A stretch of 64,000 bases of DNA from a virus. The notes beneath the pieces are model-generated. The model did no database searches, had not been told where the DNA came from, and worked only from the letters and a program-made list of their open reading frames with translations. The translations under genes and the position numbers were made by a program. Shown here one piece after another: positions 1 to 64,000 of this stretch; within the stretch, counting starts at the first letter, position 1; each line of letters begins with the position of its first letter. The stretch lies in the IMG/VR virus record IMGVR_UViG_3300045988_183350. One strand, 5' to 3'.

Positions 1-1032
1 AACACTTATGTCATCATTATTGGTGCCGGTGGTAATGGTAAATCAATCTACCTAAATATGCTCACTAAACTTGCAAGTGGTTATGACGCTAACCTCGATA
101 TGCAAGATATTGGTGACGATAATAAAATCAACGAAATTAGCGAAAGTACAAAGCTAATTTTAGGACACGAACTTGCAACAAATGCTAAATTTACCGGAAA
201 TATGATTTCTCGTATTAAACAATTAGCAACCGGAGACCCAATCAAAGTTAATGTGAAGTTTAAAGACGCAAAAGTTATAGCAGCCGATTGTGTTAAGATT
301 CAAGCGACAAATACTGTTCCTAAGATTTTTGAGAATAACAATGCGATTTTAAGACGTATCAAATTAGTACAGTGGACTGATAAAGATTTCAGTAAACTTG
401 AAACAAATATTGATTTAGACAGTCTAATTGAAGACCCCGAATTTATCGAGGCATTTATTTCATATATTTTTTGTGATACAGGTAAATTTAAAAAGTTCAT
501 CAATATTAAATCAGTTGAGGAAGATTCAGCTAATGCCGTTAATGATGCAGACCAAGTATATCAATTTTTGAGTCATTTACAAGAACAAGACCAGTTAGTT
601 GGTAATATTCCGACAAATGTATTGTATAAAATGTATGACCAATGGAATAAAGCAGAAAATCCAGGTAGTAGACCTTTAAAATCAAAAGAGTTTTTATCTC
701 GTGTCAAGACTCAGTGTTCAAAATTTGGTATTATTTATGACACTAATCGAAAGCCGTTGTCATCACGAGATATTAAAGATTTTAACTTTATGACTCTTAA
801 TAAGTACTACTACAATTACAAGCTTGACGTTAATAAATATTCTAATGCAAGTACGATTATTTGTCCAGACCAAGTAACAGACGATGATATTTTGGATATT
901 CAAATGAAATTAGGTACAGGTGAATTAGACTATGACGTGAATTACAAACGATTATTGATTATTGATTATTTGATTGTTAACAAATTAGATGATGATGCAA
1001 TAACATATAAGAACATAATCGATGAAATGTAG
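1..1032 (+). CDS. DNA primase/helicase, C-terminal part (P4-alpha / D5-like SF3 NTPase); 5' end lies upstream of the window
   Basis: Frame 1 is open from nt 1 and encodes a Walker A motif ..IIIGAGGNGKSIYLN.. before the first Met at 58; downstream 'VNVKFKDAKV' and 'LVQWTDKD' stretches; iteron-rich origin-like region immediately downstream. Confidence 0.6.
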   Translation, partial: NTYVIIIGAGGNGKSIYLNMLTKLASGYDANLDMQDIGDDNKINEISESTKLILGHELATNAKFTGNMISRIKQLATGDPIKVNVKFKDAKVIAADCVKIQATNTVPKIFENNNAILRRIKLVQWTDKDFSKLETNIDLDSLIEDPEFIEAFISYIFCDTGKFKKFINIKSVEEDSANAVNDADQVYQFLSHLQEQDQLVGNIPTNVLYKMYDQWNKAENPGSRPLKSKEFLSRVKTQCSKFGIIYDTNRKPLSSRDIKDFNFMTLNKYYYNYKLDVNKYSNASTIICPDQVTDDDILDIQMKLGTGELDYDVNYKRLLIIDYLIVNKLDDDAITYKNIIDEM

Positions 1033-1189
1033 ATAACCAATTATCTACATTTTTTATTTTCCAATGTAATTCAGGTATTGATTTTGTAAGTTTCATATGA
1101 GTTATATTAACTTGATAATATTATAAATAATTACAGAAAAATAACTTAAGTAGCTGATATATGAAATACAAATGAGATTTTTTCCAATG

Positions 1190-2160
1190 TACTAAAAATT
1201 TTCCAATGGTTGAATTTTTTAATTGTAAAGCTATTTAACTATTGATACAGAAGTAATTCGCGTATATACTATGATTATGGTGTAATATAACGGAAAATTA
1301 CATTGGTTGTTTGATGTTACAGGTAAAGTCAAGAAATTTTCCAATGTAATGTAAATTTCTCTCAAGCATATATATATATTATTCATGTATTTAGGCAAAA
1401 TACCCATTATATATATTTTTTAAATTATATTGGAAAATAATAATAAAAAATATAATAATACCAATACTTCAGGACCTTTCCATTGTACTTTCCAATGTAT
1501 TTTACTGAAAAAATCACATATACCTGAATTACTTCTGTATCAAGGTTAAACCATCTTTCCAATGTTTTTTCCTGTACATTGGAAAATTTCGTATACATTG
1601 GAAAACATTGGAAAATACCATTGAGTTATTGGTACTCAAGGTAGCTAACAAGTTTTCACTGTAATTTTTAGTTTTTCATTGAATTTGTATTCCACTGTAC
1701 TTTATTTAGCTTTATCTTGTAATATCAATACTTGAAGTATATTGGAAAGAATTTCACTAAACTTATCAAAATTGGTAAACCTTTTTCAAAAGTTGGTAAA
1801 CCTTTTCTTGAAATTAGTAAACCTTTTTCAAAAATCAGTAAACCTTTTTAGCATTTTAATTAAATCCTAAATTTTAAGACCTTTTACTTGATACTCAGGT
1901 ATTTATCATCATTTTGCTAATATTTTCCAATTTAATCAATATTTTATTAAACTAACCGTATTGCTTGTGTAACAGTTAATGGCTTAAGTTTTTTGAAAAG
2001 TAAACTTTTTTGAAAAAAGGTTTACTGATTTTGCCAAAAGGTTTACATTTTTCATCAAAAGGTTTACTGTTTTGGTGAAAAGGTTTACTATTTCCGAAAA
2101 AAAGTTTACTTTTAATTTTTTAGCATTGGAAAATTTTTTCCAATGTGTATGAAATGTTGA
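1190..2160. repeat. Origin-like module copy 1 (duplicated at about 2840-3800): 16-bp inverted repeat GATACAGAAGTAATTC (1244-1259 / 1526-1541) flanking an AT-rich core
   Basis: Core 1290-1660 is near-identical to 2950-3320 (e.g. 'ctcaagcatatatatat...ataataccaatacttcaggacctttcca'). Confidence 0.75.
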
Positions 2161-2839
2161 TAATATTAAGCTTGTTTAGTAACTTAAGTTTAGTTGATAT
2201 TAATAAAACTCAATGGGATTGATTCGTAATCAGTAGTATTGATTGAAACTTTCTAATGTATAAAAATTTTTTGGTTGTACAGGAAAGTACATAAAGTGTT
2301 GATACCTTTACAATTATGACTTGTATTACAATCATGGTGTATAACATTAGAAAGTACATTAGAGAGTTGATGTTACAAGTAAGACTGTAAAATTTTCTAA
2401 TGTATAAGAGGTTTTATCCAACTAAATTTAAGATGAATATATTTTAGCTGAATAATTATTATTAATATTAGTTAAGTACATTAGAAAGTTATATCAGACT
2501 GTCAATGATACCAATATCCAATGTACTTTCTAATGTACTTTCTAATGTATTTTGTTATTAAAATTGTATGTTTCAGAATAGATTACGTATTAATAATAAA
2601 GTAATTTTCAAATGATTTACAAGGTATAAATATCATCATTAAGTATTTTTATTATATTATCAGCAGTTGAAATACATTGGAAAGAAATATACAGAATTGG
2701 AAAATATTTTCCAATGTATATTATATATTGATAATGCAACAAAAACAGGTAATTTAGTCTCATAATTAAATTTAAACAAAGTTGATTCAATTTGATATTA
2801 TTGATTGATATACGAACTTATCCAATGAAAAGTATTATA

Positions 2840-3800
2840 ATTTTCCAATGTATTAAAAATTTTCCAATGTTAGTTTCCATTGTATAGGAAAGGTACTTTG
2901 ACTTTGATGCAGAAGTAATTCAGGATAACACTGTGATTATAGTGTAAAACATTGGAAAAACACATTGGTTATTTGATGTTACAGGTAAAGGCAAGAAATC
3001 TTCCAATGTGATGGAATTTTTTCTCAAGCATATATATATATGATACAAGAATTACAGTAAAATACCCATTATATATATTTTTTAAATTATATTGGAAAAT
3101 AATAATAAAAAATATAATAATACCAATACTTCAGGACCTTTCCAATGTCTTTTCCAATGTTTCACACTATAATCACAGTGTTATCCTGAATTACTTCTGC
3201 ATCAAGGTTAAACCATCTTTCCAACGTTTTTCACCTACATTGGAAAGTTTCTCATACATTGGAAAACATTGGAAAATACCATTGAATCATTGATACTCAA
3301 TATAACTAACTACTATTTTGCTATAATTTCGAACTTTCTCTTGAATTTATCATCAAACCTGATTTATTCAGTTTTACTTATAATACCAATACCTGAAATA
3401 CATTGGAAGGAATTTCATTAAACTTGATAAAATTAGTAAACCTTTTGACAAAATCGGTAAACCTTTTTGCGAAATTGGTAAACCTTTTTAGCGTTTTTAT
3501 CAAATCTTAAATTTTAAGGTCTTTAACTTGATACTCATACATTCGATTCTGTTTTAGTTGTAATTTGTGTTTTAGTCGATATTTTCATGAATAGTCTTCA
3601 ATAACTCTGTAACAACCAATAACCTAAGTTTTTCAGAAAGTAAACTTTTTTGAAAAAAGGTTTACTGAATTTGCCAAAAGGTTTACTGTTTTGGTGAAAA
3701 GGTTTACCAATTTCACGAAAAGGTTTACTATTTCCAGAAAAAAGTTTACTTTTAATTTTTTAGTATTAGAAAGTTCTTTCCAATATACCCAACTACCTGA
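2840..3800. repeat. Origin-like module copy 2; ~40-bp inverted repeat (GCAGAAGTAATTCAGGATAACACTGTGATTATAGTGT / reverse complement) flanking an AT-rich core
   Basis: Direct alignment with copy 1; the same order of TTTCCAATGTA boxes, then GGTAAACC direct iterons, then inverted AAAGGTTTAC iterons. Confidence 0.75.
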
Positions 3801-3933
3801 TATTATTGCATTTCTATTTAATTCAATTATCCCTGGTCTATTTTTCTAATATAATTTTCTTCTGCAATCTCAATATCTCAATTACATTGGAAAATTCTTG
3901 CTATTATAATTTTCCATTAATAATATTAGTCAT

Positions 3934-3967
3934 AAAGGCTTACTTTTCAATTAATCTGTGATATAAT
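3934..3967 (+). promoter_or_regulatory. Conserved early-type promoter (-35-like AGGCTTACTTTT; extended -10 TGTGATATAAT)
   Basis: Motif AAAGGTTTACTTTTA-N-TGnTATAAT recurs about 35 times in the window; this copy precedes CDS 4005. Confidence 0.6.
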
Positions 3968-4004
3968 AATATATAATTATAGATAAAAGTAAGGATATTA
4001 TTTT

Positions 4005-4766
4005 ATGAATTTAGCAGAAAAAGCGAAGAAGCATCATGCGTTGATGGAAAATACAAAGTCAATTTATACTGACGGAACCGTATTAGAATCAACAATTTAT
4101 CTTGAAGATGCTTTTGACAATAAAAAACAATCATATAGAACATTTAATAATGACATTGTTATTGCTGACCTTGATTCTATTTCAGCTGCTTACAAATATG
4201 AAATGACAGGTCGTGTTGCCTTATTGAATTTTGCGTCATTTACCCATCCTGGTGGTGCGTTCTTGTTTGGTAGTCGTGCTCAAGAAGAAGCCATTTGTCA
4301 TGAGTCAAATTTGTTTGAAATTTTAAATGACGATAAATTTAGTTTGTTTTATCGTATCAATCAAAAGGACCTTGGCAATCACTTATATTACAATCGTGGC
4401 ATTTACTCACCAGGAGTTATTTTAACTCGAGATAATGACGAACACTTTACTGACGTTATTACTGTTGCGGCTCCTAATGCGATGAAAGCTTATGATGGCA
4501 CAGATGATTTTGATGTGAGAAATCTTGTTATTTTGAAATCTCGAATTGATTTTATCTTAAAAATTGCAGAAGCAAATCATGTTGACACATTGATTCTTGG
4601 AGCTTTTGGTTGCGGTGTCTTTGGTCAAAGTCCATATGACGTAGCAACTTGTTTTAAAGACCTCTTGCCTCATTATAACTTTAAAAAAGTTGTCTTTGCA
4701 ATTCCTGATTTTAATGATGGCAATTTAGAAGCATTCAAAGAAGTCTTTACAGAAGAAAATAAATAA
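4005..4766 (+). CDS. Macro-domain protein, bacterial-type poly(ADP-ribose) glycohydrolase-like (DUF2263/TIGR02452 family)
   Basis: Signature 'NFASFTHPGGAFLFGSRAQEEAICHESNL' matches the GGG-x6-8-QEE PARG motif; RBS AAGGA 9 nt upstream. Confidence 0.55.
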   Translation: MNLAEKAKKHHALMENTKSIYTDGTVLESTIYLEDAFDNKKQSYRTFNNDIVIADLDSISAAYKYEMTGRVALLNFASFTHPGGAFLFGSRAQEEAICHESNLFEILNDDKFSLFYRINQKDLGNHLYYNRGIYSPGVILTRDNDEHFTDVITVAAPNAMKAYDGTDDFDVRNLVILKSRIDFILKIAEANHVDTLILGAFGCGVFGQSPYDVATCFKDLLPHYNFKKVVFAIPDFNDGNLEAFKEVFTEENK

Positions 4767-4814
4767 GATATAATAATATTGTAATAAATTATTTATCTGA
4801 GAAAGGTTTTAAAT

Positions 4815-5408
4815 ATGGGATTATTTAGTAGTAATCGAAATGTGTTAGGTGGGCCAATCAAACAGCCACCAATCAATAATGGCGGTGATTATTACAGATG
4901 GGACGTTCTTGTTACCAAAGCATTAGATGCTGTTCATGGTCGTAATGTATTTGATGGCATGTCAAAACGCGGTCCTGTTAAAGTAATTATCACTAGTCTT
5001 GTTGGTTTTGAGCAATTTATTGATGAACACAATTTTGTAAACAGTGGCATTAAGAGTGCGCCTAAAGCACCACTTGGTTATACAGATGCGCACATTTCAG
5101 TTTTGCGTGGTCTTCTTGCAAATAAATTGAAAGACCCTTATGTGATTGAGTTTATTGAAAAGAATAGTTTGGATGGTTTTCAAATTATTTATGACAGTGG
5201 CAATCCTGACGAATTTAACGAAGGTCTTGACGATTTGATTCATTCAGTTAGTGTAAACGTAAATAACGTTGTCGCTGATTATGAGAAAATCGCTAAACGC
5301 TTAGCTGTTCGTCATGAAATCGATATGATTGAAGTTGCCAATGAGTTCAACTTGTGGGTTCGTCTGTCAAAAGAGTTTCAAGAAACTTTGAACGCATATA
5401 AAAATTAA
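4815..5408 (+). CDS. Hypothetical protein
   Basis: 197-aa ORF with RBS GAAAGG; no recognisable motif. Confidence 0.5.
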   Translation: MGLFSSNRNVLGGPIKQPPINNGGDYYRWDVLVTKALDAVHGRNVFDGMSKRGPVKVIITSLVGFEQFIDEHNFVNSGIKSAPKAPLGYTDAHISVLRGLLANKLKDPYVIEFIEKNSLDGFQIIYDSGNPDEFNEGLDDLIHSVSVNVNNVVADYEKIAKRLAVRHEIDMIEVANEFNLWVRLSKEFQETLNAYKN

Positions 5409-5428
5409 ATATTTGAAGGGAAAATTAT

Positions 5429-6682
5429 ATGGCAATCCAAGATTTACAAGTAATTAAACGTTCAGGCATGATTGAAGCATTTAATTTGGATAAAATTATC
5501 ACTGCAATCACGAAGGCCGCTGAACATACGTTTAAGCCGATTTCGTCAAATGAACTTTCAGCTGTCATTGATTATATTTATGACAAGTTGGCTGTTTATG
5601 ATGACGAAAACAGTTATGAAATTCCTGTTGACGAAGTTCATGATATTGTAATCAATGCTTTATTTGAAGTTCGCGACGACGTTGCTAAACGTTATGTGTC
5701 TTATCATGAGTTTCAAAATAGTCAAAATAAAGTCTTTGATTCATTAAAAGATTTGATTGACATTTCATCGTCTGTTGATTTGCCAGTTAGCCAAAACAAG
5801 CTTGTTGTCGAACACACAACAGCTAAAGAACTGGCTATGCGTTATTCACTCAGACCTGATTGGCAAAAAGCAATCACAGACGGAATTATTGAAATTCCGA
5901 ACATTGAAACACTTTGGTACAAAACGCGAGAAGTCGGATATATCGACTTTGCTAAAAAATTCACAAACTCTGGAAATGACGGTGTATTTGATAGTGTAAT
6001 GAATTTTACAGTGATGATTGACGCCTTGAAACGCGAAATTTTATCAACGTATAACAATTACACATCAGCACTTGTTATTAACTTAAAAGGTATTTTAGCA
6101 AAATATCTTGAATTGAGCTATTACCGCAATTTAATGCTTGCAAAACAAGTCGCTAACCGAACACTTGATTTTAATGGGTCAACAAAAACATTAACTGAAA
6201 AAATCGCGGTTGAAATGACGTATCAAGAAGTTATTGCGGGTACAAGCCAGGTTTGGGATATTGTTAATATTTGTAAAGACAATCATAACATTGACATTGT
6301 GTTTGCGTCGAGTTCATCCTTCCCGACAATTACCGACACAGAAGCAATTAATAATGAATTGCAAGAAATTTTCGATGCAGCGATTGCGACATTGCATATT
6401 GTTCCAGACGTTTTCTTACCAAGGATTAAATCATTTGGTGTGAACTTAAACACAAAAGTTTTACGTGTGTTAGCAACAGATGACCATGATTATCAGCAAT
6501 CGATTTCGAAATATGGTTATATGGTAAGTGATATTATTGCATCATACGTGAAGACTGCTGGTGTGAATCAGTCGTCAGTAACGGTTAAATTGGATTGTCC
6601 ATCAGACGCGTCTGAATTCAAATCCATTGAAAACGTTATGCATGAGACTGAGCTTGGCAGCAATAGCGTCGTGGTTATCTAA
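5429..6682 (+). CDS. ATP-cone domain protein (N-terminal ATP-cone fused to an unknown ~300-aa domain)
   Basis: N-terminus 'VIKRSGMIEAFNLDKIITAITKAAEH' follows the ATP-cone pattern of NrdR/NrdD; RBS GAAGGG. Confidence 0.5.
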   Translation: MAIQDLQVIKRSGMIEAFNLDKIITAITKAAEHTFKPISSNELSAVIDYIYDKLAVYDDENSYEIPVDEVHDIVINALFEVRDDVAKRYVSYHEFQNSQNKVFDSLKDLIDISSSVDLPVSQNKLVVEHTTAKELAMRYSLRPDWQKAITDGIIEIPNIETLWYKTREVGYIDFAKKFTNSGNDGVFDSVMNFTVMIDALKREILSTYNNYTSALVINLKGILAKYLELSYYRNLMLAKQVANRTLDFNGSTKTLTEKIAVEMTYQEVIAGTSQVWDIVNICKDNHNIDIVFASSSSFPTITDTEAINNELQEIFDAAIATLHIVPDVFLPRIKSFGVNLNTKVLRVLATDDHDYQQSISKYGYMVSDIIASYVKTAGVNQSSVTVKLDCPSDASEFKSIENVMHETELGSNSVVVI

Positions 6683-6687
6683 TAAGT

Positions 6688-6718
6688 AAAAAGACTAGTA
6701 ATTAGTCTTTTTATTTTT
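6688..6718 (+). terminator. Rho-independent terminator
   Basis: Hairpin AAAAGACTAGTAATTAGTCTTTTT followed by a T-run. Confidence 0.6.
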
Positions 6719-6794
6719 CATAATATGGTTCACTATCTTTTGATTTTGTGATATAATTAAATATATATTAAAATTATATTTGAAAGGTTAGGAT

Positions 6795-7583
6795 ATGAAA
6801 TATAAAGATATACAAGAAATTTTTAAAGGTGTTGGTAATGACAAATTGTTTAGTAATCACATTTATTTGATTGCTGAGTGTTTATCATTTTTTGCGTTAC
6901 TTGCCTTTGATAATATATTTTCACGGTTAGTTTTCACGCTCGCTTTGATTGTATTTTCGGTACTTTCGGTGACGAGTTCATTGAATTTTTACTCAGTCAT
7001 GCAATCGGACAAAAGTCAGCAAACTGAAATGCTTAATTTGCTTGACATTAGAGACCGCAATTTTGGATTTGATTTAAACATGGCAAGTTTTATTAAATTA
7101 TTTTTGCTTAAGTGGCTAAACATTCTTGGACGTTCAAGCGTATTCATTGTTATTGCAATTATTATGAGTGTGCTTAAGTTCAGTGCATATTTGTGGGTTC
7201 CATTTAGTTTGTTTTTACTTGCGATTTTGTATTATTGGATAATGTATGGATTTGCAAATTTATTGTTTTATAAAAATCGTAACTCGGATACAAAATTGGC
7301 ATTGTATTTAAAGCAAAGTAAAAATCTGATAAGTACACATTTACGTGACCTGGCAAAAACTTACAGTACAATGATTTTGCCATTTATTGGTGCGTGTCTT
7401 CTTGGTTTTGTATTAATTGTCGTCGGTTACATTATGTTTTTAGGCGAGAATTATAACTTCTTGGTATTGCTTAGCGAATTCATTTGTATCGTACCATTTT
7501 TGATTCGATTCCGCTACTTATTTGTTTATACATTTGACAAACTTTATAAGGAAGGACATAAAGACGATGACAAAAACAATTAA
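6795..7583 (+). CDS. Multi-pass membrane protein
   Basis: Several hydrophobic segments; promoter GGTTCAC..TGTGATATAAT at 6727-6757. Confidence 0.5.
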   Translation: MKYKDIQEIFKGVGNDKLFSNHIYLIAECLSFFALLAFDNIFSRLVFTLALIVFSVLSVTSSLNFYSVMQSDKSQQTEMLNLLDIRDRNFGFDLNMASFIKLFLLKWLNILGRSSVFIVIAIIMSVLKFSAYLWVPFSLFLLAILYYWIMYGFANLLFYKNRNSDTKLALYLKQSKNLISTHLRDLAKTYSTMILPFIGACLLGFVLIVVGYIMFLGENYNFLVLLSEFICIVPFLIRFRYLFVYTFDKLYKEGHKDDDKNN

Positions 7584-8520
7584 AAAGACAATTTCACTTG
7601 CATTATTAAGTGTGACTTTATTAGGTACAGCAGGTCCAGCCTTGGCAGACGAAAAGACAGACGTACAAAATCAGATTACGACAATTAACCAAGAGTTAAC
7701 TGATACAACAACTAAAATTTCAGAGTTGCTTGGTAAAATTGGTGACAATGAGGCGGCAATAAAAGATAATGAGGCTAAAATTAAAAGTATTCGCGAGACA
7801 TTAAACAGTCAAGCGAGAGCTATGCAGACAGATTCAGAGCCAACAAATCTTTTCACGCTTTTATTGCAAGCTAAATCTTTATCAGATATTTTTGACATTT
7901 TTAATTCAAGTTCGACCATTGCATCTGCAAATGATGAAAATATTACAAAGATGAATACTTTGATTAAAGAAAATAAAGCCAAACAAGAAAGTTTGACAAA
8001 AGAATTAAATGACTTGCAAAAATCGCAACAAGACCTTGAAAAGTCGAATACTGATTTGCAAAATAAATTACAATCGATTAATGACGCGGAGGCAAAAGCT
8101 AAAGCTGAACAGCAAGTAAAAGCTAACATGCAAAATGCAAAATCTGTTTCAACCGTAGTTGCTCAAACAACAGGTGGTGGTAATTTGCCTAGTCAAGCAA
8201 GCGGTACAAAACAGTTTGCACCTAGTCAAGCTAGGGAAGCTTTCGAGCAAATCACACAAGATTATGGCGTCACGGGTTATGAGAAGCAAATATGGGAACA
8301 AATTATTACAGCTGAATCAGGCTGGAACACGACTGTTTGGAATGGCGGTGGTTCAGGAGCCTATGGTTTAGGTCAAGCATTACCGGCTGACAAGATGGCG
8401 GTTTATGGGTCTGACTACATGACAAATCCATACACACAATTGGTTTGGATGTACAATTATGTTCGCGAGCGTTACGGTAGTTTTGCTGGCGTTCAATGGG
8501 AATCCCGTGGATGGTATTAA
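7567..8520 (+). CDS. Secreted coiled-coil protein with C-terminal lytic-transglycosylase (SLT)-like domain
   Basis: Signal peptide MTKTIKKTISLALLSVTLLGTAGPALA; heptad-rich middle; C-terminus 'AESGWN...AYGLGQA' resembles the SLT ES/GLMQ motifs; start chosen at the Met after RBS AAGGAAGGA (track ORF begins at 7522). Confidence 0.5.
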   Translation: MTKTIKKTISLALLSVTLLGTAGPALADEKTDVQNQITTINQELTDTTTKISELLGKIGDNEAAIKDNEAKIKSIRETLNSQARAMQTDSEPTNLFTLLLQAKSLSDIFDIFNSSSTIASANDENITKMNTLIKENKAKQESLTKELNDLQKSQQDLEKSNTDLQNKLQSINDAEAKAKAEQQVKANMQNAKSVSTVVAQTTGGGNLPSQASGTKQFAPSQAREAFEQITQDYGVTGYEKQIWEQIITAESGWNTTVWNGGGSGAYGLGQALPADKMAVYGSDYMTNPYTQLVWMYNYVRERYGSFAGVQWESRGWY

Positions 8521-8551
8521 AAAAACGCACCGATTTTGGTGCGTTTTTTAT
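8521..8551. terminator. Bidirectional rho-independent terminator
   Basis: AAAAACGCACCGATTTTGGTGCGTTTTTT between convergent genes. Confidence 0.65.
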
Positions 8552-8925
8552 TATGGGATTGTGATTAAAATATTATTATTTTCTTTTAAGTGCGTACGTG
8601 TGTTATAAATGGCACGGCTTAGTTTTTGGTTGTGCTCGATATGGCTTTCGTGCAAAATATGGCGGTAATCGCCAATAATAATAAGTGTATCACGGAGTGT
8701 TTTAAGCTCGTCTTCGATATACTCAGTTGTGTTATTTGTCACCCACTGAGTTTCGAGAGGTTCGTCAAATTTATCTTTAATAATAAGAGCATTAAAGTAT
8801 AGACGTGACGGGTCGATAAAAACGATTTTTGACACTTGAGTACTTTTATCGGCAATTAAATGCAATAGTCGGGTTTGTGTGGTTGGTGAGAGCTCAAACA
8901 AACGTTGTTTCTTCTGTGGTTTCAT
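8551..8925 (-). CDS. Hypothetical protein
   Basis: 124-aa ORF; RBS AAGGAG 10 nt upstream; overlaps the upstream gene by 32 nt. Confidence 0.4.
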   Translation of the reverse strand: MKPQKKQRLFELSPTTQTRLLHLIADKSTQVSKIVFIDPSRLYFNALIIKDKFDEPLETQWVTNNTTEYIEDELKTLRDTLIIIGDYRHILHESHIEHNQKLSRAIYNTRTHLKENNNILITIP

Positions 8926-9379
8926 TTAAAAAATCTCCTTTGAAATTATAAATAGTTGCACTTGTCAAATTAGGTTCCTCATTTACTAAAGTCAAACGAA
9001 TCCAATCATTTAGTGTAAGAACTTCTTTTTCATTACAAATCATGGATTGTACGTTATCTGTAAAACTAAATTCAGACCTTAAGTCGTTGTAAACGTCACT
9101 AACATTGACAACTTCGGTTTCGTAAGCATCGATTTCGACAATACAACAGTCCTTATGAAATGACATTTGAGCAAAATCATAGGCAACGTCGTATGATTGT
9201 GAAAAGCTTTTATTTTTAACAAAAAGTTTATCACCGTCAGTTTCGATAACGTCAAAACCTCTATATATCGGTGTTTCGTTTACTGTGACATATTCGGCAA
9301 GCTCGTCAATATAGTATGTATTGTTATAAGCTACGTGGTCAATAAGCCAGCGATAAAGCTTTTCTTTTGCTGTTGACAT
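8894..9379 (-). CDS. Hypothetical protein
   Basis: 161-aa ORF; minus-strand promoter ACGTTTACTTTTA..TGATATAAT in 9405-9457; RBS AAGGAGAC. Confidence 0.45.
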   Translation of the reverse strand: MSTAKEKLYRWLIDHVAYNNTYYIDELAEYVTVNETPIYRGFDVIETDGDKLFVKNKSFSQSYDVAYDFAQMSFHKDCCIVEIDAYETEVVNVSDVYNDLRSEFSFTDNVQSMICNEKEVLTLNDWIRLTLVNEEPNLTSATIYNFKGDFLNETTEETTFV

Positions 9380-9467
9380 GAAAGATAAGTCTCCTTAATT
9401 TAACAAAGTTTAATATATAATTTTATTATATCATAAATCAAATAAAAGTAAACGTAATTTAAGCAAA

Positions 9468-9512
9468 AAACGGTTTACTTTTATTAATTTTATGATATAA
9501 TTAATTATATCA
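9468..9512 (+). promoter_or_regulatory. Conserved promoter (ACGGTTTACTTTTA ... TTATGATATAAT), divergent from the minus-strand promoter at 9405-9457
   Basis: Direct motif match. Confidence 0.6.
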
Positions 9513-9539
9513 ATTAAACATATAAGGAGTTTTAAACAA

Positions 9540-9758
9540 ATGGCCGATAAATTAATGTCTCGCCGAATGGCATCTCACTATTTGGGCACATCAAAACGCT
9601 ACTTGAAAGCTTTAACACAGGTTGGACGAATGTTTCCTGAAAAGTCGTTTCCTGAACGCTGGTCTAAACAAGACTTAGACCGTTACAAACAGGAAATTGG
9701 TCGTGACATCACGCCTGACCTTGAAGCATCACTAATTCGTAGTGCAAAATCGCGTTAA
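9540..9758 (+). CDS. Small basic protein, possible DNA-binding regulator
   Basis: 72-aa ORF with RBS AAGGAG; Lys/Arg-rich. Confidence 0.4.
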   Translation: MADKLMSRRMASHYLGTSKRYLKALTQVGRMFPEKSFPERWSKQDLDRYKQEIGRDITPDLEASLIRSAKSR

Positions 9759-10009
9759 AACCATTTACAAAATGACAATTACGCGATATAATAAAATTAC
9801 TAAAATTAAAAATTAAGAAAACGTAACATATAGTTCTTTTGATTTATTTTTTTAGTTAATCTTAACAACTTAAAGCCGCTTGGTTTTCAACTAGGTGGCT
9901 TTTTCACGTTACGACTATATTACAAAATTTAAAATTTTATATGCAATTCTAATAATTCGTGTTATAATAATATTATAGACTAAAAAAACTTATACAAAAG
10001 GAAGATTCG

Positions 10010-11110
10010 ATGATACATAAACGATTAAAAGGTAAAATTTTATATAGTTCAGTAATCTTAGGTGTAGCTTTATTTTCAGGAGTTTCGCCTGTAACAGCAT
10101 TAGCTGATGACAATAATTCTGTGAAAATTGACAAAATTATTTCAAGTTCACAAGATATTGACAAGTCGTCAGAGCAATCTTTGAATGCGTCAATTACAAA
10201 ATTGCAAAACTCAATTTCAGATTTGGAGTCTGAAAACAAGCAATTGCAATCTGAGGTTGACAAATTAGCTAAAGATTTGGACAAATTGACAAAAGATATT
10301 ATTGCTCGTAACAAGCAATTAGAGTCACAGGCTGTTGACATGCAAACGTCTACAGGTTCAGATGGCATTATTGGAGCATTGACGTCTTCAAAATCAATTT
10401 CAGATGCAATTTCAAAATTGACAGCTATGGGAACAATCTCGTCTGCAAATGACAATGCCATTAAAGATTTGAAAAAACAAAAGACTGAATTAGAGAAGAA
10501 ACAAAAGGAAAATCAGGCTAAAATCAATGAGATTGTGGAAAACACACAAAAATTGAATGAGGCTAAAGCAAATTTAGACGTAGCTAAACTTGAATTGCAA
10601 GCGAAACAAGAAGAAGCTCGAAAAGCTGACGAAGCTAAAAAAGCTGAAACGGCAAAAGCTTTGAAAGCGGCTGAAAGTAAAGCCGATTCTGTGAAAAATG
10701 CAACAAGTAATCTCGAAGCGCGAAGCAATGAGGCTGTACAACCAGGTGAGGGTAATTTCACGCCTAATTACTCAGGTAATACTTATCCAGCTGGCCAATG
10801 TACTTGGGGCGTGAAATCACTACTTCCTTGGGTTGGTAATTACTGGGGTAATGCAAACCAATGGGGAGCAAGTGCACAAGCTGAAGGACACACTATCGGA
10901 AATACGCCTAAGGTTGGAGCTATTGCCGTTTGGCCTGAGGATGGCGGTGGCTATGGACACGTCGCCGTAGTTTCAAAAGTAAACAGTGCAACGTCTATTG
11001 AAGTATTAGAGTCAAACTATGCAGGTAATATGTCAATCGGTAATTACCGTGGCACATTTAATCCGCAAGCTGTTTGGTCTGGAAGTTCAGTATATTATAT
11101 TTATCAATAA
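10010..11110 (+). CDS. Secreted coiled-coil peptidoglycan hydrolase with C-terminal CHAP domain (PcsB-like)
   Basis: Signal peptide; long heptad/coiled-coil region; C-terminal 'GQCTWGVK...GYGHVAVV' places the Cys/His CHAP catalytic pair. Confidence 0.65.
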   Translation: MIHKRLKGKILYSSVILGVALFSGVSPVTALADDNNSVKIDKIISSSQDIDKSSEQSLNASITKLQNSISDLESENKQLQSEVDKLAKDLDKLTKDIIARNKQLESQAVDMQTSTGSDGIIGALTSSKSISDAISKLTAMGTISSANDNAIKDLKKQKTELEKKQKENQAKINEIVENTQKLNEAKANLDVAKLELQAKQEEARKADEAKKAETAKALKAAESKADSVKNATSNLEARSNEAVQPGEGNFTPNYSGNTYPAGQCTWGVKSLLPWVGNYWGNANQWGASAQAEGHTIGNTPKVGAIAVWPEDGGGYGHVAVVSKVNSATSIEVLESNYAGNMSIGNYRGTFNPQAVWSGSSVYYIYQ

Positions 11111-11137
11111 TTGTCAGAAAATAAAAAATAAATCTTA

Positions 11138-11172
11138 AAAAGGATTTACTTTTTATTTTTATTTGTTATAAT
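11138..11172 (+). promoter_or_regulatory. Conserved promoter (AGGATTTACTTTTT ... TGTTATAAT)
   Basis: Direct motif match. Confidence 0.55.
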
Positions 11173-11207
11173 TAAATAAATACTTAATTAAAAACAAAGG
11201 AAATTTT

Positions 11208-12269
11208 ATGAAGATTAAAAAACTTTTATATAGTACAATGCTTTTAGGAACATTTGCGACAGCAACTTTGCCTAGCGTTCACGCTTTGGCTGAAGACACA
11301 ACTGTCGACAGTATTGTTTCTGAAGCCTCTAATTTGGACCGTTCGTCAATTAGTTCATTGAATGCGTCTATTACAAAGTTGCAAACGGCAATTTCAGATT
11401 TGGAAGCAAAAAACAATGAATTAAAAGCTGAAGTGGACAAGCAAAATGAGGAAGTTGAAGCGTTAGCTAAGAATGTCATTGCACGAACAAAACAATTAAA
11501 CAAACAAGCTGCAGACATGCAAACGACCTCTAAAGGTACATGGCTTGACGCAGTTACTTCGTCGGGGTCATTGTCTGATATATTGTCTAAACTCTCGGCT
11601 ATGGGAACAGTGTCATCGGCAAATAATGACGCGATTACTGATTTGAAAAAACAAAAAGCTGAGCTTGAGAAGAAGCAAAAAGAAAATCAGGATAAGATTA
11701 ATGAAATTAATAGTAACAGTCAAAAGCTTGAAACAACCAAAGCTGATTTGGAAGTAGCTAAACAGGATTTGTTGCATAAGCAAGGTTATAATAATGAAGA
11801 AGAATTGCTCGCGGCAGAACAAAGAGCCAAAGAAGTCAGAAACGGAGCTAATGGTATTCAGGACCGCAGTAATGAAGCTATTCAAGCTGGCGAGGGTAAT
11901 TTCACACCTAATTATGCGGCGAATTCATATCCTGTAGGTCAGTGTACTTGGGGTTGTAAAGTGTTACTTCCTTGGGTCGGTGACTATTGGGGTAACGCAA
12001 ACCAATGGGGAGCAAGTGCTCAAGCAGCTGGACATACAATTAGTTACACACCCAAAGTTGGGGCTGTTATTGTATGGCCTAATGAGGGTGGCGGTTATGG
12101 ACACGTCGCAGTTGTGTCTAAGGTGATTGACGCAAATACCATTGAGGTTTTAGAGGCTAATTACGGTGGAAGTGCGTATGCCGCTGACCCTCGTGGCGTC
12201 GGCAATTATCGTGGGCCTTTTAACTGGCCATCATCTGGTGGTGGCGGTGCCTACTTTATTTACGAGTAG
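11208..12269 (+). CDS. Secreted coiled-coil CHAP-domain peptidoglycan hydrolase, paralog of 10010-11110
   Basis: Same architecture; 'GQCTWGCK...GYGHVAVV'. Confidence 0.65.
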   Translation: MKIKKLLYSTMLLGTFATATLPSVHALAEDTTVDSIVSEASNLDRSSISSLNASITKLQTAISDLEAKNNELKAEVDKQNEEVEALAKNVIARTKQLNKQAADMQTTSKGTWLDAVTSSGSLSDILSKLSAMGTVSSANNDAITDLKKQKAELEKKQKENQDKINEINSNSQKLETTKADLEVAKQDLLHKQGYNNEEELLAAEQRAKEVRNGANGIQDRSNEAIQAGEGNFTPNYAANSYPVGQCTWGCKVLLPWVGDYWGNANQWGASAQAAGHTISYTPKVGAVIVWPNEGGGYGHVAVVSKVIDANTIEVLEANYGGSAYAADPRGVGNYRGPFNWPSSGGGGAYFIYE

Positions 12270-12417
12270 AAAATTAGTGAAAAACGAGGATTTTTTCGCG
12301 AAAAAGGGTTTACAAAACTTTCATATCGCGATATAATATATTCATAATCAATTATTAAGTAGCTTGCGCAGCTCTAATCATATTGGAATATGAGTAAAAA
12401 CTTAAAAAAATATTAGA

Positions 12418-12452
12418 AAAAGCGTTTACTTTATATTAAAATATGATATAAT
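12418..12452 (+). promoter_or_regulatory. Conserved promoter (AGCGTTTACTTTA ... ATATGATATAAT)
   Basis: Direct motif match; ~65-nt leader before hup. Confidence 0.55.
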
Positions 12453-12517
12453 ATATATAAAGAGTAAAGCAATTTACTTAATAAAAAAATATTTTAAATT
12501 AAGAGGTAAAATTAATT

Positions 12518-12796
12518 ATGGCAATTAATAAAAAACAACTTGTTGATGCAGTAGCAGAAAAGACTGGTCTTACTAAGAAAGACTCAGCAGCAGCTTATGA
12601 TGCAGTATTTGCAGCAATCGAAGAATTCCTTGCTGCTGGTGAAAAAGTACAATTGATTGGTTTCGGTAGCTTTGATGTTCGTGACCGTGCAGAACGTAAA
12701 GGTCGTGACTTCCAAACAGGTGAAGAAATCGTTATCCCTGCTACTAAAGTGCCAGGATTTAAAGCTGGTAAAGCACTTAAAGAAGCTGTAAAATAA
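12518..12796 (+). CDS. hup: HU-family DNA-binding protein
   Basis: [23 protein letters not shown]...[41 protein letters not shown] is a canonical HU/IHF fold sequence. Confidence 0.8.
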
Positions 12797-12805
12797 TAAA
12801 TAATT

Positions 12806-12831
12806 AGAGCATTCATGCTCTCTTTATTTAT
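12806..12831 (+). terminator. Rho-independent terminator
   Basis: AGAGCATTCATGCTCT followed by a T-rich tail. Confidence 0.6.
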
Positions 12832-13056
12832 GGCTGAGCAGTCGGTGAACAGGGGTTCGATTCCTCAACTCAGCTTTAACTAATTAAACTCTCTCTTAAT
12901 TAGTTGAATTTATTTTATTTTATTTTAAAATTTTTCTCCCTCTATAATTATAAGGTAGGCAATTCATTTTTGATTGTTTACCTTTTTATTTTATTTACAA
13001 AAGGTTTATTTTATGATATGATAATAACTAATAAGTAAAAGGGGATTATTATTTAT

Positions 13057-15042
13057 ATGAATTTAAAAAAATTGACATTACCAATTGCGGCCCTTGCCGT
13101 AACTTTAGTGCCTACATTAGCTAGTGCCGACAGTTATGGGTCAACAGACTCTTATTCACGTATTGAATCTGACAAAATGTTACTTGTTCAATCTTTTGTG
13201 AATAAATCAGATGATATGGAATCAACTGCAGTTGAGGCATCTGAACAAGCTTATGTGGCATTATCAAATTATCGTTCGAGTGTATCATTTAAAGCGTCAC
13301 GTGAGTTTAATGCTATGAATATTCGATTTACAGTGCCAGATGGTCAAACAGGGAAATTGAGTTTGAAAGTAAATGGACAAATCGTAAAAACGCTTGATTT
13401 ATCGTCTCAATCGTCATGGCAATACTTATCGGGAGATAAGGCCTCAAATGACGCAAGCAACGACGCTCATGCGCGTTTCAGATTTGATGAAACTTACTTT
13501 GTACTCAATCAAACTGTCCATAATGGCGACACAATCGAATTGGTCAATGAGTCAGGAACTCAAGTTGGGCTTGATTTTGTCGAGCTTGAAACAGCACCTG
13601 AACCAATTAAACAACCTGCAAACAGTGTTTCGATTACTGATTTTGGAGCAAGACCTAATGACGGCCAGGATGATTCAGACGCTTTATTTGCAGCAGTTTA
13701 TCAGGCGAAGCAAACTGGAAAATCAGTTTATATTCCTGCAGGCGAATTCACATTTAACCGCAAAATTTGGTTGGAAGCAAACGACTTAAAAATCACTGGT
13801 GCAGGAATGTGGCACACGAAATTATACTTTACAAGTGATGCGCAAGGCGGTGGTGGTTTTGAGTTTGGACACAATTCAAATCGTATTGAGTTGAGTAACT
13901 TGTCAATGGACTCAAATTTAAAATCACGATATGACGAGCGAGCCAATTACAAAGCCATTGCTGGTACGCTAGGTAAAGATTCAAAAATCAGTAATGTTTG
14001 GATTCAACATTTTGAATGTGGACTTTGGATTGGCGACTATACTGATGCAAAAAACATGAAATACACTGACAATTTGGTTGTGGAAAATGCTCGTATTCGT
14101 AACAATTTAGCTGACGGTGTGAATTTCGCTCAAGGAACAAAAAATTCAGTTGTGAAAAATTCAAACATTCGTGGAAATGGAGACGATGGATTGGCAACTT
14201 GGGCGAGTATTTCAGATGGTACTGAATCTGCCATTGCCGAAAACAATAAATTTGTTTATAATACTATTGAATTAGGTTGGCGAGCTGGTGGCGTTGGTAT
14301 CTTTGGAGGTCGTGGTCACGAGGTTGCATATAATAAGATACAAGATAATTTTGCAAATGCGGGTATTCGTGTAAGTACTGTATTTGCTGGACATAATTTC
14401 GATTTGAATGATTCAGGCATTAATATTCATGACAACTACTTGTATCGCACGGGAACTGTGTCAGATTTGTATGGTCAAAAACGTGGTGCTTTTGACTTTG
14501 AACGACAAAGAGGCGATTTAAAAAATATTAATGTAACAAACAATAAAGTACAATACTCTTTTGCGACAGACAAGACTGATAATGAAAATTTAGTTAATTA
14601 TATTAACAATAGTGTCAGTAATGAGCCTGTCAAGATAGTAAGTGATAATAAGCCTCATAATCGTTTTGTCGACGAAGGTGGTTATTATGTTTACTATAAT
14701 AATAATGGAAATAAAGTAACAGGATTTAATACAATTGACGGTATTAATTATTACTTTTATAATGACGGTCGTCAAGCTAAAGGTGATTTAATTAAAGTAG
14801 ACAGCGACTACTATTATACAACCGGTGATATTGGACGCGTTGTTACTAATGAATTTAAAGAAATTAACGGGTCTTGGTATTTCTTTGGTAAAGATGGTAA
14901 AGCTTTAAAAGGATTTAAGACAGTTGACCATTTAAATTATTATTTCCATACTGACGGAAAACAATCAAAAGGTGAAACATTTAATATTAATGGGCATACT
15001 TATACCACTGACGCAAACACAGGAGTCGTCACTAAAAAATAA
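13057..15042 (+). CDS. Secreted right-handed beta-helix (pectin-lyase-fold) protein with C-terminal cell-wall-binding (choline-binding-type YG) repeats
   Basis: Signal peptide; repeated NxxDG/'GDDGLATWA' beta-helix-like turns; C-terminal repeats 'GFNTIDGINYYFYNDGRQAKG', 'GSWYFFGKDGKALKGF', 'LNYYFHTDGKQSKG'. Confidence 0.55.
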   Translation: MNLKKLTLPIAALAVTLVPTLASADSYGSTDSYSRIESDKMLLVQSFVNKSDDMESTAVEASEQAYVALSNYRSSVSFKASREFNAMNIRFTVPDGQTGKLSLKVNGQIVKTLDLSSQSSWQYLSGDKASNDASNDAHARFRFDETYFVLNQTVHNGDTIELVNESGTQVGLDFVELETAPEPIKQPANSVSITDFGARPNDGQDDSDALFAAVYQAKQTGKSVYIPAGEFTFNRKIWLEANDLKITGAGMWHTKLYFTSDAQGGGGFEFGHNSNRIELSNLSMDSNLKSRYDERANYKAIAGTLGKDSKISNVWIQHFECGLWIGDYTDAKNMKYTDNLVVENARIRNNLADGVNFAQGTKNSVVKNSNIRGNGDDGLATWASISDGTESAIAENNKFVYNTIELGWRAGGVGIFGGRGHEVAYNKIQDNFANAGIRVSTVFAGHNFDLNDSGINIHDNYLYRTGTVSDLYGQKRGAFDFERQRGDLKNINVTNNKVQYSFATDKTDNENLVNYINNSVSNEPVKIVSDNKPHNRFVDEGGYYVYYNNNGNKVTGFNTIDGINYYFYNDGRQAKGDLIKVDSDYYYTTGDIGRVVTNEFKEINGSWYFFGKDGKALKGFKTVDHLNYYFHTDGKQSKGETFNINGHTYTTDANTGVVTKK

Positions 15043-15197
15043 AAAACTTTGTAAAAAAGGTTTACTTTATTTTTAAATGTGGTATTATAATAGTATAAAG
15101 TGTTAATGTTTATGTTAATTGTAAGAGACTTTTACTAACTTTTGGTGGGGTTAGTAAGGAGGTATTACAAAAGAATTTTTAAAGGAAAATAACTTAA

Positions 15198-15232
15198 AAG
15201 GGTTTACTTTTAAATCCGATTTGATATAATAG
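15198..15232 (+). promoter_or_regulatory. Conserved promoter (GGGTTTACTTTTA ... TTGATATAAT) driving tRNA-Met plus CDS 15388
   Basis: Direct motif match; a second upstream copy at 15058-15091. Confidence 0.55.
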
Positions 15233-15263
15233 TAACCATGAGAGTTCATTATCCTTTTATATT

Positions 15264-15338
15264 GGACCTTTAGCTTAACTGGTTAAAGCATTCAGCTCAT
15301 AACTGAAGGTATGTGGGTTCGAGTCCTGTAAGGTCCAT
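15264..15338 (+). tRNA. tRNA with anticodon CAT (Met / fMet / Ile-lysidine class)
   Basis: Acceptor GGACCTT/AAGGTCC; anticodon arm TTCAG-CTCATAA-CTGAA; TTCGAGT T-loop. Confidence 0.6.
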
Positions 15339-15387
15339 TAACACAGCTTGTGTTAATAAAAATTATTTTAAGAAAAGGAATTTCAAA

Positions 15388-16350
15388 ATGAAAAAATTGA
15401 TTACACTTTCTGCTACTGTACTTATCGCGGTTTCGGCAGCTGCTCCAGTAACGTCAACATTTGCTGACGAAGTTGGCCAATCTAATGTTACTCTTGTTCG
15501 CTTTGGTGGCGGGCATGCAGGTGGCGGACACGTCGGCGGCGGACATGTAGGTGGAGGCCACGTTGGTGGCGGTCGTTCGGGTGGAGGCCACTTTGGTGGT
15601 GGTCATGCAGGTCGTTCGGGTGGCGGACACGCGGGTCGCTCAGGTGGTGGACACTTTGGTGGTTCAAAATCAGGTAAGACTGGCGGGAGCGTGAAATCCG
15701 GCGGTTCAAAATCTGGTAAAACTGGTGGAAGTGTAAAATCTGGTAAAACTGGCGATACCGTTAAGATTAAAGACAAACAAGGACCTAAAGTATCTGATAA
15801 GACAAAATCATCAGGTTCAAAAGTTACGGACAAGTCTGCGTCAACTAAATCATCTGGTAAAACTGGTGATACAGTTAAAATTAAAGATAAAAAAGCTCCA
15901 AAATTGAATAAAGATGAAAAATCTGTATTTAATACTGGCGGTAAAGTCAAAGATGATTCGACATTGAACAAATACGCAAAGCAATCTGATACTACAGAAG
16001 CTAACAAAAATGCGTCACGTATCTTTAATGACAATGGCTATGGGTCATACGGTTATAACTCATATCGCCGTCAATCAATTTTTGACAATCCATGGTTCTG
16101 GATGTACATGATGAATCACAACCGTTCGCGTTATGGTAATGAATCAAATGAGTACAAACAAAATATGGAAAGCAAAGCTTACTTGCAAGGTTACAAAGAT
16201 GGCTACAAGGACGGTGAAAAGAAAGTTGACAACTCTAAAAAGTTGTCAGATTCAAAATCTGAAAAAGGCAAGTTCAGCAATGATACAGAGAAGTCTGATT
16301 ATCTTAAGGGATATAAAGACGGAAATTCAGACGCAAAATCTGGAAAATAA
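15388..16350 (+). CDS. Secreted Gly/His-rich low-complexity protein
   Basis: Start after RBS AAGGAA (track ORF begins at 15313 inside the tRNA); signal peptide; (GGGHxGGGH) repeats; Lys/Ser/Thr-rich repeats. Confidence 0.5.
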   Translation: MKKLITLSATVLIAVSAAAPVTSTFADEVGQSNVTLVRFGGGHAGGGHVGGGHVGGGHVGGGRSGGGHFGGGHAGRSGGGHAGRSGGGHFGGSKSGKTGGSVKSGGSKSGKTGGSVKSGKTGDTVKIKDKQGPKVSDKTKSSGSKVTDKSASTKSSGKTGDTVKIKDKKAPKLNKDEKSVFNTGGKVKDDSTLNKYAKQSDTTEANKNASRIFNDNGYGSYGYNSYRRQSIFDNPWFWMYMMNHNRSRYGNESNEYKQNMESKAYLQGYKDGYKDGEKKVDNSKKLSDSKSEKGKFSNDTEKSDYLKGYKDGNSDAKSGK

Positions 16351-16412
16351 TTTACAAAAAAGGGTTTACTTTTAAATTATTTGTGATATAATATAAAAGT
16401 AAACTTGATTAT

Positions 16413-16502
16413 GGAGACGTACTCAAGTTGGTTAAGAGGACTGTTTGCTAAACAGTTAGGCGGCTGAAAAGTCGCGCGCAGGTTCGAACCCTGTCGTCTC
16501 CG
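16413..16502 (+). tRNA. tRNA-Ser (anticodon GCT), long variable arm
   Basis: Acceptor GGAGACG/CGTCTCC; anticodon loop TTGCTAA; own promoter at 16362-16392. Confidence 0.7.
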
Positions 16503-16594
16503 TTCATAAAATTTTTTAAAAAACTTTTAAAAAAGGGTTTACTGTAAATTGATTTTATGATATAATGTAAAAGAATTGATTGAATGAATTTTAG

Positions 16595-16667
16595 GCGAGT
16601 TAGCTCAGTTGGTAGAGCGTCCGGCTGTTAACCGGATTGTCGCAGGTTCAAGTCCTGCACTCGCCGT
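16595..16667 (+). tRNA. tRNA-Asn (anticodon GTT)
   Basis: GGCGAGTTAGCTCAGTTGGTAGAGC...CTGTTAA...TTCAAGTCC; own promoter at 16535-16565. Confidence 0.7.
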
Positions 16668-16704
16668 TCTTAAAAAGTAATTTTAAGATATACTTATTAT
16701 TATC

Positions 16705-16777
16705 GCAGGATAGTAACAGTTGGTAGTTCGCTAGGCTCATAACCTAGAGGCCGCGGGTTCGAGTCCCGCTCCTGCAA
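16705..16777 (+). tRNA. tRNA with anticodon CAT (Met class, second copy)
   Basis: Anticodon loop CTCATAA; T-arm GGGTTCGAGTCCC. Confidence 0.65.
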
Positions 16778-16866
16778 TTGTCACAGTAAATTAATTTAAA
16801 AAACTTTTAAAAAAGGGTTTACAGCGAATTGATTTTGTGATATAATATTTATATAATTTAATTGCT

Positions 16867-16937
<71 letters not shown>

Positions 16938-17461
16938 ATTATTATAAAAAATAAAAAAACTTGTAAAAACTTTTAAAAAAGGGTTTACAACATGTCAATT
17001 TTGTGATATAATATATGTATATTCGAAATGACATAAGTACGTTCCTATTTGGTAAATATCTTTTTATATTTGAGTTGATTACGTACCGTCAATGAATAAT
17101 AATTTTAAATTTTAGGCACAAAGAGGTTCCTATTTTCTAACAATTTTTAAGCGAAAAATAATATATACCTCTCGCCATTAATCGTAACACTAAATGAAAG
17201 GAAACAAATACGATGATTAAAACAATTATTACTAAAAAACATTTTTGTGATATTCAACCGTCAGCCGTCGATTCACGTGTCTGGGGCGTATTTGGAGTAC
17301 TCAAATTTAAGAACAATCTTTCTCATCGAGAGACATAATATTCGTATAACCTAGTTGGGAGTATAGGCGAAGCCTATATGGGACACTAGCGATAACGAAT
17401 AATTCAATACTCGAGTGAAAGATTGTAAGCAACAGTGTTTACAATCTTTTTATAATACTTT

Positions 17462-17535
17462 GGACCCTTAGCTCAGCTGGTTAGAGCACTCGACTTTTAA
17501 TCGAGGGGTCATAGGTTCGAATCCTATAGGGTCCA
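17462..17535 (+). tRNA. tRNA-Lys (anticodon TTT)
   Basis: GGACCCTTAGCTCAGCTGGTTAGAGC...CTTTTAA...GGTTCGAATCC. Confidence 0.7.
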
Positions 17536-17552
17536 TTTCTCCAAAAATATTT

Positions 17553-17623
17553 GGGGCCTTAGTTTAGTGGGAAAACGTTGCCCTTGCAAGGCGAAATCAC
17601 GAGTTCGACTCTCGTAGGCTCCA
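17553..17623 (+). tRNA. tRNA-Ala (anticodon TGC)
   Basis: GGGGCCTTAGTTTAGTGGG...TTGCC-CTTGCAA-GGCGA...GAGTTCGACTCTC. Confidence 0.6.
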
Positions 17624-17632
17624 TTAAAATTT

Positions 17633-17705
17633 ATCTCGTTAACTCAGCTGGTAGAGTGCTACTCTTACAAAGTAGAAGTCATAGGTTCAAATCCTATACG
17701 GGATA
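17633..17705 (+). tRNA. tRNA-Val (anticodon TAC)
   Basis: Anticodon arm CTACT-CTTACAA-AGTAG; T-arm GGTTCAAATCC. Confidence 0.6.
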
Positions 17706-17751
17706 TTTCCCACATAAAACGTTAATAGTAATGTTTAATGTGGTGTATCAA

Positions 17752-17834
17752 GCACCTATGGTGGAATTCGGCAGACACGCCAGTCTTAGAAACTGGTGTC
17801 TTAGGACGTGCAGGTTCAAGTCCTGCTGGGTGTA
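17752..17834 (+). tRNA. tRNA-Leu (anticodon TAG), long variable arm
   Basis: Anticodon arm CCAGT-CTTAGAA-ACTGG; extra arm; T-arm GCAGGTTCAAGTCCTGC. Confidence 0.55.
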
Positions 17835-17849
17835 TTATAATAATATAGG

Positions 17850-17922
17850 CTTATAGTTTAATCGGGAAAACAATCGCCTCCAAAGCTTTAGTCGTGGGTT
17901 CGAATCCTACTAAGCCTGTTTC
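17850..17922 (+). tRNA. tRNA-Trp-like (anticodon CCA) with a mismatched anticodon stem; possibly non-functional or a pseudo-tRNA
   Basis: Overall similar to Bacillus tRNA-Trp (AGGCTTATAGTTTAATCGGGAAAAC..CTCCAAA..GTGGGTTCGAATCCTAC) but stem ATCGC/GCTTT has 2 mismatches. Confidence 0.45.
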
Positions 17923-17930
17923 ACAATTAT

Positions 17931-17991
17931 GCGGATATAGTTTAATGGTAAAACCTTAGTCTTCCAAACTAAAGTCGCGGGTTCGACTCCC
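17931..17991 (+). tRNA. tRNA-Gly (anticodon TCC)
   Basis: GCGGATATAGTTTAATGGTAAAAC-CTTAGTCTTCCAAACTAAAG-TCGCGGGTTCGACTCCCG. Confidence 0.6.
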
Positions 17992-18010
17992 GTTATCCGC
18001 TTTATATTTA

Positions 18011-18084
18011 CTGGATATAGCACAGCTTGGTAGTGCACGTGGTTTGGGACCACGGGGTCGCAGGTTCGAATCCTGCTATCCAGA
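18011..18084 (+). tRNA. tRNA-Pro (anticodon TGG)
   Basis: Anticodon arm CGTGG-TTTGGGA-CCACG; T-arm GCAGGTTCGAATCCTGC. Confidence 0.65.
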
Positions 18085-18113
18085 TTACTCTAATATAAAG
18101 GAAGTTAATTAAA

Positions 18114-18296
18114 ATGCTTACAACTACTGAAACAATTATTTTATCATTGATTTTAGGATTACTGGTGATGATACCAATTTTAAGTATTTTATTATTGATT
18201 GCCTTAAATACAATTGCCCTTTTAATCATTGGAGTAGTGTTATATATCGTAATTGTTGGATTTTCAATTAAAATGTTCAATTACGATAAAAACTAA
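18114..18296 (+). CDS. Small hydrophobic (two-TM) peptide, tentative
   Basis: 60-aa ORF with RBS AAAGGAAG 8 nt upstream, between tRNA genes; almost entirely Leu/Ile/Val. Confidence 0.3.
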   Translation: MLTTTETIILSLILGLLVMIPILSILLLIALNTIALLIIGVVLYIVIVGFSIKMFNYDKN

Positions 18297-18302
18297 CATT
18301 TT

Positions 18303-18374
18303 TGTCCTATAGTTAAGTTTGGTATAATGCACGACTGATAATCGTGTGTCACTGGTTCAAATCCAGTTGGGACA
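18303..18374 (+). tRNA. tRNA-Ile (anticodon GAT)
   Basis: Anticodon arm CACGA-CTGATAA-TCGTG; T-arm CTGGTTCAAATCCAG. Confidence 0.65.
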
Positions 18375-18380
18375 ATTTAA

Positions 18381-18453
18381 TGACTGTTGGTCTAACGGAG
18401 CATGACGTCCGGCTACGAACCGGGAGATACGGGTTCGATTCCTGTGCGGTCAA
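18381..18453 (+). tRNA. tRNA-Arg (anticodon ACG)
   Basis: Anticodon arm TCCGG-CTACGAA-CCGGG; T-arm CGGGTTCGATTCCTG. Confidence 0.6.
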
Positions 18454-18463
18454 TTAAATTTTG

Positions 18464-18538
18464 GTGGTATAGTGCAAAGTTGGTTGAGCAACCAGACTGT
18501 GAATCTGGCGTTACTCGGTTCAAATCCGAGGTATCACC
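18464..18538 (+). tRNA. tRNA-His (anticodon GTG) with 5' G-1
   Basis: GGTGGTATAGTG...CCAGA-CTGTGAA-TCTGG...CGGTTCAAATCCG; discriminator C. Confidence 0.6.
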
Positions 18539-18551
18539 CTATCAATACTAT

Positions 18552-18638
18552 GGAGTCGTAGACATAATTGGTATTGGGCTGGTCTTGAAAACCAGTGGCG
18601 TGTAAAAGCGTTTGTGGGTTCGAGTCCCACCGGCTCCT
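18552..18638 (+). tRNA. tRNA-Ser (anticodon TGA), long variable arm
   Basis: Acceptor GGAGTCG/CGGCTCC; anticodon arm CTGGT-CTTGAAA-ACCAG; T-arm GGGTTCGAGTCCC. Confidence 0.55.
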
Positions 18639-18646
18639 TAAAATAA

Positions 18647-18718
18647 GCTGAAATAGCTCAACTGGTAGAGCACTCGCCTTGTAAGCGAGCGGTTGCAGGT
18701 TCGATTCCTGTTTTCAGC
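18647..18718 (+). tRNA. tRNA-Thr (anticodon TGT)
   Basis: GCTGAAATAGCTCAACTGGTAGAGC-ACTCGC-CTTGTAA-GCGAG...GCAGGTTCGATTCCTG. Confidence 0.7.
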
Positions 18719-18728
18719 ATTAAATTTA

Positions 18729-18801
18729 GGTCGCATAGCTCAGTTAGGTAGAGCACTCGGTTGAAGCCCGAGGCGCACTGGTTCAATTCCAGTTGTGACC
18801 A
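18729..18801 (+). tRNA. tRNA-Phe (anticodon GAA)
   Basis: GGTCGCATAGCTCAGTTAGGTAGAGC...TTGAAGC...CTGGTTCAATTCCAG. Confidence 0.65.
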
Positions 18802-18891
18802 TAAAATAAATGTAAAAAAACTTTAAAAAAAAGGGTTTACTTTTATTTTAAATATGATATAATATAAATATATATTTTAACTTTAAAATAT

Positions 18892-18964
18892 GGTCTCGTA
18901 GCGCAGCTGGTTAGCGCACTTGCCTGTCACGCAAGGGGTCGCGGGTTCGAATCCCGTCGGGACC
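18892..18964 (+). tRNA. tRNA-Asp (anticodon GTC)
   Basis: GGTCTCGTAGCGCAGCTGGTTAGCGC-ACTTGC-CTGTCAC-GCAAG...CGGGTTCGAATCCCG; own promoter at 18833-18863. Confidence 0.7.
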
Positions 18965-18965
18965 G

Positions 18966-19457
18966 TTCGATTTTAATGTTAACGGCAAATAGACTATTTA
19001 GTCTATAGCTCCGTGAGAGTTTAGCACTCTCTAACATTAAAATCATCTGCCCAGCCTAGGGGCAATACAGTATGGCAACATGCTGAAAGGAATTGTTTGA
19101 GACAACGTTCCGCCAGGTGAAAGCCTGGTTAATTAGGCAATCCATTTTTTAAATCAAACCAATGTAATGCTCCAGAGCTTCCTCACGGGAAGTCCTTCGG
19201 GAACTTTTGGCAGAAAGTCATAAGTTGACTAGCTAGCAAAGTTAGCTTGTGGGCAACGGAGTAGTAAAATGGAAGGATTAGTAGTTAGCCTATGCAGGGG
19301 CTAGCGGAATCCATGGTAATACGTAAATGGTTGGCGGATTATGATAAGTATTATCGAGTTTCATATACCGTAGCGGGTAGCGAAATAATAAATTGGCGTG
19401 GAGCATTTTGTCGGTCAAAAGCTGACGAAACTCCGAGGCACAGCACGTCAATGTCTC
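18966..19457 (+). ncRNA. Unassigned ~490-nt highly structured non-coding segment (candidate ncRNA; identity unresolved)
   Basis: No ORF; many stable hairpins (AGACTATTTAGTCT, GAGAGTTTAGCACTCTC, GGGAAGTCCTTCGGGAACTT); sits inside the tRNA operon. Confidence 0.3.
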
Positions 19458-19535
19458 ATAGGTAATTAGCTCACGTTGGTAGAGCAGTTGACAGTAAATC
19501 GATAGGTCGTGGGTTCGATTCCCACATTACCCTCC
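19458..19535 (+). tRNA. tRNA-like element, anticodon GTA (Tyr), atypical (A33, short variable arm, A1:C72)
   Basis: AGGTAATTAGCTCACGTTGGTAGAGC-AGTTGA-CAGTAAA-TCGAT-AGGTC-GTGGGTTCGATTCCCAC-ATTACCC; the 3' end resembles a tmRNA/tRNA T-arm. Confidence 0.4.
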
Positions 19536-19855
19536 AGGAAAGCGAAAGTCTGTGTCAGACTTAAAAAGAAAGAACATTAAATCCATACAGTTTTTACTGA
19601 ATATGGAGGCGTTACGAGCTCGCAAGCAAGTATCGCTTTAGTCCAAGTATTTCCGCAAACTTGAGCCGTACAACTCAGGTCTAACGAAATCGGGCCGAGT
19701 AAGTTTAGGTCTTAAGAGTTAGCATCACTCGCGGGTTTGTAACCGTAAACGATGAATGTTTGTGAGATACAACTGGGAACAGTTGTGGATAAGTGATTAA
19801 CCAATAAGGTCACTAAAGGCTCACATTTTAATGCCGTAATCTCAGGCATGACTAA

Positions 19856-19937
19856 TCCAGGATAGCCAAGCGGTAAGGCATGGGACTTTGACTCCTAGAC
19901 GCGCTGGTTCGAATCCAGCTCCTGGAATTCCATTTAA
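19856..19937 (+). tRNA. tRNA-Gln (anticodon TTG)
   Basis: Acceptor TCCAGGA/TCCTGGA; anticodon arm TGGGA-CTTTGAC-TCCTA; T-arm GCTGGTTCGAATCCAGC. Confidence 0.55.
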
Positions 19938-20025
19938 AATTAAGAAATGAGGAAACATAAAATGAAAACAAATACAAATACAAAACGATGTTGGACAACT
20001 TTTTAATTTAGTATATTATTAAGTT

Positions 20026-20103
20026 GTCTGTGTAGCCAAGTGGTTTAAGGCGGTGGATTGCAACCCCACTATTTTTTCGCAGGTTCGAATCCTGTCGCAG
20101 ACT
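20026..20103 (+). tRNA. tRNA-Cys (anticodon GCA)
   Basis: Acceptor GTCTGTG/CGCAGAC; anticodon loop TTGCAAC; T-arm GCAGGTTCGAATCCTGT. Confidence 0.5.
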
Positions 20104-20605
20104 TAAAATGAAAGGATGATATAAAAAAATGTTTAATTCAGACATTCACAAATTGATGGCACATGCACCAACTCATGTTCGTGAACTTCCAATGTTCAAA
20201 GAACACCTATCACACATGGTTGCTCAAACAAGCCATCAGAAACAAGAAAAGAAAGACTAACAAATTGTTAGCCTTTTCTTTTTATTCATTTTGAGATATA
20301 ATTATAGTATAATATTTATTCATTAACCAAAATGCACTATTTATGTACTTATTATTCGTAGTATTTAAATACAAGTACACCTTTTTGGAAAAAAATGATA
20401 AAAAAGGGTTTACTTTTATGAGTTTTATGTTATAATACTAAATGTACTGGTAAATTAGAGCCTAGTATATGAGTGTTATGCACATAAATAAACCCAATCT
20501 TAAAAAATTTTTTAAAAAATTATAAAAATAAGGTTTACTTTTATTTTAAATGCGCTATAATGTATGTATAATCAATAAATATTAAATAAAAAGAGGTAAA
20601 AAAAC

Positions 20606-23167
20606 ATGAAATCTAATAAAAAAACACTTTCAACCATCGCTGCAGCTGCAGCTGTCGTAACTGCATCAGGTACAGTCGTTGCACATGCTGATACAACCGA
20701 TGTAACAGTTAATGCAAATACTGCTCCTACAACTGAAACAGTAAAACCTGCTGAAAATACAGGTGTCACTGCTGAACCAACTAATTTGCAAGAAGCTGAA
20801 ACTAATCTTTCACAGATTGAACCAGCCTATCAAAATGCGGTCGCAGAACAATCAAATGCGCAAACTAATTTAAATGCGGCAACAGATGCACAAAATCAAG
20901 CAGTTGAGTTTGCCAATCAAAATGCACGAGCTTTGAATGATGCAAATGCACAGCTTGACTCAAAAGCCGCTGAACTTAGCGACGCTAAGAATGACCAGGC
21001 TAATGCACAAGCTGATGTCAATGCAGCTGAACAAGCTCTTAATAAAGAAGTTGCCAAAAATCCAACAGCTGAAGCTGATTTGACTCAAGCGGAAACTGAC
21101 GCTCAAAAAGCAAATCAAGCAAAAGTTGCCGCTGAAAACCACGAAGCTGATGTGCAAAAAGAAATTGCAAAAGCTGACAAATCTGCGGGTGAATTGTCTG
21201 AAAAAGTTGCAAAAGAACAAGGTTCAGTAGACACTTTGGCAAAACAAGCTCAAGATTTGGCTAAAACTTCTGACGAAGCACACAAAGCACAAGCTGACGC
21301 TGAAAATGAATTGGCTGAAAAACAAACTGAAGTGAACACTAAAGTGGCTAAATTGCAAAGTGATGTGGACAACGCATCAACTGATGACATTATCACGTAC
21401 GAACGTACAGACGCGAAAACACTTAACGGATTTGACTATGACCGTGACGACGCGAATGAAGGCGCTGGTAAAACTAAGGAAGTTGTCATCACTGACGGTA
21501 AAGAAACTGTTAATATTAATTTGACTCCAGAACAACAATTGGATTACCAATCAACAGGTGGATTCACTTACACACCAAATATGGCAGAAGTGAACAAACA
21601 TTTGGTTGCTTACATTAATCGTCTTCGCGAAATCAATGGTATTACTGACAAAGTAACTACAGATGACGTTGCTCAAGCATTCGCTCAAGCTCGTGCAGAT
21701 GAATTGACAAAAAATGATGTATTGTCTCACCACTCATCAATGGGTCATCCACATTCTTGGGAAAATATTGGCGGCGTTATGTACAACACTAGCAGCAACT
21801 ACTTTTACAATCCGTACATTGTATTGTCTGACCAACAATTCGCTTACATGGAATTGGCTCACTGGTTTGCCGAATACCGTAATGCCGCATCAGGCGCAGG
21901 AAGTGTACAATATGGACACCGCCTTGCATTGCTCTTCTCAGTAGGTAATGTTGGATTTGGTGCTACAAATAAACCTGGCACTGAAGCCAATGAATTCGAC
22001 GGTTATGCGTCACTAAATGTATTTGCATATCCAGGTCAAAGTTCGAAATCTGAAGCACTTAAAAATGTTACTTACGAAAACGAAGATGGCCGTTTGGTAA
22101 TGTACCTTAACGGTAAACGTGTGAAATTCTTGCCTGAAATCACATTTAACTATGTATCAAACAAGAAAATTGTAACACCATCAACAGCTAAACAAGATGC
22201 TCAAGCGCGTCTTGACGCTTACAAAGCTGAAGCTGCGAAAGTATTGGCCGAAGCTCAAACTAAAGTTAACGAAGCAAAAGCACAAACAGCTGATATTGAC
22301 GGTCAATTGGCTAAAGTTAATGCAGATTTGGCATCACACCAAGCATCTCTTGATAGTCTTAAAGCTGAATTGGCTAACTCTAAATCAATTTCAAATGATT
22401 TGAAAGCTCGTCTTGTCGAAGCTACTGCTGACGTGAATGCGACAAAAGCTGACAAAGAAAAAGCTGACGCGAAACTTGCTGAAATCAAAGCTCAAAACAA
22501 AGCTTTGACTGAAGCTCGTACTAAATACACTGAAGCTGTCAATAAAGTTGAAACTCTTAAAGAAAACGTTCAAAAACTTGAATCTGACATTAAAGGTTTG
22601 ACTGAAACTCGTGACGGTCTTGCAGCTAAACAAGATGGTTTGAACAAAGCTGTCGAAACTGCAAAAGCTAAAGTCGCTGAAGCTAAAACCGCTTATGAAG
22701 CTGCGAAAACAAAAGCAAATGAATTGACTAAAGCCTACGTGAAAGCTCAAGCTGACGTGCTTAAATTCACACCTAAAGAAGCTCCAAAACCTGAAGTAAA
22801 CCAAGGTGCAAACGTTGAAGTGAAACCAGAGGCAAAAGTTGAAGTAAAACCAGGCCAAGCAGGTGTTAAAACAAATGGTCAAACTGTGGCTAAAACAAAT
22901 GGTCAAACAGCTCAAGTACAACCAGGTACAGTGGCGACTCAAACAGCCAATGGTACACACGTAAACGTGAATTACGTGGCTCAAGCGACGCCTGAAACTG
23001 GTTCAGTAAAAGCGGATGGCGCATTTGTTGGCTCACGTGTGGCTAAACATACAAACGAATTGCCATCAACTGGTGACAATGGTTCAATGCTCGGTGCAGC
23101 TGGACTCGCAATTGTATCGGCGCTTGGATTGGCTGGATTTGTGAACCGTCGTCGTAAAAATAGTTAA
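20606..23167 (+). CDS. LPXTG-anchored surface protein with long coiled-coil (M-protein-like) regions and a central globular domain
   Basis: Signal peptide; Ala/Glu/Lys-rich heptads; C-terminal LPSTGD + hydrophobic segment + RRRKNS sortase signal; tandem promoters at 20406-20436 and 20531-20562. Confidence 0.65.
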   Translation: MKSNKKTLSTIAAAAAVVTASGTVVAHADTTDVTVNANTAPTTETVKPAENTGVTAEPTNLQEAETNLSQIEPAYQNAVAEQSNAQTNLNAATDAQNQAVEFANQNARALNDANAQLDSKAAELSDAKNDQANAQADVNAAEQALNKEVAKNPTAEADLTQAETDAQKANQAKVAAENHEADVQKEIAKADKSAGELSEKVAKEQGSVDTLAKQAQDLAKTSDEAHKAQADAENELAEKQTEVNTKVAKLQSDVDNASTDDIITYERTDAKTLNGFDYDRDDANEGAGKTKEVVITDGKETVNINLTPEQQLDYQSTGGFTYTPNMAEVNKHLVAYINRLREINGITDKVTTDDVAQAFAQARADELTKNDVLSHHSSMGHPHSWENIGGVMYNTSSNYFYNPYIVLSDQQFAYMELAHWFAEYRNAASGAGSVQYGHRLALLFSVGNVGFGATNKPGTEANEFDGYASLNVFAYPGQSSKSEALKNVTYENEDGRLVMYLNGKRVKFLPEITFNYVSNKKIVTPSTAKQDAQARLDAYKAEAAKVLAEAQTKVNEAKAQTADIDGQLAKVNADLASHQASLDSLKAELANSKSISNDLKARLVEATADVNATKADKEKADAKLAEIKAQNKALTEARTKYTEAVNKVETLKENVQKLESDIKGLTETRDGLAAKQDGLNKAVETAKAKVAEAKTAYEAAKTKANELTKAYVKAQADVLKFTPKEAPKPEVNQGANVEVKPEAKVEVKPGQAGVKTNGQTVAKTNGQTAQVQPGTVATQTANGTHVNVNYVAQATPETGSVKADGAFVGSRVAKHTNELPSTGDNGSMLGAAGLAIVSALGLAGFVNRRRKNS

Positions 23168-23176
23168 TTAAATCTG

Positions 23177-23204
23177 AAAATAGCCTAAATTTAGGCTATT
23201 TTTT
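23177..23204 (+). terminator. Rho-independent terminator
   Basis: AAAATAGCCTAAATTTAGGCTATTTTTT. Confidence 0.65.
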
Positions 23205-23276
23205 AGTAAAATTAAGGCTTACTTTACTTTGATTTTGTGATATAATAATCATATAAAAGTATAGGAGGCTAATGAA

Positions 23277-23507
23277 ATGACTGTTACTGTGTATTCAAAA
23301 GATAAATGTCAGCAATGCAAAGGTGTAAAACGCTGGTTGAAGTCTAATGGAATTGCATTTAACGAAATTAATGTTTCGGAACAACCTGAGTACATTCAAG
23401 AAGTCAAAGACCTCGGATTTACGTCACTTCCAGTGGTTAAATCTGGTGATTTGGTCTTTTCAGGCTTGGATATTCCGAAACTTAATGAATTAAAATCGCG
23501 AGGATAA
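23277..23507 (+). CDS. nrdH: NrdH-like glutaredoxin (redoxin for class Ib ribonucleotide reductase)
   Basis: MTVTVYSKDKCQQCKGVKRWL...LPVVKSGDLVFSGL: a CxxC motif in an NrdH-like context. Confidence 0.7.
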   Translation: MTVTVYSKDKCQQCKGVKRWLKSNGIAFNEINVSEQPEYIQEVKDLGFTSLPVVKSGDLVFSGLDIPKLNELKSRG

Positions 23508-23509
23508 GA

Positions 23510-23707
23510 ATGTCAAAAAAGAAAAAATACAAGCATTCGTTGATTAAAGCTGAAAAGCAAGCTAAAAAATTAACGAATTTTAAGCCTGAATTGTATGCTG
23601 ATACAGTTCCGGAATTTAATCCCGAATTGCATGCAGAGGTTGAACCTCTCAAACAGCATAATGTCGATGTAAGTGTAACGGAAACAACAATAGTTGAATT
23701 TCCCTAA
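23510..23707 (+). CDS. Small basic hypothetical protein
   Basis: 65-aa ORF immediately after nrdH. Confidence 0.4.
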   Translation: MSKKKKYKHSLIKAEKQAKKLTNFKPELYADTVPEFNPELHAEVEPLKQHNVDVSVTETTIVEFP

Positions 23708-23728
23708 TTAATGAAAGGTAATATTAAT

Positions 23729-24652
23729 ATGTCAAAATACGATAACGAAATCAAAGCCGCTGAAGCTCATTTGGCTGAACTTAAAGCAAAAAAAGCACAA
23801 GAAAACGAAACTCACGGATTTAATTTCCGTGACATTGCCGAAATCTTTGGTGGTCAAAAAGTAACTGAAGATAAAGCTCAAGAAGGTCGCAAAGCTGATT
23901 TGGAAGAATACCTTGGTATTAACAAGGACCACGAAGCAACTCACGAAGACGTATATGTCGTTGAGGTGTCACCTGAAGCTTATGCTGAACTTAGCCGTTT
24001 GCTTGAGGATGGCGAAGCAACTGACGACGAAATTCGCGAACAGTTGAACGAACTTGAAAAACTTTTTGCTGAAACTCGTGGTGAAGGCGAAGCTGAAACA
24101 CCTGATTTTGGTAAAATCTTCAATGATACTGTTGCATCTGTGAAAACTAAAGGTGAAGAATTGTTCACTAAAGTTAAAGATTCAGATACTGTTGCAAAAG
24201 TTCGTGAAAACGAATTGTTCAACAAAGCACAAACCAAAGCAACTGACTGGTTCACTAAAGCAAAAGAAAAAGCAACTGACGTGGTTGAAGCTGGTAAAGA
24301 TAAGTTTTATGAAATCAAAGACGATTACGAATACTTTAAAGAACTTAAAGCTAAATACCCAGATGCTGAGTTTGTAAAACTTAGCGAAGATACATTCAGT
24401 GTACGCTTGCCACAATTCGGAAATGATTTTGTGTTTACATTTGTAGACGAACATAGCCTTGTAGGTGTGGATTACGTTGCCGAAGAAGAACACGAACCAG
24501 CACCTGTTCATGAAGATGGTTTTATTACAAGTATCGTCTCAGGTCATGCACATGTACACCACAAGATTGAATTCGTAAACGAGATTGAGGTTGAAGGCAT
24601 TGACGACGTTGACACACTTGCTGAAGTTTTGGATGATTACTTCACTCTTTAA
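23729..24652 (+). CDS. Acidic hypothetical protein
   Basis: About 307 aa, Glu/Asp-rich; start chosen at the ATG with RBS AAAGG (track ORF begins at 23711). Confidence 0.45.
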   Translation: MSKYDNEIKAAEAHLAELKAKKAQENETHGFNFRDIAEIFGGQKVTEDKAQEGRKADLEEYLGINKDHEATHEDVYVVEVSPEAYAELSRLLEDGEATDDEIREQLNELEKLFAETRGEGEAETPDFGKIFNDTVASVKTKGEELFTKVKDSDTVAKVRENELFNKAQTKATDWFTKAKEKATDVVEAGKDKFYEIKDDYEYFKELKAKYPDAEFVKLSEDTFSVRLPQFGNDFVFTFVDEHSLVGVDYVAEEEHEPAPVHEDGFITSIVSGHAHVHHKIEFVNEIEVEGIDDVDTLAEVLDDYFTL

Positions 24653-24770
24653 TCATTAAAATTGTCAAAAAACTTAAAAAAAACCTTACAAAAGTAAGGT
24701 TTTTTCATTTACTTTTATTTTATTTGTGGTATAATATAAATAAGTAATTGAATAAGAAAGGATTCATTAT

Positions 24771-25457
24771 ATGACAAATAATGCAATTAAAATGACTAAC
24801 GTTGCCAAAACATATAGCAACGGCGTTAAAGCATTGAGTGATATTAATTTAACTGTGAAACCCGGAGAGTTTGTTTATATTACAGGCCAGTCCGGCTCAG
24901 GTAAATCAACACTCATTAAAAGCTTGTATCGCGAGGAACGTGTGGACGGGGGACGTATTACAGTAAATGATTATGACGTCACTGCTTTAGGTGACTCTGA
25001 GATTTATAAACTCAGACAAGAAATCGGTATTGTCTTCCAAGATTACAAACTCCTTAAAAATAAAACTGTTTATGAAAACATTGTTTACACACTTGATGTG
25101 ACGGACCAAGACCCTGAGACGTTTAGAGCTCGTGTTCTTGAGGTCCTTAAATTCGTAGGTCTTGCCCATAAAATTAATGTGTTCCCAACTGAATTGTCTG
25201 GTGGTGAACAACAACGTGTGGCAATTGCTCGTGCGATTGTAAACCAACCAAAGGTTATTATTGCCGACGAACCTACAGGAAATCTTGACCCTGACACGTC
25301 ATGGGACATTATGAACTTGCTTGAGCGAATCAACCTTAATGGGACAACTGTTCTTATGGTAACACACAACGAAAAAATTGTCAGCAAACTTCGCCACCGA
25401 ACATTGACCATTGAGAGTGGCAAAATCAAATCTGATAAGAAAGAAGCAGGTGAGTAA
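24771..25457 (+). CDS. ftsE: Cell-division ABC transporter ATP-binding protein FtsE
   Basis: Walker A GQSGSGKST, ABC signature LSGGEQQRVAIARA, Walker B IIADEPTGNLD. Confidence 0.8.
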   Translation: MTNNAIKMTNVAKTYSNGVKALSDINLTVKPGEFVYITGQSGSGKSTLIKSLYREERVDGGRITVNDYDVTALGDSEIYKLRQEIGIVFQDYKLLKNKTVYENIVYTLDVTDQDPETFRARVLEVLKFVGLAHKINVFPTELSGGEQQRVAIARAIVNQPKVIIADEPTGNLDPDTSWDIMNLLERINLNGTTVLMVTHNEKIVSKLRHRTLTIESGKIKSDKKEAGE

Positions 25458-25459
25458 AT

Positions 25460-26401
25460 ATGTTCAAACGTAAATGCCAAAAAATTTGGAAGCTCGTAAT
25501 TGCATCATTACTAAATCTTAAACGTAATATTTGGATGTCAGTTATCGCAATTACGTCGACCTCAGTAATGCTTGCTTTGGTTGGTCTATTCGTCGGTGTA
25601 CTTGTAAATACGTCAAAACTAACAAATGATATTGAGAACAAAGTAACAATCAATACTTACTTGGCGACGTCTACAGCCGACAATAGTCAAACTATCAAAA
25701 ATGACCAAGGCCAAGAAGTACCAAACACTGAATACCAAAAAATCAAAACTGAACTTGTTCAGATTGAGGGTGTGAAATCAGTTACATGGTCAAGTAAAGA
25801 CGAGCAATTGAAAAAACTTGTCAAAACAATGGGTAAATCATGGGAAAATATTTCAGGTGACGCCAACCCATTGCATGACACTTATATTGTAAAAGTTAAC
25901 AATCCGAATCAAGTGAAATCAGTTGTCGCAAAAATTAAAAAACTAAATAATATTGCAAAAGTTAATTATGGTGGTGAGACTACTGATAAGATTATTAAAA
26001 TTGCAAATATCACCAAAACTTGGGGTGCAATCGGTATTATTATCTTATTATTTGTTGCGGTCTTCCTTATCTCAAATACAATCCGTATTACAATTATGGC
26101 TCGAAAAGATGAAATCCAAATTACACGTTTGGTTGGTGCAAAAAACAGCTACATTCGTTTGCCATTCATCTTTGAAGGTCTCTGGATTGGTATTTTAGGT
26201 TCGGTGATTCCATCGATTCTTATTGGTTGGGTGTATAACGTTATTTATGCAACTTACAGTCAATCAATCGCCGCTCAAAACTTAGCTTTGGTAACACCAG
26301 GTTCAATGGTAACACGAGTTATCTTAGTTATGATTATCTTGAGTTCATTAATTGGTGCCGGCTCATCACTATTTGCAATGCAAAAGCATCTTAAAATTTA
26401 A
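25460..26401 (+). CDS. ftsX: Cell-division permease-like protein FtsX
   Basis: Immediately follows ftsE; N-terminal TM, large extracellular loop, C-terminal TM bundle (FtsX topology). Confidence 0.7.
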   Translation: MFKRKCQKIWKLVIASLLNLKRNIWMSVIAITSTSVMLALVGLFVGVLVNTSKLTNDIENKVTINTYLATSTADNSQTIKNDQGQEVPNTEYQKIKTELVQIEGVKSVTWSSKDEQLKKLVKTMGKSWENISGDANPLHDTYIVKVNNPNQVKSVVAKIKKLNNIAKVNYGGETTDKIIKIANITKTWGAIGIIILLFVAVFLISNTIRITIMARKDEIQITRLVGAKNSYIRLPFIFEGLWIGILGSVIPSILIGWVYNVIYATYSQSIAAQNLALVTPGSMVTRVILVMIILSSLIGAGSSLFAMQKHLKI

Positions 26402-26440
26402 AATAAAGGAATTCCCTTTATTTTTTTTTTATCAAATAAA

Positions 26441-26470
26441 GGTTTACTTTTATTTTAGTTATGGTATAAT
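26441..26470 (+). promoter_or_regulatory. Conserved promoter plus conserved leader ATAAGTAATGATTAAAGAAATGAGGA
   Basis: The same promoter-leader cassette recurs at 27511, 28931, 62721, 63679 and on the minus strand at 34927, 36474, 37311, 39726. Confidence 0.6.
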
Positions 26471-26503
26471 ATAAGTAATGATTAAAGAAATGAGGACATT
26501 AAA

Positions 26504-27478
26504 ATGGTTTCAAAACGAGACAAAATGATTGAAAACTTAAACCACGAAGACAAGATTAACTTGCTTTGGATGGCGATGAATGGCAATCCACAAAATGTGG
26601 TTTATGGTTATGACGAGATTAAATCATACATTGCTTATATTAAAGCGATTACAAGTAAAAAGAAAATCTCACGAGTGTCGTCTGAAAAAACTCCTTTTGA
26701 CAACTCTGAAAAATCAAAAGAATTCTTTGAAAAGTACCAAGCTAAAGTTGCGTCTATGGCACATTTGACACAGCTAAATGAGGCCGAAATGGTGGACCTT
26801 ATTAAGCGTATCAAAGCTGGTGTCGGCAAAGATAGTCAAACACTTACTGACAATCAGTATAACTTCTTGTATGGTGATTCACACCCTGCCGAATTGCGAG
26901 ATTATATTGACAATATTAAATTGCCAACACTTACAAAAATTGATTCCCGTACAAAACACGGTAAGGAAATTCTTGAGATGGCGTCACAAGATAAGTACTT
27001 TAATGACCACTTCGCCATTGAAGCTATCTTTGAACCTGACTTTAAGCGTCGTAAATTCCCTAAAAAAGATGGTTGGAAAGTGATGCGAGGCGTTCACGGA
27101 ACGACTAATAAATCATTGCTTGGTATTTTGAATGGTGGGTTTAAGTTGGCAAGCCAATTGCGAAAAGATGGAGCTGATTTTAAATATATGGGCTCAGCTT
27201 TTGGTGACGCGATTTATTTTGCTCGCCTTGACCAAATTTCAAAGCCAATCAATTATATGGACAGCTCATATCCAACAACATATATTATTGTTGCAGACCT
27301 TTATTACAAAGATAAAGTTGACATTAAGCTTGGTGGTATGCGTTTTGATGGCTCAACACATTATACAGGCGAAAACCTTGTTCACGCTCACGACGCTGGT
27401 CGTTACAATCGTGACGAATTGATGGTTCAACCAAATCAAATAGATATTCGTTATATCCTCCAAGTGGGACGCAAATAG
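26504..27478 (+). CDS. PARP-like ADP-ribosyltransferase (catalytic H-Y-E-type fold)
   Basis: 'VMRGVHGTTNKSLLGILNGGFKLAS...YMGSAFGDAIYFARLDQISKPINY' parallels the PARP1 catalytic core '[23 protein letters not shown]...[20 protein letters not shown]'. Confidence 0.55.
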   Translation: MVSKRDKMIENLNHEDKINLLWMAMNGNPQNVVYGYDEIKSYIAYIKAITSKKKISRVSSEKTPFDNSEKSKEFFEKYQAKVASMAHLTQLNEAEMVDLIKRIKAGVGKDSQTLTDNQYNFLYGDSHPAELRDYIDNIKLPTLTKIDSRTKHGKEILEMASQDKYFNDHFAIEAIFEPDFKRRKFPKKDGWKVMRGVHGTTNKSLLGILNGGFKLASQLRKDGADFKYMGSAFGDAIYFARLDQISKPINYMDSSYPTTYIIVADLYYKDKVDIKLGGMRFDGSTHYTGENLVHAHDAGRYNRDELMVQPNQIDIRYILQVGRK

Positions 27479-27499
27479 GCTAAATTTAGCCTATTTTTT
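27477..27499 (+). terminator. Rho-independent terminator
   Basis: AGGCTAAATTTAGCCTATTTTTT. Confidence 0.6.
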
Positions 27500-27574
27500 A
27501 TTACATAAAAGGTTTACTTTTATTTTTTATGTGGTATAATATAAGTAATGAATAAAGAAATGAGGAAACAAAAC

Positions 27575-28891
27575 ATGACATTTAAGCTATATCCAAAGCA
27601 ACAAGAAAAAGCTGAAATCTTACTTGAAAACTTTAAAACTAAAGATTTTATGTTTATGACTGGTGAGGTTGGTGTCGGTAAAACATATATTGGTACGTAT
27701 GTATTGCGACAATGGCAAAAAGAAAACCCTGATAAACACTTCTTGGTTATCTCACCAAAACAAGTTATTGCAAAATGGAAAAAAGTGCTTGCTGAAGCTG
27801 GCGTCGACATGGCAAATGTAACTGTGAAATCAACATTTAATGCCGAAGATGTCAATAAAAGCTTTGCCGTTATTTATGACGAGATTCACGAAATTAAAAC
27901 CAAAGTAAAACACTTCAGTGATTTTGTCGAAACTCACAAAAAAGTACTTGGGTTGACAGGCTCAATTATTGATAAAAGTGTTCGCGATATTACAAATATC
28001 ACAAATGCGTTTTCAAATAAAGGTGAAAAATTCCCTCAATACAAAGACGTATCGGTTTGTTATCACGATATGATTGCTTATGCTCGTTTGTTTATCGAAC
28101 CTGTAATGACCGTTGGTTTGTCAAAAGACGACGTTATTGAAACTAATGATGACGACGCAATTATCATCGATACATACACTAAATCAATTGCAATGAATGA
28201 TGAGGAATCAGCCTTTTATGACTTTATGTCGGGCCGTCTTGCAAAACTACAAATTAGTCCAGACCAACGTATGCGTGTATTGAATGAATCTTTGGACCGT
28301 GTGCCTGGTCGTACGGAATTTATCCAAAAGACAAATCGTAATACAAATGAAGATGGCACAATTGAAACTGTCACTAATTCATACTTTATCGGCGAGAAAC
28401 TTCATAAAACAAAATCAAAGAAAGATTATATTGTCAGTGAATTGCTCGAAACTTACGACAAACGTACTTTGATTTATACATTTGATAACTCAGTTGCTAA
28501 ACGTATTGCCGAAAGTACTGAAGCTGTCTTTGTAGACACGTCTAAACGTGAAACTGCTGAAGCTGAAATCAACGAAAAACTCGAACAAAGTGCTGTTGTT
28601 ATCAATATCAGTAACATTTTGACTGGTGTCGACCTTCATGCAGACACAATTATTTGGTATCAAACACCTATTTCACTTGTACAAGATGTGCAAGGTGTTG
28701 GACGTATTACTCGTTTGTCAAGTTCTCGAAATGACAAAAAAGTTATTTACTTGTATCATGAAAATACAATGCAAGAAACACAAACAAAAGCTTTGCAAGA
28801 AAACCACAAACTCAATAACGAAATGATTGCTAAGAAAGACAAATCAAAAATGGGTAATGATTACTTCCCATTTGGTTTGTCTCGTAACTAA
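27575..28891 (+). CDS. Superfamily-2 helicase / ATPase
   Basis: Walker A GEVGVGKTY, DEIH motif II (VIYDEIHEIK), C-terminal QGVGRITR (motif VI); start at the ATG after the conserved leader (track ORF begins at 27548). Confidence 0.55.
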   Translation: MTFKLYPKQQEKAEILLENFKTKDFMFMTGEVGVGKTYIGTYVLRQWQKENPDKHFLVISPKQVIAKWKKVLAEAGVDMANVTVKSTFNAEDVNKSFAVIYDEIHEIKTKVKHFSDFVETHKKVLGLTGSIIDKSVRDITNITNAFSNKGEKFPQYKDVSVCYHDMIAYARLFIEPVMTVGLSKDDVIETNDDDAIIIDTYTKSIAMNDEESAFYDFMSGRLAKLQISPDQRMRVLNESLDRVPGRTEFIQKTNRNTNEDGTIETVTNSYFIGEKLHKTKSKKDYIVSELLETYDKRTLIYTFDNSVAKRIAESTEAVFVDTSKRETAEAEINEKLEQSAVVINISNILTGVDLHADTIIWYQTPISLVQDVQGVGRITRLSSSRNDKKVIYLYHENTMQETQTKALQENHKLNNEMIAKKDKSKMGNDYFPFGLSRN

Positions 28892-28919
28892 AACGTTAAG
28901 AAACTCTTAACGTTTTTTA
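28892..28919 (+). terminator. Rho-independent terminator
   Basis: AACGTTAAGAAACTCTTAACGTTTTTT. Confidence 0.65.
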
Positions 28920-28992
28920 TTATATAAAAAGGTTTACTTTTATTTTGGTTGTGGTATAATATAAGTAATGAATAAAGAAATGAGGAAACAAA

Positions 28993-30009
28993 ATGGTACT
29001 TAACAAATCACAAATGATGATGTATAAAAAATACAACGGTGTGTTATCAGATATTTCAGACTTTACAAATATCGATTGGAATAGTCTTTTGGTTGATGGC
29101 AAATATGACAAAGATTTTGGTGATTACTCAAGTAATTATGACCTTAAAGAAAATATCACAATTCAAACGTTGCCTATTGGGTTTTTAAGCAGTGAAAATT
29201 ACGGTATGCGAATTACAAAGGCAAAAGATACTGAAGGTGGCGACATTATTATTTTGACAAGTTATGCGTCAACACCAATGTTTTTGATGTCACCTATAGT
29301 ACAAATTGGACAAGCTATTTATTACTTGCCATTTGATTATTTTGTAAAAATTCTCGAACTTAATATTGTCAATCTTGACAAGTTGTCAAGCGACGTTCGC
29401 GTACGTATGCGTGACCAATACCACAAAAACATTCACGAGATTTATACAAAGGCTCAAGAGACACCTCTTGTAACTAAAATCAATGAGGCGAAAGTGTCAT
29501 ACACAAACGATTGCCGTGATTTTGTGTATCAAAACCCAGACAATATGAATGAATTGATTTTTGTTAAGTTGTATATCAATAAACTTATGCAACAATACCG
29601 TACAATGAATAAGCAATCGCCTCTTTACATTGGGGGACGTCCAATTCAAGGTAAACAAATTGCAATTTTTAATGCCCATCCGGCAATGGAACTTTTGACC
29701 CAAGACCAATATAACGCTAAGCCTTATGGTGTCGGTTATTATGGCTCATCAATGTACTCAGTCATGATGTCTGCTCAAAATTCAGCTGTTCACTATCACA
29801 TTGCGGTTGACAGTGTGGAAAATCGCCTGAAAGCTCACTTTATGACGTCAAGGAATAAAAACACCGAACCATTTTATTATGACTATGGCGTGTCTGACAA
29901 ATTTTATCAATTTAGACTTAACCTAAACTCAGGTAACTCAGGTGTACGCGTTGAATATTGTTCGTTAAACACATACACACCTGAAGGCCTTGTACAATGT
30001 CTTGACTAA
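28993..30009 (+). CDS. Hypothetical protein
   Basis: 338-aa ORF after the conserved promoter-leader cassette (28931-28992). Confidence 0.5.
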   Translation: MVLNKSQMMMYKKYNGVLSDISDFTNIDWNSLLVDGKYDKDFGDYSSNYDLKENITIQTLPIGFLSSENYGMRITKAKDTEGGDIIILTSYASTPMFLMSPIVQIGQAIYYLPFDYFVKILELNIVNLDKLSSDVRVRMRDQYHKNIHEIYTKAQETPLVTKINEAKVSYTNDCRDFVYQNPDNMNELIFVKLYINKLMQQYRTMNKQSPLYIGGRPIQGKQIAIFNAHPAMELLTQDQYNAKPYGVGYYGSSMYSVMMSAQNSAVHYHIAVDSVENRLKAHFMTSRNKNTEPFYYDYGVSDKFYQFRLNLNSGNSGVRVEYCSLNTYTPEGLVQCLD

Positions 30010-30231
30010 AATAAATAAAACTCATGTATTATTGGTACATGAGTTTTCATTTTATTTAAAAGGAAAATTAATATAATTTGCAATCTTTATTTTAATTGTA
30101 TCAAGTCCCGAAACTTTCGTAAAGTTTTCATGTTTTCACTAACTTTTTTCCTTGAAAGCGTTTACTTTTATTGTAATTGCAGTATAATATAATTAAGTTT
30201 AAATTAAATGAGCAAAGGATTGATAAAATAA

Positions 30232-30768
30232 GTGAGTGAAAAATTTAAAAAGAAAAAAGTCACCATGCATGGTCAGACGTTTGATTCATATAGCGAAGCC
30301 GCGGAAACACTCGGCAAATCATTAAGTGCCATTTCCCGTTATGTCAAAAAACATGGGTCACTTGATTTGCCAGAGTCGCCAACTAAAGAATTATTGACAA
30401 GTGGGAGACTAGGCAAAGTATATCACACAACCAAAGAGGCTAAAAAAGATTTATTCATCACTACTGATTGGGCCGTTTTTATGAAACGTTTTAACAATGG
30501 CATTCCTCTTGAAGCCGCAAAGGACGATGACACGTTTAAAATTTATAAACGTCAGCTAAAGGAACGTGACAAGCACACGTTCAAAGAGCCGATTGTCATT
30601 AAAAACAAGTCATATAAAACGTATTATGAATTACAACAAGCCTTTGGTAAAAAGTTAAATGGCATTGCCTCACCTCAAACTATCCAGCGTCGTCGTAAAC
30701 GTGGCGTTACTGGTTTGGACCTTTTAAAAATCAAACACTATAAAACCGTGAAAAGGGGTAAACTATGA
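30232..30768 (+). CDS. Basic hypothetical protein (possible DNA-binding), GTG start
   Basis: 178-aa ORF; RBS AAAGGA then GTG; internally repeated basic segments. Confidence 0.4.
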   Translation: MSEKFKKKKVTMHGQTFDSYSEAAETLGKSLSAISRYVKKHGSLDLPESPTKELLTSGRLGKVYHTTKEAKKDLFITTDWAVFMKRFNNGIPLEAAKDDDTFKIYKRQLKERDKHTFKEPIVIKNKSYKTYYELQQAFGKKLNGIASPQTIQRRRKRGVTGLDLLKIKHYKTVKRGKL

Positions 30769-31109
30769 TTAAATTTAGAGTTTACAGAGCTTGTGAACAT
30801 GTACTATATCAGCATTGCTCAGTATTTAATAATAATGTGTTTGCCTTTAAAAAGTCAAAACAATTGATTAAACCTTTAACAAACTTTACACTTGCAAAGG
30901 ATGATAAAGTGATGCTTGGTTATGAATCACTTTATTTTAATCAAACGTTATTTGACGGTGACATTGTGCGTTGGAATAATGCTAGGTATAAAGTTATTCA
31001 AACTAATAGCAAATTGCAATTGCAATCATTAACTGATAATAAAATTTATGAGTTGCCCGACACTAAACTTAAAATTATAGACAATATCTTTCACTGCAAA
31101 ACCATATAA
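30765..31109 (+). CDS. Hypothetical protein
   Basis: 114 aa; ATGA overlap with the upstream gene. Confidence 0.4.
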   Translation: MIKFRVYRACEHVLYQHCSVFNNNVFAFKKSKQLIKPLTNFTLAKDDKVMLGYESLYFNQTLFDGDIVRWNNARYKVIQTNSKLQLQSLTDNKIYELPDTKLKIIDNIFHCKTI

Positions 31110-31223
31110 AATGGTCGTTGTTTGCAATGTGCCACAGTTTTTAATCTCCTGTTTACTGTGGCAGACTGCAAATAATGAACTAACATTTGCAATTTATTTT
31201 ATTTTTAAGAAAGGTATTTTCAT

Positions 31224-32795
31224 ATGATTTTACTTATTGTCATTGCAGTAGTTGCACTGCTTGCAATTCTTCTCTTTGCAAGTGGCTATGTGTCAGCCCG
31301 TCCAAATGAGGTCCTCATCATCACAGGGCTTGGTAAGCCACGTTCTTTAGTTGGTAAAGCCGGTTGGAAAGTTCCATTACTTGAAAAAACGTCGTCAATT
31401 AATATTGAACAATTTTCAGTAGACGTTAACACAAGCGAAGCTGTACCAACACAAGACTTTATTAACGTAATGGCTGATGCCGTTGTTAAAGTTAAAGTTG
31501 CCACTCATGATATTGTCGAAAAAGACGATAATGGTAACGCAAGAGTTCTTTATACCAAGGAAGAACTCCTTGAAGCTGCGGCTCAAAACTTCTTGAATCG
31601 TGATACAGATTGGATTGCTAGTCAAATCCAGGACGTTCTTGAAGGTAATCTCCGTGAGATTATTGGTCAAATGGAACTCAAAGCAATGGTAAGCGACCGC
31701 CAAGCATTTGCCGATAAAGTATTCCGTAATGCACAACCTGACCTTGCAAAAATGGGTCTTGAGATTATTGCCTTTACTGTTCAAAACTTTAAAGACAATC
31801 AAAATGCGATTGAAAACTTAGGTGCAGATAATCTTGCCCGAATTCAAAAAGACGCCACAAATGCAAAAGCTAAGGCTGAAGCTGAAATGGCTACTGTTAA
31901 AGCGGAACAAGCTAAGCTTGCAGCGGATGCTCAAGCTGAATCAGATTTGGCGATTGCTGCTAAGCAAAATGAAGTTAAGATTCAAAAAGCCGAACTTAAG
32001 GCACAATCAAGCCGTAAAGAAGCTGAAGCTAATGCTGTTGGATTGATTGAAGAACAAAACCAACGTAAGACAATTGAATCTGCAACCGCAGACGCAAACA
32101 TTGTTAAGCAAAAGAAAGAGGCTGAAGTTGCCGAACAAGAAGCAAAAGTTGCCGAACAACGCTTAAACGCAACTGTTCGTAACCAAGCTGATGCCGACCG
32201 TTATGCGAAGGAACAACAAGCCAATGCCGACTTGTACACTCGTAAACAACAAGCCGAAGCTGAAAAAGCTGAACGCCAAGCTGACGCAGATGCAAAATAT
32301 TACGAAGTCACACAAGAAGCTGACGCTAAAGCTAAAAAGGCTGAGGCTGAATTGCAGGCTGCAAAAGCTGAAGCTGAAGGAATCGAAGCTATTGGTAATG
32401 CGAATGCCCGTGCAAAATATGCTGAACTTAAGGCTGAAGCTGACGGTCTTCGTGAAAAAGCTGAAGCTCAACGTTTAATGGGTGAAGCCTCAATTATCGA
32501 AATGATTGTTGAACAATTGCCTAAAGTTGCTGAAGCTGTTGCGTCTCCACTTTCAAATATCGATAACATGACTGTTTATGGTTCAGACGGTGGTTCAAAA
32601 ATTGTTGCAGACATGATGCAATCAATCAACCAAATCTCTGAAGGCGTTGGTCTTAATATTCCCAACCTTCTCGCCTCTACATTGACAGGCCGTGCGATGG
32701 CTACAGGCTTGAAACAAGCCGATGTAACCAAAGAAGTTACAACAGAAAAAGTTGAAGATGTAACACCGGAAGTTACAACTGAAGACGCTGAATAA
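31224..32795 (+). CDS. SPFH/band-7 flotillin-like protein (FloT/YuaG-like)
   Basis: N-terminal TM hairpin, SPFH core, long Ala/Glu/Lys-rich EA-repeat coiled-coil, C-terminal segment. Confidence 0.7.
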   Translation: MILLIVIAVVALLAILLFASGYVSARPNEVLIITGLGKPRSLVGKAGWKVPLLEKTSSINIEQFSVDVNTSEAVPTQDFINVMADAVVKVKVATHDIVEKDDNGNARVLYTKEELLEAAAQNFLNRDTDWIASQIQDVLEGNLREIIGQMELKAMVSDRQAFADKVFRNAQPDLAKMGLEIIAFTVQNFKDNQNAIENLGADNLARIQKDATNAKAKAEAEMATVKAEQAKLAADAQAESDLAIAAKQNEVKIQKAELKAQSSRKEAEANAVGLIEEQNQRKTIESATADANIVKQKKEAEVAEQEAKVAEQRLNATVRNQADADRYAKEQQANADLYTRKQQAEAEKAERQADADAKYYEVTQEADAKAKKAEAELQAAKAEAEGIEAIGNANARAKYAELKAEADGLREKAEAQRLMGEASIIEMIVEQLPKVAEAVASPLSNIDNMTVYGSDGGSKIVADMMQSINQISEGVGLNIPNLLASTLTGRAMATGLKQADVTKEVTTEKVEDVTPEVTTEDAE

Positions 32796-32802
32796 TAAAA
32801 GA

Positions 32803-32832
32803 AAAGACTAAAGATTACTTTAGTCTTTTTTC
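32803..32832. terminator. Bidirectional terminator between convergent flotillin and minus-strand array
   Basis: AGACTAAAGATTACTTTAGTCT hairpin flanked by A/T runs. Confidence 0.55.
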
Positions 32833-33119
32833 ATGTTTAAATCACGCAAAACAACATAATTGCTTGTCTGCAAATGCAAAATCAATTGCCCTTCGTCGTC
32901 GATACAACGTGCTTGTAGCTTGTCAGGACCTTTTTCAGTGAGTTCTTGTAGTTTTTGAATTGCCTTATCACAAAGTTTGTGAATTTCTTCACAAACTTTT
33001 TTAAGTCTGGCAGTTGACATTTTGTCAAGGTTGTCGCTAATCAATTGGCCTTTACCTTTGATTTGACGTTCAATGTTTACAACCTCATTCATTTTATTTG
33101 CAAAATAACCGTTTTTCAT
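32820..33119 (-). CDS. Small hypothetical protein, last gene of the minus-strand array operon
   Basis: Start MKNGYFANK after RBS AAGAAAGGAA (the track ORF 32820-33212 overlaps the upstream gene; internal Met chosen). Confidence 0.45.
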   Translation of the reverse strand: MKNGYFANKMNEVVNIERQIKGKGQLISDNLDKMSTARLKKVCEEIHKLCDKAIQKLQELTEKGPDKLQARCIDDEGQLILHLQTSNYVVLRDLNMKKD

Positions 33120-33132
33120 AAAGATTCCTTTC

Positions 33133-33705
33133 TTATAAATCAAATGCCACTGCAGGTTTTTCTTCAGTTTTAATTGCAGGATTAAGTTGTTCAAATGAGT
33201 AATCATTCGCATTACTAATTAAATAATCGATAAAATCACGTTTTGCAGGAATGTGTTGCGTTAAATCATCAGCGGCAACTAACATATTGTTAATGTCATT
33301 GCCGAAAATATCGCCTACAACATAAAAGGTATTATGGGCTGTAACGAATTTTTTAACAACTGACCAAAACCCTTTTTTAAATGTCGATTTAGTATAGGTG
33401 ACCTTATACTTAACGGCAATTCGACGAAATTCATAATTATATACGGCAATCAAATATTTTGTAGTCATATCGTCAAGATAATTTTCATAATTTGCTTTGT
33501 CATTAAGAATTTTTTTCATAACGTCCGCAATTTTACGACATCGTTTTCGATTTTGTTCGTAACCTTCCCAGGATAAATAATTACCACAATAAGGGGCTCG
33601 TTCAAAGCCAAAATAATTAAATTGACATTGAGGCCCATAAGCCTCATCGCTAACACCAGTTAAAATCTCAACCATAAAATCAAGTTTGTATTTTGTATCA
33701 ACCAT
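33133..33705 (-). CDS. Family-B paralog (190 aa), C-terminal tail ...AVAFDL
   Basis: Paralogous to 33724-34302, 34320-34898, 35162-35671 (shared KLDFMVEIL, ANYKKYL, VKYKVTYTS, NTFY, AADDL motifs). Confidence 0.55.
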   Translation of the reverse strand: MVDTKYKLDFMVEILTGVSDEAYGPQCQFNYFGFERAPYCGNYLSWEGYEQNRKRCRKIADVMKKILNDKANYENYLDDMTTKYLIAVYNYEFRRIAVKYKVTYTKSTFKKGFWSVVKKFVTAHNTFYVVGDIFGNDINNMLVAADDLTQHIPAKRDFIDYLISNANDYSFEQLNPAIKTEEKPAVAFDL

Positions 33706-33723
33706 TAGTTTTACCTCCTAAGC

Positions 33724-34302
33724 TTACAATTCTGTAAAATTTGTTGATTCATGTACGTATTCAAGTAATTGACCAGTATTTGCAAATGACCACGCCGTTG
33801 CATTAGCTAACAAAAACTTTATGTCATCAGCTAGCAACAAAGCATGCTGGTTTAAATCGTCAGCCGCAATTAGCGTATTGACCTCACTACCATAAAGGCA
33901 ATCACCTGCAATATAAAATGTATTGTGTTTTAGTACAAAAGATTTCGCATTTTCTGGAAAAAACGTTGGAAAAGTTTCGCTTGTATACGTAACTTTATAT
34001 TTAACGATAAACATACAAAACACTTCATTATAAATATTAAGTAGGTATCGCTCGGTGTTTGCGTTCAAATATTTTTTATAATTAGTCTTGTCTTTGACAA
34101 TTTGATTCATTACTTTTGAAACATTTTCGATTACAATTGAATCGATAGTTTCTAAATACTCATCAAAACCAGCGTCATAGTCCCAGCCATAATAATTAAA
34201 TCGACAACTGCCAAAACCAAAGCCATAACTAAACTCATCCATAGCTGTAACACTCTTTAAAATCTTAACCATAAAATCAAGTTTGTATTCTTTATCAATC
34301 AT
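33724..34302 (-). CDS. Family-B paralog (192 aa), C-terminal tail ...STNFTEL
   Basis: Paralog alignment; RBS AGGAGG. Confidence 0.55.
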   Translation of the reverse strand: MIDKEYKLDFMVKILKSVTAMDEFSYGFGFGSCRFNYYGWDYDAGFDEYLETIDSIVIENVSKVMNQIVKDKTNYKKYLNANTERYLLNIYNEVFCMFIVKYKVTYTSETFPTFFPENAKSFVLKHNTFYIAGDCLYGSEVNTLIAADDLNQHALLLADDIKFLLANATAWSFANTGQLLEYVHESTNFTEL

Positions 34303-34319
34303 TAGTTTTACCTCCTGTA

Positions 34320-34898
34320 TTACAATTTTGTAAAATCAGCCGATTCACGTACTGGTCCGGCAATTGGGCTAAGCTGTTCAAATGAGCAATCGCTTGCATT
34401 TTTAAGCAATGCTGCAGTGTCGCCAGGTGTCGTTACGACATATTGGCTTAAATCGTCTACAGCAACTAATGCGTTATATGCTTTAGTGTCAAGACAGTCA
34501 CCAATCGCATAAAATTCGCTGTTTTCCAATACGAAAGTTTTAACATGTTTTGGGAAGTATTTCGGAAAAGTCTTACTTGTATAAGTCATTTTAAATTTGA
34601 CAATCATTGTACGGAAAATACGGTCATAAGCTGTGACTAAGTATTCTTCAGTAATTGCGTCTAAATACTTTTTATAATTAGCTTTGTCGTCTGAAATTTG
34701 TTTCATTGCATTTACAATAATATCAGCCTTTTCTTTAGCTTTCGCATAACCTTCATACTTTACATACTCACTGCATACAGCATCACGTTGCAAACCAAAA
34801 TAAGAAAAACGGCACTCACCGTAACCTTCGCCCACTTTGCCTGTAACTTCAGTTAAAACCTCAACCATAAAGGCAAGTTTACTTGTGTTATCAATCAT
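34320..34898 (-). CDS. Family-B paralog (192 aa), C-terminal tail ...SADFTKL
   Basis: Paralog alignment; own promoter-leader cassette at 34927-34962 (-). Confidence 0.55.
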   Translation of the reverse strand: MIDNTSKLAFMVEVLTEVTGKVGEGYGECRFSYFGLQRDAVCSEYVKYEGYAKAKEKADIIVNAMKQISDDKANYKKYLDAITEEYLVTAYDRIFRTMIVKFKMTYTSKTFPKYFPKHVKTFVLENSEFYAIGDCLDTKAYNALVAVDDLSQYVVTTPGDTAALLKNASDCSFEQLSPIAGPVRESADFTKL

Positions 34899-35161
34899 TG
34901 TATTTACCTCATTTCAATTTATATAATCATTATACCACAATAAATTTAAAAGTAAACCTTTTTAAGTGAATTAATGTAGCCTAAAAGTATGCTATAAACG
35001 GGCTATTGGTCGCTATTTAAAAAATAAGCAATGCTTATTGACCACAATAGCGTTTAAAAGCCCATATCAAGCATATATCGCGGCTAATCTTAAGTCTAGG
35101 CTAAATACATAGGCTGGCTTTAAAACGCGATACGGGCTTAATATGGACTATTTAAAGACGA

Positions 35162-35671
35162 TTACAAATTTACTGAATCAGTATCGGCTTTTACAATTGG
35201 CAATTGGTTGTTATGGAAACATTTACTACTGCAAATTAATTGGTCAATATAGGCTTCAGAGGTCTCAACATGGTCGTCGGTATTTGTAACTGACGCTAAT
35301 CGATAAAACTTTCCGCGAGTATAAATCTTATGCAAAATATAAAATCGTGGATTGCGTTTAAGAAACGCTTTTACATTTTTCCTAAACCCTTTAAAGTTGT
35401 CATTTGGGTCAACCTCAATTTCAGTCAAAACAGCTACCTGCCAATAAATTTTTTTGTACTGTTGCACTAATGCAGTTACCACTTCTTCTGTCAAGTAAGC
35501 TTTATAATTTGCTTTGTCATTTGTAATGGCAATAAGATTCGTCATAATGTCTGCGTTATACTCTACTGGTTTAATATAGCCGGCATAATCGGTATAAAGT
35601 TTACATTCCCCGTATTCTTCAACCTCGACTAAAATATCAATCATAAATGTTACAATTTCGTCATTAGTCAT
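35162..35671 (-). CDS. Family-B paralog (169 aa), C-terminal tail ...TDSVNL
   Basis: Paralog alignment (DKANYKAYL, FY). Confidence 0.5.
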   Translation of the reverse strand: MTNDEIVTFMIDILVEVEEYGECKLYTDYAGYIKPVEYNADIMTNLIAITNDKANYKAYLTEEVVTALVQQYKKIYWQVAVLTEIEVDPNDNFKGFRKNVKAFLKRNPRFYILHKIYTRGKFYRLASVTNTDDHVETSEAYIDQLICSSKCFHNNQLPIVKADTDSVNL

Positions 35672-35688
35672 AATTACTTCCTTTCATC

Positions 35689-36444
35689 TTACAGTTCAAA
35701 ACTTACAGGTTTACCAGAGTCCGCATTTACAGGTTTGTCTACTTTTTCAATATAGCCAAACATGCGGTCACAATTATATTTTGGAAGAAAGACTTTTTTG
35801 CCGTCACTAAAGTTTACCTCATATTGGCAAGCGTCACGCTTTGCAAAAATACTTGTGGTAAATGTGAAAATTGAATCCTTGTCAAACTCTGTTAAGTCTG
35901 AAACTCTACTACAAATGTCAAAATCTTTAATGCGAAATGGACCAAGTGTCGTTGTACTATTTAGTTCATCTAAAATGAAATACCTTGCATCCTCATTTTC
36001 AGTGACTATATAACTAAGCATTGAGCCTTTAATAAATGTTTCATTAATTGTCCAAAAATTATCCTCGTCGATGAGATTTGTCATTAATTTTTTAAGATTA
36101 GTGACTCCGGCTTTATTAAATTCGCGCCTACACAAGTTATCAGCCATGCTATACATAAATTGTTTTGTACCGTCATCACCAGTACGAACAAGTATATCGC
36201 CGAAAGCCCGGTTATCACCTGTAAGGGCATTTAATTTTTCAATAAGCTCGGCCTTATTTGACAAACAATTTACTGGAACATTAATCCACGTTTTCATGCG
36301 TGTAAACTTTTTCATAAACTCAAAGTTAATGTAGTAATTACCGGCTTTAGTTTTATAAATACATTCGCAGGTATATTTACTACCACCAGGCATATTCACT
36401 GAATCGCTCAAAAATTGTGTTTCTGGATATTTAAAAGTTGTCAT
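35689..36444 (-). CDS. Family-A paralog (251 aa), C-terminal tail ...KPVSFEL
   Basis: Shares GPFRIKDF and FTFTTSIF motifs with 36555-37277; promoter-leader at 36474-36512 (-). Confidence 0.55.
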   Translation of the reverse strand: MTTFKYPETQFLSDSVNMPGGSKYTCECIYKTKAGNYYINFEFMKKFTRMKTWINVPVNCLSNKAELIEKLNALTGDNRAFGDILVRTGDDGTKQFMYSMADNLCRREFNKAGVTNLKKLMTNLIDEDNFWTINETFIKGSMLSYIVTENEDARYFILDELNSTTTLGPFRIKDFDICSRVSDLTEFDKDSIFTFTTSIFAKRDACQYEVNFSDGKKVFLPKYNCDRMFGYIEKVDKPVNADSGKPVSFEL

Positions 36445-36554
36445 TGTTTAATTCCTCATTTCTTAATTTATAACTATATTATACCAAAATATATTTAAAA
36501 GTAAACCTTTTTGTAAATAAAAAAATTGCATTAATGTGTTAATGCAATTTAAAA

Positions 36555-37277
36555 TTATAGTTCGAAAGCCATAGTGTCAGTTTCAATTTCGTCAGCTGTG
36601 GTTTCTTTTTCCTCGATACGTTCAACATGTTTCCAAGCTGTCTTAAAGTCACCAGCTTTAATAGTAAATGTGTCACCATTATCCTTAGTTACAAGCATAC
36701 GACTTATGGCTCTGTCTTGTCCAAAGTAATTCGTTGTAATTGTAAAAAGCTTACTGTCAAAGTTCTCAAAACCTTTATAATAATTATATGGATGGTCACG
36801 CTTAAACGTGATGAAATCTGTGATTTGGAAAGGTCCCATAGTCACCAAACCATTCAACTCAGTTTGAATTCGAGGGCGAACATTACGATTGTCATGCAAT
36901 TCCAAAATTGCGTCTACATCAGCAACTTGTGCAATCACACGGTCAAACTTAGTCACTAAAAGTTGGCGCAATTTTGCTTTGTCTTCTTTGTCAATGTGCG
37001 GGTAATAATAATATAGACCACCTGCAACGTGAGAATAATGCCTTTGAGTTTTCCAAGTTTGAACCAACGGTTTAAGCTTTTGATTAAGTTCATCCGCATT
37101 TGCAAGCTCATCCACAGGAATACTTAGTGTAACATCTGCCCAAGTGTAGTCAGGACGAACTCTAAAGTATAAATACAATTTATCAGTTTCACGTGTCTGA
37201 ATAATACCTAAGAATGTACTATTTTTTGTGTTAGCTTTAAACTCTTGCAAGTACTTTGCTTCTTTTGATACCGTCAT
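36555..37277 (-). CDS. Family-A paralog (240 aa), C-terminal tail ...DTMAFEL
   Basis: GPFQITDF, FTITTNYF; promoter-leader at 37311-37345 (-). Confidence 0.55.
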   Translation of the reverse strand: MTVSKEAKYLQEFKANTKNSTFLGIIQTRETDKLYLYFRVRPDYTWADVTLSIPVDELANADELNQKLKPLVQTWKTQRHYSHVAGGLYYYYPHIDKEDKAKLRQLLVTKFDRVIAQVADVDAILELHDNRNVRPRIQTELNGLVTMGPFQITDFITFKRDHPYNYYKGFENFDSKLFTITTNYFGQDRAISRMLVTKDNGDTFTIKAGDFKTAWKHVERIEEKETTADEIETDTMAFEL

Positions 37278-37449
37278 TACTTATGTCCTCATTTCTTAAT
37301 TTATATTTACATTATACCATAAAATTTTTAAAAGTAAACCTTTTTATAGTAAAAAATTGTACTAATGTACTAATACAATGATACAAGAAAAAGCCGTTTT
37401 AATCTACTTTTATATGGCGAAGCTATTGTTTAATGGATTAAAATGGCTT

Positions 37450-38160
37450 TTATAAATCAAATGCAATCGCATTTTTAGTAGTTGTTTCAGGTTTAAAATC
37501 GACAGGTTCACTTAATCGTACAAGAGTCGCTAAATATTTAAACTGAAAGAAATCTTTAAAGCCATCAGGTGATTCAAATAAAACACGGCTAATTTTTGAA
37601 GGGTATTCAACATCAATCGCCAATTTAAAGGTTGGATAATCAGTAACCCATTGTTTAACTTTTGCGGGCAAACTACCACCAAATCTGCCAGTAAATGTGC
37701 GATAACCTAATGAAACAATGGTTGATGCTCGCTCTTTAATGTCAGCATTAGCATGAATCGAAAATGTAATGTCAGGATATTGAGCAAAAATACCTTTTAG
37801 CGTACTAATTCCATTTGTATCAATGAAGTCGCGAATATCAAGTCCAACTTTGCGAAAACGTGAAAATTCGACTGTTACAACACCGTCATAGTCATCCCAA
37901 TCGTCTTTGTCACTGTAAATTAGTTTAACTAAATCAGTAAAAATGTCATATAATTCCTCATTCATATAAGGTTTTTGAACATGAATTTTAAAATCATTTC
38001 TTTTAAGAACTGGTCCAACCAATGATTCAACTTTAAAATACAAGTCGAAACTATGCAAAGCTGGGTAATACTCAATGCCATCAAGCCCAGTTTTGCAATA
38101 CTCAGACAAATAAGTAATCGCTTGTTTAGACAGTGGCTCAACGCCATGTGTTTGTGTCAT
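37450..38160 (-). CDS. Family-A-related protein (236 aa), C-terminal tail ...NAIAFDL
   Basis: ORF with 11-nt spacing to the upstream gene; same C-terminal tail motif. Confidence 0.5.
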   Translation of the reverse strand: MTQTHGVEPLSKQAITYLSEYCKTGLDGIEYYPALHSFDLYFKVESLVGPVLKRNDFKIHVQKPYMNEELYDIFTDLVKLIYSDKDDWDDYDGVVTVEFSRFRKVGLDIRDFIDTNGISTLKGIFAQYPDITFSIHANADIKERASTIVSLGYRTFTGRFGGSLPAKVKQWVTDYPTFKLAIDVEYPSKISRVLFESPDGFKDFFQFKYLATLVRLSEPVDFKPETTTKNAIAFDL

Positions 38161-38171
38161 AAAAGTCCTCC

Positions 38172-38939
38172 TTATAAATCAAAATTTGTATTGCCATTAA
38201 TAATAGCCACAGGTTTAATATAAGGCATAATAAGGTCTAAATATTTAACCGGAAATTCGAATGTATCACCTTGTGTAATGTCTGTGCGAACGACACTAAA
38301 CGCATTGCGATGCAAGAAACTAGTTGTAAATGTAAATTCGCTCATCTTATCAAAATGTGATACAATATGTTTGTTTACAAAAAGCTTTTGACTATAAGAT
38401 AACCCAATATCAATAGACTTAACAAATCCGTCATAGTCGTCAAAACAATAAGTAGGTGTTGTGATAATTGAATTCATCTCAGCTAAAATATAATCATAGC
38501 CCCAAATGTCATAAGCATTGTCACTAGCTGATACCTTGTCGACAAAGTTTTTAATATCTGTTAGCCCTTGTTTTCGCAAATATGTACCAAAATCAGACGA
38601 GTATGTACTCCAATAAATTTCGAAACATCCATAATCCAACAACTGATTTTTCAAATTATTATTGTTAGACGCTAAAATCATATTTTCAATTTTGTCAGCC
38701 AGATTTTGTACAAGTGATTGGTCTTTCCAAGCATTCAAATTAAATGTAATTGATACAGTCTCTTTAGTAAATGGCAATTTAACATAAAATTTAAATAAAT
38801 TGACGGTATTGCCATTGATAACCTCACGTGAGATTTTGTTTATAGTAAATGCCTTTGGATGAGTACGTACTAATTCTTTCAAATACGCAAATGTTTTTTC
38901 ATCTAATGTTTTAATATTATTATTTAGTTGTTCAGTCAT
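38172..38939 (-). CDS. Family-A paralog (255 aa), C-terminal tail ...GNTNFDL
   Basis: Closely paralogous to 38951-39694 (FAYLKELVRTHPKAF; EFTFTTSFLHRNAFSVVRT). Confidence 0.55.
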   Translation of the reverse strand: MTEQLNNNIKTLDEKTFAYLKELVRTHPKAFTINKISREVINGNTVNLFKFYVKLPFTKETVSITFNLNAWKDQSLVQNLADKIENMILASNNNNLKNQLLDYGCFEIYWSTYSSDFGTYLRKQGLTDIKNFVDKVSASDNAYDIWGYDYILAEMNSIITTPTYCFDDYDGFVKSIDIGLSYSQKLFVNKHIVSHFDKMSEFTFTTSFLHRNAFSVVRTDITQGDTFEFPVKYLDLIMPYIKPVAIINGNTNFDL

Positions 38940-38950
38940 AAAATCTTCCT

Positions 38951-39694
38951 TTATAAATCAAAACTTGTATTGTTTGCTTGCATGTTAGGCGTGAGTTCCA
39001 CATAAGGCATAAGAAATTCCAAATATTTAGTTGGAAATTCGACAATATTGCCTTGTGTTTTTGTGATTCTTACGATACTGTGAGCAGGCTTATATATAAA
39101 GCTCGAAGTAAATGTAAATGTGTCAGATTCAGCTAATTTTGAAACAATATTTTTATTACAATAATTTCTAGCTTTTGATGGCAAGCAATTTACATCAGTA
39201 ACAAAGCCGTCAAAGTTGGTAAAATGATAAACTGGTGTCGTAATAAGCGAATTAATCTCAATGAAAATTAAATGTTCAGCATCAATATCCACAGCACTTG
39301 ATTCTGATACTTTATCAAAGAATGTCGATACCTGTGTCAAGTTAAGATTTTTCAAATAAAACTCACAATCGGCCTTGTACAAATCCCAGCTAATAGTTAC
39401 TAAGCCGTCATTACGAGCTAACATATCTTTAAGCTCGTCATAATCCGACCCTAAAATGATATTGTCGATTTTGTCAGTTAAATTTGTAACAAATTCTTTG
39501 TCGCCTAATTCATTTATACTAAATGTAATATTAACTTCAGACTTTGTGAAAGGCAATTTAGCAGCGAACTCAAACAAGTAATAAGCTCGGCTATCGCTCT
39601 TGTTAATATCCCGATAAATGCAACACAAGCGAAATGCCTTTGGATGTGTTCGTGACAGTTCTTTTAAGTAATTAAAAGCTTTTTGTTCAGTCAT
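38951..39694 (-). CDS. Family-A paralog (about 247 aa), C-terminal tail ...NNTSFDL; first gene of the array
   Basis: Start MTEQKAF after the conserved leader GAAATGAGG (the track ORF start at 39709 is the in-leader ATG); promoter at 39726-39760 (-). Confidence 0.55.
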   Translation of the reverse strand: MTEQKAFNYLKELSRTHPKAFRLCCIYRDINKSDSRAYYLFEFAAKLPFTKSEVNITFSINELGDKEFVTNLTDKIDNIILGSDYDELKDMLARNDGLVTISWDLYKADCEFYLKNLNLTQVSTFFDKVSESSAVDIDAEHLIFIEINSLITTPVYHFTNFDGFVTDVNCLPSKARNYCNKNIVSKLAESDTFTFTSSFIYKPAHSIVRITKTQGNIVEFPTKYLEFLMPYVELTPNMQANNTSFDL

Positions 39695-39759
39695 ATGAAT
39701 TAACCTCATTTCTTATTTAGTCATTTTATTATAACACGTCTTATTTAAAAGTAAACCTT

Positions 39760-39995
39760 TTTATAAAAATAACTTATTTTAAAATTAAGTTTGTAACTTT
39801 ATATAAAAATCGTAAAACACGCCCGATTAGACCAATTTTTCACATAAAATGTACGCGAAGTCTTTAATACCAATGCTTTAATAGCTATGCTATCTTTTAA
39901 TTGGTACTCAACGCTTCGTTCGAGTTTTTACTTTAAAATTGATTTTCGTCGGGCAAAAAATCGAATTTCGGATAATTTTATAACATACTAAAAGT
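39760..39995. repeat. ~240-bp inverted-repeat arm (partner at 48600-48845, about 85% identical)
   Basis: Direct comparison, e.g. 'aaataacttattttaaaattaagtttgtaacttta..cgtaaaaca/gcgcccgattagaccaatttt...ctaaaagtatgctata'. Confidence 0.7.
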
Positions 39996-40039
39996 ATGCT
40001 ATAGGCAAAAATAAAAAAATCTTTAAATTTATTCAAATA

Positions 40040-40083
40040 AACGGCTTACAGTAAATGAATTTTATGATATAATAAAGATATAA
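40040..40083 (+). promoter_or_regulatory. Conserved-type promoter (CGGCTTACAG ... TTATGATATAAT)
   Basis: Motif match upstream of CDS 40109. Confidence 0.5.
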
Positions 40084-40108
40084 ATTTAAAAAGAAGAGGT
40101 ACATTTCA

Positions 40109-40351
40109 ATGTATAAAATTGATAACTCCGTAAGTCTTAATGACTTCGACACAATTTCACAATATATCAAATGGCTTTGCAAGCGTAAAGGTATTACGAT
40201 TAAAAAAATGTGCGAGAATACCGGCTATAAGTATAATACAATCGCAGGTAATTATAAAAATCAATATTTAAGTCGTCAAACGTTGGTTGACGTGATTAAT
40301 TACTTGGAAGGCGATTTTAATATCGCTATGAACTTGCCTTACAGAAAATAA
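40109..40351 (+). CDS. Small hypothetical protein
   Basis: 80 aa; RBS AGAGG. Confidence 0.45.
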   Translation: MYKIDNSVSLNDFDTISQYIKWLCKRKGITIKKMCENTGYKYNTIAGNYKNQYLSRQTLVDVINYLEGDFNIAMNLPYRK

Positions 40352-40442
40352 AAGAAAGGACTACTTTTAAAAGTAGACCTTGATACAAAAGATGAATCTC
40401 TGTATTTATTATATCAAGGTTTACCGAAAAAGTAAATAGTTT

Positions 40443-42149
40443 ATGATGAAATTATTTGATACTAAAGATGATTTTAAAAATCATATCAAATCACTCGTCC
40501 GTAAAGCTAGTCCATTATTAAATGAAGGCAAACCTGTTACAACTCTTAGAACTCCTGAAGTAGTCGAACATCTTGATACATGTTTAGACTTAATTTATGA
40601 AAAAGAAATTGTCGAGAGTACCGTTACATTCAGATGGTATTATCGCAATTATGACTCATATCTTTACAATGAATTAACGTCTAATGAACTAAAGGCACTT
40701 ATCAGGTTAATTGCGAAAGGTATTGGTGCAAAAAATTATGATTTAGCTAAAATCGCTTACAGTGTCGTCGACGAATTAAATGCCGGCGCATCGTATGACG
40801 AACTTAAAGCTAAACCATACAAAAAACCACCATGGAATTATGTACTAACAGTTAATGGGATATTCAATCTCAAATCAGCTGAATTCTATACAATTGATTC
40901 AGATAAATACAAACAGTTAGTTACAACATATCACTTTTTTAATAATGTCACAATTAGCTATTATGAACAACCACATAATAAGTCGAAATTTGAATTGTAT
41001 AAAACATACATGGACTCATTATGCAACGGTGAGGAAGACTTACAAAAGTTACTCAAACAAGGAATGTTTGCCGTTATCGAAGGTAATGGACGACATAAAT
41101 ATTTTATGATTTCCGGAGACCCAGGTATTGGGAAATCTACGTTAGGCTATTTGTTTATGGCACTAGCTGGACAAGCAAATACTAAAATATTGAATATTGA
41201 CAAATTAGCAAATAATAACGCAATTAATGCAATTTCGCCGCAGACAAGATTGATTATTGGCGACGACTTAAAAAATAATGCGAAAATTTCAGACGATGCA
41301 ATTACAAACTATAAAATTTTAGTGGATGGTAATGCGTTGTCAGCTGAAGTTAAATACGAGCACAATCGTATTATTAAAACAAATGCGTTTTGGATGCAAA
41401 TGATGAATGAAGCACCAAGGATTTACGAGGCCGGTGAAGCAATTACAGACCGAACGATTTTTATTCACTTAAAAGGGAAAAATCACAGGAATGACAAAGA
41501 AGCCGCAGCTAAAGAAATGGCTAAACGTTTAGACGAGTATTTAGGCCGACGTGGGAATGGCATTGACCAGGAATTTATTAATGAGATTGCGTCAGATGTA
41601 TTAAGAAGTATTAAATACTTTGACGAATTTGATATTCCAGAGTCAATTAAGAAAGCAACAGCTAATATGGTTAATGAAAATAACTGGATGCACCAGTTTA
41701 TTGACCATGCCACAGAAGTTGGTTTGTTCGAATTTAATACATTGAAGCAATCAACAATTGTCTCATGTGTGGAACTGTTTTTACGTGAGAATAATCCAGG
41801 CATGACTATTCCAGCAGCAAGACGGATTGTTAAAGAGTGGAAAAAACAGCTGGATGATTTGGGTTATAAAGAAGAAACTGTTCGTCAACGTAGTGTACCA
41901 GAGATTGATTACAATGCAGACATTATAAAAAATTATATGTTTGAAGGATTCAATGACAAAAACACAATGACAACAATGTATTCTAAAACAAGAGGCAGAA
42001 TTGACGACAAAAATATTAAGAAATTTGAAGCCGAACTTGAACAAGGGTTGGTTCCAAAAGAATTGTCAATACGACAAATGATTATGCTTGAGCATTTAAT
42101 CAGTAAAGGCAATTTAACTGCAGCAAGTTATAAAACAGATGCAAAATGA
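40443..42149 (+). CDS. P-loop NTPase (putative replication initiator / SF3-like helicase)
   Basis: Walker A 'ISGDPGIGKSTLGY'; large N-terminal domain; followed by a 2.4-kb repeat-rich non-coding region. Confidence 0.45.
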   Translation: MMKLFDTKDDFKNHIKSLVRKASPLLNEGKPVTTLRTPEVVEHLDTCLDLIYEKEIVESTVTFRWYYRNYDSYLYNELTSNELKALIRLIAKGIGAKNYDLAKIAYSVVDELNAGASYDELKAKPYKKPPWNYVLTVNGIFNLKSAEFYTIDSDKYKQLVTTYHFFNNVTISYYEQPHNKSKFELYKTYMDSLCNGEEDLQKLLKQGMFAVIEGNGRHKYFMISGDPGIGKSTLGYLFMALAGQANTKILNIDKLANNNAINAISPQTRLIIGDDLKNNAKISDDAITNYKILVDGNALSAEVKYEHNRIIKTNAFWMQMMNEAPRIYEAGEAITDRTIFIHLKGKNHRNDKEAAAKEMAKRLDEYLGRRGNGIDQEFINEIASDVLRSIKYFDEFDIPESIKKATANMVNENNWMHQFIDHATEVGLFEFNTLKQSTIVSCVELFLRENNPGMTIPAARRIVKEWKKQLDDLGYKEETVRQRSVPEIDYNADIIKNYMFEGFNDKNTMTTMYSKTRGRIDDKNIKKFEAELEQGLVPKELSIRQMIMLEHLISKGNLTAASYKTDAK

Positions 42150-44636
42150 ACTTATTGATTTAAGTTTATTTTTTTTTTTATATAAAAACTTGACAAAAAA
42201 TCAGAAGCGTGCGTGAATGGGTTTTTTCATGCACAAATTTAGTGAATTAACTGGTACGTATACTGTCGAGCTAACTCTAATTATTACTGGTGAATTACAG
42301 GATATTTACTGTAAGTATTGGTAATCATACTGTTCATGATACTGTGCATGAACTTTTTTTCATGCACGAATTTAGTGAATTAACTGGTAGACATACTATC
42401 AAGATGACGTTGGTTATTACTGGTGAATACAGATAAATTACAGGATATTTACAGTAAGTATTGGTAATTATACTGTTCATGATACTGTGCGCGAACTTTT
42501 TTCGCGCACAAACTTAACCTATTACTTGATACTGTTGGTACAGGGATGATACTGGTAAAAATAGGTAAATTTTAGGGTATTTACCGTAAGTATTGGTAAT
42601 CATACTGTTCATGATACTGTGCGCGAACTAGGGTATACTTTCGTACGCGCACACTTTCGCGCACGCTTCCTCAAGTACTGGTATTCTTACGTAAATTAAC
42701 AGTGAATTTAGGTGTACTACCGTACACGCACACCTTCACGCACACCGTCCTGACTATTGGTAACCATGAGTTATGCACACTTCGTGTGCATATAAATTTA
42801 AAAAATAGTACAAAAGAATATTTTTTTAACTTTTATTTTATTAAAAAAAAAGTTGTATTTCATATAGGTTACAGCCAATTTTTGTGAATTCACGCACACT
42901 GCGTGTGCGGAAGGTAAGAGTACCAGTAATTAGAAGGTTGTGCATGAAGGTGTGCGTCTAATTTTGCTCACGCACAAATTTGAATTTGCGAGGTCGACAG
43001 CGAGCTGTCTCTCAATCAAATGGGAAATTGTGGTCCGAAAAAATTACGCGCACACTCTTACGCACACATATACTGTTTGCTTGATAGTCAATACATTGGT
43101 CAAATTTATGGTTAAAAAATAAATTTACCGTATGATAGTGTAAATTGACTGGTAATCAACTAAAGTAAAAGAGTTGTGCACGTAATTAGGTGTACTTACG
43201 TACACGCACAGTTCATGCACAGTTACGCACAGTAATTGACTGTCATATATCCGTCAAATTTATGGTTAAAAAATAAATTTACTGTATCATACCGTAAATT
43301 GGCTGGTACCCAACTAAAGTAAAGAGATTGTTCATATAATTAGGTATACTTACGTACGCGCACAACTTAATGATTTTGCGTAAATATTTGGCTAATCAAA
43401 ACACATACTCAGATAAATTATACAAAGAATTACTCGCACATATGACTAATCCTAAACGCATTACCGTATAAATTATAAGCAGATACGGTTATAACATTAA
43501 ATGATTCAAGTAAAACTTAAGACAAAGTTATTGGATGAGTTAAGACATTTAATGATACAAAAATAACTAATTGCAAAAAACCTTAAATAAGTCTAAATGA
43601 ATGATGAGGTAGAGGTATGTGGCAGGCCATAGACTATTATGTTTAATAGTTTAAAAGCAGAATTTGCTAGCACTTTGCAGTCATGCAGTAAATTTTTTCA
43701 AGAAATAATATCCTGAATTTTTTTGGGATATTATTTTTTTATTTCAAGAAACTTGTAAAAATAAATTTTTGTGCAGTAAAAGCGCACGGCAAAAAAATAC
43801 TGCACAATTTTGACTATAATGATTGAGTACCTGTAAATACAGTTAAATATTCTTTTGATTTTGTTTAATTTGATTTAATTTTATGAAATTTTCATTGTAC
43901 TGGTACTCAATACCTTTATTATACTGTGCGCTATAATAGTATACCAAAATTTGGTGCACAGTTTGGTGCACACGCTGTTGACTATTGGTACACAACAGTT
44001 ATTTGACTGTTGATTTCAGGTATACTATTATAGCGCACAACTTGGTGCACAAATATCTTTTGCTTGGTACTGTTACAATCCACACACGTTGTGTGCGGTA
44101 TTTTTTAAAATTTATATCAAAAGAATATTTTTTTATTTTTTATTTTATTAAAAAAAAAGTTGTATTTCATATAGGTTACAGCCTGTTTTCCTGTTTTGCT
44201 GCACGCAGCGCGTGCAGACATCAACTATACCAGTTAAAAGGTATGTGTGCAGTAAGTTGTGCGGTAAATTTTCTTGGTGCACAAATTTGACTTTGCCAAG
44301 TCGACAGCGCGCTGTCGCTCAATCAAAGCGTCAATCTTGAAAGACCGAAAAATAGTGCACAACTTGCTGCACAGGTATCTTGACAGTAAGAGTACCAATC
44401 CATACGGCTGGTTTTCTGTAAATCGCAATTTTATACCAAAATTCAACTGTATAGTCTGTGTACCAAATAAAAGTAAGTAAAATCCAAAAATCATGCACCA
44501 AAAATTTTTTCCTGCACGCAATATTAACCTTTACCTTGATTACCAGTAGTTCGGCTGAGATTTTTTACTGCACAACTTAATGATTTTGCTTCAATTTTTC
44601 CTGAAAAATAAAAAATAAGCAGTAAAATTTTACTGC
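42150..44636. repeat. Repeat-rich non-coding region (second origin / packaging / terminal-repeat candidate)
   Basis: No credible ORF; three copies of TGGTAATCATACTGTTCATGATACTGTGC (about 42320, 42460, 42600); many GTGCGCG/TGCACAA boxes; two palindromes GTCGACAGCG(A/C)GCTGTC (42992-43010, 44302-44320); ~100-bp unit duplicated at 43105-43205 / 43270-43370; ~70-bp unit duplicated at 42810-42880 / 44110-44180. Confidence 0.7.
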
Positions 44637-44999
44637 TTAATAATAGTAATAATATCCATTCCATTCGTACATTCCGTAACCAAATTCATCTGTGTAATTG
44701 TACCAATAACCGTCATTGCCATAATAACCATATGAAATGTAATTACCTTGATAATCATAATACTGAAATTCGTTCGGATAACTCACATAAATTGAATCCG
44801 TTGTCATTGCCTGATTATCCTCTGCATAATAATTATTGTCATTATAAGTATTCACGTTTGTGTTATTTACATATGACCATGCTGGTGGTTGATGATTTCC
44901 ACCCATTACCTCACCTTCATCAGCTGACGCTAGTACAGGCATCATTGCGGGCAATACTGATACAGTTCCGAGTGCAATTGTTTTCAACTTGTTTGTCAT
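44637..44999 (-). CDS. Secreted Tyr/Asn/Gly-rich small protein
   Basis: Signal peptide MTNKLKTIALGTVSVLPAMMPVLASA; C-terminal half is more than 30% Tyr; RBS AAAGGGGA. Confidence 0.45.
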   Translation of the reverse strand: MTNKLKTIALGTVSVLPAMMPVLASADEGEVMGGNHQPPAWSYVNNTNVNTYNDNNYYAEDNQAMTTDSIYVSYPNEFQYYDYQGNYISYGYYGNDGYWYNYTDEFGYGMYEWNGYYYYY

Positions 45000-45282
45000 A
45001 AAATAAATCCCCTTTATTTAGTATATCCCCATCATATCACATTTTCCTGTAATTTTAAATAGAATCAATTTTATAGCCCTTAAATCAGCCCGTATTGCGT
45101 CCAAAAACATTTTTAGTATAATCATATACCCACGCCACCAGACGCGATACAGAGCAAATTAGAGCTGTTTAAAGCAATGTAGCCTAAAAGTATGCTATAG
45201 TAAAAAGTCAACTAAAAAAGGCCGTAGACCCTATTTCACACTTAAGCAATGCTTAATTAAAACATAGGTTTGTTGGCCTTTT

Positions 45283-45672
45283 TTAGTTGACTTTTTTAGT
45301 CCTTGCGATTGTCGCTAAATAGTGTTCGTGATAATATGTATTAAACGTATCAAACACAGTTCTTGTTTCGGTGACATTCACATTATATTTACTCACAATA
45401 TCACGAATTTTTGAAACAGTTTCACTTAAGTTATCAATAGTTTTGTCAATTTTTTTGACGGCATCTTTGCCATATTGTTTGACAAGTGATTTTTTCAAAT
45501 CGTTTAGCTCATTTATCTTGTCGTCAAGATATGTTGTTGATGCCAAAATCTCGTCGATATTCTCAGACAAAGCTGTAAGTTCTTTGTCTAATCCCTTTGA
45601 GATATTTTCGAGTTTATCTGGATTTTTCAGCGAATTACCTTCTTGATATGACGTGTCAATTTTTGTAATCAT
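45283..45672 (-). CDS. Coiled-coil hypothetical protein
   Basis: 129 aa; RBS AAGGGAG. Confidence 0.45.
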   Translation of the reverse strand: MITKIDTSYQEGNSLKNPDKLENISKGLDKELTALSENIDEILASTTYLDDKINELNDLKKSLVKQYGKDAVKKIDKTIDNLSETVSKIRDIVSKYNVNVTETRTVFDTFNTYYHEHYLATIARTKKVN

Positions 45673-45683
45673 AATAAACTCCC

Positions 45684-46349
45684 TTAAATCATCTCAATCA
45701 AATAATTATTTGTCCAGCTGATTTCCATGCTTGGAATGTCTGAATTATCCTCTGTTTCGAGATTGAATTCAAGACCTTCTTTAGTGAGAAAATCCTCTAA
45801 AACAAATGTTAACTGTGTTCGTAGTTCTGACAAATACTGAATTCGCAATTTATTATTGATTATAGTTGAATTTTGAATTTTATAATGATTTTGCAACAAA
45901 CTGCGATTCATTAAAGCAAGTTTGTCTGTCAAATCTTTTAATGTTGGACAGTCTGTATCTTTAAAGTGGTCTCTGTATTTGATATTTTTTAAATACTCTG
46001 AAATCACTGCTTTAGTGATTAAACCTGTTTTTGAGTATGATGGTGAATAACCAAGAAGTTTTTCGAATAGGTCAATGTCCCAAGAATCAGATGATACAAA
46101 GAAGGTCGTATCACCTTTGCGAATCTTTTCAAGCATTTGCGTTTTAATATCATTGATAAAAATATCTTTTTTAAGAGACGTTTTTAACGCGGTCTCAAAC
46201 GTCGTATGTTGCAATTCAAAATATTTTTTTGTGTCATTAATAATATAATTGGCAAACTTAGCTGACAGGTCGTCAATAATCTTTGCAATACGTTTTTGGC
46301 GTTCTTGATAATCTTTATATTCTTTTTTTAGTTCGTCTTTAAAACTCAT
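45684..46349 (-). CDS. Hypothetical protein
   Basis: 221 aa; RBS AGGAGACG; 4-nt overlap with the upstream gene. Confidence 0.45.
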   Translation of the reverse strand: MSFKDELKKEYKDYQERQKRIAKIIDDLSAKFANYIINDTKKYFELQHTTFETALKTSLKKDIFINDIKTQMLEKIRKGDTTFFVSSDSWDIDLFEKLLGYSPSYSKTGLITKAVISEYLKNIKYRDHFKDTDCPTLKDLTDKLALMNRSLLQNHYKIQNSTIINNKLRIQYLSELRTQLTFVLEDFLTKEGLEFNLETEDNSDIPSMEISWTNNYLIEMI

Positions 46350-46999
46350 TCATCGTCTCCTGTATTATTTAGTGATTTAATGTCATCTTCACTTTGTGCG
46401 ATTGTTGTTAATCCTGTACGTACTGGGTGAATGTATAATCCACCATTTTCATAAGTACTAGCTTCAACTGTGATTTTACTTGGTTCACGATTTAGTTTAT
46501 AGAGGGCATATTCAGCGGCATTGATTCGGTAAGTTGTTCCAGAATTTTGGAAAGTGACAAAGTAGTCATCACTGTTTGGATTCTTCTCAACTTTTTGTAC
46601 AATACCTGTAATAAAGAATTGTGTCTTGCGTGGATTATGATTGGTCACCAGGTCTTTAAAAGGATAAACTTTATAAGGCAATCCAGAGTTGTTGTATTGG
46701 GTTACGGCATCTTCAAGGTGAGCATCCATTTCTTGTGGCGACAAGAAAGTTGATTTGCCAATATAATGCTGATTGTATTTAGCCACTACATTTTTATTGT
46801 AGTTGTGGAACATAACCGGAATGGCAAAAGCAGTGATAACGGCGATGACAGCTATGATTGCTGAGACTTTGGCACGTTTTTGATTTAGTGCAAAGTCATC
46901 TTGATGTTTAAAGTATTTAGCTGAGCCAAGAGTGTCTCTGAAATAATAGGTTGAAAAACCTGCTGCGACAATAGCAACAATAATTAATATAATAGTCAT
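46346..46999 (-). CDS. Membrane-anchored hypothetical protein
   Basis: N-terminal TM (MTIILIIVAIVAAGF) plus a second TM; RBS GAAAGGA. Confidence 0.45.
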   Translation of the reverse strand: MTIILIIVAIVAAGFSTYYFRDTLGSAKYFKHQDDFALNQKRAKVSAIIAVIAVITAFAIPVMFHNYNKNVVAKYNQHYIGKSTFLSPQEMDAHLEDAVTQYNNSGLPYKVYPFKDLVTNHNPRKTQFFITGIVQKVEKNPNSDDYFVTFQNSGTTYRINAAEYALYKLNREPSKITVEASTYENGGLYIHPVRTGLTTIAQSEDDIKSLNNTGDDE

Positions 47000-47084
47000 A
47001 AGATATAAGTCCTTTCATTAATTAAAGTTTAGTTTTATCTTATCTTTCAATAACTTAATTATATCACGTTTAAAATAAAAGTAA

Positions 47085-47108
47085 ACCTAGGTTTACTTTT
47101 ATGATTTT
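47085..47108. promoter_or_regulatory. Palindromic -35 region AAAAGTAAACC-TAG-GTTTACTTTT shared by divergent promoters (-10 TATGATATAAT on the plus strand at 47110-47120; ACGTGATATAAT on the minus strand)
   Basis: Direct reading; the sequence is its own reverse complement. Confidence 0.55.
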
Positions 47109-47157
47109 TATGATATAATAAAGATAACTAAATACCATTTAGAGGAGAGACGATTAA

Positions 47158-47925
47158 ATGAAAATAGCGGTTATTGGTGACACGCATAAGAATTTTCACA
47201 AGTTCCAAGAAACAGTCATGTATGCAAAACAAAAGCTTGACGCATCTGTTTTGATACAAGTTGGCGATTTTGGATTGACTGGTGATTTCACTTATTATTT
47301 AGAGCAGGTTGAATCATTTTTAAATATAGTAAAAATGAAACTGTATTTTATAGATGGAAACCACGACAACATTGACTGGTTACAATCGAAGGCTATGCGT
47401 GCTGGGCTTACGGCAACTAAAATCAGTAATCATATTTATTATATGCCAAGAGGTTCGCAATTAAATATTGATGGCAAACAGTTTTTCTTTTGCGGTGGTG
47501 GTTTTTCAGCGAATTATAAAAAGCTAACACCTAATGTCACTTATTGGTCAGGGGAAACTTTAACACAAGAAGACCTTACACGTGTAAAGGAAGCTTACCA
47601 TACGCAAGTGAAGCCTTGTGATTATTTTATTTCACACGACACAATTCCTGTATTTAACCATTTGATTTCAATTATACCTAAGTGGTTTGTGAAATGGAAG
47701 TGGCCGACAGACTATAATCACAGACAGTATTTAAAAGAAATGTTTGACTTGTCAGGAGCTAAAACAATTATTCATGGACATTATCATAGTCCGTTGCAAT
47801 TGACTGACGACGGCATTATTGACATAAGTTTGGGCAGTGAAAAGAGTAGTGTAAATGACCGCTGTTATCTGATTGACACAACGAAACCTACTTGTAAATT
47901 GTCAGACAAATTCACTAAAATTTAG
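47158..47925 (+). CDS. Calcineurin-like metallophosphoesterase (Ser/Thr protein phosphatase-like)
   Basis: Motifs GDTH, GDFG, GNHD, HGHYH. Confidence 0.65.
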   Translation: MKIAVIGDTHKNFHKFQETVMYAKQKLDASVLIQVGDFGLTGDFTYYLEQVESFLNIVKMKLYFIDGNHDNIDWLQSKAMRAGLTATKISNHIYYMPRGSQLNIDGKQFFFCGGGFSANYKKLTPNVTYWSGETLTQEDLTRVKEAYHTQVKPCDYFISHDTIPVFNHLISIIPKWFVKWKWPTDYNHRQYLKEMFDLSGAKTIIHGHYHSPLQLTDDGIIDISLGSEKSSVNDRCYLIDTTKPTCKLSDKFTKI

Positions 47926-48228
47926 TGGAAAAAGTTAGCTTTTAGGGCTTACTTTTTTTCAATTTATGATATAATAAAAACATAAATAAAGTTAAGTGTT
48001 GCAAGCCTTTAACAAGCCTGCGATGACTGAAAATATGGTGAAAGGTAACTTATAAAATGCCAAAGGAATTCATTCAATCAATCAACAATTTGGAACCCCA
48101 AGCGACTACAGAAGACATGCAAAAACTGTATGACAGTTTCATGACATTCTGTGCCCAACCTGCACCTGAGATGGTCGCATAATTTTTTTATTTTATTTTA
48201 TTTTATATTAAGGAAGGAACATAATAAT

Positions 48229-48567
48229 ATGTTAAGATTTATTTTTAAAGTAGCGGGAACAACTTTTCGTCCAGAGGCTGTAAAGAAAGTAGCCGACAAA
48301 CTAGGTCGTGGCACTCAGCCTTATGTAAAACTCGAAAAAGAGCCTGACAATCCGTATGACCCAAAAGCCGTTAAAGTAATTGCCGATGGGGAATTTATTG
48401 GTTATGTGCCACAATCTGAGGTTGACAAAGTTCATGACATTTTGGATAACTCTGAAAATACTGTGATTGTGAATACACTTCGTCGTACAGGGTCAGGCTA
48501 TCAAAATATTGGGTTCTTGGTAACGACATATTATGGTCCTGATTATGACGAGGACGAAGTGATTTAA
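48229..48567 (+). CDS. HIRAN-domain protein
   Basis: 'VAGTTFRPEAV...PDNPYDPKAVKVIADGEFIGYVPQSEVDKVHDIL' fits the HIRAN consensus (the track ORF begins at 48151; start chosen after RBS AAGGAAGG). Confidence 0.55.
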   Translation: MLRFIFKVAGTTFRPEAVKKVADKLGRGTQPYVKLEKEPDNPYDPKAVKVIADGEFIGYVPQSEVDKVHDILDNSENTVIVNTLRRTGSGYQNIGFLVTTYYGPDYDEDEVI

Positions 48568-48599
48568 AACTTGTATTTTACATACAGGTTTTTTATTTT

Positions 48600-48845
48600 T
48601 ACTTATAGCATACTTTTAGCATGCTATAAAATCGCCTAAAAATCGTCTTTTTTCGCCCGACAAAATCAATTTTGTAGACAAAACGTGTACGAAGCCTTGT
48701 CTACCAATTAAAAGATAGCGTAGCTATTAAAGTTTTGGTATTCAAAGCTTCGCGTGAGTTTTTGTTAAAAAATTGGTCTAATCGGGCGCGTTTTACGATT
48801 TTGTGATAAAGTTACAAACTTAATTTTAAAATAAGTTATTTTTAT
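48600..48845. repeat. Inverted-repeat arm, partner of 39760-39995
   Basis: Reverse complement aligns with 39760-39995. Confidence 0.7.
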
Positions 48846-48914
48846 AAAAAGGTTTACTTTTATTAAATAATGTGGTATAATTAGTTTATCAACGAATGAA
48901 AAGGAGATAAACAA

Positions 48915-49097
48915 ATGTTTAATAAACGAGATTTTGTCAAAGTAGTTGACAGCAACGACCCAATGTTTGGTAAAATTGGCGTTGTACAGGAATTTTATCC
49001 ATTGTCTGGTACTGTACAAGTACAATTTCCACGTGAGTCTGTTGGATTATATACATATCTTTCGTGGCAACTTGAATTAACTCAAGATTGGGTTTAA
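48915..49097 (+). CDS. Small hypothetical protein
   Basis: 60 aa; RBS AAAGGAG; conserved promoter at 48851-48881. Confidence 0.45.
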   Translation: MFNKRDFVKVVDSNDPMFGKIGVVQEFYPLSGTVQVQFPRESVGLYTYLSWQLELTQDWV

Positions 49098-49130
49098 CAA
49101 ATTAATTATATTTGCAAGATGCGATATAAT

Positions 49131-49160
49131 TAAATTAAATTAAATTAAATTAAATTAAAT
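49131..49160. repeat. (TAAAT)6 pentanucleotide microsatellite in the 5' leader of CDS 49182
   Basis: Direct reading: taaattaaattaaattaaattaaattaaat. Confidence 0.8.
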
Positions 49161-49181
49161 AATTTAAAAGGAGTTTCAACT

Positions 49182-49604
49182 ATGCAAGTTGACAAAAAAA
49201 TTTTATTTAAACTTGAGATGATTCCAGACAATAAGGTTACCGAGGAAAAATTGTTGCCGGATTTTGAAACAACGGCTATTGCTGCAAAGAAAGACCGACT
49301 TTTGCGTGAGATTAATAAAAAGATTGAACGCTTGATTGCAAATGGATTTGACAACAAGCAACCTGTTGACGGATTAACGATTGGTTTCAAAGACATTTTT
49401 GTTGGGGGTCAAACAAATCAAATGACAGTTAGTTACAAATTCAATCGCGAGTACACAGATGCGATTGACCAAAAGCTTTACGAGGCAACTGACTTAATTG
49501 CTCAAGAGTTTGTGAAAAATTTCACAATGTATTTTGATTATCGTGCGATTGACCTTAACCGTTACAAAGGAATGGTTAGAGCTGTAGGTTATTCAATTAA
49601 TTAA
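49182..49604 (+). CDS. Hypothetical protein
   Basis: 140 aa; RBS AAAGGAG. Confidence 0.5.
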   Translation: MQVDKKILFKLEMIPDNKVTEEKLLPDFETTAIAAKKDRLLREINKKIERLIANGFDNKQPVDGLTIGFKDIFVGGQTNQMTVSYKFNREYTDAIDQKLYEATDLIAQEFVKNFTMYFDYRAIDLNRYKGMVRAVGYSIN

Positions 49605-49614
49605 GGAAGAACAA

Positions 49615-49944
49615 ATGATTTTAGTAAAGATTAATGACAAGAAGTCGTCAAATTATAATAAGATTGCTCAAGTGACACGTGAATTGCCTGACACTTATTT
49701 CGTCAAATTTTCAGATGGTCGTTTTCGCGAGTATGGCAAAAATGCCGTTGACGTGATTTCGGATATTGACGAGTTGTCTACAATCGTAGACAAAAAATAT
49801 GTGATTAAAGTGGCAGGACGTTACTTAAATCCGAATTACATTGAGTGGACGCTTTCACCATTTAAGTCAAGCGAATGCTGTGTCACTGAGTCTTGGATTG
49901 ATGAGCATTGTCCTGAATTAAAACAATTTGCAGAAGAAGTTTAG
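49615..49944 (+). CDS. Hypothetical protein
   Basis: 109 aa; RBS AAGGAAG. Confidence 0.5.
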   Translation: MILVKINDKKSSNYNKIAQVTRELPDTYFVKFSDGRFREYGKNAVDVISDIDELSTIVDKKYVIKVAGRYLNPNYIEWTLSPFKSSECCVTESWIDEHCPELKQFAEEV

Positions 49945-49976
49945 GCTTCTTTTTTATTAAACGAAAGGAATTTAAT

Positions 49977-50465
49977 ATGAAAACTGTAATTTTTCTTGAC
50001 GTTGATGGCGTTTTAAATGGTGGGTCAACTGAATCTGATAAAGACTTGGACCCACGTTATATTGCGAATTTTAAAAAATTAGTTGATGTTACGAAAGCTG
50101 ATGTTGTCTTGTCGTCAGCCTGGTTGAATTTTTTCGAAGTAGACGGCGACTACTTTTATCCTGTCTCAAGAAGAGGTTATTGGTTGACAGATGCACTTGC
50201 TGAAGTTGGCATTACAATTAAAGATTTGTTGCATAAGCCCTATGATTTCAATAAATCAAGAGGTGACCAAATTGCAGATTATTTAGACACTCATGACTAT
50301 GACAACTTTATTATTCTTGACGACGACTCGCCTGTGCATGACTACTTAGTTGACAATTGGATTGAGACTGATTATGGTGGACGTTTGCCAATTAATCCTG
50401 AGACTGAGGGATTTAATGATAAAAAGCTTGATGAGGCATTGGCTCTTTATTATAGTTTCACATAA
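49977..50465 (+). CDS. HAD-superfamily phosphatase-like protein
   Basis: Motif I 'VIFLDVDGVLN'; Asp-rich C-terminal half. Confidence 0.5.
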   Translation: MKTVIFLDVDGVLNGGSTESDKDLDPRYIANFKKLVDVTKADVVLSSAWLNFFEVDGDYFYPVSRRGYWLTDALAEVGITIKDLLHKPYDFNKSRGDQIADYLDTHDYDNFIILDDDSPVHDYLVDNWIETDYGGRLPINPETEGFNDKKLDEALALYYSFT

Positions 50466-50557
50466 TTTAATCTTATAAAAGTGAATTTTATGGTTCACTT
50501 TTATTTTTTTTGTGATATAATTTAAATTATAAAATATTATAAAGTGAGGAATCGCCT

Positions 50558-51049
50558 ATGAATAACAAACAATTGCAAACAGCATTAGAGATTGCGACAA
50601 TGGCACATAAGAATGTGACAAGGCGAAACGGTGACCCTTACATTTTCCATCCTTGCCGTGTTGCGAACAATAGCCGATATATCAAAACAAAGCTCCAGAA
50701 AACGGCAGCTTTACTCCATGATGTGATTGAGGACACGCCATATGATGAGCAGTTTTTGATTCAGCAAGGTATCGGCCAGGAAGTGGTTAACGTACTTAAA
50801 CTGTTGACACATGATAAGGAAAATGTCAGTTATGAATCTTACATTGACAAGATTTGTACAAATCCCGATGCCATGCTTGTGAAACTGTCGGACTTGGCAG
50901 ACAACCTTGACCAAGGAACGCTTGACGTGATTCAAGAGCGTGACAAAGAGCGATTTGTTACTTATAGCAATGCCCAATGTAAAATCATGGCAACGCTTGC
51001 AATCGACTATCCGGAATTGTTTAAGACAATTTTAACGACACATTATTAA
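50558..51049 (+). CDS. HD-domain phosphohydrolase, SpoT/Mesh1-like (possible small alarmone hydrolase)
   Basis: 'MAHKNVTRRNGDPYIFHPCRVANN...AALLHDVIEDT' matches the HD-domain metal-binding pattern of RelA/SpoT hydrolase domains. Confidence 0.5.
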   Translation: MNNKQLQTALEIATMAHKNVTRRNGDPYIFHPCRVANNSRYIKTKLQKTAALLHDVIEDTPYDEQFLIQQGIGQEVVNVLKLLTHDKENVSYESYIDKICTNPDAMLVKLSDLADNLDQGTLDVIQERDKERFVTYSNAQCKIMATLAIDYPELFKTILTTHY

Positions 51050-51069
51050 GAAAATTGAGGTAAAATACA

Positions 51070-51555
51070 TTGAAAAATCCATACAAACAACTACTTGACG
51101 AATTGAATTCAGAGAACTTTTACGCATCATTTATTACAGGTAATGATTATGCGAATAAAGAAGACAATTATATTCCCGAGCTTTTAATTTATGGCCGAAA
51201 TGATTCATTGCCATACGTAAAAGTAAATAATGATTCGACATTCCAAATGCTTAGTTTTGGGCAATTCTTGTTTGATACAAAATCGGCATTTAGTGGACAG
51301 TCATTCACATTTACACCAGCCGAACACTTGGATATTCAGCATTGGGTCTTTGTTTATGACGAGCTTAACGACTTACAAAGACAAAAATTTGAAGATGGGC
51401 TTGACGTCACTTATAAGAAACAAGGCTTTATTACAAATACTGTTCATGTGAGCAGTTTAGCTGAATTTTTTGTAAAATATCAAGATGACATTGTTAAATA
51501 TAAAGTTCGTCCGGAAGAATTGATTATTGCAAGTAGCGAGGACGACGCGAAATGA
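51070..51555 (+). CDS. Hypothetical protein (TTG start)
   Basis: 161 aa; RBS TGAGG. Confidence 0.4.
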   Translation: MKNPYKQLLDELNSENFYASFITGNDYANKEDNYIPELLIYGRNDSLPYVKVNNDSTFQMLSFGQFLFDTKSAFSGQSFTFTPAEHLDIQHWVFVYDELNDLQRQKFEDGLDVTYKKQGFITNTVHVSSLAEFFVKYQDDIVKYKVRPEELIIASSEDDAK

Positions 51556-52007
51556 AAGAACTTCGAGTAATTTATATCAGTTTGTCCGGCAATACGGCAA
51601 GTTTTGTAAAGCGCCTCGCTGAGCATATGGCTTTGTGGCGTGATGTTATAATTAATGCGACGAATGTTTATGATTTAGTCAAAAATGACGTGGCCTTTTC
51701 AGTCGAGTCTGAACCTTTTGTCATTTTTTTGCCAACTTATCTTGAAGGTGGAGATGGCGTTGAGACGGGGACAACTGAAGTTTTGACGACACCGCTTCGT
51801 GATTACATGGGTTATCAGAATAATTACAAACAATGTTTAGGTGTTATTGGTTCAGGAAATCGTAATTTTAACGAGCAATATTGCCTAACTGCCAAACAGT
51901 ACAGCGAGCAATTTAGTTTTCCAGTATTAGACACGTTTGAGCTTCGTGGCACTCAAAAAGATATTGAGCGTATTGCAGATAAGCTTGTTTCATTGATGAA
52001 TAAGTGA
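51552..52007 (+). CDS. nrdI: NrdI-like flavodoxin
   Basis: 'LRVIYISLSGNTASFVKRLAE' matches the NrdI N-terminal FMN-binding motif (xVYxSxxGNTxxFVxxL). Confidence 0.6.
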   Translation: MKELRVIYISLSGNTASFVKRLAEHMALWRDVIINATNVYDLVKNDVAFSVESEPFVIFLPTYLEGGDGVETGTTEVLTTPLRDYMGYQNNYKQCLGVIGSGNRNFNEQYCLTAKQYSEQFSFPVLDTFELRGTQKDIERIADKLVSLMNK

Positions 52008-52022
52008 AAGGGTTGAAATTTT

Positions 52023-52412
52023 ATGTTAAATTTTAAACAACTGGACCATTCACAGTTAGTTGCAATTAATGATAAGGCAAATGAATTGTATGGGCGAGTA
52101 GCTTTAGTGCCTTTGACGCCTATGGTTTATACAAGTAATATTGATTTTGGCAAGTCGAAAGAATTGCTTGGAACTGTGAAGTCTGAACTTTTGACAGTTT
52201 ATGACGACACAATTAGTGATGGTTTAATTGATTTTATAGAGTATATTCATAAGCAAACAAATCTTAATCAAGGTGTGCGTTTGACCGATTGTTTGATTGT
52301 TGTTGAGCATGTGAAAACTGAAACAATTAAAGATACAAAGCAGTATCACGGGTCATTTGATTTGGATAAGGTAATGTATGTTTATGGATTTCATTTAGTA
52401 GAGGTTGAATAA
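52023..52412 (+). CDS. Hypothetical protein
   Basis: 129 aa. Confidence 0.45.
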   Translation: MLNFKQLDHSQLVAINDKANELYGRVALVPLTPMVYTSNIDFGKSKELLGTVKSELLTVYDDTISDGLIDFIEYIHKQTNLNQGVRLTDCLIVVEHVKTETIKDTKQYHGSFDLDKVMYVYGFHLVEVE

Positions 52413-52777
52413 TGAAAAAAACAAAATTTTATAAAGATGACAAACAATTTTATATTGTCGATAAGGATTCTTGGGCTGAATTTGCCCAAGAAATGATTAA
52501 CCTAGGTTTTGAATGGTCCGGTCATTCAAAAATTGATACAAAATTGGCACAAAATCATGGACTAAAGGTTGAATACATGTCAGGACAAAAACCTTTTGTC
52601 GTTAATGTATATGACCCTGACGCAAAATTGATTTGTTATTCGATGCTTGAGGCATTAGACCCAGACGTTATTGATAATGTCGTATATTGTATTAGTGCAA
52701 TGACACAACGTGAAACCAAATCGTATTTAAAAGCTCTTAAAAAGGCTGAGGACGAACGAAAAAATAAAGAAGAATAG
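52412..52777 (+). CDS. Hypothetical protein
   Basis: 121 aa. Confidence 0.45.
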   Translation: MKKTKFYKDDKQFYIVDKDSWAEFAQEMINLGFEWSGHSKIDTKLAQNHGLKVEYMSGQKPFVVNVYDPDAKLICYSMLEALDPDVIDNVVYCISAMTQRETKSYLKALKKAEDERKNKEE

Positions 52778-52790
52778 AGGATATTTAATT

Positions 52791-53258
52791 ATGACAATTA
52801 TGGAAAAAATTAATGCAGACATGAAAACTGCAATGAAAGCAAAAGACAAGGTGACATTGGGAGTACTTCGCTCAATGAAAGCTGCAATTGTGAAAGAATC
52901 ACAAGCAAAAAATCAACACAATTCAGAAGATGTGATTGAGTTGACAGCTTTAACTAAAGAAGTGAAGTCACGTCAAAAATCAATTGAAGAATATCGCGAA
53001 AAAACAACTCGTCAAGATAAGATTGACGAATTGGAAGCTGAAATCGCAATTATTGAAGCTTACACACCGAAACCTTTAACTGAAGATGAGGTTAAAGGCA
53101 TTGTAAATACAGTAGTCGCTGATTATGGCAAGCCTGTTGATGAGCTTAGCATGAAAGACATGAACCCATTGATTAACAGTGCAAAGGCTAAAATTGGACC
53201 AGCAGCTGATGGTGAACTTATCTCAAATCTTGTACGTAACATTATTCAAGGGAAGTAA
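52791..53258 (+). CDS. GatB/YqeY-domain protein
   Basis: 'MEKINADMKTAMKAKDKVTLGVLRSMKAAIVKE' is typical of the YqeY family. Confidence 0.55.
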   Translation: MTIMEKINADMKTAMKAKDKVTLGVLRSMKAAIVKESQAKNQHNSEDVIELTALTKEVKSRQKSIEEYREKTTRQDKIDELEAEIAIIEAYTPKPLTEDEVKGIVNTVVADYGKPVDELSMKDMNPLINSAKAKIGPAADGELISNLVRNIIQGK

Positions 53259-53263
53259 TTTTT

Positions 53264-53530
53264 ATGAATAATATTGACGAATTGTTATTGAAGTCGCCTG
53301 AGTATGAGATTATAGACAAAATTCGAACAAGTGTTAGTTATGTCAAAGATTTTAGACTCGGTGACGTGATTCAGTGGAAAATGGAAAGTTATAAAACTGT
53401 TGGCTCAAAACAGTTGTCGTTTACAGTGTATCTTAATGGCAAACTTTTGGCTAAACATATACCTGCCAATCGTTTAGGGACATGGCTTGAATTTTTAAAA
53501 CTAGAAGATATAGCCACTCAGGATTATTGA
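53264..53530 (+). CDS. Hypothetical protein
   Basis: 88 aa. Confidence 0.45.
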   Translation: MNNIDELLLKSPEYEIIDKIRTSVSYVKDFRLGDVIQWKMESYKTVGSKQLSFTVYLNGKLLAKHIPANRLGTWLEFLKLEDIATQDY

Positions 53531-53631
53531 GTGGTTATTTTTTTCATATAAGGCTTACTTTTTTCGCGATTCATGGTATAATAAGTATATGTAAGATAAA
53601 ACAAAATGCAAGGAAAGGATTTAAAAAAAAT

Positions 53632-54711
53632 ATGAGACCTATTATTGATTTAGGTTTTAATTACAAAGGTGTTATGTGTTTTAACGACGGTAAAGCATAT
53701 GTACTTTGTGATTCGAACCTATGGCCAATCGGCCGTGTCCAGGTATCACTACCTAAAAAATTGCATTCGATTTACCGAATGATTGGCTTTGACGAAGACG
53801 GAAATGAGACTGAGTTTACATTTAATCGCTTTATGAATGACTATGACACGCATAAAGTGATTGAGACATATAACAAAGGCAAACTTGCCAAAATGATTTC
53901 AGACGCATTTCCACGAACAATTACATATCCAAAGTGGTACACACCACGACAAAATATCGCTGAAATTAATCAGCTAGCAAAGGAAGAATTAAAAAATAAT
54001 CCAATTAATGACTATCAAGTATCACGAACACGTAAACGAATCTTTAAAGAATACCATGGTATTTTAAAATATTTGCGCAAAAATACAAAAGCCTACACGC
54101 TAAACGGAGAGTTGATTGTCAGTGCAGGGTCATTGTATTTGCCTGACGGTGCGGTGGAATACAGTTTACCAGACGTAATGGCAGATGTGAGTAAATTAGT
54201 TTGCCGTATTTCAAATCGCGAATTTGAATATACCTTAAATGCGTATGAACGCAGTATGAAGACTAATGATTTTATGTACAATCAGTTGCCGATTATTTTT
54301 AGTACTCTCGAGATAGCCGGCGATAAAATCAGCATTGAATCTCTCGACGAGCGAGACTTTTTAGCTGAGAATATCGCCGAGTTTGCCGAGAGACTCAATC
54401 TGGAATTACCTGAGGAAACAATAAAATTTAAGTGGTCGACAATCGGTGATAAAATTGTTGCAAGAAAAGTTAGAGCAACGTATACAGGTCGTGTGCCAAA
54501 GCTTGAGTATGGTAAGATTATTTCAAATAAAAATATGGCTGACACATTGCAGGCACTGAATTTGATTGACCCTCAAACACGACAGTCTGAAAATGACCAT
54601 GTTTGGGGAACGATTTTCGAAGCATTGATTTATATTGCGAACAAGCAAAAAGCGTATGAGACCATTGACAAACTCATCAAAAAATTAGTACGAACGGGGA
54701 AAGGATGGTAA
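53632..54711 (+). CDS. Hypothetical protein
   Basis: Start MRPIIDLG after promoter 53551-53583 and RBS AAGGAAAGGA (the track ORF begins at 53527, upstream of the promoter). Confidence 0.5.
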   Translation: MRPIIDLGFNYKGVMCFNDGKAYVLCDSNLWPIGRVQVSLPKKLHSIYRMIGFDEDGNETEFTFNRFMNDYDTHKVIETYNKGKLAKMISDAFPRTITYPKWYTPRQNIAEINQLAKEELKNNPINDYQVSRTRKRIFKEYHGILKYLRKNTKAYTLNGELIVSAGSLYLPDGAVEYSLPDVMADVSKLVCRISNREFEYTLNAYERSMKTNDFMYNQLPIIFSTLEIAGDKISIESLDERDFLAENIAEFAERLNLELPEETIKFKWSTIGDKIVARKVRATYTGRVPKLEYGKIISNKNMADTLQALNLIDPQTRQSENDHVWGTIFEALIYIANKQKAYETIDKLIKKLVRTGKGW

Positions 54712-54859
54712 ATGAATGATAGCTGTATTATGGGCTATTGCAACACTAGCTCAATTAGTGGTTCTGCCAAAATTAAATAAACGATTTATCCGAAATTACC
54801 TTAGACTGGTATACTCATCAGCTGAGCTATGATATTTACGTGAATGCCATTCGGGTGTT

Positions 54860-55066
54860 ATGAATATACCATACATGGAAATTTGTTTCATGACAAATGT
54901 AATTACGTATATTTTAGTTTTTATCGGAATTTGTAAAACTTTAGGTACAGTTGCTGGAGTATTATTTATGGCAGTAATCGCATTTGTTATTTATTATTGG
55001 ATGTGTAAGGCTATTGCTGCATATATTCGCGAGGATGCGAATAAACATGCAATGATTAAAATTTAA
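54860..55066 (+). CDS. Small membrane protein, first member of the tandem small-TM-protein array (C-terminus ...AMIKI)
   Basis: Two TM segments; weak RBS; C-terminal IKI. Confidence 0.4.
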   Translation: MNIPYMEICFMTNVITYILVFIGICKTLGTVAGVLFMAVIAFVIYYWMCKAIAAYIREDANKHAMIKI

Positions 55067-55083
55067 GAAAGGAATTTTACAAT

Positions 55084-55131
55084 GAGACGATTTTTGTCAT
55101 ATATTTATTATCTTATTGGCCATTATTAGTT
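55084..55131 (+). CDS. Tiny ORF (MRRFLSYIYYLIGHY), duplicated at 55545-55592; likely a remnant/junction micro-ORF of the array
   Basis: Perfect array junction AAGAAAGGAATTTTACA-ATG upstream; identical copy about 460 bp downstream. Confidence 0.3.
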
Positions 55132-55191
55132 TTTAGTAATGATGGCTAAATAATCAATTGGAAAGATTAAACTTTAAGAAAGGAAGATTAA

Positions 55192-55512
55192 ATGGATGTC
55201 ATTATTTTATGGTTAAATATGTTTTGCCAAATCTTAGCCATATGTTCGGGAATGTTTAATATGCCATTGGCCGTAATTGTACTAATATATTTCGCTAAAT
55301 TTTGCAAATCTAAATTTAAACAAACGTATGTATTTGTTTTTGTAATTGGCATGGGTATTTATTTTATAATTAGCTCATCAGTAATTTTCTTTACTGTAAA
55401 TTATTTTATCGATTACGGTTGGCTTGTCGGGCTTATACAATTAGCATTTTTTGGAATTAATGCGCTGATTGGACGGATTTTAGCTAAGGCTGGCGATAAC
55501 ATAATCGAATAA
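55192..55512 (+). CDS. Array member (106 aa, three TM; C-terminus ...DNIIE, divergent)
   Basis: RBS AAGAAAGGAAG; hydrophobic. Confidence 0.5.
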   Translation: MDVIILWLNMFCQILAICSGMFNMPLAVIVLIYFAKFCKSKFKQTYVFVFVIGMGIYFIISSSVIFFTVNYFIDYGWLVGLIQLAFFGINALIGRILAKAGDNIIE

Positions 55513-55682
55513 CCATATTATAAACTTAAACTTTAAGAAAGGAATTTTATAATGAGACGATTTTTGTCATATATTTATTATCTTATTGGTCATTACTAAA
55601 AATTAGTAATGACCGACGTAAAAACAGTAGCTAATATGAAAGCTACGTATCACAAAATTAAAATTTAAGAACGGAGCTTAAA

Positions 55683-56000
55683 ATGAATGCGCTTTTGTTT
55701 TCGGCCATTATATTTTTAGTTATTATTAATTTATTGGCGTTAATGTTTACTGGTCGTACGTTTCTCGAAACATATAATATTGAAGACTCATTTGGATATA
55801 CCTTTGCTTTATCAGTGTTGGTTGTACTAGCGTTTGTAACAAATGCAGTCTTGGTGGTTACACTTAATGAATCTAATCAAAATGGGCTATCGTTTTTAAT
55901 ACAAATTGGCATTTTAATTACTTGTATTTTATTGATTAAATTATTTGATAATGTTGATTACAAACGTAATGTAAAGCCATATTTGCGAATTAAAATTTAA
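55683..56000 (+). CDS. Array member (105 aa; C-terminus YKRNVKPYLRIKI)
   Basis: Paralog of 56016-56324. Confidence 0.55.
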   Translation: MNALLFSAIIFLVIINLLALMFTGRTFLETYNIEDSFGYTFALSVLVVLAFVTNAVLVVTLNESNQNGLSFLIQIGILITCILLIKLFDNVDYKRNVKPYLRIKI

Positions 56001-56015
56001 GAAAGGAGACTTATA

Positions 56016-56324
56016 ATGAGTAATATGTTAAATAATATATTTACAGTATTATTTATAGCTAACCTATTGGCAACAGTGTACTCAAGTGTTGTTATTGCCA
56101 ATATATATGAAGACGATGTATGTTCGGATGAGGCAATTCCAGCCTTATACGCCGGCACATATGGCTTAACTCTATTACTTACATTAAAATTGACTGAATA
56201 TAATATTAATTTGGCATTGTTAATTCCAATTGTTGCTTCAATTGTTAATGTTGTAGTTGCTAAATTAGCTATTAGAGTCGATTACAAACGTAATGTAAAA
56301 CCATATTTGCAAATTAAGTTTTAA
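56016..56324 (+). CDS. Array member (102 aa; C-terminus YKRNVKPYLQIKF)
   Basis: Junction TTAAAATTTAAGAAAGGAG. Confidence 0.55.
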   Translation: MSNMLNNIFTVLFIANLLATVYSSVVIANIYEDDVCSDEAIPALYAGTYGLTLLLTLKLTEYNINLALLIPIVASIVNVVVAKLAIRVDYKRNVKPYLQIKF

Positions 56325-56339
56325 GAAAGGAAAATACCG

Positions 56340-56660
56340 ATGACATATTTATTATTAATTTTCATAGCAATATTTTTATGTTTTATTAATACGGCTATAA
56401 CAATGCGTGTAGCTGACAACGTTTGTGTTTCATATGAAATTAATGATGATATAAAAGTATTGACAGATTCCTTTGTAGGCGCGATTGCATTCGTTGCATG
56501 TTTAGTTTTGGTGCATTTAGGTTGGGTTTTCGATAACCTTGACTTCATTATATTAATATTAATTGGAATTTTCATTGCATGTTCCGCAGTGTCCTTGATT
56601 ACGGCTACCCCTACCTATAAAACAAATATTAAGCCAGCCCTTCATAAAATTAAACTTTAA
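56340..56660 (+). CDS. Array member (106 aa; C-terminus ...KPALHKIKL)
   Basis: TM-rich. Confidence 0.55.
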   Translation: MTYLLLIFIAIFLCFINTAITMRVADNVCVSYEINDDIKVLTDSFVGAIAFVACLVLVHLGWVFDNLDFIILILIGIFIACSAVSLITATPTYKTNIKPALHKIKL

Positions 56661-56678
56661 GAAAGGAGACTAAAAACA

Positions 56679-56963
56679 ATGACGACTATCAATTTTATCA
56701 TGCTTGGTTTATTTCTTATTGAAATAGCATTATCAGCTTACGTTTTATACAAGTCTTCTGTTAAAGACCCCGATGATATACTTTTTATGATGATTTGGCC
56801 TTTGTTCGAACTTATAAAAGCCGGGGGCTTCTTAGTGGTTTTTAAATCAGATGCAGTTTATATAGTTGTAGCTTTGTTTTACATGATTGACTTTGTAATT
56901 ATATCCGCGATTTGCGGACCTACAACTAATATAAAAAATACTTACCACAAAATTAAACTTTAA
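56679..56963 (+). CDS. Array member (94 aa; C-terminus ...NTYHKIKL)
   Basis: TM-rich. Confidence 0.55.
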   Translation: MTTINFIMLGLFLIEIALSAYVLYKSSVKDPDDILFMMIWPLFELIKAGGFLVVFKSDAVYIVVALFYMIDFVIISAICGPTTNIKNTYHKIKL

Positions 56964-56978
56964 GAAAGGAAATAAAAA

Positions 56979-57335
56979 ATGTTTGAGATTATTAAATGGT
57001 TTATGCTAATAGCCCTGCTTATTGCAATGGCTAAAGCTTCAGAAACCTTAGAAACCTTGGAAAACTTAGGACTTTTAACAAGCGATGTTTTATATGATAA
57101 TATATTAGTACTTAGTGCCTTGTTTAATTTCTTTTTATTGATTATTACAGGACTTGTGTTTGTCCTTACGTTATCATCAGGTTTTCCGTCAGTATTTTCA
57201 AATATAATGACAGTTATTATTATTGTTGAATTTATGTATCTGTTATTTGTTTATGGCAAAGTAATTCCAGGCTACAAAGGTCTTATAGCAGAGCGTTCAA
57301 CTAATAAAACTAAAGAAACCATTAAGATTAATTAA
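56979..57335 (+). CDS. Array member (118 aa; C-terminus ...KETIKIN)
   Basis: Paralog of 57355-57696. Confidence 0.55.
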   Translation: MFEIIKWFMLIALLIAMAKASETLETLENLGLLTSDVLYDNILVLSALFNFFLLIITGLVFVLTLSSGFPSVFSNIMTVIIIVEFMYLLFVYGKVIPGYKGLIAERSTNKTKETIKIN

Positions 57336-57354
57336 AAAAAGGGGGGCTAAAAAA

Positions 57355-57696
57355 ATGTTTGAACTTACTAAATTGTTTATGTTAGCTGCCTTGATGATTT
57401 GTATGGTCAGAGCTTCTGATAATTTGACCGAACTAGATAATGACTCTTTGCATTCATGGGTAACTGCTGGTATTGCCTTTATTGATTTTTTTGTAGTATT
57501 AATTACAGGGTTGATACTTGTCATTACAGCATCGTCAAATGATTTTCCGCAGGAGTTTTCAGCTATAATGACAATTGCTATCACTGTTGAATTTGTTTAT
57601 ATGTTATTTGTTTATGGTAAAGTAATTCCAGACTATGAAGGCTCTAAAGTAACGCATCCAATTAATAAAAATAAAGAAATAATTAAAATTGATTAA
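57355..57696 (+). CDS. Array member (113 aa; C-terminus ...KEIIKID)
   Basis: Paralog of 56979-57335. Confidence 0.55.
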   Translation: MFELTKLFMLAALMICMVRASDNLTELDNDSLHSWVTAGIAFIDFFVVLITGLILVITASSNDFPQEFSAIMTIAITVEFVYMLFVYGKVIPDYEGSKVTHPINKNKEIIKID

Positions 57697-57709
57697 AGGA
57701 AATTAAAAT

Positions 57710-58075
57710 ATGATGGCTTGGTTATATTGGATAATTCCTGTGATATTTGAAATTGGTTTAATATCATTAAGCATATATCTTGGATATGTGTTTAAAGTTC
57801 GATGCAATTATACAAAATTTGAAATGTATAATAAAATAGCTGAGTTTATGCTTGTACATACTGTTTATGTGTTTGCGACTATAACGATAACATTTATTTG
57901 TCAAGCAGTTGATACAATTTTTAAAGGTCAAATTGGTTTAATTATATTACCATTTATTATCGCAATTATATTCGGATTCATTTCATTTAATTGGATAAAT
58001 GTTAATTTTATTGAAATTAATGAAGAACTTGGGCGAGTGCATCGCCGAAAACTTCGTAAAGAAATTAAAATTTGA
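57710..58075 (+). CDS. Array member (121 aa; C-terminus ...RKEIKI)
   Basis: TM-rich. Confidence 0.55.
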   Translation: MMAWLYWIIPVIFEIGLISLSIYLGYVFKVRCNYTKFEMYNKIAEFMLVHTVYVFATITITFICQAVDTIFKGQIGLIILPFIIAIIFGFISFNWINVNFIEINEELGRVHRRKLRKEIKI

Positions 58076-58087
58076 AAAGGAGGCTAA

Positions 58088-58450
58088 ATGACTAATTTTA
58101 ATCAATATTTATCACTAATATTAGCAATTTTAACAGTTACAATTACTTCATTATACTTTATTAATAAGATACGCCAACTTGTAACTAGTTATAATTTTAA
58201 ATTCAACTGGAATGATAACTTTGTATCAGCATTATGCGATATATTATTTTATAGTGGATTAGCATTAGTAGTTGATGGTTATATATTTATTCAAAAAATT
58301 GAAACCTTTTCAGTGGATATAAGTCTTATACTTATTGTATTGCTTACATTATTATTTCATGTTTGGATAGTATATATCTGTAAATATGAAATTGATTTAT
58401 ATATCGATATGGCATTATATAATTTACAAAATAAATCAATTAAACTTTAA
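58088..58450 (+). CDS. Array member (120 aa; C-terminus ...NKSIKL)
   Basis: TM-rich. Confidence 0.55.
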   Translation: MTNFNQYLSLILAILTVTITSLYFINKIRQLVTSYNFKFNWNDNFVSALCDILFYSGLALVVDGYIFIQKIETFSVDISLILIVLLTLLFHVWIVYICKYEIDLYIDMALYNLQNKSIKL

Positions 58451-58465
58451 AAGGAGAACAAAAAT

Positions 58466-58813
58466 ATGTATGAAATTATAAATTGGATAATTTTTGGATT
58501 ATTCACTACAACACTTATTGCTTACAGTGCATATGCACTTAATTGTTTACTTAAAACCGAGACAGATTTTTTAGGCATGTACTTAGTATTATTTTTCATT
58601 ATGAATGTGATATGTTTATCAGCTATTACATTGTTGTCAACACACGTTAAACCCGAACAATTAAATCCGACTACATTGCTGGGTACATTTGTACTAGATA
58701 CGATTATATTATCAATGGCTATTGTAGCTTATCATGATGACATAGTTAGTGACTACAATTGGCAACAAAACCAACATAAAGACTATATTAAACAAAAAAC
58801 TATTAAACTTTAA
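58466..58813 (+). CDS. Array member (115 aa; C-terminus ...KQKTIKL)
   Basis: TM-rich. Confidence 0.55.
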   Translation: MYEIINWIIFGLFTTTLIAYSAYALNCLLKTETDFLGMYLVLFFIMNVICLSAITLLSTHVKPEQLNPTTLLGTFVLDTIILSMAIVAYHDDIVSDYNWQQNQHKDYIKQKTIKL

Positions 58814-58829
58814 AAGGAAAAATTAAATT

Positions 58830-59201
58830 ATGGCTGATATAATTTTTTGGATAATTATTGGATTACTACTAGTTAGTGATATTTCCGATAATGGATATAT
58901 CCTTTATAGAGCTTATAAATCACAAATACATAAGCATATATTCGAATATGGTTTCATTATGTTTACTTTATTAGCGTCAAGTTTAATAACATTGCTTTGT
59001 ATTGCCTTAGTGACACTCATTGGAAGTATCGTAACGGTGAATTTTGGTATTGCTACAGGCCTTATTGTTAATGCTTTGCTTGGTCTTTTGGCTATCTTTT
59101 GTATCATTAAAATGCGACATTATTTGTTTATTAGTGATTGGATAGCCGATGAGGAAAGGTATTTAAAATATAAAAACATGCGAAAACATATTAAATTTTG
59201 A
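58830..59201 (+). CDS. Array member (123 aa; C-terminus ...MRKHIKF)
   Basis: TM-rich. Confidence 0.55.
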   Translation: MADIIFWIIIGLLLVSDISDNGYILYRAYKSQIHKHIFEYGFIMFTLLASSLITLLCIALVTLIGSIVTVNFGIATGLIVNALLGLLAIFCIIKMRHYLFISDWIADEERYLKYKNMRKHIKF

Positions 59202-59213
59202 AAGGAGTTTTAA

Positions 59214-59591
59214 ATGATGGAAACATTTACAAAATGGTTTTATCTGATAGGGTCAATTATATCAGCAATTAGTATATTAACATACTTTTTGTATAAGGCA
59301 AAAACACTTAGTCCAAACGGTAAATCAGAAAGAGAATCCGTGGAATTTTATTGGTCACTATTCAGATTAGTCGTATTTCATATTCTTAGTATAATTGTGG
59401 GCATTTTAATGGTTCGCGAGCATAATCATAATAATGTAAATTTGAGTACTGATATTACGTTTTCAGGTTTAATTTTGATTTTCTTCATTACGACTGTAGC
59501 TTTGTCGCGCTTTGAAATTATTGATGATTATATTAAAAATATAACTGAAATTAAACAAAATCAACTTATGCGACAATCAATTAAAATCTGA
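59214..59591 (+). CDS. Array member (125 aa; C-terminus ...MRQSIKI)
   Basis: TM-rich. Confidence 0.55.
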   Translation: MMETFTKWFYLIGSIISAISILTYFLYKAKTLSPNGKSERESVEFYWSLFRLVVFHILSIIVGILMVREHNHNNVNLSTDITFSGLILIFFITTVALSRFEIIDDYIKNITEIKQNQLMRQSIKI

Positions 59592-59603
59592 GAGGAGTCT
59601 TAA

Positions 59604-59945
59604 ATGATTTTTAATATTATAAATTGGATAATTAGTAGCTTAGTTATATTTGCTATTATAATAAATGTTATATATACGCTTGTATATTTATATAAAATTA
59701 ATTATAGCCATACATTTGATTTTACCGACTTTTTCATAGGAAATTCTTTAAGTGTTTTTGGTTGTACCGTAAATGTATTTCTTGCTGAGCCTAATAATAT
59801 GCCACAGTTATTCGTAGCTATAATATTCAACGTAGCCTTCCTTGCACTTCCATATATTTATAGTTATGATAAGGTTTATAGTAAGTATGAAAGACAATTA
59901 AAACGATTAAAGCAAAATAAATTAAATAAAACAATTAAAATTTAA
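59604..59945 (+). CDS. Array member (113 aa; C-terminus ...LNKTIKI)
   Basis: TM-rich. Confidence 0.55.
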   Translation: MIFNIINWIISSLVIFAIIINVIYTLVYLYKINYSHTFDFTDFFIGNSLSVFGCTVNVFLAEPNNMPQLFVAIIFNVAFLALPYIYSYDKVYSKYERQLKRLKQNKLNKTIKI

Positions 59946-59959
59946 AGGAGACTTGATTA

Positions 59960-60313
59960 ATGAACACATTTTTAAATTATATTCCAGGTATCATACCTGT
60001 AGTCACGGCTGTTATTGTAATTGTTTTACATATTAAAACAAGTAAACATAACTTTGCCTTTGAAAATCAAAAGTTAAAGGTAAATGTTAATTCAAAATGG
60101 TCAATTCAATGGTTTGATTTTGCAATTATCGCTTTACATCTGACATTTATTACATTTATGAATATGTACTTTTTAGCTGGCCAGCATGATGACATTATTT
60201 TGTCAGTATTGATAAACGGATTTACTCTTTTCCTTATTGATATACAAAATCTTGTCTTTGAAATTGACATGAGTAATGATGTCATGGCCCGTATGAAAAC
60301 AATTAAAATTTAA
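59960..60313 (+). CDS. Array member (117 aa; C-terminus ...RMKTIKI)
   Basis: TM-rich. Confidence 0.55.
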   Translation: MNTFLNYIPGIIPVVTAVIVIVLHIKTSKHNFAFENQKLKVNVNSKWSIQWFDFAIIALHLTFITFMNMYFLAGQHDDIILSVLINGFTLFLIDIQNLVFEIDMSNDVMARMKTIKI

Positions 60314-60327
60314 AGGATACTTAAGTT

Positions 60328-60696
60328 ATGAACACGATTTTATCAATACTTGCAAATATAAGTATATTAGCCGTTGCATATGCTGTTCCAAAAGTAATTT
60401 TATATTGTTATGCAAGGAAATATAATACAACAGCGGAAATATTACTTAATTATTGTTCAGATTTTAAGTTTTCGATTAAATCAGTCAATATGCTTATAAT
60501 TATTTTGGCAATCAACTGTTTAATATCACCTGCAATTGGTATTGCCGCTGGCGAGGCATTTAATGATATGTTATTCGCTTCTGCTGTTTGTAATTTAGGA
60601 CTAATTATTACATTAGGAAGTTTATTTTTAGCATATGGTATATTATACATTGGTAACGCAAGCAAAAAATTGCCTAAACGGCGAATTAAAATTTAA
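60328..60696 (+). CDS. Array member (122 aa; C-terminus ...PKRRIKI)
   Basis: Paralog of 61952-62323 (shared ILAxxYxxxxVILxxxARKxxTT). Confidence 0.55.
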   Translation: MNTILSILANISILAVAYAVPKVILYCYARKYNTTAEILLNYCSDFKFSIKSVNMLIIILAINCLISPAIGIAAGEAFNDMLFASAVCNLGLIITLGSLFLAYGILYIGNASKKLPKRRIKI

Positions 60697-60709
60697 AGGA
60701 ACATAAGCC

Positions 60710-61123
60710 ATGATTACATTTTTAACAACCCTTAGTTGTATAGCGGCTGAAATATTTGTTTATATTGGTTTGTTTATTTTAGCATATAAAATTCCAAGAC
60801 TATACTTAAGTCGTTATGCAAAAAAACATGATATAACATTAAATGAGCTACTTAATGAAAATGACCTTTTTGGCAATTTATCTTATAATCTTAATTGTTT
60901 AGACGGATTTTTGATTTTAATATTCGTAGCCAATGTGATGACACTTTTTGCAACATTAGATGGCTTTTCACTTAGTGAAATTTTAGCAGGCCTAGTGCTC
61001 TATGATTCAGGTGTATTAATTATTATGGCAATTGGATTTTTCGCTGATTTAAATGACTGTCTTAAATATATCAGTGACCACCTATATAAACAATTTGTTG
61101 AACACCAACCAATTAAAATTTAA
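60710..61123 (+). CDS. Array member (137 aa; C-terminus ...HQPIKI)
   Basis: TM-rich. Confidence 0.55.
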   Translation: MITFLTTLSCIAAEIFVYIGLFILAYKIPRLYLSRYAKKHDITLNELLNENDLFGNLSYNLNCLDGFLILIFVANVMTLFATLDGFSLSEILAGLVLYDSGVLIIMAIGFFADLNDCLKYISDHLYKQFVEHQPIKI

Positions 61124-61139
61124 GAAAGGAATTTAAATT

Positions 61140-61532
61140 ATGAATATATCTTTACTAACATTCGCTGTAATATCAATTACCTGTATGGTTGCAATGGGAT
61201 ATATAATCCCATATATTGTTCTTGGATTTTATGCAATAAAGCGAAATACAACCGTAAAATCATTACATTCATTAATCAAAAAATATGCTAATGTATTTGA
61301 TTCATTTGGGGTATCAAAAGCTGAAGGTTGGGGCTGTGGAATTTTTGGAATGTTATTATATTTCTTATTTCCACTGATGTCAGTTGAGCTATCTTATAAT
61401 GATAAAATAACTCTTTTTATCATATATCTAACAATCTTGTTTGGCGCTTTATTATATATAAATATTGCATTGATTAATTCCAGTATTGATATTATTGATA
61501 AAAAATTGTCTGAACAATCCATTAAAATTTAA
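61140..61532 (+). CDS. Array member (130 aa; C-terminus ...EQSIKI)
   Basis: TM-rich. Confidence 0.55.
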   Translation: MNISLLTFAVISITCMVAMGYIIPYIVLGFYAIKRNTTVKSLHSLIKKYANVFDSFGVSKAEGWGCGIFGMLLYFLFPLMSVELSYNDKITLFIIYLTILFGALLYINIALINSSIDIIDKKLSEQSIKI

Positions 61533-61543
61533 AGGAGTAAATT

Positions 61544-61948
61544 ATGAACGTATTACTTGTTGTTATACCTTTATTAAGTATTGGTATTACAATTTATTGG
61601 AGTATAATTGCCAGTCAGGAATTTCGCAAACCGCTTGAAGCTTATTTTGAAAAATCTTTAAAAAATTCAAAATCATTTCGTAAAAAGTTTTATAAAACAT
61701 TTCCCGATATTGATTGGCCAATGATGCTAACAATGGCAGCTATGGTAATTATAGGCGACATTTTTACAATTGTTGTTTTTTATGACAACCTTGTAGAGGC
61801 TTTAATTTGTATGTTAGGATTTAATGTGATTGCCTTAAGTCTGAACTCTTTAATGATGCGTTTTTATATAGGCGGTGCCTATTTCGCGGTTAATCAATTT
61901 GAATATAACGATAAAAAGAAAATTAAGGTCAATTCGGGAGATAATTAA
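61544..61948 (+). CDS. Array member (134 aa; C-terminus ...KKKIKVNSGDN, motif followed by a short extension)
   Basis: TM-rich. Confidence 0.5.
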   Translation: MNVLLVVIPLLSIGITIYWSIIASQEFRKPLEAYFEKSLKNSKSFRKKFYKTFPDIDWPMMLTMAAMVIIGDIFTIVVFYDNLVEALICMLGFNVIALSLNSLMMRFYIGGAYFAVNQFEYNDKKKIKVNSGDN

Positions 61949-61951
61949 CGT

Positions 61952-62323
61952 ATGATTACATTTTTATTAATACTTGCTGATATTAGTATTTTAGCCATTG
62001 CATATATAAGATTTCAAGTGATTTTACATAATCTTGCACGAAAACACGGTACGACAGTACCAACATTGCTTAATAGTTGTTCAAATTTATCAGCTATTTA
62101 TGACGATAAAAATAAAATGCTTATTATGTCAATAGTTTCCAAAGTAGCTGTAAGTTTATCAGCTTTATCACAACATTATGGTCTTACTGATGCTCTGATA
62201 GGTTTTATAATCCTTGATTTAATATTAATTATTATTGATTATTATGCCGGTGAAGACGTTGATGGATTTTATGTTAAGACAAACGATGAAATTAAATTAC
62301 GCAAACGGCACATTAAACTTTAA
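61952..62323 (+). CDS. Array member (123 aa; C-terminus ...RKRHIKL)
   Basis: Paralog of 60328-60696. Confidence 0.55.
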   Translation: MITFLLILADISILAIAYIRFQVILHNLARKHGTTVPTLLNSCSNLSAIYDDKNKMLIMSIVSKVAVSLSALSQHYGLTDALIGFIILDLILIIIDYYAGEDVDGFYVKTNDEIKLRKRHIKL

Positions 62324-62339
62324 GAAAGGAAATTAAGTT

Positions 62340-62714
62340 ATGGATATACTCTTGATATTACTTATAAATATTATTGCTTTTGCAATACCATATATTTTTA
62401 TTTTTATAGTATCAAAGCATTTTGCAAATAAAAACAATATACCGTTTAAAACTGTACTAAATTTTAATGACTATGTAAAAAATACAATCGGTGGAACTAC
62501 CATATTTCAAATTGTTGTTCTTATAATTGATTTGCTTATATTCTTTTATGTGGGTGGAAATAATGATTATTCGACAACTGAAGTTTTAATTATGGTTACT
62601 TGTACTAATTTAATGCTTTTTGCACCAGCAGCATCACTAACAACGTTAGACTCAATTCGCGAAGATATGAGCAACATTAAAAAAACATTGCCTAATAAGT
62701 CGATTAAATTTTAA
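62340..62714 (+). CDS. Array member (124 aa; C-terminus ...PNKSIKF)
   Basis: TM-rich. Confidence 0.55.
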   Translation: MDILLILLINIIAFAIPYIFIFIVSKHFANKNNIPFKTVLNFNDYVKNTIGGTTIFQIVVLIIDLLIFFYVGGNNDYSTTEVLIMVTCTNLMLFAPAASLTTLDSIREDMSNIKKTLPNKSIKF

Positions 62715-62720
62715 ATAAAA

Positions 62721-62782
62721 GGTTTACTTTTATTTAAAACATGATATAATAAGAGTATAAATAAAGAAATGAGGACTTTTAT
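62721..62782 (+). promoter_or_regulatory. Conserved promoter-leader cassette (GGTTTACTTTTA..CATGATATAAT + AAATAAAGAAATGAGGA)
   Basis: Direct motif match. Confidence 0.6.
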
Positions 62783-63016
62783 ATGGTTATTTTAACAATT
62801 ATTACAATTATTATTGCACTTCTTGCACAACTTGTATTTGACATTAAAGTCATTGATTTTATGTTCAAACATGTTGGCTTGCTTATTGGTGTAGGTGTTG
62901 CTGTGATTTTGCTTCGTGTATTATTTATGGTTTTGCCTGCTCTTATGTCTCTTTTACTTAGTGTTGTCATCGCCATTGTGCTTACAAACCTAGTTGTAAA
63001 AATTATTACAAAGTAG
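62783..63016 (+). CDS. Small membrane protein (77 aa; C-terminus ...VKIITK)
   Basis: Two TM segments; follows the promoter-leader cassette. Confidence 0.5.
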   Translation: MVILTIITIIIALLAQLVFDIKVIDFMFKHVGLLIGVGVAVILLRVLFMVLPALMSLLLSVVIAIVLTNLVVKIITK

Positions 63017-63028
63017 GGGGCCGTTATT

Positions 63029-63397
63029 ATGGGATATGTTGGTGGTAACATAGTATCATTATTTATAGTTTTAGCACTTTTATTTTTAGTAACAATTTCA
63101 GCATATGCTGATGATATGACGCATCCAAAAAACCTTACATTAAAGGATTATATTTGTAAACTATCAAAGGCATTGGCAGTGCTACTGCTTGCGAATTTTC
63201 TTTTAGCAGGTCTGATAACTACCTTTAATGACTTGTGCGGTAATTTCCCAGTGGATTCATTCAGTGAGTATTTAAATCATATGATTTGGCCATTCAGTTA
63301 TTTAGCCGTGGCCCTTTGTATTGTAATTATTCATATTATTATTGCTCATACGAAAAAACAACCAAAATCCAAGACCATTAAAATTGAGGCTGACTAA
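63029..63397 (+). CDS. Array-type small membrane protein (122 aa; C-terminus ...KSKTIKIEAD)
   Basis: RBS GGGGG; TM-rich. Confidence 0.5.
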   Translation: MGYVGGNIVSLFIVLALLFLVTISAYADDMTHPKNLTLKDYICKLSKALAVLLLANFLLAGLITTFNDLCGNFPVDSFSEYLNHMIWPFSYLAVALCIVIIHIIIAHTKKQPKSKTIKIEAD

Positions 63398-63398
63398 T

Positions 63399-63629
63399 AT
63401 GTTATATTTTGCTTATATTGTATTTACAATTTATTTGATTGCAATATTTCCATATGTTGAACAAAGTTCAAAATTTAAATTTTTTATGAATTTACTGTTA
63501 CTTTTGGTAATACCGATAATCTTATTAATTGTATTTTGGTCGGTTATTTTTGTGACAAGTATTGCCGTTATGTACATTTATATTTTCGGTCGCGAATTTA
63601 TAGACGATATTAAAACCGAAAATCAATAA
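63399..63629 (+). CDS. Small membrane protein (76 aa)
   Basis: Start MLYFAYIVF (an internal Met of track ORF 63342-63629 chosen to avoid overlap); two TM segments. Confidence 0.4.
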   Translation: MLYFAYIVFTIYLIAIFPYVEQSSKFKFFMNLLLLLVIPIILLIVFWSVIFVTSIAVMYIYIFGREFIDDIKTENQ

Positions 63630-63655
63630 TACCTCTATATAGAGGTATTTTTTTT
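63628..63655 (+). terminator. Rho-independent terminator ending the membrane-protein array
   Basis: AATACCTCTATATAGAGGTATTTTTTTT. Confidence 0.7.
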
Positions 63656-63678
63656 ATAACCTTTTATTTACATAAAAA

Positions 63679-63739
63679 GGTTTACTTTTATTTTATATGC
63701 GGTATAATAAAGGTATAAATAAAGAAATGAGGTTAACAC
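63679..63739 (+). promoter_or_regulatory. Conserved promoter-leader cassette
   Basis: GGTTTACTTTTATTTTATATGCGGTATAAT + AAATAAAGAAATGAGG. Confidence 0.6.
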
Positions 63740-64000
63740 ATGAGTAAATTTTTCGAATATCGTAATTTTCGAATTATTGGTGTTCCAGGTAATTACAAGT
63801 TGATAAGCACGTTAAGTTTAAAGTCTAATGTAAAACTTAAATCCAAGGTTACACGTAAATTTGTGTCACTTGATGTTAAGCCTTCTGAAATCGTAACTGT
63901 TATTATTAAAGGTAAAGGCGACGACTTTAGCTCACAATATGCGTTAAAATCCAAAGCCGTACGCAACTATAAAACAGTATATGATTTGATTGACGCCTTA
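63740..64000 (+). CDS. Hypothetical protein, 3'-truncated by the window end
   Basis: ATG after the conserved leader; open to the end of the window. Confidence 0.4.
   Translation, partial: MSKFFEYRNFRIIGVPGNYKLISTLSLKSNVKLKSKVTRKFVSLDVKPSEIVTVIIKGKGDDFSSQYALKSKAVRNYKTVYDLIDAL

What the first reader, a model, noticed from the sequence alone, without database searches (positions are those of the whole stretch)
1033..4000. Three-kilobase iteron forest next to a P4-alpha-like primase-helicase: candidate duplicated replication origin (ori/crr-like)
Seen directly: the 3 kb after the primase-helicase stop has no credible ORF. It carries more than 40 copies of a 10-bp box TTTCCAATGTA (variant TTTCTAATGTA in the central 2200-2830 part) in both orientations. 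It also carries two clusters of four direct GGTAAACCTTTT iterons (1775-1856; 3435-3490), each followed ~150 bp later by 5-6 inverted copies, AAAAGGTTTAC (1995-2125; 3630-3770). There are long inverted repeats around AT-rich cores (16 bp at 1244/1526; ~40 bp at 2905/3175). A ~950-bp module occurs twice (1190-2160 and 2840-3800), with a near-identical core at 1290-1660 vs 2950-3320. Established knowledge: the P4 alpha primase-helicase binds iterons in ori and in a second cis-replication region (crr) a few kb away through its C-terminal domain. An alpha-like gene followed by two iteron modules is the same layout. Also seen: the GGTAAACC iteron is the reverse complement of the -35 part of the ubiquitous promoter motif here (AAAAGGTTTAC). 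Inference: origin firing and early transcription may share a recognition element.
Basis: partly seen in the sequence, partly recalled or inferred. Interest (0 to 1): 0.8.

Follow-up and report, generated by a model that had tools for sequence, protein, structure and literature searches.

The report
Iteron replication origin of giant plasmid
The 3-kb gene-free repeat region is most likely the replication origin of a giant plasmid-like element of mouth bacteria, built like the small origins of staphylococcal phage satellites but triplicated, and it gives a concrete handle for testing how these newly found elements copy themselves.

Summary
Window 1033-4004 has no credible ORF and ~24% GC. It holds 30 of the window's 33 exact TTCYAATG boxes, four 21-bp-phased AAAAGGTTTAC arrays, and three (not two) tandem core modules. 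Each core surrounds one of the least stable DNA stretches in the 64 kb.

The gene upstream is a D5/P4-alpha-type SF3 helicase. A family profile matches only SaPI5 PriRep5 among PDB sequences (E 4e-22), and the C-terminal part models with winged-helix matches. No primase domain was recognised.

In eight related lineages the same small-HTH gene, helicase and AT-rich gap recur. The gap carries a different 8-11-bp box in each lineage. Box identity follows the helicase C-terminus, not the HTH.

This is the SaPI-type rep-ori layout, enlarged. The genome is not phage-like; it resembles an Inocle-type giant element of oral Streptococcus.

The GGTAAACC arrays do share the -35/upstream element of the element's promoters. 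They occur only in this lineage and one other, so they are accessory and unexplained.

A second complete HTH-helicase-iteron cassette lies at 40.1-44.6 kb.

Origin firing is inferred, not shown. Skew evidence is good in some relatives and weak here.

The parts
1..1032 (+). 3' 343 codons of the Rep-like SF3 helicase gene (about 600 aa in full). Contains the Walker A motif GAGGNGKS, the winged-helix C-terminal domain and a variable C-terminal extension.
1029..1060 (+). AT-rich hairpin GTAGATAA-CCAA-TTATCTAC overlapping the stop codon, followed by a T-run. Possible weak terminator of the rep transcript.
   Evidence: Read directly from the sequence. Not called by the terminator scan, which requires G-C pairs.
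1170..1760 (.). Core module M1. TTTCCAATGTA boxes on the + strand at 1181, 1200, 1338, 1477, 1489, 1556 and on the - strand at 1575, 1594, 1604, 1738, around an AT-rich centre. Short inverted repeat 1244-1259 / 1526-1541.
1368..1473 (.). Candidate DNA-unwinding element of M1. Joint least stable 60-mer cluster of the whole 64-kb window.
   Evidence: Nearest-neighbour stability scan: -54.2 kcal/mol against a window mean of -73.0.
1775..2109 (.). First pair of AAAAGGTTTAC arrays, 21-bp period. Four units on the - strand (1775-1848), a poorly conserved ~150-bp spacer, then one - unit (2000-2010) and five + units (2015-2109). Accessory element of unknown role.
   Evidence: No TATAAT follows the units, and none is called as a promoter.
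2236..2831 (.). Core module M2. A diverged third copy of the core in which the boxes read TTTCTAATGTA (a concerted C-to-T 'dialect'). AT-rich centre at 2423-2495. No array arm.
   Evidence: The dialect is conserved in close relatives L005, L006 and L028.
2832..3420 (.). Core module M3, 81-85% identical to M1. The box-containing inverted-repeat arms 2887-2959 / 3150-3222 enclose the AT-rich centre.
   Evidence: As single-stranded DNA the arms form a stem of about 75 paired bases: -83 kcal/mol, z -13.8.
3029..3135 (.). Candidate DNA-unwinding element of M3. Joint least stable 60-mer cluster of the window.
3436..3749 (.). Second pair of AAAAGGTTTAC arrays. Three units on the - strand (3436-3488), a spacer, then one - unit (3640-3650) and five + units (3655-3749).
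3777..3893 (.). Distal boxes at 3777 (+) and 3883 (-), at the edge of the region.
3934..3967 (+). Standard promoter of the downstream PARG-like gene (4005-4766): AAAGGCTTAC, 18 nt ending in TG, then TATAAT. Marks the right border of the non-coding region.
40109..44630 (+). Second, paralogous cassette in the same window. Small HTH gene 40109-40351. DUF5906 helicase 40443-42149. A 2.4-kb ORF-poor repeat forest 42150-44630 with its own boxes (YRCGCACA / GTGCAC, TAYTGGTA), two AT-rich centres (42788-42854, 44096-44174), and inverted-repeat arms of about 66 nt.

Best explanation
Window 1033-4004 is the cis-acting replication region (origin) of a rep-ori cassette of the SaPI / P4-alpha kind. It sits in a giant plasmid-like element, most likely Inocle-like, with an oral Streptococcus host.

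Proposed mechanism, all inferred by homology:
1. The gene ending at 1032 encodes a self-loading SF3 helicase-initiator.
2. Its C-terminal winged-helix region binds the 10-11-bp TTTCCAATGTA boxes. These lie in both orientations around AT-rich centres.
3. The helicase melts those centres (1368-1473, 3029-3135, and more weakly 2423-2495).
4. It loads itself as hexamers for bidirectional unwinding.
5. Priming is done by another enzyme, because no primase domain is recognisable.

The origin core has been triplicated in tandem. The middle copy carries a one-base box 'dialect'.

The 21-bp-phased AAAAGGTTTAC arrays are a lineage-restricted accessory made of the element's promoter -35/upstream element. 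Their role is unknown. My best guess is that they dock RNA polymerase or a regulator.

Shown: sequence anatomy, homology, fold, comparative co-variation. Inferred: binding, melting, firing.

For: 2. Known paradigm. SaPI Reps read iterons through the C-terminal winged helix. Their iterons lie immediately downstream of rep, on both sides of an AT-rich centre, pointing in opposite directions (PMC9371898).

3. Conserved position, changing sequence. In eight lineages (47-97% Rep identity) the helicase gene is followed by a 0.7-3-kb AT-rich gap. The gap is full of a box that is almost absent from the rest of each ~20-kb locus (0-3 hits outside the gap). The boxes are:
- TTTCCAATGTA (the window)
- CAAAGAGACC / ATAACGCCA
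- CTGTTAAAG
- CTGTATCAAT + CCGCTCAATAT
- AATTAAGAGA
- TAGTAGCCAC
- AATTAATAGCA (the weakest case: 3 exact 9-mer hits in the gap, 2 outside)
- CTGTGAGCCA / CTGGTACCCA
.

4. Dyad layout. In L014, which is syntenic with the window, all 10 matches to each half of a composite box lie on one strand left of an AT-rich centre (6) or on the other strand right of it (4). I read roughly seven composite boxes per side in the sequence.

5. Boxes follow the Rep C-terminus, not the upstream HTH.
- L010 and L012 have HTH proteins 99% identical but unrelated boxes. Their Rep last 110 aa are 34% identical.
- Their backbones are 92-94% identical. Similarity falls to 77% in rep and is lost about 320 nt before the rep stop and through the origin. 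So the C-terminus and origin are swapped together.
- The C-terminal ~110 aa are always the most divergent part of Rep.

6. Melting centres. The two least stable 60-mer clusters of the whole 64 kb are the centres of M1 and M3. M2's centre is also in the top 0.5%.

7. Strand asymmetry.
- The window itself holds a second HTH-helicase-iteron cassette with different boxes.
- L010 and L011 have a V-shaped cumulative GC-skew minimum and a gene-orientation switch 1.5 kb upstream of rep.
- Plus-strand GC3 skew goes from negative to positive across the cassette in all five relatives, whether the flanking genes diverge, converge or run the same way. It is significant in L007, L011 and L014.
Against: - No experiment or replication-intermediate data exist for any member.
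- In the window's own lineage the genes upstream (seen in relative L005) and downstream are mostly on the + strand. GC and GC3 skew change only weakly: -0.085 to +0.048, then back to -0.16 at 20-33 kb.
- The skew flips in relatives are partly confounded by gene orientation and by gene content. In L014 and the window the same PcsB-type genes carry the positive GC3 skew.
- In M1 and M3 the box orientations are not a clean dyad around the AT-rich centre.
- With two cassettes in the window, it is unknown which one fires, or whether both do.
- The most variable Rep segment includes a C-terminal extension beyond the SaPI5 alignment. Which sub-domain reads the boxes is therefore unknown.
- Some of the 34-39 boxes could serve copy control or incompatibility rather than initiation.
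Confidence: 0.65

Rival explanations
1. The box forest is mainly a copy-number or incompatibility control region, or a partition (centromere-like) region. Repeated sites would bind Rep or a partner protein to titrate or handcuff it, as in P1 incA or F incC downstream of the rep gene. Or they would bind a segregation protein. Initiation would occur elsewhere, for example at the second cassette.
For: - The number of boxes (34-39) and the tandem triplication far exceed the 6-12 iterons of SaPI origins (PMC9371898).
- Arrays phased at 21 bp resemble centromere repeats.
- Skew support at this site is weak in the window's lineage.
- A second cassette lies at a gene-orientation switch.
- The plasmid precedents are from my own knowledge, not tested here.
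Against: - Each core encloses an extreme low-stability centre flanked by inverted box-bearing arms. That is origin-like, not needed for titration.
- No ParA, ParB, ParM or TubZ gene was found in the window or in the ±10-kb flanks of relatives.
- In relatives with short gaps (L009, L010, L012; 0.7-1 kb) the same layout exists with few boxes, as expected for a minimal origin.
Confidence: 0.15
2. It is a transcription-control region. The boxes are operators for the small HTH protein, or another regulator, controlling the flanking operons. The AAAGGTTTAC arrays are promoter clusters or decoys. There is no direct role in replication.
For: - A Cro/C1-type HTH gene always precedes the helicase gene.
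- The array motif equals the promoter -35/upstream element.
Against: - Boxes do not follow the HTH: L010 and L012 HTH proteins are 99% identical, yet the boxes are unrelated.
- No box lies in the HTH-rep promoter region of L005.
- Array units lack a -10 element and are not called as promoters.
- A 3-kb operator field between two co-directional genes has no obvious regulatory logic.
Confidence: 0.07
3. It is a conjugative transfer origin (oriT), or another DNA-processing site of the element. Inocles encode VirB4, VirD4 and a relaxase-like InoC.
For: - Long inverted repeats and an AT-rich context are also seen at oriT sites (my own knowledge).
- The Inocle paper reports type IV secretion genes (PMC12340149).
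Against: - No relaxase or type IV secretion gene lies within ±10 kb in any relative.
- Dozens of short boxes that co-vary with a helicase C-terminus are not an oriT feature.
Confidence: 0.03
4. It is non-functional repeat DNA (a minisatellite or decayed mobile-element remains), or a non-coding RNA locus.
For: - Array copy number varies between 97%-identical relatives.
- Short-read assemblies break here.
Against: - The same position carries a box forest in every lineage although the sequences are unrelated.
- The dialect of M2 is conserved in close relatives.
- No Rfam family matches: best E 0.27.
- No conserved ORF.
Confidence: 0.03

Closest known systems
SaPI / PICI replication module: Rep or PriRep self-loading helicase plus the ori immediately 3' of rep (Staphylococcus aureus pathogenicity islands)
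   Same: - The helicase is homologous: profile E 4e-22 to PriRep5, and best structural match 7OLA.
- A C-terminal winged-helix region.
- Short island-specific repeats directly downstream of the rep stop, in both orientations around an AT-rich centre.
- Rep and ori co-vary as specificity pairs (PMC9371898).
   Different: - Scale. SaPI origins hold 6-12 iterons of 5-6 nt. Here there are 34-39 boxes of 10-11 nt over 3 kb, with three tandem cores and two box dialects.
- An extra variable C-terminal extension on the helicase.
- A dedicated small HTH gene upstream.
- The host replicon appears to be a plasmid-like element on the order of 260-420 kb (relatives lie on contigs of that size), not a ~15-kb phage satellite.
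- Extra arrays of a promoter element.
Phage P4 alpha protein with ori and crr
   Same: - SF3 helicase of the same broad family. TIGR01613 hits at 86-101 bits, just under the 108.7 cutoff.
- The protein binds repeats at its origin (PMC4234260, citing Ziegelin & Lanka 1995 and Yeo 2002).
   Different: - No Toprim or zinc primase domain recognised.
- Repeats are unrelated to P4's iterons.
- All cores are tandem on the 3' side of the gene. In P4, ori and crr are two sites kilobases apart flanking the gene (my own knowledge).
- Three cores, not two.
pRN1 minimal replicon (orf56 repressor, orf904 replication protein, origin 3' of the gene)
   Same: - Gene order: small DNA-binding regulator, then an SF3-helicase replication protein with a C-terminal winged helix, then a cis-essential element just downstream of the gene.
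- That element is a long stem-loop (PMC4234260). M3 here can form a stem of about 75 paired bases.
   Different: - pRN1 has a prim-pol domain and no iterons.
- Here iterons dominate and no primase domain is seen.
- Archaeal 5-kb plasmid versus a bacterial giant element.
Inocle giant extrachromosomal elements of oral Streptococcus (Kiguchi et al. 2025, PMC12340149)
   Same: - Size class of relatives' contigs: 264-416 kb.
- GC about 32% (about 24% in one clade).
- tRNA genes, IS605/TnpB copies, LPXTG and cell-wall genes.
- Absent from phage, plasmid and genome references.
   Different: - Membership is not proven. The marker gene InoC (PF13814) was not seen in the 64-kb window or in the fetched flanks.
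- The paper places origins only by GC skew and does not describe an initiator or origin anatomy.

Membership tests
D5 / P4-alpha-type SF3 helicase (DUF5906 / primase_Cterm) | P-loop SF3 ATPase core matching the family models | tested here: met
   PF19263 at 47-51 bits, above the 27.6 cutoff. Walker A GAGGNGKS at window 22-45. Structural matches to SaPI5 PriRep5, ASFV PrimPol and MPXV E5.
D5 / P4-alpha-type SF3 helicase (DUF5906 / primase_Cterm) | Score above the curated cutoff of TIGR01613 (P4-family primase C-terminal region) | tested here: not met
   86-101 bits against a cutoff of 108.7 for four family members. Pox_D5 at 19 bits against 21.4. Related, but outside the curated family boundary.
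P4 alpha primase-helicase | N-terminal primase domain (Toprim/zinc type) | tested here: not met
   No Pfam or NCBIfam hit in residues 1-170. The profile match to PriRep5 covers only chain 435-777, not its primase half. The fold of the N-terminal 160 aa was not searched separately.
P4 alpha primase-helicase | C-terminal winged-helix origin-binding domain | tested here: met
P4 ori / crr arrangement | Two separate iteron regions kilobases apart, on either side of the alpha gene, both needed in cis | tested here: not met
   All three cores are tandem within 3 kb on the 3' side of the gene. No box lies upstream of the gene in relative L005. The requirement in cis is not testable here.
SaPI-type Rep-ori module | Sequence and structural homology of the initiator to SaPI Rep | tested here: met
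   hmmsearch E 4e-22 to 7OLA_A. Foldseek E 1e-19, target TM-score 0.62-0.75.
SaPI-type Rep-ori module | Iterons immediately downstream of the rep ORF | tested here: met
   The first box lies 26 nt after the stop codon, at 1058. The same placement is seen in all eight lineages.
SaPI-type Rep-ori module | AT-rich centre with iterons on both sides pointing in opposite directions | tested here: inconclusive
   Clean in L014. In the window the AT-rich centres are flanked by box-bearing inverted arms (M3). But + boxes lie on both sides of the centre, and the opposing - boxes follow 80-130 nt further right.
SaPI-type Rep-ori module | Rep-ori specificity pairs (each Rep reads only its own iterons) | tested here: met
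   Comparative evidence only. There are eight lineages with eight box types. Boxes track the Rep C-terminus, not the HTH or the backbone. Binding itself was not tested.
SaPI-type Rep-ori module | Rep binds and melts the ori without ATP and supports replication | not testable with these tools
   Needs EMSA, KMnO4 footprinting and replication assays.
Inocle giant extrachromosomal elements | Presence of the marker gene InoC (PF13814 domain) on a circular 245-395-kb contig | not tested
   No PF13814 hit among the window ORFs scanned (35 of the roughly 90 ORFs of at least 90 aa) or in the gene tables of the fetched flanks. Whole contigs could not be read, and the paper's supplements are not held.
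Inocle giant extrachromosomal elements | Size, GC, host-type genes, IS and tRNA content; absent from reference databases | tested here: met
   Relatives lie on contigs of 264-416 kb. GC 0.32-0.37. 21 tRNAs. TnpB genes. LPXTG, choline-binding, PcsB/CHAP and FtsEX genes. No near or strong match in the phage, PLSDB or GTDB searches run: only ~25%-identity primase hits in the phage and PLSDB collections.

The most novel reading that the evidence does not exclude
Giant oral-Streptococcus elements replicate from satellite-type (SaPI-like) self-loading-helicase origins that have been expanded into tandem multi-core, multi-dialect origins. In this lineage the origin is additionally wired to transcription. 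The 21-bp-phased arrays of the promoter -35/upstream element would dock host RNA polymerase, or an element-encoded promoter-recognition factor, beside each core, so that origin activation and promoter recognition share one DNA word. The dialect cores and the swappable C-terminus-plus-origin cassettes would then act as a compatibility code, letting several such elements, or two cassettes in one element, coexist.
Probability: 0.15. Interest if true: 0.75.

Novelty: new variant of a known kind. Interest (0 to 1): 0.55.

Why it matters
- Inocle-type elements were described only in 2025. Their origins were placed only by GC skew, with no initiator or origin sequence named (PMC12340149).
- If this cassette is the origin, it defines a candidate minimal replicon of about 6 kb: HTH, helicase and iteron cores. 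That replicon could be cloned to test replication, host range, copy control and incompatibility in oral streptococci. It could also be used to build vectors or curing tools for these uncultured-by-default elements.
- It would also show that the replication module known from 15-kb phage satellites scales to replicons of roughly 260-420 kb.
- The helicase C-terminus and the origin appear to be exchanged as a unit between nearly identical backbones. That is a natural specificity-swap series, ready for protein-DNA recognition studies.

Tried and rejected
- **Phage identity.** Megablast of the region against 50,697 phage records gave no match. tblastn of the helicase gave only 25%-identity hits. 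An IMG/VR scan found no relative.
- **Known plasmid or genome.** PLSDB gave one irrelevant 26% hit. GTDB species genomes gave none.
- **ncRNA.** Rfam at E up to 1 gave only a chance miRNA hit.
- **DnaA boxes.** No cluster in any of the nine gaps.
- **A family-wide conserved element.** TTACAGGTAA is not conserved across lineages.
- **Arrays as real promoters.** No -10 element, and none called by the scan.
- **Arrays as a coding heptad repeat.** Only a 42-aa TTG ORF on one array. Copy number differs in relatives. The unrelated metagenome hits with the same 21-bp array are true coding KPF-heptad repeats (L019).
- **HTH protein as the box reader.** Rejected by the L010/L012 comparison.
- **GC3 skew as clean proof.** It flips in the expected sense in all relatives. 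But it is confounded by gene orientation (L007, L010, L011) and by gene content (L014 versus the window), so I treat it as supportive only.
- **Recovering the window's own upstream flank through its PARG protein.** The short-read contigs returned all end inside the repeat forest.
- **Inocle paper supplements.** Not held. The Ubeda 2007 and 2012 papers are also not held.
Full report

Yes. Window 1033-4004 has only 40-58-aa ORFs. Its GC is 0.24-0.25, against about 0.35 elsewhere.

TTTCCAATGTA with at most one mismatch occurs 37 times in 64 kb, and 34 of these lie between 1058 and 3893. Chance expectation is 4.1. The exact core TTCYAATG gives 30 of 33 hits inside the region.

AAAAGGTTTAC forms four arrays with a strict 21-bp period:
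- 1775-1848, minus strand, four units.
- 2000 (minus strand) plus 2015-2109, plus strand, five units.
- 3436-3488, minus strand, three units.
- 3640 (minus strand) plus 3655-3749, plus strand, five units.

The module duplication is real, at 81-85% identity. Alignment shows three tandem cores, not two:
- M1, 1170-2175.
- M2, 2236-2831.
- M3, 2832-3815.

M2 is a diverged copy in which the boxes read TTTCTAATGTA, and it lacks the array arm.

The two least stable 60-mer clusters of the whole window are the AT-rich centres of M1 (1368-1473) and M3 (3029-3135). M2's centre (2423-2495) is also in the top 0.5%. In M3 the centre is enclosed by 73-nt arms that are 92% complementary and themselves contain boxes. 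As single-stranded DNA they fold at -83 kcal/mol, z -13.8.

**2. What is the gene next door?**

The window starts inside it. Full-length relatives are about 600 aa. The 434-aa gene call in the closest relative is an artefact of a scaffold gap.

- It matches DUF5906 above cutoff.
- It matches TIGR01613, the P4-family primase C-terminal region, just below cutoff.
- An AlphaFold model of a relative (pLDDT 88) is closest to the SaPI5 primase-helicase PriRep5, followed by the ASFV and mpox D5-type enzymes.
- A profile of 40 family members hits only PriRep5 among all PDB sequences: E 4e-22. The match covers its Rep half, not its primase half.
- No primase domain was recognised.

So 'P4-alpha-like' is right at superfamily level. 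'Primase' is unverified.

**3. What genome is this?**

It is not a recognisable phage. There is no DNA match in the phage collection, and only 25%-identity protein hits.

The window encodes:
- PcsB-type CHAP hydrolases, an alpha-1,3-glucanase with choline-binding repeats, an LPXTG protein, FtsX and a flotillin.
- FtsE, a PARP-like protein, NrdI and HU.
- A PARG-like protein.
- 21 tRNAs.

No phage structural gene turned up among the ORFs scanned.

Helicase relatives sit on metagenomic contigs of up to 416 kb. The window's own lineage is on contigs of 371 kb and 264 kb. Nothing similar is in PLSDB or in GTDB species genomes.

This fits the 'Inocle' giant plasmid-like elements of oral Streptococcus. 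Those are circular, 245-395 kb, about 32% GC, and carry tRNAs and IS elements. Their origins have been placed only by GC skew, and no initiator has been named (PMC12340149). Membership is an inference. The marker gene InoC was not seen in the sequence I could read.

**4. Comparative anatomy, the key result**

I fetched the helicase locus from seven other lineages with 47-68% Rep identity, plus close relatives. In every one:
- a small Cro/C1-like HTH gene (66-91 aa) precedes the helicase gene;
- a 0.7-3-kb AT-rich gene-free gap follows it;
- that gap is packed with a short box, in both orientations, that is almost absent from the rest of the locus (0-3 hits outside the gap).

The box differs in each lineage:

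| Locus | Box |
|---|---|
| window, L005, L006 | TTTCCAATGTA |
| L013 | CAAAGAGACC and ATAACGCCA |
| L007 | CTGTTAAAG |
| L014 | CTGTATCAAT + CCGCTCAATAT |
| L009 | AATTAAGAGA |
| L012 | TAGTAGCCAC |
| L010 | AATTAATAGCA |
| L011 | CTGTGAGCCA and CTGGTACCCA |

. L010 is the weakest case: 3 exact 9-mer hits in the gap and 2 outside it.

Two loci are especially informative.
- L014 is syntenic with the window. All 10 matches to each half of its composite box lie on one strand left of an AT-rich centre (6) or on the other strand right of it (4); I read roughly seven composite boxes per side in the sequence. That is a textbook dyad.
- L011 has two tandem cores with near-identical AT-rich centres but different boxes. 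This is the same phenomenon as the M2 dialect here. That dialect is conserved in close relatives.

**5. Who reads the boxes?**

The helicase C-terminal ~110 residues are always its most divergent part. One pair is 99% identical in the ATPase core but 63% identical in the C-terminus.

L010 and L012 are the decisive pair:
- Their HTH proteins are 99% identical.
- Their backbones are 92-94% identical.
- Similarity drops to 77% in rep. It disappears about 320 nt before the rep stop and across the gap.
- Their boxes are unrelated.

So the boxes travel with the helicase C-terminus, not with the HTH or the backbone.

This is the behaviour of Rep-ori specificity pairs in SaPIs. There the Rep C-terminal winged helix reads island-specific iterons. 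Those iterons lie immediately downstream of rep, on both sides of an AT-rich centre (PMC9371898). P4 alpha likewise binds origin repeats through a C-terminal winged helix. pRN1 has the order repressor, SF3-helicase Rep, then an origin stem-loop 3' of the gene (PMC4234260).

**6. Strand-asymmetry evidence**

- In L010 and L011 a V-shaped cumulative GC-skew minimum and a gene-orientation switch lie 1.5 kb upstream of the helicase gene.
- Third-position GC skew on the plus strand changes from negative to positive across the cassette in all five relatives tested. It is significant in L007, L011 and L014.
- The polarity is the same whether the flanking genes diverge, converge or are co-directional.

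This is supportive but not clean. It is confounded by gene orientation in three loci, and in L014 possibly by gene content.

In the window's own lineage the change is weak and not sustained. I therefore cannot say that this particular cassette is the element's main origin.

**7. A second cassette**

The window contains another complete set:
- HTH gene, 40109-40351.
- DUF5906 helicase, 40443-42149.
- A 2.4-kb ORF-poor repeat forest, 42150-44630. It has its own GCACA-type boxes, two low-stability centres, and inverted-repeat arms of about 66 nt.

It lies right after a switch from minus-strand to plus-strand genes. This strengthens the reading that each helicase is followed by its own iterons. 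It leaves open which cassette fires.

**8. The AAAAGGTTTAC arrays**

The motif is the invariant -35/upstream part of the element's promoters, aaAAAGGTTTACttttaN9TGnTATAAT.

- Array units have no -10 element and are not scored as promoters.
- The spacer between the paired arrays is the least conserved part of the module.
- Unit number varies among 91-97% relatives.
- Comparable clusters exist only in this lineage and in L007.
- Other metagenomic matches to the 21-bp array are unrelated coding heptad repeats.
- No sigma factor or partition gene was found nearby.

I treat the arrays as an accessory of unknown function. Docking of RNA polymerase or of a promoter-recognition factor is the most economical guess. 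It is untested.

**9. Verdict**

The finding is a real and well-organised feature. The most likely explanation is a SaPI/P4-type Rep-ori cassette: a self-loading SF3 helicase-initiator with cognate iterons around melting centres. Here it is enlarged and triplicated, in a giant plasmid-like element. Confidence is 0.65.

The ori/crr analogy, the primase label, the phage context, and the role assigned to the GGTAAACC arrays are not supported.

I rate it a new variant of a known kind, of moderate interest. Its main value is that it makes replication of Inocle-type elements experimentally approachable.

Noticed in passing
window 40109-44630: A second complete cassette: a small HTH gene (40109-40351), a paralogous DUF5906 helicase (40443-42149, 24% identical to the relative P0005 of the first helicase), and a 2.4-kb ORF-poor repeat forest. 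The forest has different boxes (YRCGCACA / GTGCAC, TAYTGGTA), two duplicated low-stability centres, and inverted-repeat arms of about 66 nt. It lies just after a switch from - to + strand genes.
   Followed up: partly
L010 9028-12606 versus L012 4963-8756: Backbones 92-94% identical on both sides. The 3' ~320 nt of rep and the iteron region are replaced: the helicase C-terminus and origin are swapped as one cassette. The adjacent HTH proteins stay 99% identical.
   Followed up: yes
L011 12200-13640: Two tandem origin cores with near-identical AT-rich centres. Every box is changed in concert, CTGTGAGCCA versus CTGGTACCCA. A separate upstream array of TTATGGRAT boxes lies at 11880-12200.
   Followed up: partly
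window 15263-20103: A cluster of 21 tRNA genes on the + strand, several preceded by the standard AAGGGTTTAC...TATAAT promoter.
   Followed up: no
window 7522-12269 and 24771-26401: The element carries its own FtsE-like ABC ATPase (24771-25457) and FtsX (25460-26401). It also has a PcsB-coiled-coil protein (7522-8520) and two PcsB-coiled-coil + CHAP hydrolases (10010-11110, 11208-12269). Together these would form a full FtsEX-PcsB-type cell-division hydrolase set, as known from streptococci.
   Followed up: no
window 4005-4766 and 26504-27478: A microbial PARG-like gene lies directly after the origin region. A weak PARP-catalytic-domain protein lies 22 kb away. Together they are a possible ADP-ribosylation writer/eraser pair.
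   Followed up: no
window 13057-15042 and 20606-23167: An alpha-1,3-glucanase (mutanase-like) with choline-binding repeats, and an 853-aa LPXTG-anchored coiled-coil protein. These are host-surface and biofilm-related cargo pointing to an oral Streptococcus host.
   Followed up: no
window 55192-63629 and 32820-39709: Long tandem runs of small paralogue-sized genes. About 25 genes of 94-137 aa lie on the + strand at 55-63.6 kb, in DNA of 26-29% GC. About 10 genes of 130-255 aa lie on the - strand at 32.8-39.7 kb. None has a Pfam match where tested.
   Followed up: no
window-wide (e.g. 26437, 27507, 28927, 34952, 36501, 37334, 39751, 62717, 63675): The promoter and leader architecture is extremely uniform: aaAAAGGTTTACttttaN9TGnTATAAT, followed about 25 nt later by aaAGAAATGAGGa. 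This suggests one strongly selected expression signal across the element.
   Followed up: partly
window 12518-12796: An element-encoded HU-family DNA-binding protein (PF00216, 114 bits). It could assist origin bending or melting.
   Followed up: no
L015-L018 (left ends): The four short-read contigs returned that carry the window's exact PARG protein all end 330-930 bp upstream of that gene, inside the repeat forest. This region breaks short-read assemblies, which may be one reason such elements were missed.
   Followed up: partly
L019 1990-2290: An unrelated 43%-GC contig has the same AAAGGTTTAC 21-bp array. There it is a coding RKPFDRD heptad repeat at the N-terminus of a pseudouridine-synthase-like protein. 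It is a coincidence, and a warning for motif-only searches.
   Followed up: yes
L009 3125-5352, 10001-11803, 12526-13848: The low-GC (about 24%) relative carries three DUF5906 helicase paralogues within 11 kb. One of them has its own upstream HTH gene.
   Followed up: no

Follow-up and report, generated by a model that had tools for sequence, protein, structure and literature searches.

A single stereotyped promoter appears to start nearly all transcription units of a giant plasmid-like element of mouth bacteria. Judged from the DNA sequence, the motif that recurs throughout the window (the whole 64-kb stretch of DNA analysed) is probably the standard promoter of an extrachromosomal element of the Inocle kind, and its -35 word is a putative protein-binding site in addition.

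A search of the window for GGTTTACTTTTA with at most one mismatch gave 25 occurrences versus 1.1 expected, and a weight matrix consisting of two blocks (-35 and -10) with a variable spacer matched 36-40 positions when the cut-off was set at 18-20, versus 0-0.2 in shuffled sequences. Once overlaps were merged, 37 sites scored at least 19 (30 on the plus strand and seven on the minus strand; null 0.2), including all 33 coordinates listed in an earlier note, which had proposed about 35 near-identical promoters, and four more (Table 1). All 37 sites fall outside the CDS and tRNA features, which make up 77% of the window (chance ~2e-24); at every site the next feature is co-oriented with the promoter. 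That a copy stands in front of almost every gene and tRNA was overstated: a copy lies directly upstream of 33 of the 101 features and the others are in operons, with no internal copies in the 13-tRNA block or in a run of ~25 small genes (55192-62714). An upstream gap of at least 60 bp precedes 44 features, 33 of which have a promoter copy, and individual tRNAs do possess their own (15193, 16355, 16528, 16808 and 18826). Terminators abut at least eight promoters. Intergenic, co-oriented copies, often right behind a terminator hairpin, thus suggest that the element is divided into many short units.

Table 1. Promoter sites, with weight-matrix scores, and phased arrays in the window (new, absent from the list in the earlier note; distances are to the feature named).
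Feature	Position	Strand	Score	Context
Primase-helicase gene no. 1 (D5/DUF5906), 3' part	58..1032	+		603 aa in relative L082; arrays directly 3'
Array, 4 AAAAGGTTTAC units	1775..1848	-		21-bp period, no -10 boxes
Array, 5 units (4 exact, 1 mismatched)	2000..2109	+		21-bp period; one inverted unit 2000-2010
Second-copy array, 3 units	3436..3488	-		21-bp period
Second-copy array, 5 units	3640..3749	+		inverted unit 3640-3650
Promoter, GGCTTAC	3929..3967	+	26.5	PARG-like CDS 4005, 31 nt
Promoter, GGTTCAC	6719..6757	+	23.1	CDS 6795
Promoter	9425..9462	-	36.0	CDS 8894-9379; back to back with 9464
Promoter	9464..9501	+	41.8	CDS 9540
Weaker promoter, CATTTAC	9754..9792	+	19.3	new; PcsB-like CDS 10010, 211-nt leader containing terminator-like hairpin
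Promoter	11135..11172	+	32.1	PcsB-like CDS 11208
Promoter, GGG-type	12299..12337	+	30.4	new; next promoter ~90 nt; possible small RNA product
Promoter	12415..12452	+	36.1	HU-like CDS 12518
Promoter, -10 TATTAT	15051..15088	+	31.3	next promoter ~110 nt
Promoter, GGG-type	15193..15230	+	37.1	tRNA-Met 15263, 26 nt
Promoter, GGG-type	16355..16392	+	47.0	tRNA-Ser 16412, 13 nt
Promoter, GGG-type	16528..16566	+	39.5	tRNA-Asn 16594, 21 nt; then tRNA-Met 16703
Promoter, GGG-type	16808..16846	+	34.2	tRNA-Met 16866, 13 nt
Promoter, GGG-type	16974..17012	+	33.8	442 nt of predicted, unassigned transcript, then 13-tRNA block 17461-18801
Promoter, GGG-type	18826..18863	+	44.4	tRNA-Asp 18891, GOLLD RNA, tRNA-Gln, tRNA-Cys
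Promoter, GGG-type	20399..20436	+	38.9	next promoter ~90 nt
Promoter	20524..20561	+	37.7	LPXTG protein CDS 20606
Promoter, GGCTTAC	23208..23246	+	26.5	CDS 23277
Promoter, CATTTAC	24698..24735	+	23.4	ftsE/ftsX-like genes 24771-26401; adjoins terminator hairpin 24678-24705
Promoter + standard leader + ATG	26433..26506	+	42.5	PARP-like CDS 26504; terminator 18 nt upstream
Promoter + standard leader + ATG	27503..27577	+	41.4	helicase CDS 27575; in-frame leader ATG 27548
Promoter + standard leader + ATG	28923..28995	+	46.3	CDS 28993
Promoter	30151..30188	+	34.2	CDS 30232
Promoter + leader + ATG	34896..34966	-	40.4	CDS 34320-34898
Promoter + leader + ATG	36442..36515	-	41.1	CDS 35689-36444
Promoter + leader + ATG	37275..37348	-	42.9	CDS 36555-37277
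Promoter + leader + ATG	39692..39765	-	41.9	CDS 38951-39694; in-frame leader ATG 39709
Promoter, GGCTTAC	40035..40073	+	27.5	Cro/C1-type HTH gene 40109, primase-helicase 40443
Promoter-like site	40408..40446	-	24.4	new; antisense to HTH-primase junction; promoter function doubtful
Promoter	47058..47095	-	36.1	CDS 46346-46999
Promoter	47082..47119	+	37.7	phosphoesterase CDS 47158
Promoter, GGCTTAC	47938..47975	+	25.7	new; HIRAN-domain CDS 48229, 247 nt
Promoter	48843..48881	+	41.5	60-aa ORF 48915
Promoter, GGTTCAC	50484..50521	+	25.5	CDS 50558
Promoter, GGCTTAC	53544..53582	+	28.1	CDS 53632; final promoter ahead of ~25-small-gene run
Promoter + leader + ATG	62713..62785	+	37.9	77-aa membrane ORF 62783
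Promoter + leader + ATG 63740	63671..63742	+	45.1	CDS leaves window, 446 aa in L093

Every copy has the sequence of a complete primary-sigma-type promoter, laid out as a T-tract, an A5-6 tract resembling, with the T-tract, an UP element, GG, the -35 element TTTACT(TTTA), a spacer of 16-17 nt and TRTGnTATAAT, a Gram-positive extended -10. TATAAT is kept in 36-37 of the 37 sites, the G of TG in 36 and the T three bases before that G in 30, while TTTAC occurs in 32-37 and the GG just upstream of it in 31-33. A conserved T-A dinucleotide lies 7 nt past the -10, at the expected transcription start (T at predicted -1 in 25/37, A at +1 in 29/37). The promoter word is a partial palindrome, AAAAG-GTTTA-CTTTT, the right half of which has been lost in the tRNA promoters.

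Nine of the promoters are followed by a similar 26-30 nt leader. These cassettes lie where the earlier note had them but are not identical as it had stated: any two of them agree at 68-92% of the 75 nt ahead of the start codon (mean 79%, compared with 56% over the opening 75 nt of the coding sequences). The three most similar precede unrelated genes (PARP-like, helicase and a protein of unknown function). Neighbouring cassettes have spacer sequences in common, so their uniformity reflects in part recent duplication or gene conversion and not selection on every base. At the core of the leader, AGAAAnGAGG is predicted to be a split Shine-Dalgarno sequence whose duplex with the 16S rRNA 3' tail (CCUCCUUUCU) has 5+4 bp around a single mismatch; pairing energies are -9.7 kcal/mol with AGAAAUGAGG, -5.6 with GAGG alone and -16.3 with a perfect match. 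The mismatch base varies among relatives, and AGAAAGG-type ribosome-binding sites are present inside operons too. The ATGs within the leader at 27548 and 39709 are in frame as described, but the proposal that they serve as alternative starts is not supported: the triplet is part of the Shine-Dalgarno pairing region, only two of the nine cassettes have it in frame, and in relatives its T is often swapped, giving ACG, AAG, TTG or GTG. It would seem to be an accident of the Shine-Dalgarno mismatch.

The claim that the -35 11-mer recurs as an iteron was borne out, as AAAAGGTTTAC has 25 exact copies in the window, 15 in 21-bp-spaced arrays, 10 in promoters and none elsewhere. Arrays of AAAAGGTTTAC(TTT), in 21-bp phase and without -10 boxes, span 1775-2109 and 3436-3749, and those at 1775-1848 and 2000-2109 face apart across a 165-bp AT-rich gap. 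Five units of AAAAGGTTTACTTT at 31/42/41/21 bp are likewise found 3' of the primase-1 homologue in relatives. Another repeat word at this locus is TTCCAATGT in the window versus CTTTAAGCAG in a relative, the primases being 57% identical, and AAAAGGTTTAC-type arrays persist in the relative whose primase-associated repeats changed. GC skew over short flanks gives no confirmation of an origin. Since a promoter part is repeated in ordered arrays by a replication gene, one DNA word may link expression and replication, and the sharing of the 11-mer between promoters and origin-like arrays leaves room for a dedicated factor.

Metagenomic relatives, on contigs of up to 428 kb and with a primase just 38-48% identical, have this promoter and leader as well; five relatives contributed 58 further promoter sites, none in ORFs and 46 with GGTTTACT. 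The combination is absent from 185,579 reference genomes, IMG/VR and phage and plasmid collections. A 22-base pattern present nine times in the 64-kb window was met only 15 times, always singly, in 596 Gb of reference genomes, and never in Streptococcus. Parts of a 371-kb metagenome contig match the window at 93-95% identity, whereas searches of the INPHARED phage collection, IMG/VR and PLSDB found no relative. A GC content of 33%, Streptococcus-type cell-wall genes, tRNAs and, in relatives, IS605/TnpB insertions are Inocle-like features, and the published plasmid-like Inocle of oral Streptococcus appears to be a better fit to the element than a lytic phage.

That host sigma-A alone reads these promoters is a real possibility, though not the outcome we expect: an UP element, a near-consensus -35 and an extended -10 would make the sites constitutive promoters of great strength without any element-specific factor, and the arrays would be phased A/T tracts that bend origin DNA, their word being shared through descent or chance. 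The T-tract/A-tract and TRTGnTATAAT match the UP-element consensus and the Gram-positive -16 region, an extended -10 lowers the need for a -35, and neither the window nor about 284 kb of related sequence (partly redundant) yielded a sigma gene. However, TTGAC, the sigma-A optimum, occurs in 0/37 window sites and 0/58 sites of relatives, the upstream GG is retained, and the arrays keep the full 11-14-mer and not mere A/T tracts, though their surroundings have changed in relatives. A non-canonical -35 word that is invariant, at fixed distance from the -10 and kept in deeply diverged relatives would also be consistent with reading of GGTTTACT by an element-encoded sigma, or by a -35-replacing activator modelled on T4 MotA/AsiA, giving the element its own transcription channel; according to a published report, Inocles encode a member of the sigma-70 family annotated RpoS, with transcripts found in saliva. 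We regard this as only tentative, because no sigma gene was seen in the window or the relatives compared, the -35 is at its normal place with 4/6 canonical bases whereas the MotA box sits at -30, and a perfect extended -10 should suffice for sigma-A. It is unlikely that the word is instead the operator of a global repressor doubling as a centromere- or origin-binding protein (as with KorB of RK2, omega of pSM19035, phi29 p6 or an SF3 initiator such as SV40 T antigen), by which ~200 element promoters would be silenced and coupled to replication or partition; the partial palindrome and the phased arrays, in two inverted sets around the AT-rich gap 3' of the primase-helicase gene, would suit such a protein, and neighbouring genes specify candidate binders (a Cro/C1-type HTH protein before each primase gene and an HU-like protein at 12518-12796), but the strict 16-17 nt gap to the -10 suits a -35 element, the tRNA promoters dispense with half of the palindrome, and no ParA/ParB genes were seen beside the arrays.

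The earlier note had taken the region as probably the early or host-takeover part of a large lytic phage, which we consider distinctly unlikely. Uniform strong promoters, many tRNAs, a GOLLD RNA, D5-type primases and PARP/PARG-like and RNA-repair-like genes would be in keeping with it, as would a T7 gp5.9-like RecBCD inhibitor in one relative; yet capsid, terminase, tail and other virion or packaging genes had no match among 20 proteins compared with PHROGs and roughly 70 with Pfam (in a window that is only ~17% of the element), the phage and viral collections hold no relative, and the published Inocles, cell-associated and with VirB4/VirD4, have been classed as plasmid-like. Least probable by far is a small mobile or recombination family (REP- or MITE-like) merely resembling promoters. 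Its dispersed, intergenic copies would be alike over 40-75 nt, as is seen, but the copies are directed at the next gene, with a fixed distance of 24-43 nt to the start codon or of 13-26 nt to the tRNA, conservation sits exactly on the -35, TG, -10 and Shine-Dalgarno while spacers vary, and terminal inverted repeats and target duplications are absent.

If the motif is the standard promoter of an Inocle-kind element, RNA polymerase with host sigma-A, or with the sigma-70-family factor reported for Inocles, would read the sites. The word AAAAGGTTTACT(TT), specific to the family, invariant where sigma-A would prefer TTGACA and found also in helically phased arrays without -10 boxes within a repeat-rich, origin-like region, may then be a protein-binding word in its own right, bound by a protein conserved across the family and not by the variable specificity part of the primase; candidates are the -35/alpha-contacting part of the polymerase, an element-encoded sigma or a regulator. 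Alternatively, the arrays could act through DNA curvature and not through a specific binding protein. The cassettes may function as portable expression signals, comparable to the promoter/terminator cassettes (PeSLs) of T4-type phages, that spread and stay alike via local duplication, recombination and selection. Among L033, L034 and L035, gene content differs by single genes that cassettes flank; the indels in relatives involve paralogous genes, so ordinary unequal crossing-over would account for them too. The -35 words of the divergent promoters at 47058 and 47082 together form a perfect palindrome.

A two-block weight matrix was built from 29 clear copies of the promoter, and both strands were scanned against a null of locally shuffled sequence. 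The scan returned 36–40 positions at scores of ≥18–20, compared with 0–0.2 in the shuffled sequence, and after merging of overlaps 37 sites scored ≥19, 30 on the plus strand and 7 on the minus strand. These include all 33 coordinates at which an earlier note, made from the sequence alone, had placed the promoter; the four additional sites lie at 9754–9792, 12299–12337 and 47938–47975 on the plus strand and at 40408–40446 on the minus strand. The 12-mer GGTTTACTTTTA, allowing up to one mismatch, occurs 25 times in the window against an expectation of 1.1, and the full two-box arrangement is also seen by regular-expression listing. The note had named an equal frequency of the motif inside genes as a result that would speak against its claim, and this objection fails: none of the 37 sites lies inside a CDS or tRNA, which together occupy 77% of the window (chance ~2e-24), and every site is intergenic and oriented toward the following gene on the same strand. 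The predicted start lies 24–43 nt ahead of the start codon at most sites and 13–26 nt ahead of single tRNAs. The statement that almost every gene and tRNA has its own copy was too strong: a copy precedes 33 of the 44 features with an upstream gap of at least 60 bp, but only 33 of all 101 features, and the block of 13 tRNAs and the run of ~25 small genes have no internal copies.

The −10 hexamer is TATAAT at 36–37 of the 37 sites and is preceded by T(G/A)TGn, with the G of TG present at 36 sites and the T three bases ahead of that G at 30; this is the TRTG “−16 region”, a known feature of Gram-positive promoters. The −35 hexamer, TTTACT, agrees with TTGACA at four of six positions and sits at the canonical −35 distance, the spacer being 16 nt at 25 sites and 17 nt at 12. 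TTGAC, the sigma-A optimum at −35, never occurs, the G of TTG being absent from 37 of 37 window sites and from 58 of 58 sites in relatives. Ahead of the −35 stands GG (31–33 sites), then a tract of five or six A and, further upstream, a T-tract; A is found in 22–33 sites at six positions 4–9 nt before TTTAC, and T in 22–27 sites at positions 12–14 nt before it. An UP element consists of an A-tract beside the −35 plus a T-rich tract further upstream, and the two tracts match its consensus, which makes them a putative site of alpha-subunit binding. The dinucleotide 6–7 nt after the −10 hexamer is conserved as well (A at 29 sites, T before that A at 25), as expected of a predicted transcription-start dinucleotide. 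Variants of the −35 comprise GGCTTAC at five sites, GGTTCAC at two, and C/A-ATTTAC. A third G (AAAGGGTTTAC) is present at eight sites, all within 12.3–20.4 kb: six of them (15193–18826) precede tRNAs or other unassigned RNA-region sequence, those at 12299 and 20399 have another promoter ~90 nt downstream, and none of the eight has a start codon at the usual 24–43 nt.

Several promoter-driven stretches (17013–17460, 12338–12414, 15089–15192 and 20437–20523) contain no CDS and no known RNA (Rfam returned nothing), the largest CDS-less transcribed stretch being the 442 nt ahead of tRNA-Lys, for which transcription is predicted from a standard promoter. Folding of the stretches between tandem promoters (15096–15200, 20444–20530, 12345–12420 and 47983–48130) gave no significant structure.

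Relatives of the window were collected as metagenomic loci around primase homologues 48%, 44% and 38% identical (L033/L034, L035 and L037, respectively) and, through the array pattern described below, as L059 and L065. A promoter of the window type is present in all of them, as is the leader type, and 58 sites score ≥19, none of them in an ORF and 46 with GGTTTACT; outside promoter/leader-type motifs these loci do not align with the window DNA. The 22-base pattern AAGGTTTACTTTTA-N9–10-TGNTATAAT has nine exact matches in the 64 kb of the window versus 15 unrelated single matches in 596 Gb of reference genomes from 185,579 species, with none in Streptococcus, which makes the cassette a signature for finding these elements. 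Its occurrence across the family also permits immediate annotation of transcription units and offers a handle for experiments such as reporter constructs, 14-mer pull-downs and in vitro transcription. Near-identity searches of phage and plasmid collections yielded no near match to the window, and a primase protein search of such collections gave only ≤30% identity, to Streptococcus phage and plasmid primases; scans of IMG/VR with the promoter pattern, the array pattern and the primase returned chance singletons or nothing, and no relative. In the protein database the primase family is confined to metagenomes, on contigs of up to 428 kb, and the window shares 93–95% identity with stretches of QWCT01000008.1 (371 kb) and 91% with stretches of ODIA01000003.1 (264 kb). 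Searching the literature for the promoter motif retrieved unrelated primers only. Uniform promoters and promoter/terminator cassettes are already known in phages, as are iterons beside primase-helicase genes in satellites and P4; in the literature searched we found neither a single stereotyped promoter used throughout a family of giant plasmid-like elements, nor a promoter kept while proteins diverged to 38–48% identity, nor a −35 word re-used in phased origin-like arrays.

Nine promoters continue into a common leader, (A/T)ATAAAT-AAAGAAATGAGG-N7–9-ATG. The 3' tail of Firmicute 16S rRNA is CCUCCUUUCU, with which the leader core AGAAAUGAGG forms a computed duplex of 5 + 4 bp with one internal mismatch. 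The computed duplex energy with the 16S tail was −9.7 kcal/mol for the leader core and −5.6 for GAGG alone, a perfect match giving −16.3. The mismatch falls on the T of the in-leader ATG. Because this base varies among relatives (ATG, ACG, AAG, TTG or GTG), because only two of the nine cassettes have the ATG in the reading frame of the gene, and because the ATG lacks a separate ribosome-binding site, we conclude from these comparisons that it is incidental to an extended Shine-Dalgarno sequence that is split in two, and on the same grounds we rejected it as a start codon; the two in-frame cases stand as first described, but not the N-terminal extension or competing start proposed for them. Genes inside operons carry the related AGAAAGG(A).

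The nine promoter-plus-leader cassettes are all present but, contrary to the earlier note, not identical: over 75 nt they share 68–92% identity (mean 79%), versus 56% for the first 75 nt of their genes. The three cassettes most alike stand ahead of genes unrelated to one another, for a PARP-like protein, a helicase and a third protein, so that gene duplication is insufficient and was rejected as the sole cause of the likeness. Spacers are alike in neighboring cassettes, TTTTATTTT in plus-strand and TTTTAAA in minus-strand copies of the window, with TTTATTTAAAAGATGG common to several copies in L033–L035, a pattern suggesting that local duplication or gene conversion has acted in addition to selection. 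At seven or more promoters a terminator hairpin ends 15–31 nt upstream of the −35, and at one more ~66 nt upstream, so that at least 8 of the 37 have one; these units run terminator, promoter, leader, gene, the other promoters being without such a hairpin.

In T4-type phages, promoter-early stem-loop cassettes (PeSLs) are short, near-identical terminator-plus-promoter composites that flank single, often unrelated genes, and gene-content differences between relatives are PeSL-bounded (PMC2839356, PMC4122927). The resemblance is that at least eight window promoters abut a terminator and that L033, L034 and L035 differ by a cassette-bounded single gene, of 242 or 311 aa, between identical cassettes. 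Recombination at the cassettes may be inferred from this arrangement, but as the 242-aa and 311-aa genes are paralogous, unequal crossing-over is an equally good explanation of these differences. Unlike PeSLs, the cassettes belong to an element that is not a T4-type phage and extend into a standard leader and ribosome-binding site, and their −35 word is family-specific and re-used in arrays. The cassettes suggest how such elements recruit and shuffle foreign genes.

The earlier note took the element for a large lytic phage, which now appears quite improbable: capsid, portal, terminase and tail families were absent from the window proteins searched (20 against PHROGs, ~70 against Pfam), and phage collections and IMG/VR hold no relative. 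The window has a GC content of 33.4%, 21–22 tRNAs and the genes listed in the table, of which the PARG-like and weak PARP-like pair suggests writing and erasing of ADP-ribosylation; just past it lie a GH66 dextranase, a collagen-binding LPXTG adhesin and NrdD. FtsE/FtsX and the PcsB-like hydrolases together represent the cell-division hydrolase system of streptococci, here on an extrachromosomal element.

Features of the window by position, with the genes for which no coordinates are listed at the end
Feature	Position (strand)	Remarks
Non-coding stretch	1033–4004	~3 kb, ~25% GC; two near-duplicate modules, directly 3' of primase-helicase gene no. 1
Array module 1	1775–1848 (−) and 2015–2109 (+)	4 + 5 units
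Array module 2	3436–3488 (−) and 3655–3749 (+)	3 + 5 units; near-duplicate of module 1
PARG-like protein	4005–4766	microbial type
PcsB-like coiled-coil/CHAP hydrolases (three)	7567–8520, 10010–11110, 11208–12269	
FtsE/FtsX pair	24771–26401	full
PARP-like protein	26504–27478	weak PARP-catalytic-domain match
Second module of same design	HTH 40109, primase 40443, repeats 42150–44620	other repeat words
Repeat-rich non-coding region	42150–44620	directly 3' of primase-helicase no. 2
Primase-helicases (two)		D5/DUF5906
Other genes		NrdD-like ATP-cone protein, NrdI, flotillin, LPXTG protein, choline-binding alpha-1,3-glucanase

Inocles, giant extrachromosomal elements of oral Streptococcus described only in 2025, reported in most human mouths and lost in culture, measure 245–395 kb at ~32% GC, carry Streptococcus-like cell-wall genes, IS elements, tRNAs and VirB4/VirD4, are cell-associated and absent from isolates, and have as single-copy marker InoC, a protein of ~454 aa with the replication-relaxation domain PF13814 (PMC12340149). 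By size, GC, gene content and absence from isolates the window fits these elements: GC is ~32–33% in both, relatives lie on contigs of 264–428 kb, Streptococcus-type cell-wall genes (LPXTG protein, PcsB/CHAP, choline-binding mutanase, FtsEX) and tRNAs are present, IS605/TnpB insertions are seen in relatives, and neither isolate genomes nor phage or plasmid databases contain the family. InoC had no match among the scanned window proteins or fetched flanks, with 64 kb of the ~370-kb element covered, and VirB4/VirD4 are not in the 64-kb window. The Inocle paper reports a sigma annotated RpoS, and the word “promoter” does not occur in it (PMC12340149). No sigma-70-family gene was found by Pfam scans of the window proteins, nor by tblastn of ~284 kb of related sequence with approximate versions of E. 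coli sigma-70 regions 2, 3 and 4 as queries. The IS605-type TnpB (Cas12f-like) genes of the relatives are inserted at differing places (L082 10344–11633; L034 630–2249 and 18466–19863; L035 2179–3798), one of them between the HTH gene and primase no. 1, and a protein at L059 12127–12597 has two T7 gp5.9-like RecBCD-inhibitor repeats.

As the earlier note had proposed, the promoter 11-mer recurs as an iteron-like repeat. Its exact form, AAAAGGTTTAC, has 25 copies in the window, 10 in promoters and 15 in arrays of strict 21-bp period, with none elsewhere, and no −10 box lies at promoter distance from the array units. In both array modules the two unit sets face away from a 165-bp AT-rich gap of ~25% GC. 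The non-coding stretch around them holds ~40 copies of TTCCAATGT in both orientations, with the variant TTCTAATGT mid-stretch (2250–2550). Iteron-origin features are thus present (direct repeats at about two helical turns, an AT-rich gap and an adjacent D5-type primase-helicase gene), and the stretch is probably an origin, although GC skew across it, with short flanks from relatives, was uninformative. Primase-helicase gene no. 1 encodes 603 aa in L082, where a Cro/C1-type HTH gene precedes it. A primase-helicase plus repeat module occurs twice in the window, at 58–4004 and 40109–44620, each with its own repeat words; the second repeat region has a 143-bp tandem repeat at 42222–42516, is rich in GCGCACA/GTGCACA and TACTGGTA words, and probably represents another origin, with iterons of its own.

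In the metagenomic loci L059, L060, L065 and L083 five copies of AAAAGGTTTACTTT are spaced 31, 42, 41 and 21 bp apart and thus stay in helical phase, and in the fetched sequence of L059 and L065 this array lies 3' of the primase-1 homologue. The abundant other repeat word of these relatives is CTTTAAGCAG, as opposed to TTCCAATGT in the window, and primase 1 is 57% identical overall between window and relatives and, by eye, least similar in its C-terminal part. We infer that the variable word goes with the primase and that the constant 14-mer would be recognized by something conserved across the family. Since in every promoter this recognizer would also be held at a constant spacing from the −10, it would belong to the transcription machinery or be a partner protein, that is, sigma region 4 with the alpha subunit (host or element) or a protein working with either. 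Candidate DNA binders in the window are an HU-like protein (12518–12796), a Cro-type HTH protein (40109–40351) and the primase-helicases. The HU-family gene (plus strand, 114 bits) has two standard promoters in tandem, and its product is a candidate for an architectural or regulatory role at the phased arrays. A metagenome match to the array pattern, L058, was discarded as a coding heptapeptide repeat (RDRKPFD). The 4.2-kb metagenome contig L068 carries at its end (1–151) 150 bp of 11-mer array, 88% identical to window 1735–1864, joined to RuvB and M18 aminopeptidase genes of a low-GC bacterium's chromosome; it is probably an assembly chimera, the rival being an integration junction.

Our results make it reasonably probable that a standard primary-sigma-type promoter and its leader would serve as a portable expression cassette and that the −35 word would have a second role as a phased array at an origin-like locus. 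The extended −10 of the primary-sigma type (TATAAT with TG one base upstream) is consistent with this, as is the intergenic, co-oriented placement of all 37 copies; against these features, a reading of the copies as repeats other than promoters is hardly credible. The remaining accounts overlap in part, and three of them differ only in what contacts the −35 word. That host sigma-A reads the promoters alone, the arrays only bending DNA, is possible though short of probable: the extended −10, the UP-element-like tracts and the negative sigma searches agree with it, and the consistent avoidance of TTGAC does not. An element-encoded sigma or MotA-like activator is a rather doubtful candidate. T4 middle promoters have a MotA box centered at −30 (sigma appropriation) and keep a sigma-70-type −10, and T4 origins also contain MotA-type middle promoters; here too a replicon-specific word replaces the canonical −35 next to a sigma-70-type −10. 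Unlike the MotA box, whose location at −30 differs from that of a −35, the present word occupies the normal −35 position and is four-sixths canonical, and no MotA or AsiA homologue was found. A global regulator of the kind represented by KorB of RK2, omega of pSM19035, phi29 p6 and SV40 T antigen, which also act at a centromere or origin, would account for one DNA word at many promoters and at a maintenance locus, but is unlikely, their words being operators at variable positions and not the −35 element itself, and the promoters here (37 in 64 kb) being far more numerous. Phage early genes are a very unlikely source. The early promoters of T5, T7 (A1–A3) and SPO1 are strong, read by host sigma through TTGACA/TTGCT-type −35 boxes, and confined to early regions; they share with the window promoters the clustering on one replicon of many near-identical, A/T-tract-flanked, near-consensus copies, whereas the window −35 is invariably of the TTTACT type and its promoters serve tRNAs, cell-wall and replication genes throughout 64 kb or more and in every relative.

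Origins of SaPI/PICI satellites and of phage P4 have iterons 3' of a primase/helicase gene, and the present locus resembles them in having repeat-rich non-coding DNA immediately 3' of a D5/P4-type primase-helicase gene and two repeat sets around an AT-rich gap. Unlike in SaPI or P4, one repeat word is the −35 word of all promoters and stays constant while the primase-associated word changes; we know of no such sharing between promoters and iterons in either system. Tentatively, AAAAGGTTTACT(TT), which forms the −35 of nearly all promoters and the arrays, may be the target of a single protein that the element encodes, a dedicated sigma-like factor or else an initiator/regulator. If so, one short sequence would couple transcription of the whole element to its replication or copy number, much as in SV40 T antigen or AAV Rep logic but in a bacterial element of ~370 kb with ~200 promoters. 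A −35 word with its own binding protein would amount to a private transcription program tied to the origin, and such a program could help explain the host burden and instability of the element.

The tRNA array holds further RNA genes. A GOLLD RNA (RF02032; 165.7 bits against a gathering score of 150, E = 1e-44) lies at 19391–19848 on the plus strand, after tRNA-Asp and ahead of tRNA-Gln and tRNA-Cys, with tRNA-Tyr (19460–19536) embedded in it; its true 5' end may be near 18970. An extra tRNA-like gene at 18463–18539 (+; Rfam 36 bits) was missed by ARAGORN, and a small membrane ORF occupies ~18114–18290 within the tRNA block. A tRNA-like fragment at 12832–12875 (+), with the T-arm GGTTCGATTCC and acceptor-like flanks, lies in the gap before the mutanase gene, and beside it, near 12999, a decayed copy of the promoter word, AAAAGGTTTAT, lacks a −10 at the proper spacing. 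The CDS at 15388–16350 (+) starts 49 nt after tRNA-Met, apparently in one transcription unit with it, and encodes a Gly/His-rich protein of the GGGH type with 15-nt and 30-nt repeats and no Pfam match.

A conserved element of ~230 nt, which folds into a long hairpin with a few compensatory changes and has no Rfam match, is found in the window at 39763–39989 (−) and 48618–48847 (+), just upstream of two standard promoters. Its copies in relatives (L059 6656–6872, L060 822–1048, L065 1353–1579 and L083 773–999) lie directly ahead of a ribosome-binding site and ATG, like a 5' UTR. The run at 55192–63397 (+) comprises ~25 tandem genes, 3–19 nt apart, for small membrane proteins (94–137 aa) with no Pfam matches. 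Almost all of these end in ...IKI/IKL/IKF because the junction ATTAAAnTTTAAGAAAGGA, which combines the stop codon with an extended ribosome-binding site, is conserved at the DNA level, and the copy number of the genes varies among relatives.

Follow-up and report, generated by a model that had tools for sequence, protein, structure and literature searches.

We favour, with moderate confidence, the view that the 64-kb stretch of DNA analysed here (the window) belongs to a giant plasmid-like element, about 300-400 kb long, which oral streptococci harbour outside the chromosome and which carries a diverged, streptococcus-derived FtsEX-PcsB machine. With it the element probably remodels the host cell wall itself or controls cell separation. 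The element is most probably an Inocle, a membership that we infer only from the size, composition, gene content and habitat of the contigs, the InoC marker, VirB4/VirD4 and circularity falling outside the window and the fetched loci. The main text of the paper describing Inocles (PMC12340149) contains no occurrence of FtsE, FtsX, PcsB or CHAP.

The ftsEX operon and three secreted coiled-coil proteins

The genes ftsE (24771..25457) and ftsX (25460..26401; all protein genes given here with coordinates are on the + strand), called canonical in the initial annotation, are a bona fide pair in which both products pass the curated NCBIfam cut-offs. FtsE, an ABC ATPase with Walker A, signature, Walker B and H-loop all intact, scored 277.9 bits against TIGR02673 (cut-off 264.85), while FtsX, of the Gram-positive type and with four hydrophobic segments, scored 318.4 bits against NF038347 FtsX_Gpos (cut-off 225) and matched PF18075 and PF02687. 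As ftsX starts 2 nt past the ftsE stop, the two genes form a bicistronic operon, and ahead of it are a terminator-like hairpin (24678-24705) and then an element-type promoter (TTTACTTTTA...TGGTATAAT; 24708..24735, + strand). The identity of this FtsX to any chromosomal FtsX found is at most 49%. Its ECL1 can be aligned with the pneumococcal FtsX ECL1 structures 6HE6 and 6MK7, and it retains L115, M119, W123 and N131; in S. pneumoniae, mutating these residues in combination abolishes binding of PcsB or viability (PMC6355983). The loop contacting PcsB reads MGK[SRT]WE in element FtsX and [ML]GD[NT]W..F in streptococcal chromosomal FtsX, the element-specific substitutions being D121K and F126I/L; substitutions in the helical lobe are few, and other lobe positions are also variable among chromosomal FtsX proteins. 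The slot directly upstream of ftsE encodes a very acidic cytoplasmic protein of 313 aa and unknown family (23711..24652; 76 Asp+Glu vs 37 Lys+Arg, without a hydrophobic segment), for which searches in Pfam, PHROG and NCBIfam gave no match. A gene for 297-323 aa occupies this slot in L012 and L013 as well, and one could speculate that its product is an accessory factor.

Two genes encode PcsB-like hydrolases with the architecture that had been proposed for them, namely a signal peptide, a coiled coil and a CHAP domain. The first (10010..11110) scored 60.8 bits against PF24568 CC_PcsB and 72.2 bits against PF05257 CHAP, and the second (11208..12269), whose CHAP domain has an insertion and which ends in a GGGG tail, scored 50.1 and 65.5 bits, respectively. 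Signal peptides of the secreted proteins were judged by eye as a hydrophobic N-terminus ending in ALA, followed by D or E. Both hydrolases can be aligned end to end with pneumococcal PcsB: in the first, aligned over both domains with PDB 4CGK, C292, H343 and E360 are kept, and in the second the Cys/His/Glu triad is retained. Their scores of 291 and 233 bits, respectively, are below the PcsB equivalog cut-off of 450 bits. Compared with host-type PcsB, the coiled coils are 31-37% and the CHAP domains 59-73% identical (31-37% and 68-73%, respectively, for the first hydrolase against streptococcal PcsB). These values, along with that for FtsX, agree with the possibility raised earlier that the genes are diverged copies of host-type ftsEX and pcsB. 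Adjoining the paralogues, as was already noticed, is hup (12518..12796; PF00216, 114 bits), which encodes an HU-type DNA-binding protein; its position is unchanged in all lineages seen, and it is a conserved neighbour of the hydrolase cluster that stands outside the mechanism discussed below.

The third secreted protein (7567..8520), described in the initial annotation as a signal peptide, a coiled coil and an SLT-like domain, has a coiled coil of the PcsB type (PF24568, 34.9 bits; cut-off 27) and a C-terminal domain matching NCBIfam AggPromo_Cterm (73 bits; cut-off 40) and PHROG 'transglycosylase' families, so that the architecture stands, although Pfam gave no direct SLT match. A ribosome-binding site (AAGGAAGGA) and the agreement with a gene call of 317 aa indicate that 7567 is the true start. 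The last ~80 residues match NF052397, as in proteins with the aggregation-promoting-factor C-terminal domain, and resemble lytic transglycosylases of the SLT family in having E-S and GAYGLxQ motifs similar to SLT motifs I and II; relatives are annotated as lytic transglycosylases or bear PF01464. We regard this C-terminal part as a putative lysozyme-like or lytic-transglycosylase-like enzyme domain. Unlike in AggPromo_Cterm/SLT proteins, it is joined here to a PcsB-type coiled coil, and full-length matches came from only about six metagenome clusters. The gene is overlapped by 17 nt by the 3' end of the gene for a polytopic membrane protein of 262 aa and unknown family (6795..7583; several hydrophobic segments, without a match in Pfam and NCBIfam), and the two are thus probably co-transcribed; in three lineages (L006-L009, L010 and L016) the coiled-coil/lysozyme-like gene is immediately preceded by a gene for 258-262 aa. 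All three secreted proteins share QA..MQT....S.S[ILF]S[DE]....SAN at the core of the coiled coil, the motif recognised by Pfam CC_PcsB.

At least four diverged lineages retain the hydrolase cluster, and three retain the ftsEX block. In lineage 2, whose proteins are 63-68% identical, about 11 kb separate ftsEX from the hydrolases, all three of which are present. The third ftsEX lineage retains synteny, and two more lineages have hup and one PcsB-like gene together with the genes for the membrane protein and the coiled-coil/lysozyme-like protein. Since the orthologue of the second PcsB-like hydrolase is the second gene of lineage 2, the duplication predates the split of the lineages, and this protein is an older paralogue. 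Synonymous changes exceed nonsynonymous ones 4 to 10 fold, with synonymous/nonsynonymous differences of 40-51/4-5 for the first PcsB-like gene and 46-51/6 for the second; the counts are 31-37/9-16 for the membrane-protein gene and 15/0 for ftsE in comparison with L005. Judging from such codon differences, the hydrolase genes and ftsE are under purifying selection, and this synonymous excess along with the conservation in the lineages speaks for a functional module and against debris.

Proposed mechanism

The model that we propose takes pneumococcal FtsEX-PcsB, mycobacterial FtsEX-RipC and the FtsEX-EnvC system of E. coli as its analogues. Its parts would be the bicistronic ftsEX operon and, about 12 kb upstream, the three Sec-secreted proteins with a PcsB-type coiled coil and catalytic ends of two kinds, two being CHAP amidase/endopeptidases and one lysozyme-like or lytic-transglycosylase-like. 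The secreted hydrolases would be autoinhibited by their coiled coils, the conserved tip of which would be received by element FtsX at the helical lobe of its extracellular loop; ATP hydrolysis by element FtsE would then free the catalytic domains, and both peptide and glycan bonds of host peptidoglycan would be cut at a time set by the element's own transcription. Element FtsEX may in this manner be the activator of the three proteins. The likely outcome, by the same analogy, would be a change in septum splitting, chain length or wall turnover, jointly with other envelope genes of the element family, such as the one for the LPXTG surface protein in the window and those for PBP, sortase and signal peptidase described for Inocles (PMC12340149), and host lysis is less likely than such wall remodelling.

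As to the timing, the window has 22 copies of the sequence TTTACT-N16-TATAAT, where 0.08 would be expected. One such site lies upstream of the second PcsB-like gene (11145..11172, + strand), and related sites precede the first (9764-9792) and the pair of membrane-protein and coiled-coil genes (6729-6757). The sequence is an element-wide promoter that also drives the tRNA blocks, hup and surface-protein genes. The proposal that each gene of the set stands behind an early-type promoter thus holds for a recurring promoter and not for the word early, because a promoter used throughout the element is no mark of early timing.

Possible, yet in our view improbable, is that the hydrolases and ftsEX are independent, the former being activated by host FtsEX or unregulated (for example as additional autolysins, or as bacteriolysins directed at neighbours), or element FtsEX having another client or supplementing or competing with host FtsEX. 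A distance of 12 kb separates the two gene sets, which belong to different operons; since ftsEX and pcsB are unlinked on chromosomes too, this distance argues neither for nor against their pairing. Independence also agrees with the key hydrophobic contact residues of FtsX being the same as in host-type FtsX, which makes cross-talk plausible, and with the short contigs of the two most diverged lineages showing the hydrolase cluster alone. Against it, both sets occur together in two of the two lineages whose linkage could be checked, and a coiled coil on three enzymes is sensible only if a coiled-coil receptor is in use. Moreover, the regulatory coiled coil has diverged far more than the catalytic part and the contact-loop changes in FtsX are specific to the element, which together hint that the pairing of element FtsEX with its hydrolases might be orthogonal to that of the host.

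The carrier element

An identical locus is present on metagenome contigs whose lengths range from 293,163 bp to 325,878 bp, and one cluster member is carried by a contig of 412,638 bp. No copy was found among 185,579 GTDB representative genomes in a peptide-pattern scan for close relatives, and no ribosomal or other housekeeping operons were found around the locus. The claim that a non-chromosomal element brings its own FtsEX and coiled-coil hydrolases is upheld. Neighbouring genes are mostly ORFans without a Pfam or PHROG family, the GC content of the window is 33.5%, sister contigs have IS605/TnpB insertions, NrdH and an LPXTG surface protein are encoded, and the nearest named homologues are Streptococcus PcsB and FtsX. 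Inocles (Kiguchi et al., Nat Commun 2025, PMC12340149) are IS-rich elements of 245-395 kb with a GC content of 32%, tRNAs, NrdH and LPXTG proteins, hosted by Streptococcus salivarius and not found in isolates. Our element is like them in size class, GC (about 32-33%), IS605/TnpB insertions, tRNAs, NrdH, LPXTG surface proteins, Streptococcus-like homologues, absence from isolate genomes and division into several diverged taxa, and it is this match in size, composition and gene content that leads to the assignment. The wall-related genes of Inocles named in that main text are PBP, sortase A, signal peptidase and LPXTG proteins (PMC12340149).

The initial annotation had placed the genes in a phage context and suggested lysis that does not use a holin. 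We consider it unlikely that we are dealing with a jumbo phage or phage-plasmid in which FtsEX and the hydrolases serve as a holin-independent lysis or host-takeover module. Some phages do have Sec-secreted lysins that act without a holin. A GOLLD RNA, in which a tRNA-Tyr is embedded, and an array of at least 21 tRNA genes lie between the hydrolase cluster and ftsEX; such features are known best from phages and prophages (PMC12286853). Genes of the D5-like primase/helicase, PARG, PARP-like, NrdH/NrdI and YqeY types are also present. Apart from YqeY, all of these, as well as the very uniform promoter and the many ORFans, would suit a phage. Nevertheless, searches with Pfam and PHROGs found no capsid, portal, terminase, tail, holin or endolysin family in the 64 kb or the fetched flanks, IMG/VR yielded no relative, and cultured phages gave no copy of the locus, their matches being limited to the CHAP domain or short unannotated fragments, with no full-length PcsB or credible FtsX. 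Inocles, furthermore, are reported to be 16-fold enriched in cell pellets vs 0.45 um filtrates and to have VirB4 and VirD4 (PMC12340149), and enzymes of the PcsB type are autoinhibited division hydrolases (PMC11627006). The secreted proteins are full-length PcsB-type ones, autoinhibited and FtsEX-gated in the model organism, and not endolysin-like, and holin-independent lysis is unsupported; the GOLLD RNA and tRNA array nevertheless leave a phage-like life style some probability.

It is more doubtful still that the hydrolases are VirB1-like wall openers for a conjugative type IV secretion system of the element. The VirB4 and VirD4 reported for Inocles would fit this role, as would the CHAP and SLT hydrolases of Gram-positive conjugative plasmids and the matches of the CHAP domain to 334 conjugative plasmids in PLSDB. 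Those plasmid matches extend over no more than the CHAP domain, at 25-34% of the query and an identity of about 35-43%, while PcsB of streptococci is matched along its full length; each protein has a PcsB coiled coil behind a cleavable signal peptide instead of a membrane anchor with fused SLT and CHAP, and the window and flanks contain no secretion-system gene, the neighbours being a primase, an iteron region and hup. Finally, a location in the ordinary chromosome of a Lactobacillales bacterium, which the initial annotation had set against its own reading and with which the streptococcal homologues and the HU, tRNA, NrdH/NrdI and YqeY gene types would agree, is effectively refuted by the GTDB scan, the lack of housekeeping context among mostly ORFan genes, contigs that end at 293-412 kb, the divergence of FtsX, PcsB scores below the equivalog cut-off and the element-specific promoter.

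Comparison with known systems

The closest known system to the FtsEX-hydrolase set favoured here is FtsEX-PcsB of Streptococcus pneumoniae (PDB 4CGK, 6HE6; Sham 2011/2013, Bartual 2014, Rued 2019), with which it shares the FtsE ATPase, a four-TM FtsX with an ECL1 helical lobe, a secreted coiled-coil and CHAP hydrolase with C292/H343/E360, full-length alignment with the solved structures, and unlinked ftsEX and pcsB genes. It differs in being extrachromosomal, in the low identity of FtsX and sub-cut-off scores of the PcsB-like proteins, in short linkers between coiled coil and CHAP, in D121K and F126I in the contact loop of FtsX, and in having two CHAP paralogues plus a third putative client with another catalytic domain. 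FtsEX-CwlO (Bacillus subtilis), FtsEX-RipC (Mycobacterium/Corynebacterium) and FtsEX-EnvC-AmiA/B (E. coli) likewise pass ATP-driven movement from an ABC-like FtsEX to a coiled-coil hydrolase or hydrolase controller; unlike the element's set they use NlpC/P60 or LytM-amidase catalytic domains, have no coiled-coil partner with a lysozyme-like/AggPromo_Cterm end, and none is on a mobile element. A ~1 Mb megaplasmid of Enterococcus raffinosus (NZ_CP081847.1), also an extrachromosomal replicon of Lactobacillales, carries a cluster of C40 peptidase, FtsX and ABC ATPase. This cluster is uncharacterised, its replicon is chromid-like and from a cultured species, its genes are adjacent, its FtsX is 26% identical and its peptidase is C40 and not CHAP; it nonetheless provides a precedent for an accessory set of the FtsEX type off the chromosome.

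The ftsEX operon and the secreted hydrolases

Analysis of positions 24771-26401 with curated family models confirmed the reading of these genes as canonical ftsE and ftsX, both open reading frames lying where they had been placed and both products passing their NCBIfam cut-offs. FtsE (24771-25457) scored 277.9 bits on TIGR02673 (curated equivalog cut-off 264.85) and has its ABC motifs intact (Walker A GQSGSGKS, signature LSGGE, Walker B VIIADEP and H-loop). FtsX (25460-26401) scored 318.4 bits on NF038347, the model for Gram-positive FtsX (cut-off 225), with matches to the extracellular domain PF18075 (66.7 bits) and the permease domain PF02687 (45.5 bits), and simple hydropathy identified four hydrophobic segments (23-55, 181-214, 232-263 and 274-308). 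Only 2 nt separate the ftsE stop from the ftsX start and a single promoter-like site, with a hairpin ahead of it, precedes the pair (24708-24735), the next promoter lying past ftsX at 26443; the two genes hence form a bicistronic operon.

In the helical lobe of the large extracellular loop (ECL1) the element FtsX retains L115, M119, W123 and N131, four of the five positions needed for PcsB binding in S. pneumoniae, whose mutation in combination causes the loss of PcsB binding or viability in pneumococcus (PMC6355983). The fifth, F126, is replaced by Ile, and D121 is replaced by Lys in every element lineage. The loop contacting PcsB reads MGK[SRT]WE in all three element FtsX lineages, against [ML]GD[NT]W followed by F126 in the chromosomal FtsX proteins compared. 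D121K and F126I/L were the only element-specific changes among the sequences compared. Two charge changes in the alpha-2 helix (E113K and E117K), considered as a mark of orthogonality, were rejected because both positions also vary among chromosomal FtsX proteins.

The products of 10010-11110 and 11208-12269 had been described as a signal peptide followed by a coiled coil and a CHAP domain, an architecture supported by matches of both to PF24568 (the CC_PcsB coiled coil) and PF05257. The alignment of the first (PcsB-like 1) spans both domains of pneumococcal PcsB (PDB 4CGK), and the motifs around the PcsB triad Cys292/His343/Glu360 (GECTWG, GYGHVAV and SESNY in 4CGK) read GQCTWG, GYGHVAV and LESNY in this protein and GQCTWG, GYGHVAV and LEANY in the second (PcsB-like 2). 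An exact look-up of PcsB-like 2 gave no match, and the cluster representative P0004, which is 98% similar to it, served as a stand-in. Because the two proteins scored 290.7 and 233.2 bits on the PcsB equivalog model NF046104, missing its cut-off of 450 bits, they are best called PcsB-like paralogues rather than PcsB orthologues. Comparison with host-type FtsX and PcsB, a question raised in the initial annotation, indicated that the element copies are diverged, the closest named homologues, all from Streptococcus, being at most 49% identical for FtsX and 35-47% identical overall for the PcsB-like proteins. Their coiled coils are 31-37% identical to those of streptococcal PcsB and their CHAP domains 59-73%, and by this measure divergence is greater in the presumed regulatory parts than in the catalytic ones.

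The third protein (7567-8520) had been assigned a signal peptide, a coiled coil and an SLT-like end. The coiled coil stands (PF24568, 34.9 bits, cut-off 27), as does the signal peptide by eye, and the SLT-like end is recovered only indirectly: the last ~80 residues match NF052397 AggPromo_Cterm (73.1 bits, cut-off 40) and the product also matches PHROG families annotated as transglycosylase, with no match to PF01464 (SLT) in Pfam at E <= 0.01. PF01464 is precomputed on three of the ten closest relatives (P0241, P0242 and P0247), one relative is annotated as a lytic transglycosylase, and the E-S and SGAYGL motifs are invariant in the alignment with the relatives. These indirect matches point to a lysozyme-like or lytic-transglycosylase-like domain of putative activity. 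Full-length matches to the combination of coiled coil and AggPromo_Cterm were restricted to about six unnamed metagenome clusters among the 1.84 billion cluster representatives searched; the coiled-coil/lytic-transglycosylase-like fusion occurs in unnamed metagenome sequences only, some of which lie on contigs related to the element. We place the start of the gene at the ATG at 7567, which has the ribosome-binding site AAGGAAGGA and agrees with independent gene calls on sister contigs, and for these reasons we rejected the TTG at 7522 given by the ORF finder. All three secreted proteins have a basic hydrophobic N-terminus ending in ALA|D or ALA|E that we read by eye as a Sec signal peptide.

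The carrier element and its gene content

Exact-protein look-ups showed that three metagenome contigs (293,163, 298,426 and 325,878 bp) carry an identical locus and that a cluster member lies on one of 412,638 bp. Searches with exact peptide patterns, which detect close relatives only, found no copy of FtsX or the locus in the 185,579 representative genomes of GTDB and no relative of FtsX in IMG/VR. Given carriers of 293-412 kb and the lack of a close relative among the GTDB representatives, an ordinary chromosomal region is effectively refuted, and the view that a non-chromosomal element brings its own FtsEX and coiled-coil hydrolases holds, as the distant Streptococcus homologues also indicate. 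The phage-like context proposed for these genes was not borne out, either by the IMG/VR search or by the following ones. The PHROG search detected no holin or virion protein in the 64-kb window, megablast of 7000-27000 against cultured phages returned tRNA-sized matches only, and tblastn of a PcsB-like protein and FtsX against phages yielded no real homologue and none full-length, the matches being CHAP cores of staphylococcal tail lysins and short unannotated fragments resembling host DNA.

Inocles were described in 2025 as circular elements of 245-395 kb with a GC content of ~32% (24% in one taxon), IS-rich and tRNA-bearing, that encode NrdH, LPXTG proteins, sortase, PBP, signal peptidase, VirB4, VirD4 and an RpoS-like sigma factor; they are enriched in cell pellets, have Streptococcus salivarius as host, disappear in liquid culture, are missing from the genomes of isolates and are reported in 74% of people (PMC12340149). 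The element resembles them in size and composition (carriers of 293-412 kb, a GC content of 33.5% in the window, IS605/TnpB in sister contigs and at least 21 tRNA genes) and in combining Streptococcus-related genes with absence from sequenced isolates, its best named homologues being all from Streptococcus and the locus itself having no match in the GTDB representative genomes. Judged by this profile, the window probably belongs to an Inocle. The single-copy Inocle marker InoC (~454 aa, with the PF13814 replication-relaxation domain; PMC12340149) had no match among the Pfam-scanned ORFs of the window or in the flanks examined, which make up part of contigs of ~300 kb, and VirB4 and VirD4 are absent from the window, itself a part of the larger element. 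The main text of the Inocle paper makes no mention of FtsE, FtsX, PcsB or CHAP (PMC12340149).

IS605/TnpB (Cas12f-like) insertions were identified on three related metagenome loci, L001 (2084-3703 and 14819-15928), L006 (11975-13363) and L008 (16305-17924). Their sites, one of them between hup and the glucanase gene, differ among otherwise collinear sister contigs, showing that IS elements are actively turning over in the neighbourhood of the hydrolase and ftsEX loci.

Neighbouring genes with a family encode a D5-like primase/helicase, PARG, an ATP-cone protein, a PARP-like protein, a helicase, flotillin, NrdH, NrdI, HU, an LPXTG coiled-coil surface protein and an alpha-1,3-glucanase with choline-binding repeats, and many other neighbouring ORFs have none. 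Directly downstream of the primase/helicase gene (58-1032) lies a 3-kb ORF-free, AT-rich stretch (1033-4004, GC 25-28%) in which short-read contigs break and which contains 21-bp iterons with the core AAAAGGTTTACT in both orientations, arranged in four clusters (1766-1849, 2006-2110, 3429-3490 and 3652-3750); it is a candidate replication origin. The microbial-type poly(ADP-ribose) glycohydrolase (4005-4766, +; PF10021, 84 bits) and the weak PARP catalytic domain encoded just downstream of ftsX (26504-27478, +; PF00644, 23 bits, stronger in the lineage-2 locus L012) are both conserved in diverged lineages and may constitute an ADP-ribosylation writer/eraser pair. The secreted, mutanase-like alpha-1,3-glucanase (13057-15042, +; PF22815 and PF22816) is fused to its choline-binding repeats and could degrade insoluble glucan in oral biofilms, the repeats anchoring it to choline-containing teichoic acids. 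The surface protein (20606-23167, +) is an LPSTG-anchored coiled-coil protein of 853 aa with a central globular domain, which has a faint CAP/SCP match in L012, and in three lineages its gene immediately precedes those for NrdH and FtsEX. Two arrays of tandem paralogues without a family follow on the minus strand, one of four diverged genes (33133-35671; 169-192 aa, 26-44% identity) and the other of five with partial similarity (35689-39709; 236-255 aa), several of these genes having their own element-type promoter. A metallophosphatase (47158-47925) and a HIRAN-domain protein (48151-48567) are encoded upstream of a group (49977-53258, +) comprising the PF18143 HAD domain of 'Swiss Army Knife' RNA repair proteins, an HD phosphohydrolase, NrdI and YqeY. 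About 25 consecutive small ORFs (94-137 aa, 12-17-nt spacers, GC 26-29%) occupy 55192-63629 (+), with no family match for the two scanned and detectable mutual similarity in three pairs only, an uncommonly dense run of ORFans.

Conservation and expression signals of the locus

Lineage 2, represented by the loci L010 and L012 (91% DNA identity in their overlap), encodes proteins 63-68% identical to those of the window and retains the membrane protein, the coiled-coil/lysozyme-like gene, two PcsB-like genes and hup, with ftsEX ~11 kb downstream of the hydrolase cluster and behind a tRNA array. Two further lineages have the same cluster with a single PcsB-like gene, adjoined in one of them by a D5-like primase, while a third ftsEX lineage (58% identity) shows the order surface protein, NrdH, ftsE and ftsX, with helicase and PARP-like genes downstream. 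Each PcsB paralogue of the window is nearer to one of the two lineage-2 genes, and PcsB-like 2 and its lineage-2 partner have in common an insertion in CHAP and a Gly-rich tail; the PcsB duplication is therefore older than the split between lineages 1 and 2. Raw codon counts, uncorrected for rates, between variants ~93-96% identical gave synonymous and nonsynonymous differences of 50-55 and 8-12 for the coiled-coil/lysozyme-like gene, 40-51 and 4-5 for PcsB-like 1, 46-51 and 6 for PcsB-like 2, and 15 and 0 for ftsE, so that the three hydrolase genes and ftsE are under purifying selection. The conservation across lineages, the age of the duplication, this purifying selection and the intact catalytic and ATPase motifs argue that the genes form a functional module and not debris.

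Against an expectation of 0.08, the window contains 22 copies of the sequence TTTACT-N16-TATAAT, each ahead of a gene or tRNA block, with sites for example at 9474, 11145, 12425, 15203, 16365, 18836, 20409, 24708, 26443, 27513, 28933, 30161, 47092 and 62723, and in the stereotyped form TTTACTTTTA-N12-(TG)nTATAAT. The initial annotation had placed each gene behind an early-type promoter. A recurring promoter is present, and its designation as 'early' is not supported: besides ftsE and PcsB-like 2 it precedes hup, tRNA blocks and surface-protein genes, for which reason we consider it an element-wide signal. The invariance of the extended -35 TTTACTTTTA suggests an element-specific recognition factor.

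The tRNA array of the window (15263-20103, +) has an element-type promoter and contains at least 21 genes (21 by ARAGORN, 22 by Rfam), and sister and diverged lineages (L006 and L010) have comparable arrays of 22-26 tRNAs. A GOLLD RNA lies inside it (19391-19848, +; RF02032, 165.7 bits, gathering score 150) with a tRNA-Tyr embedded (19460-19536). RNAs of the GOLLD type are known above all from phages and prophages (PMC12286853), and if the element is an Inocle, a giant plasmid-like element would carry one too. Where the array begins, an ORF lying between its first tRNA-Met and the tRNA-Ser (15313-16350, +) carries Gly/His-rich tandem repeats (GGGH-type, 15503-15654) without a family match and has a 312-aa counterpart on sister contigs.

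Proposed function and comparison with known systems

The secreted PcsB of S. pneumoniae is held inactive by its own coiled coil. This coiled coil docks on the helical lobe of FtsX ECL1, and the prevailing view is that the CHAP domain is freed at the septum when FtsE hydrolyses ATP (PMC6355983, PMC11627006). The element encodes every part of this pneumococcal machine. All three secreted proteins keep the coiled-coil core (QA..MQT, S.S[ILF]S[DE] and SAN) that CC_PcsB recognises, and analogy with EnvC, through its FtsX-binding tip, and with RipC, through its 'Lip', makes this core a plausible candidate docking site for FtsX. The element FtsEX would then activate the element's own three hydrolases, the two CHAP proteins cutting peptide stems or cross-links and the third probably cutting glycan strands, and the outcome, with expression governed by promoters of the element itself, would be a change in how the septum splits, in chain length or in the turnover of the wall.

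FtsEX-coiled-coil hydrolase systems are regarded as part of the core chromosomal division machinery and are essential in pneumococcus. To our knowledge they have not been described as mobile-element cargo, and our searches of the literature brought up no phage, plasmid or Inocle reported to carry FtsEX-PcsB. The divergence of the coiled coils and the MGK[SRT]WE loop are weak evidence that hints at a private pairing between FtsX and its clients. A bolder and less likely reading is that a giant mobile replicon has captured the streptococcal septum-splitting machine and re-engineered it into a private, orthogonal system, in which one element-specific FtsEX would drive three dedicated clients that cut peptide (the two CHAP proteins) and glycan (the coiled-coil/lytic-transglycosylase fusion). 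If this were true, the element could set the cell separation, chain length or aggregation of its host without the host divisome, and even element-controlled release or lysis would be possible. That the hydrolases are instead carried independently, using the FtsEX of the host or acting unregulated, seems to us rather unlikely.

What is probably a prevalent human oral element has a complete, conserved and selected copy of FtsEX and the hydrolases, with three proposed clients. This suggests a function that can be put to the test for an element both very prevalent and barely characterised, and it gives a concrete handle on how Inocles affect their hosts, for example in cell separation, chain length and wall turnover, and possibly in adhesion. 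With its diverged coiled coils and altered FtsX loop beside the host system in the same cell, the element also offers a natural experiment in FtsX-partner specificity, and the third protein is a candidate for a third, glycan-cleaving catalytic class under FtsEX-type regulation.

A phage-like life style, in which FtsEX and the hydrolases might serve lysis, would be in keeping with the GOLLD RNA and its embedded tRNA-Tyr and with the array of at least 21 tRNAs between the two gene sets, features typical of phages (PMC12286853). A phage lysis cassette, however, has an endolysin beside a holin or spanin in a phage genome with virion genes, and neither virion nor lysis genes were found in the window, the PHROG 'endolysin' matches cover the CHAP core only (E 1e-5 to 1e-8), PcsB-type enzymes are gated division hydrolases, and Inocles are reported to be enriched in cell pellets and to have T4SS genes (PMC12340149). 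We accordingly regard this reading as improbable, and with it the initial suggestion of holin-free lysis. A role in T4SS-associated wall opening is unlikely, since VirB1-like TraG/PrgK hydrolases are membrane-anchored, fuse SLT and CHAP and lie inside a T4SS operon, whereas the element distributes these domains over different secreted proteins, each with a PcsB coiled coil, and has no T4SS genes nearby, its homology to plasmid hydrolases being confined to the CHAP core. Large replicons of Lactobacillales are known to carry accessory FtsX/ABC pairs adjacent to wall peptidases, for example the C40 peptidase-FtsX-ABC cluster of a ~1 Mb megaplasmid of E. raffinosus, which gives extrachromosomal carriage an uncharacterised precedent. 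The element system would work like FtsEX-PcsB, from which it is clearly derived, and is not categorically new.
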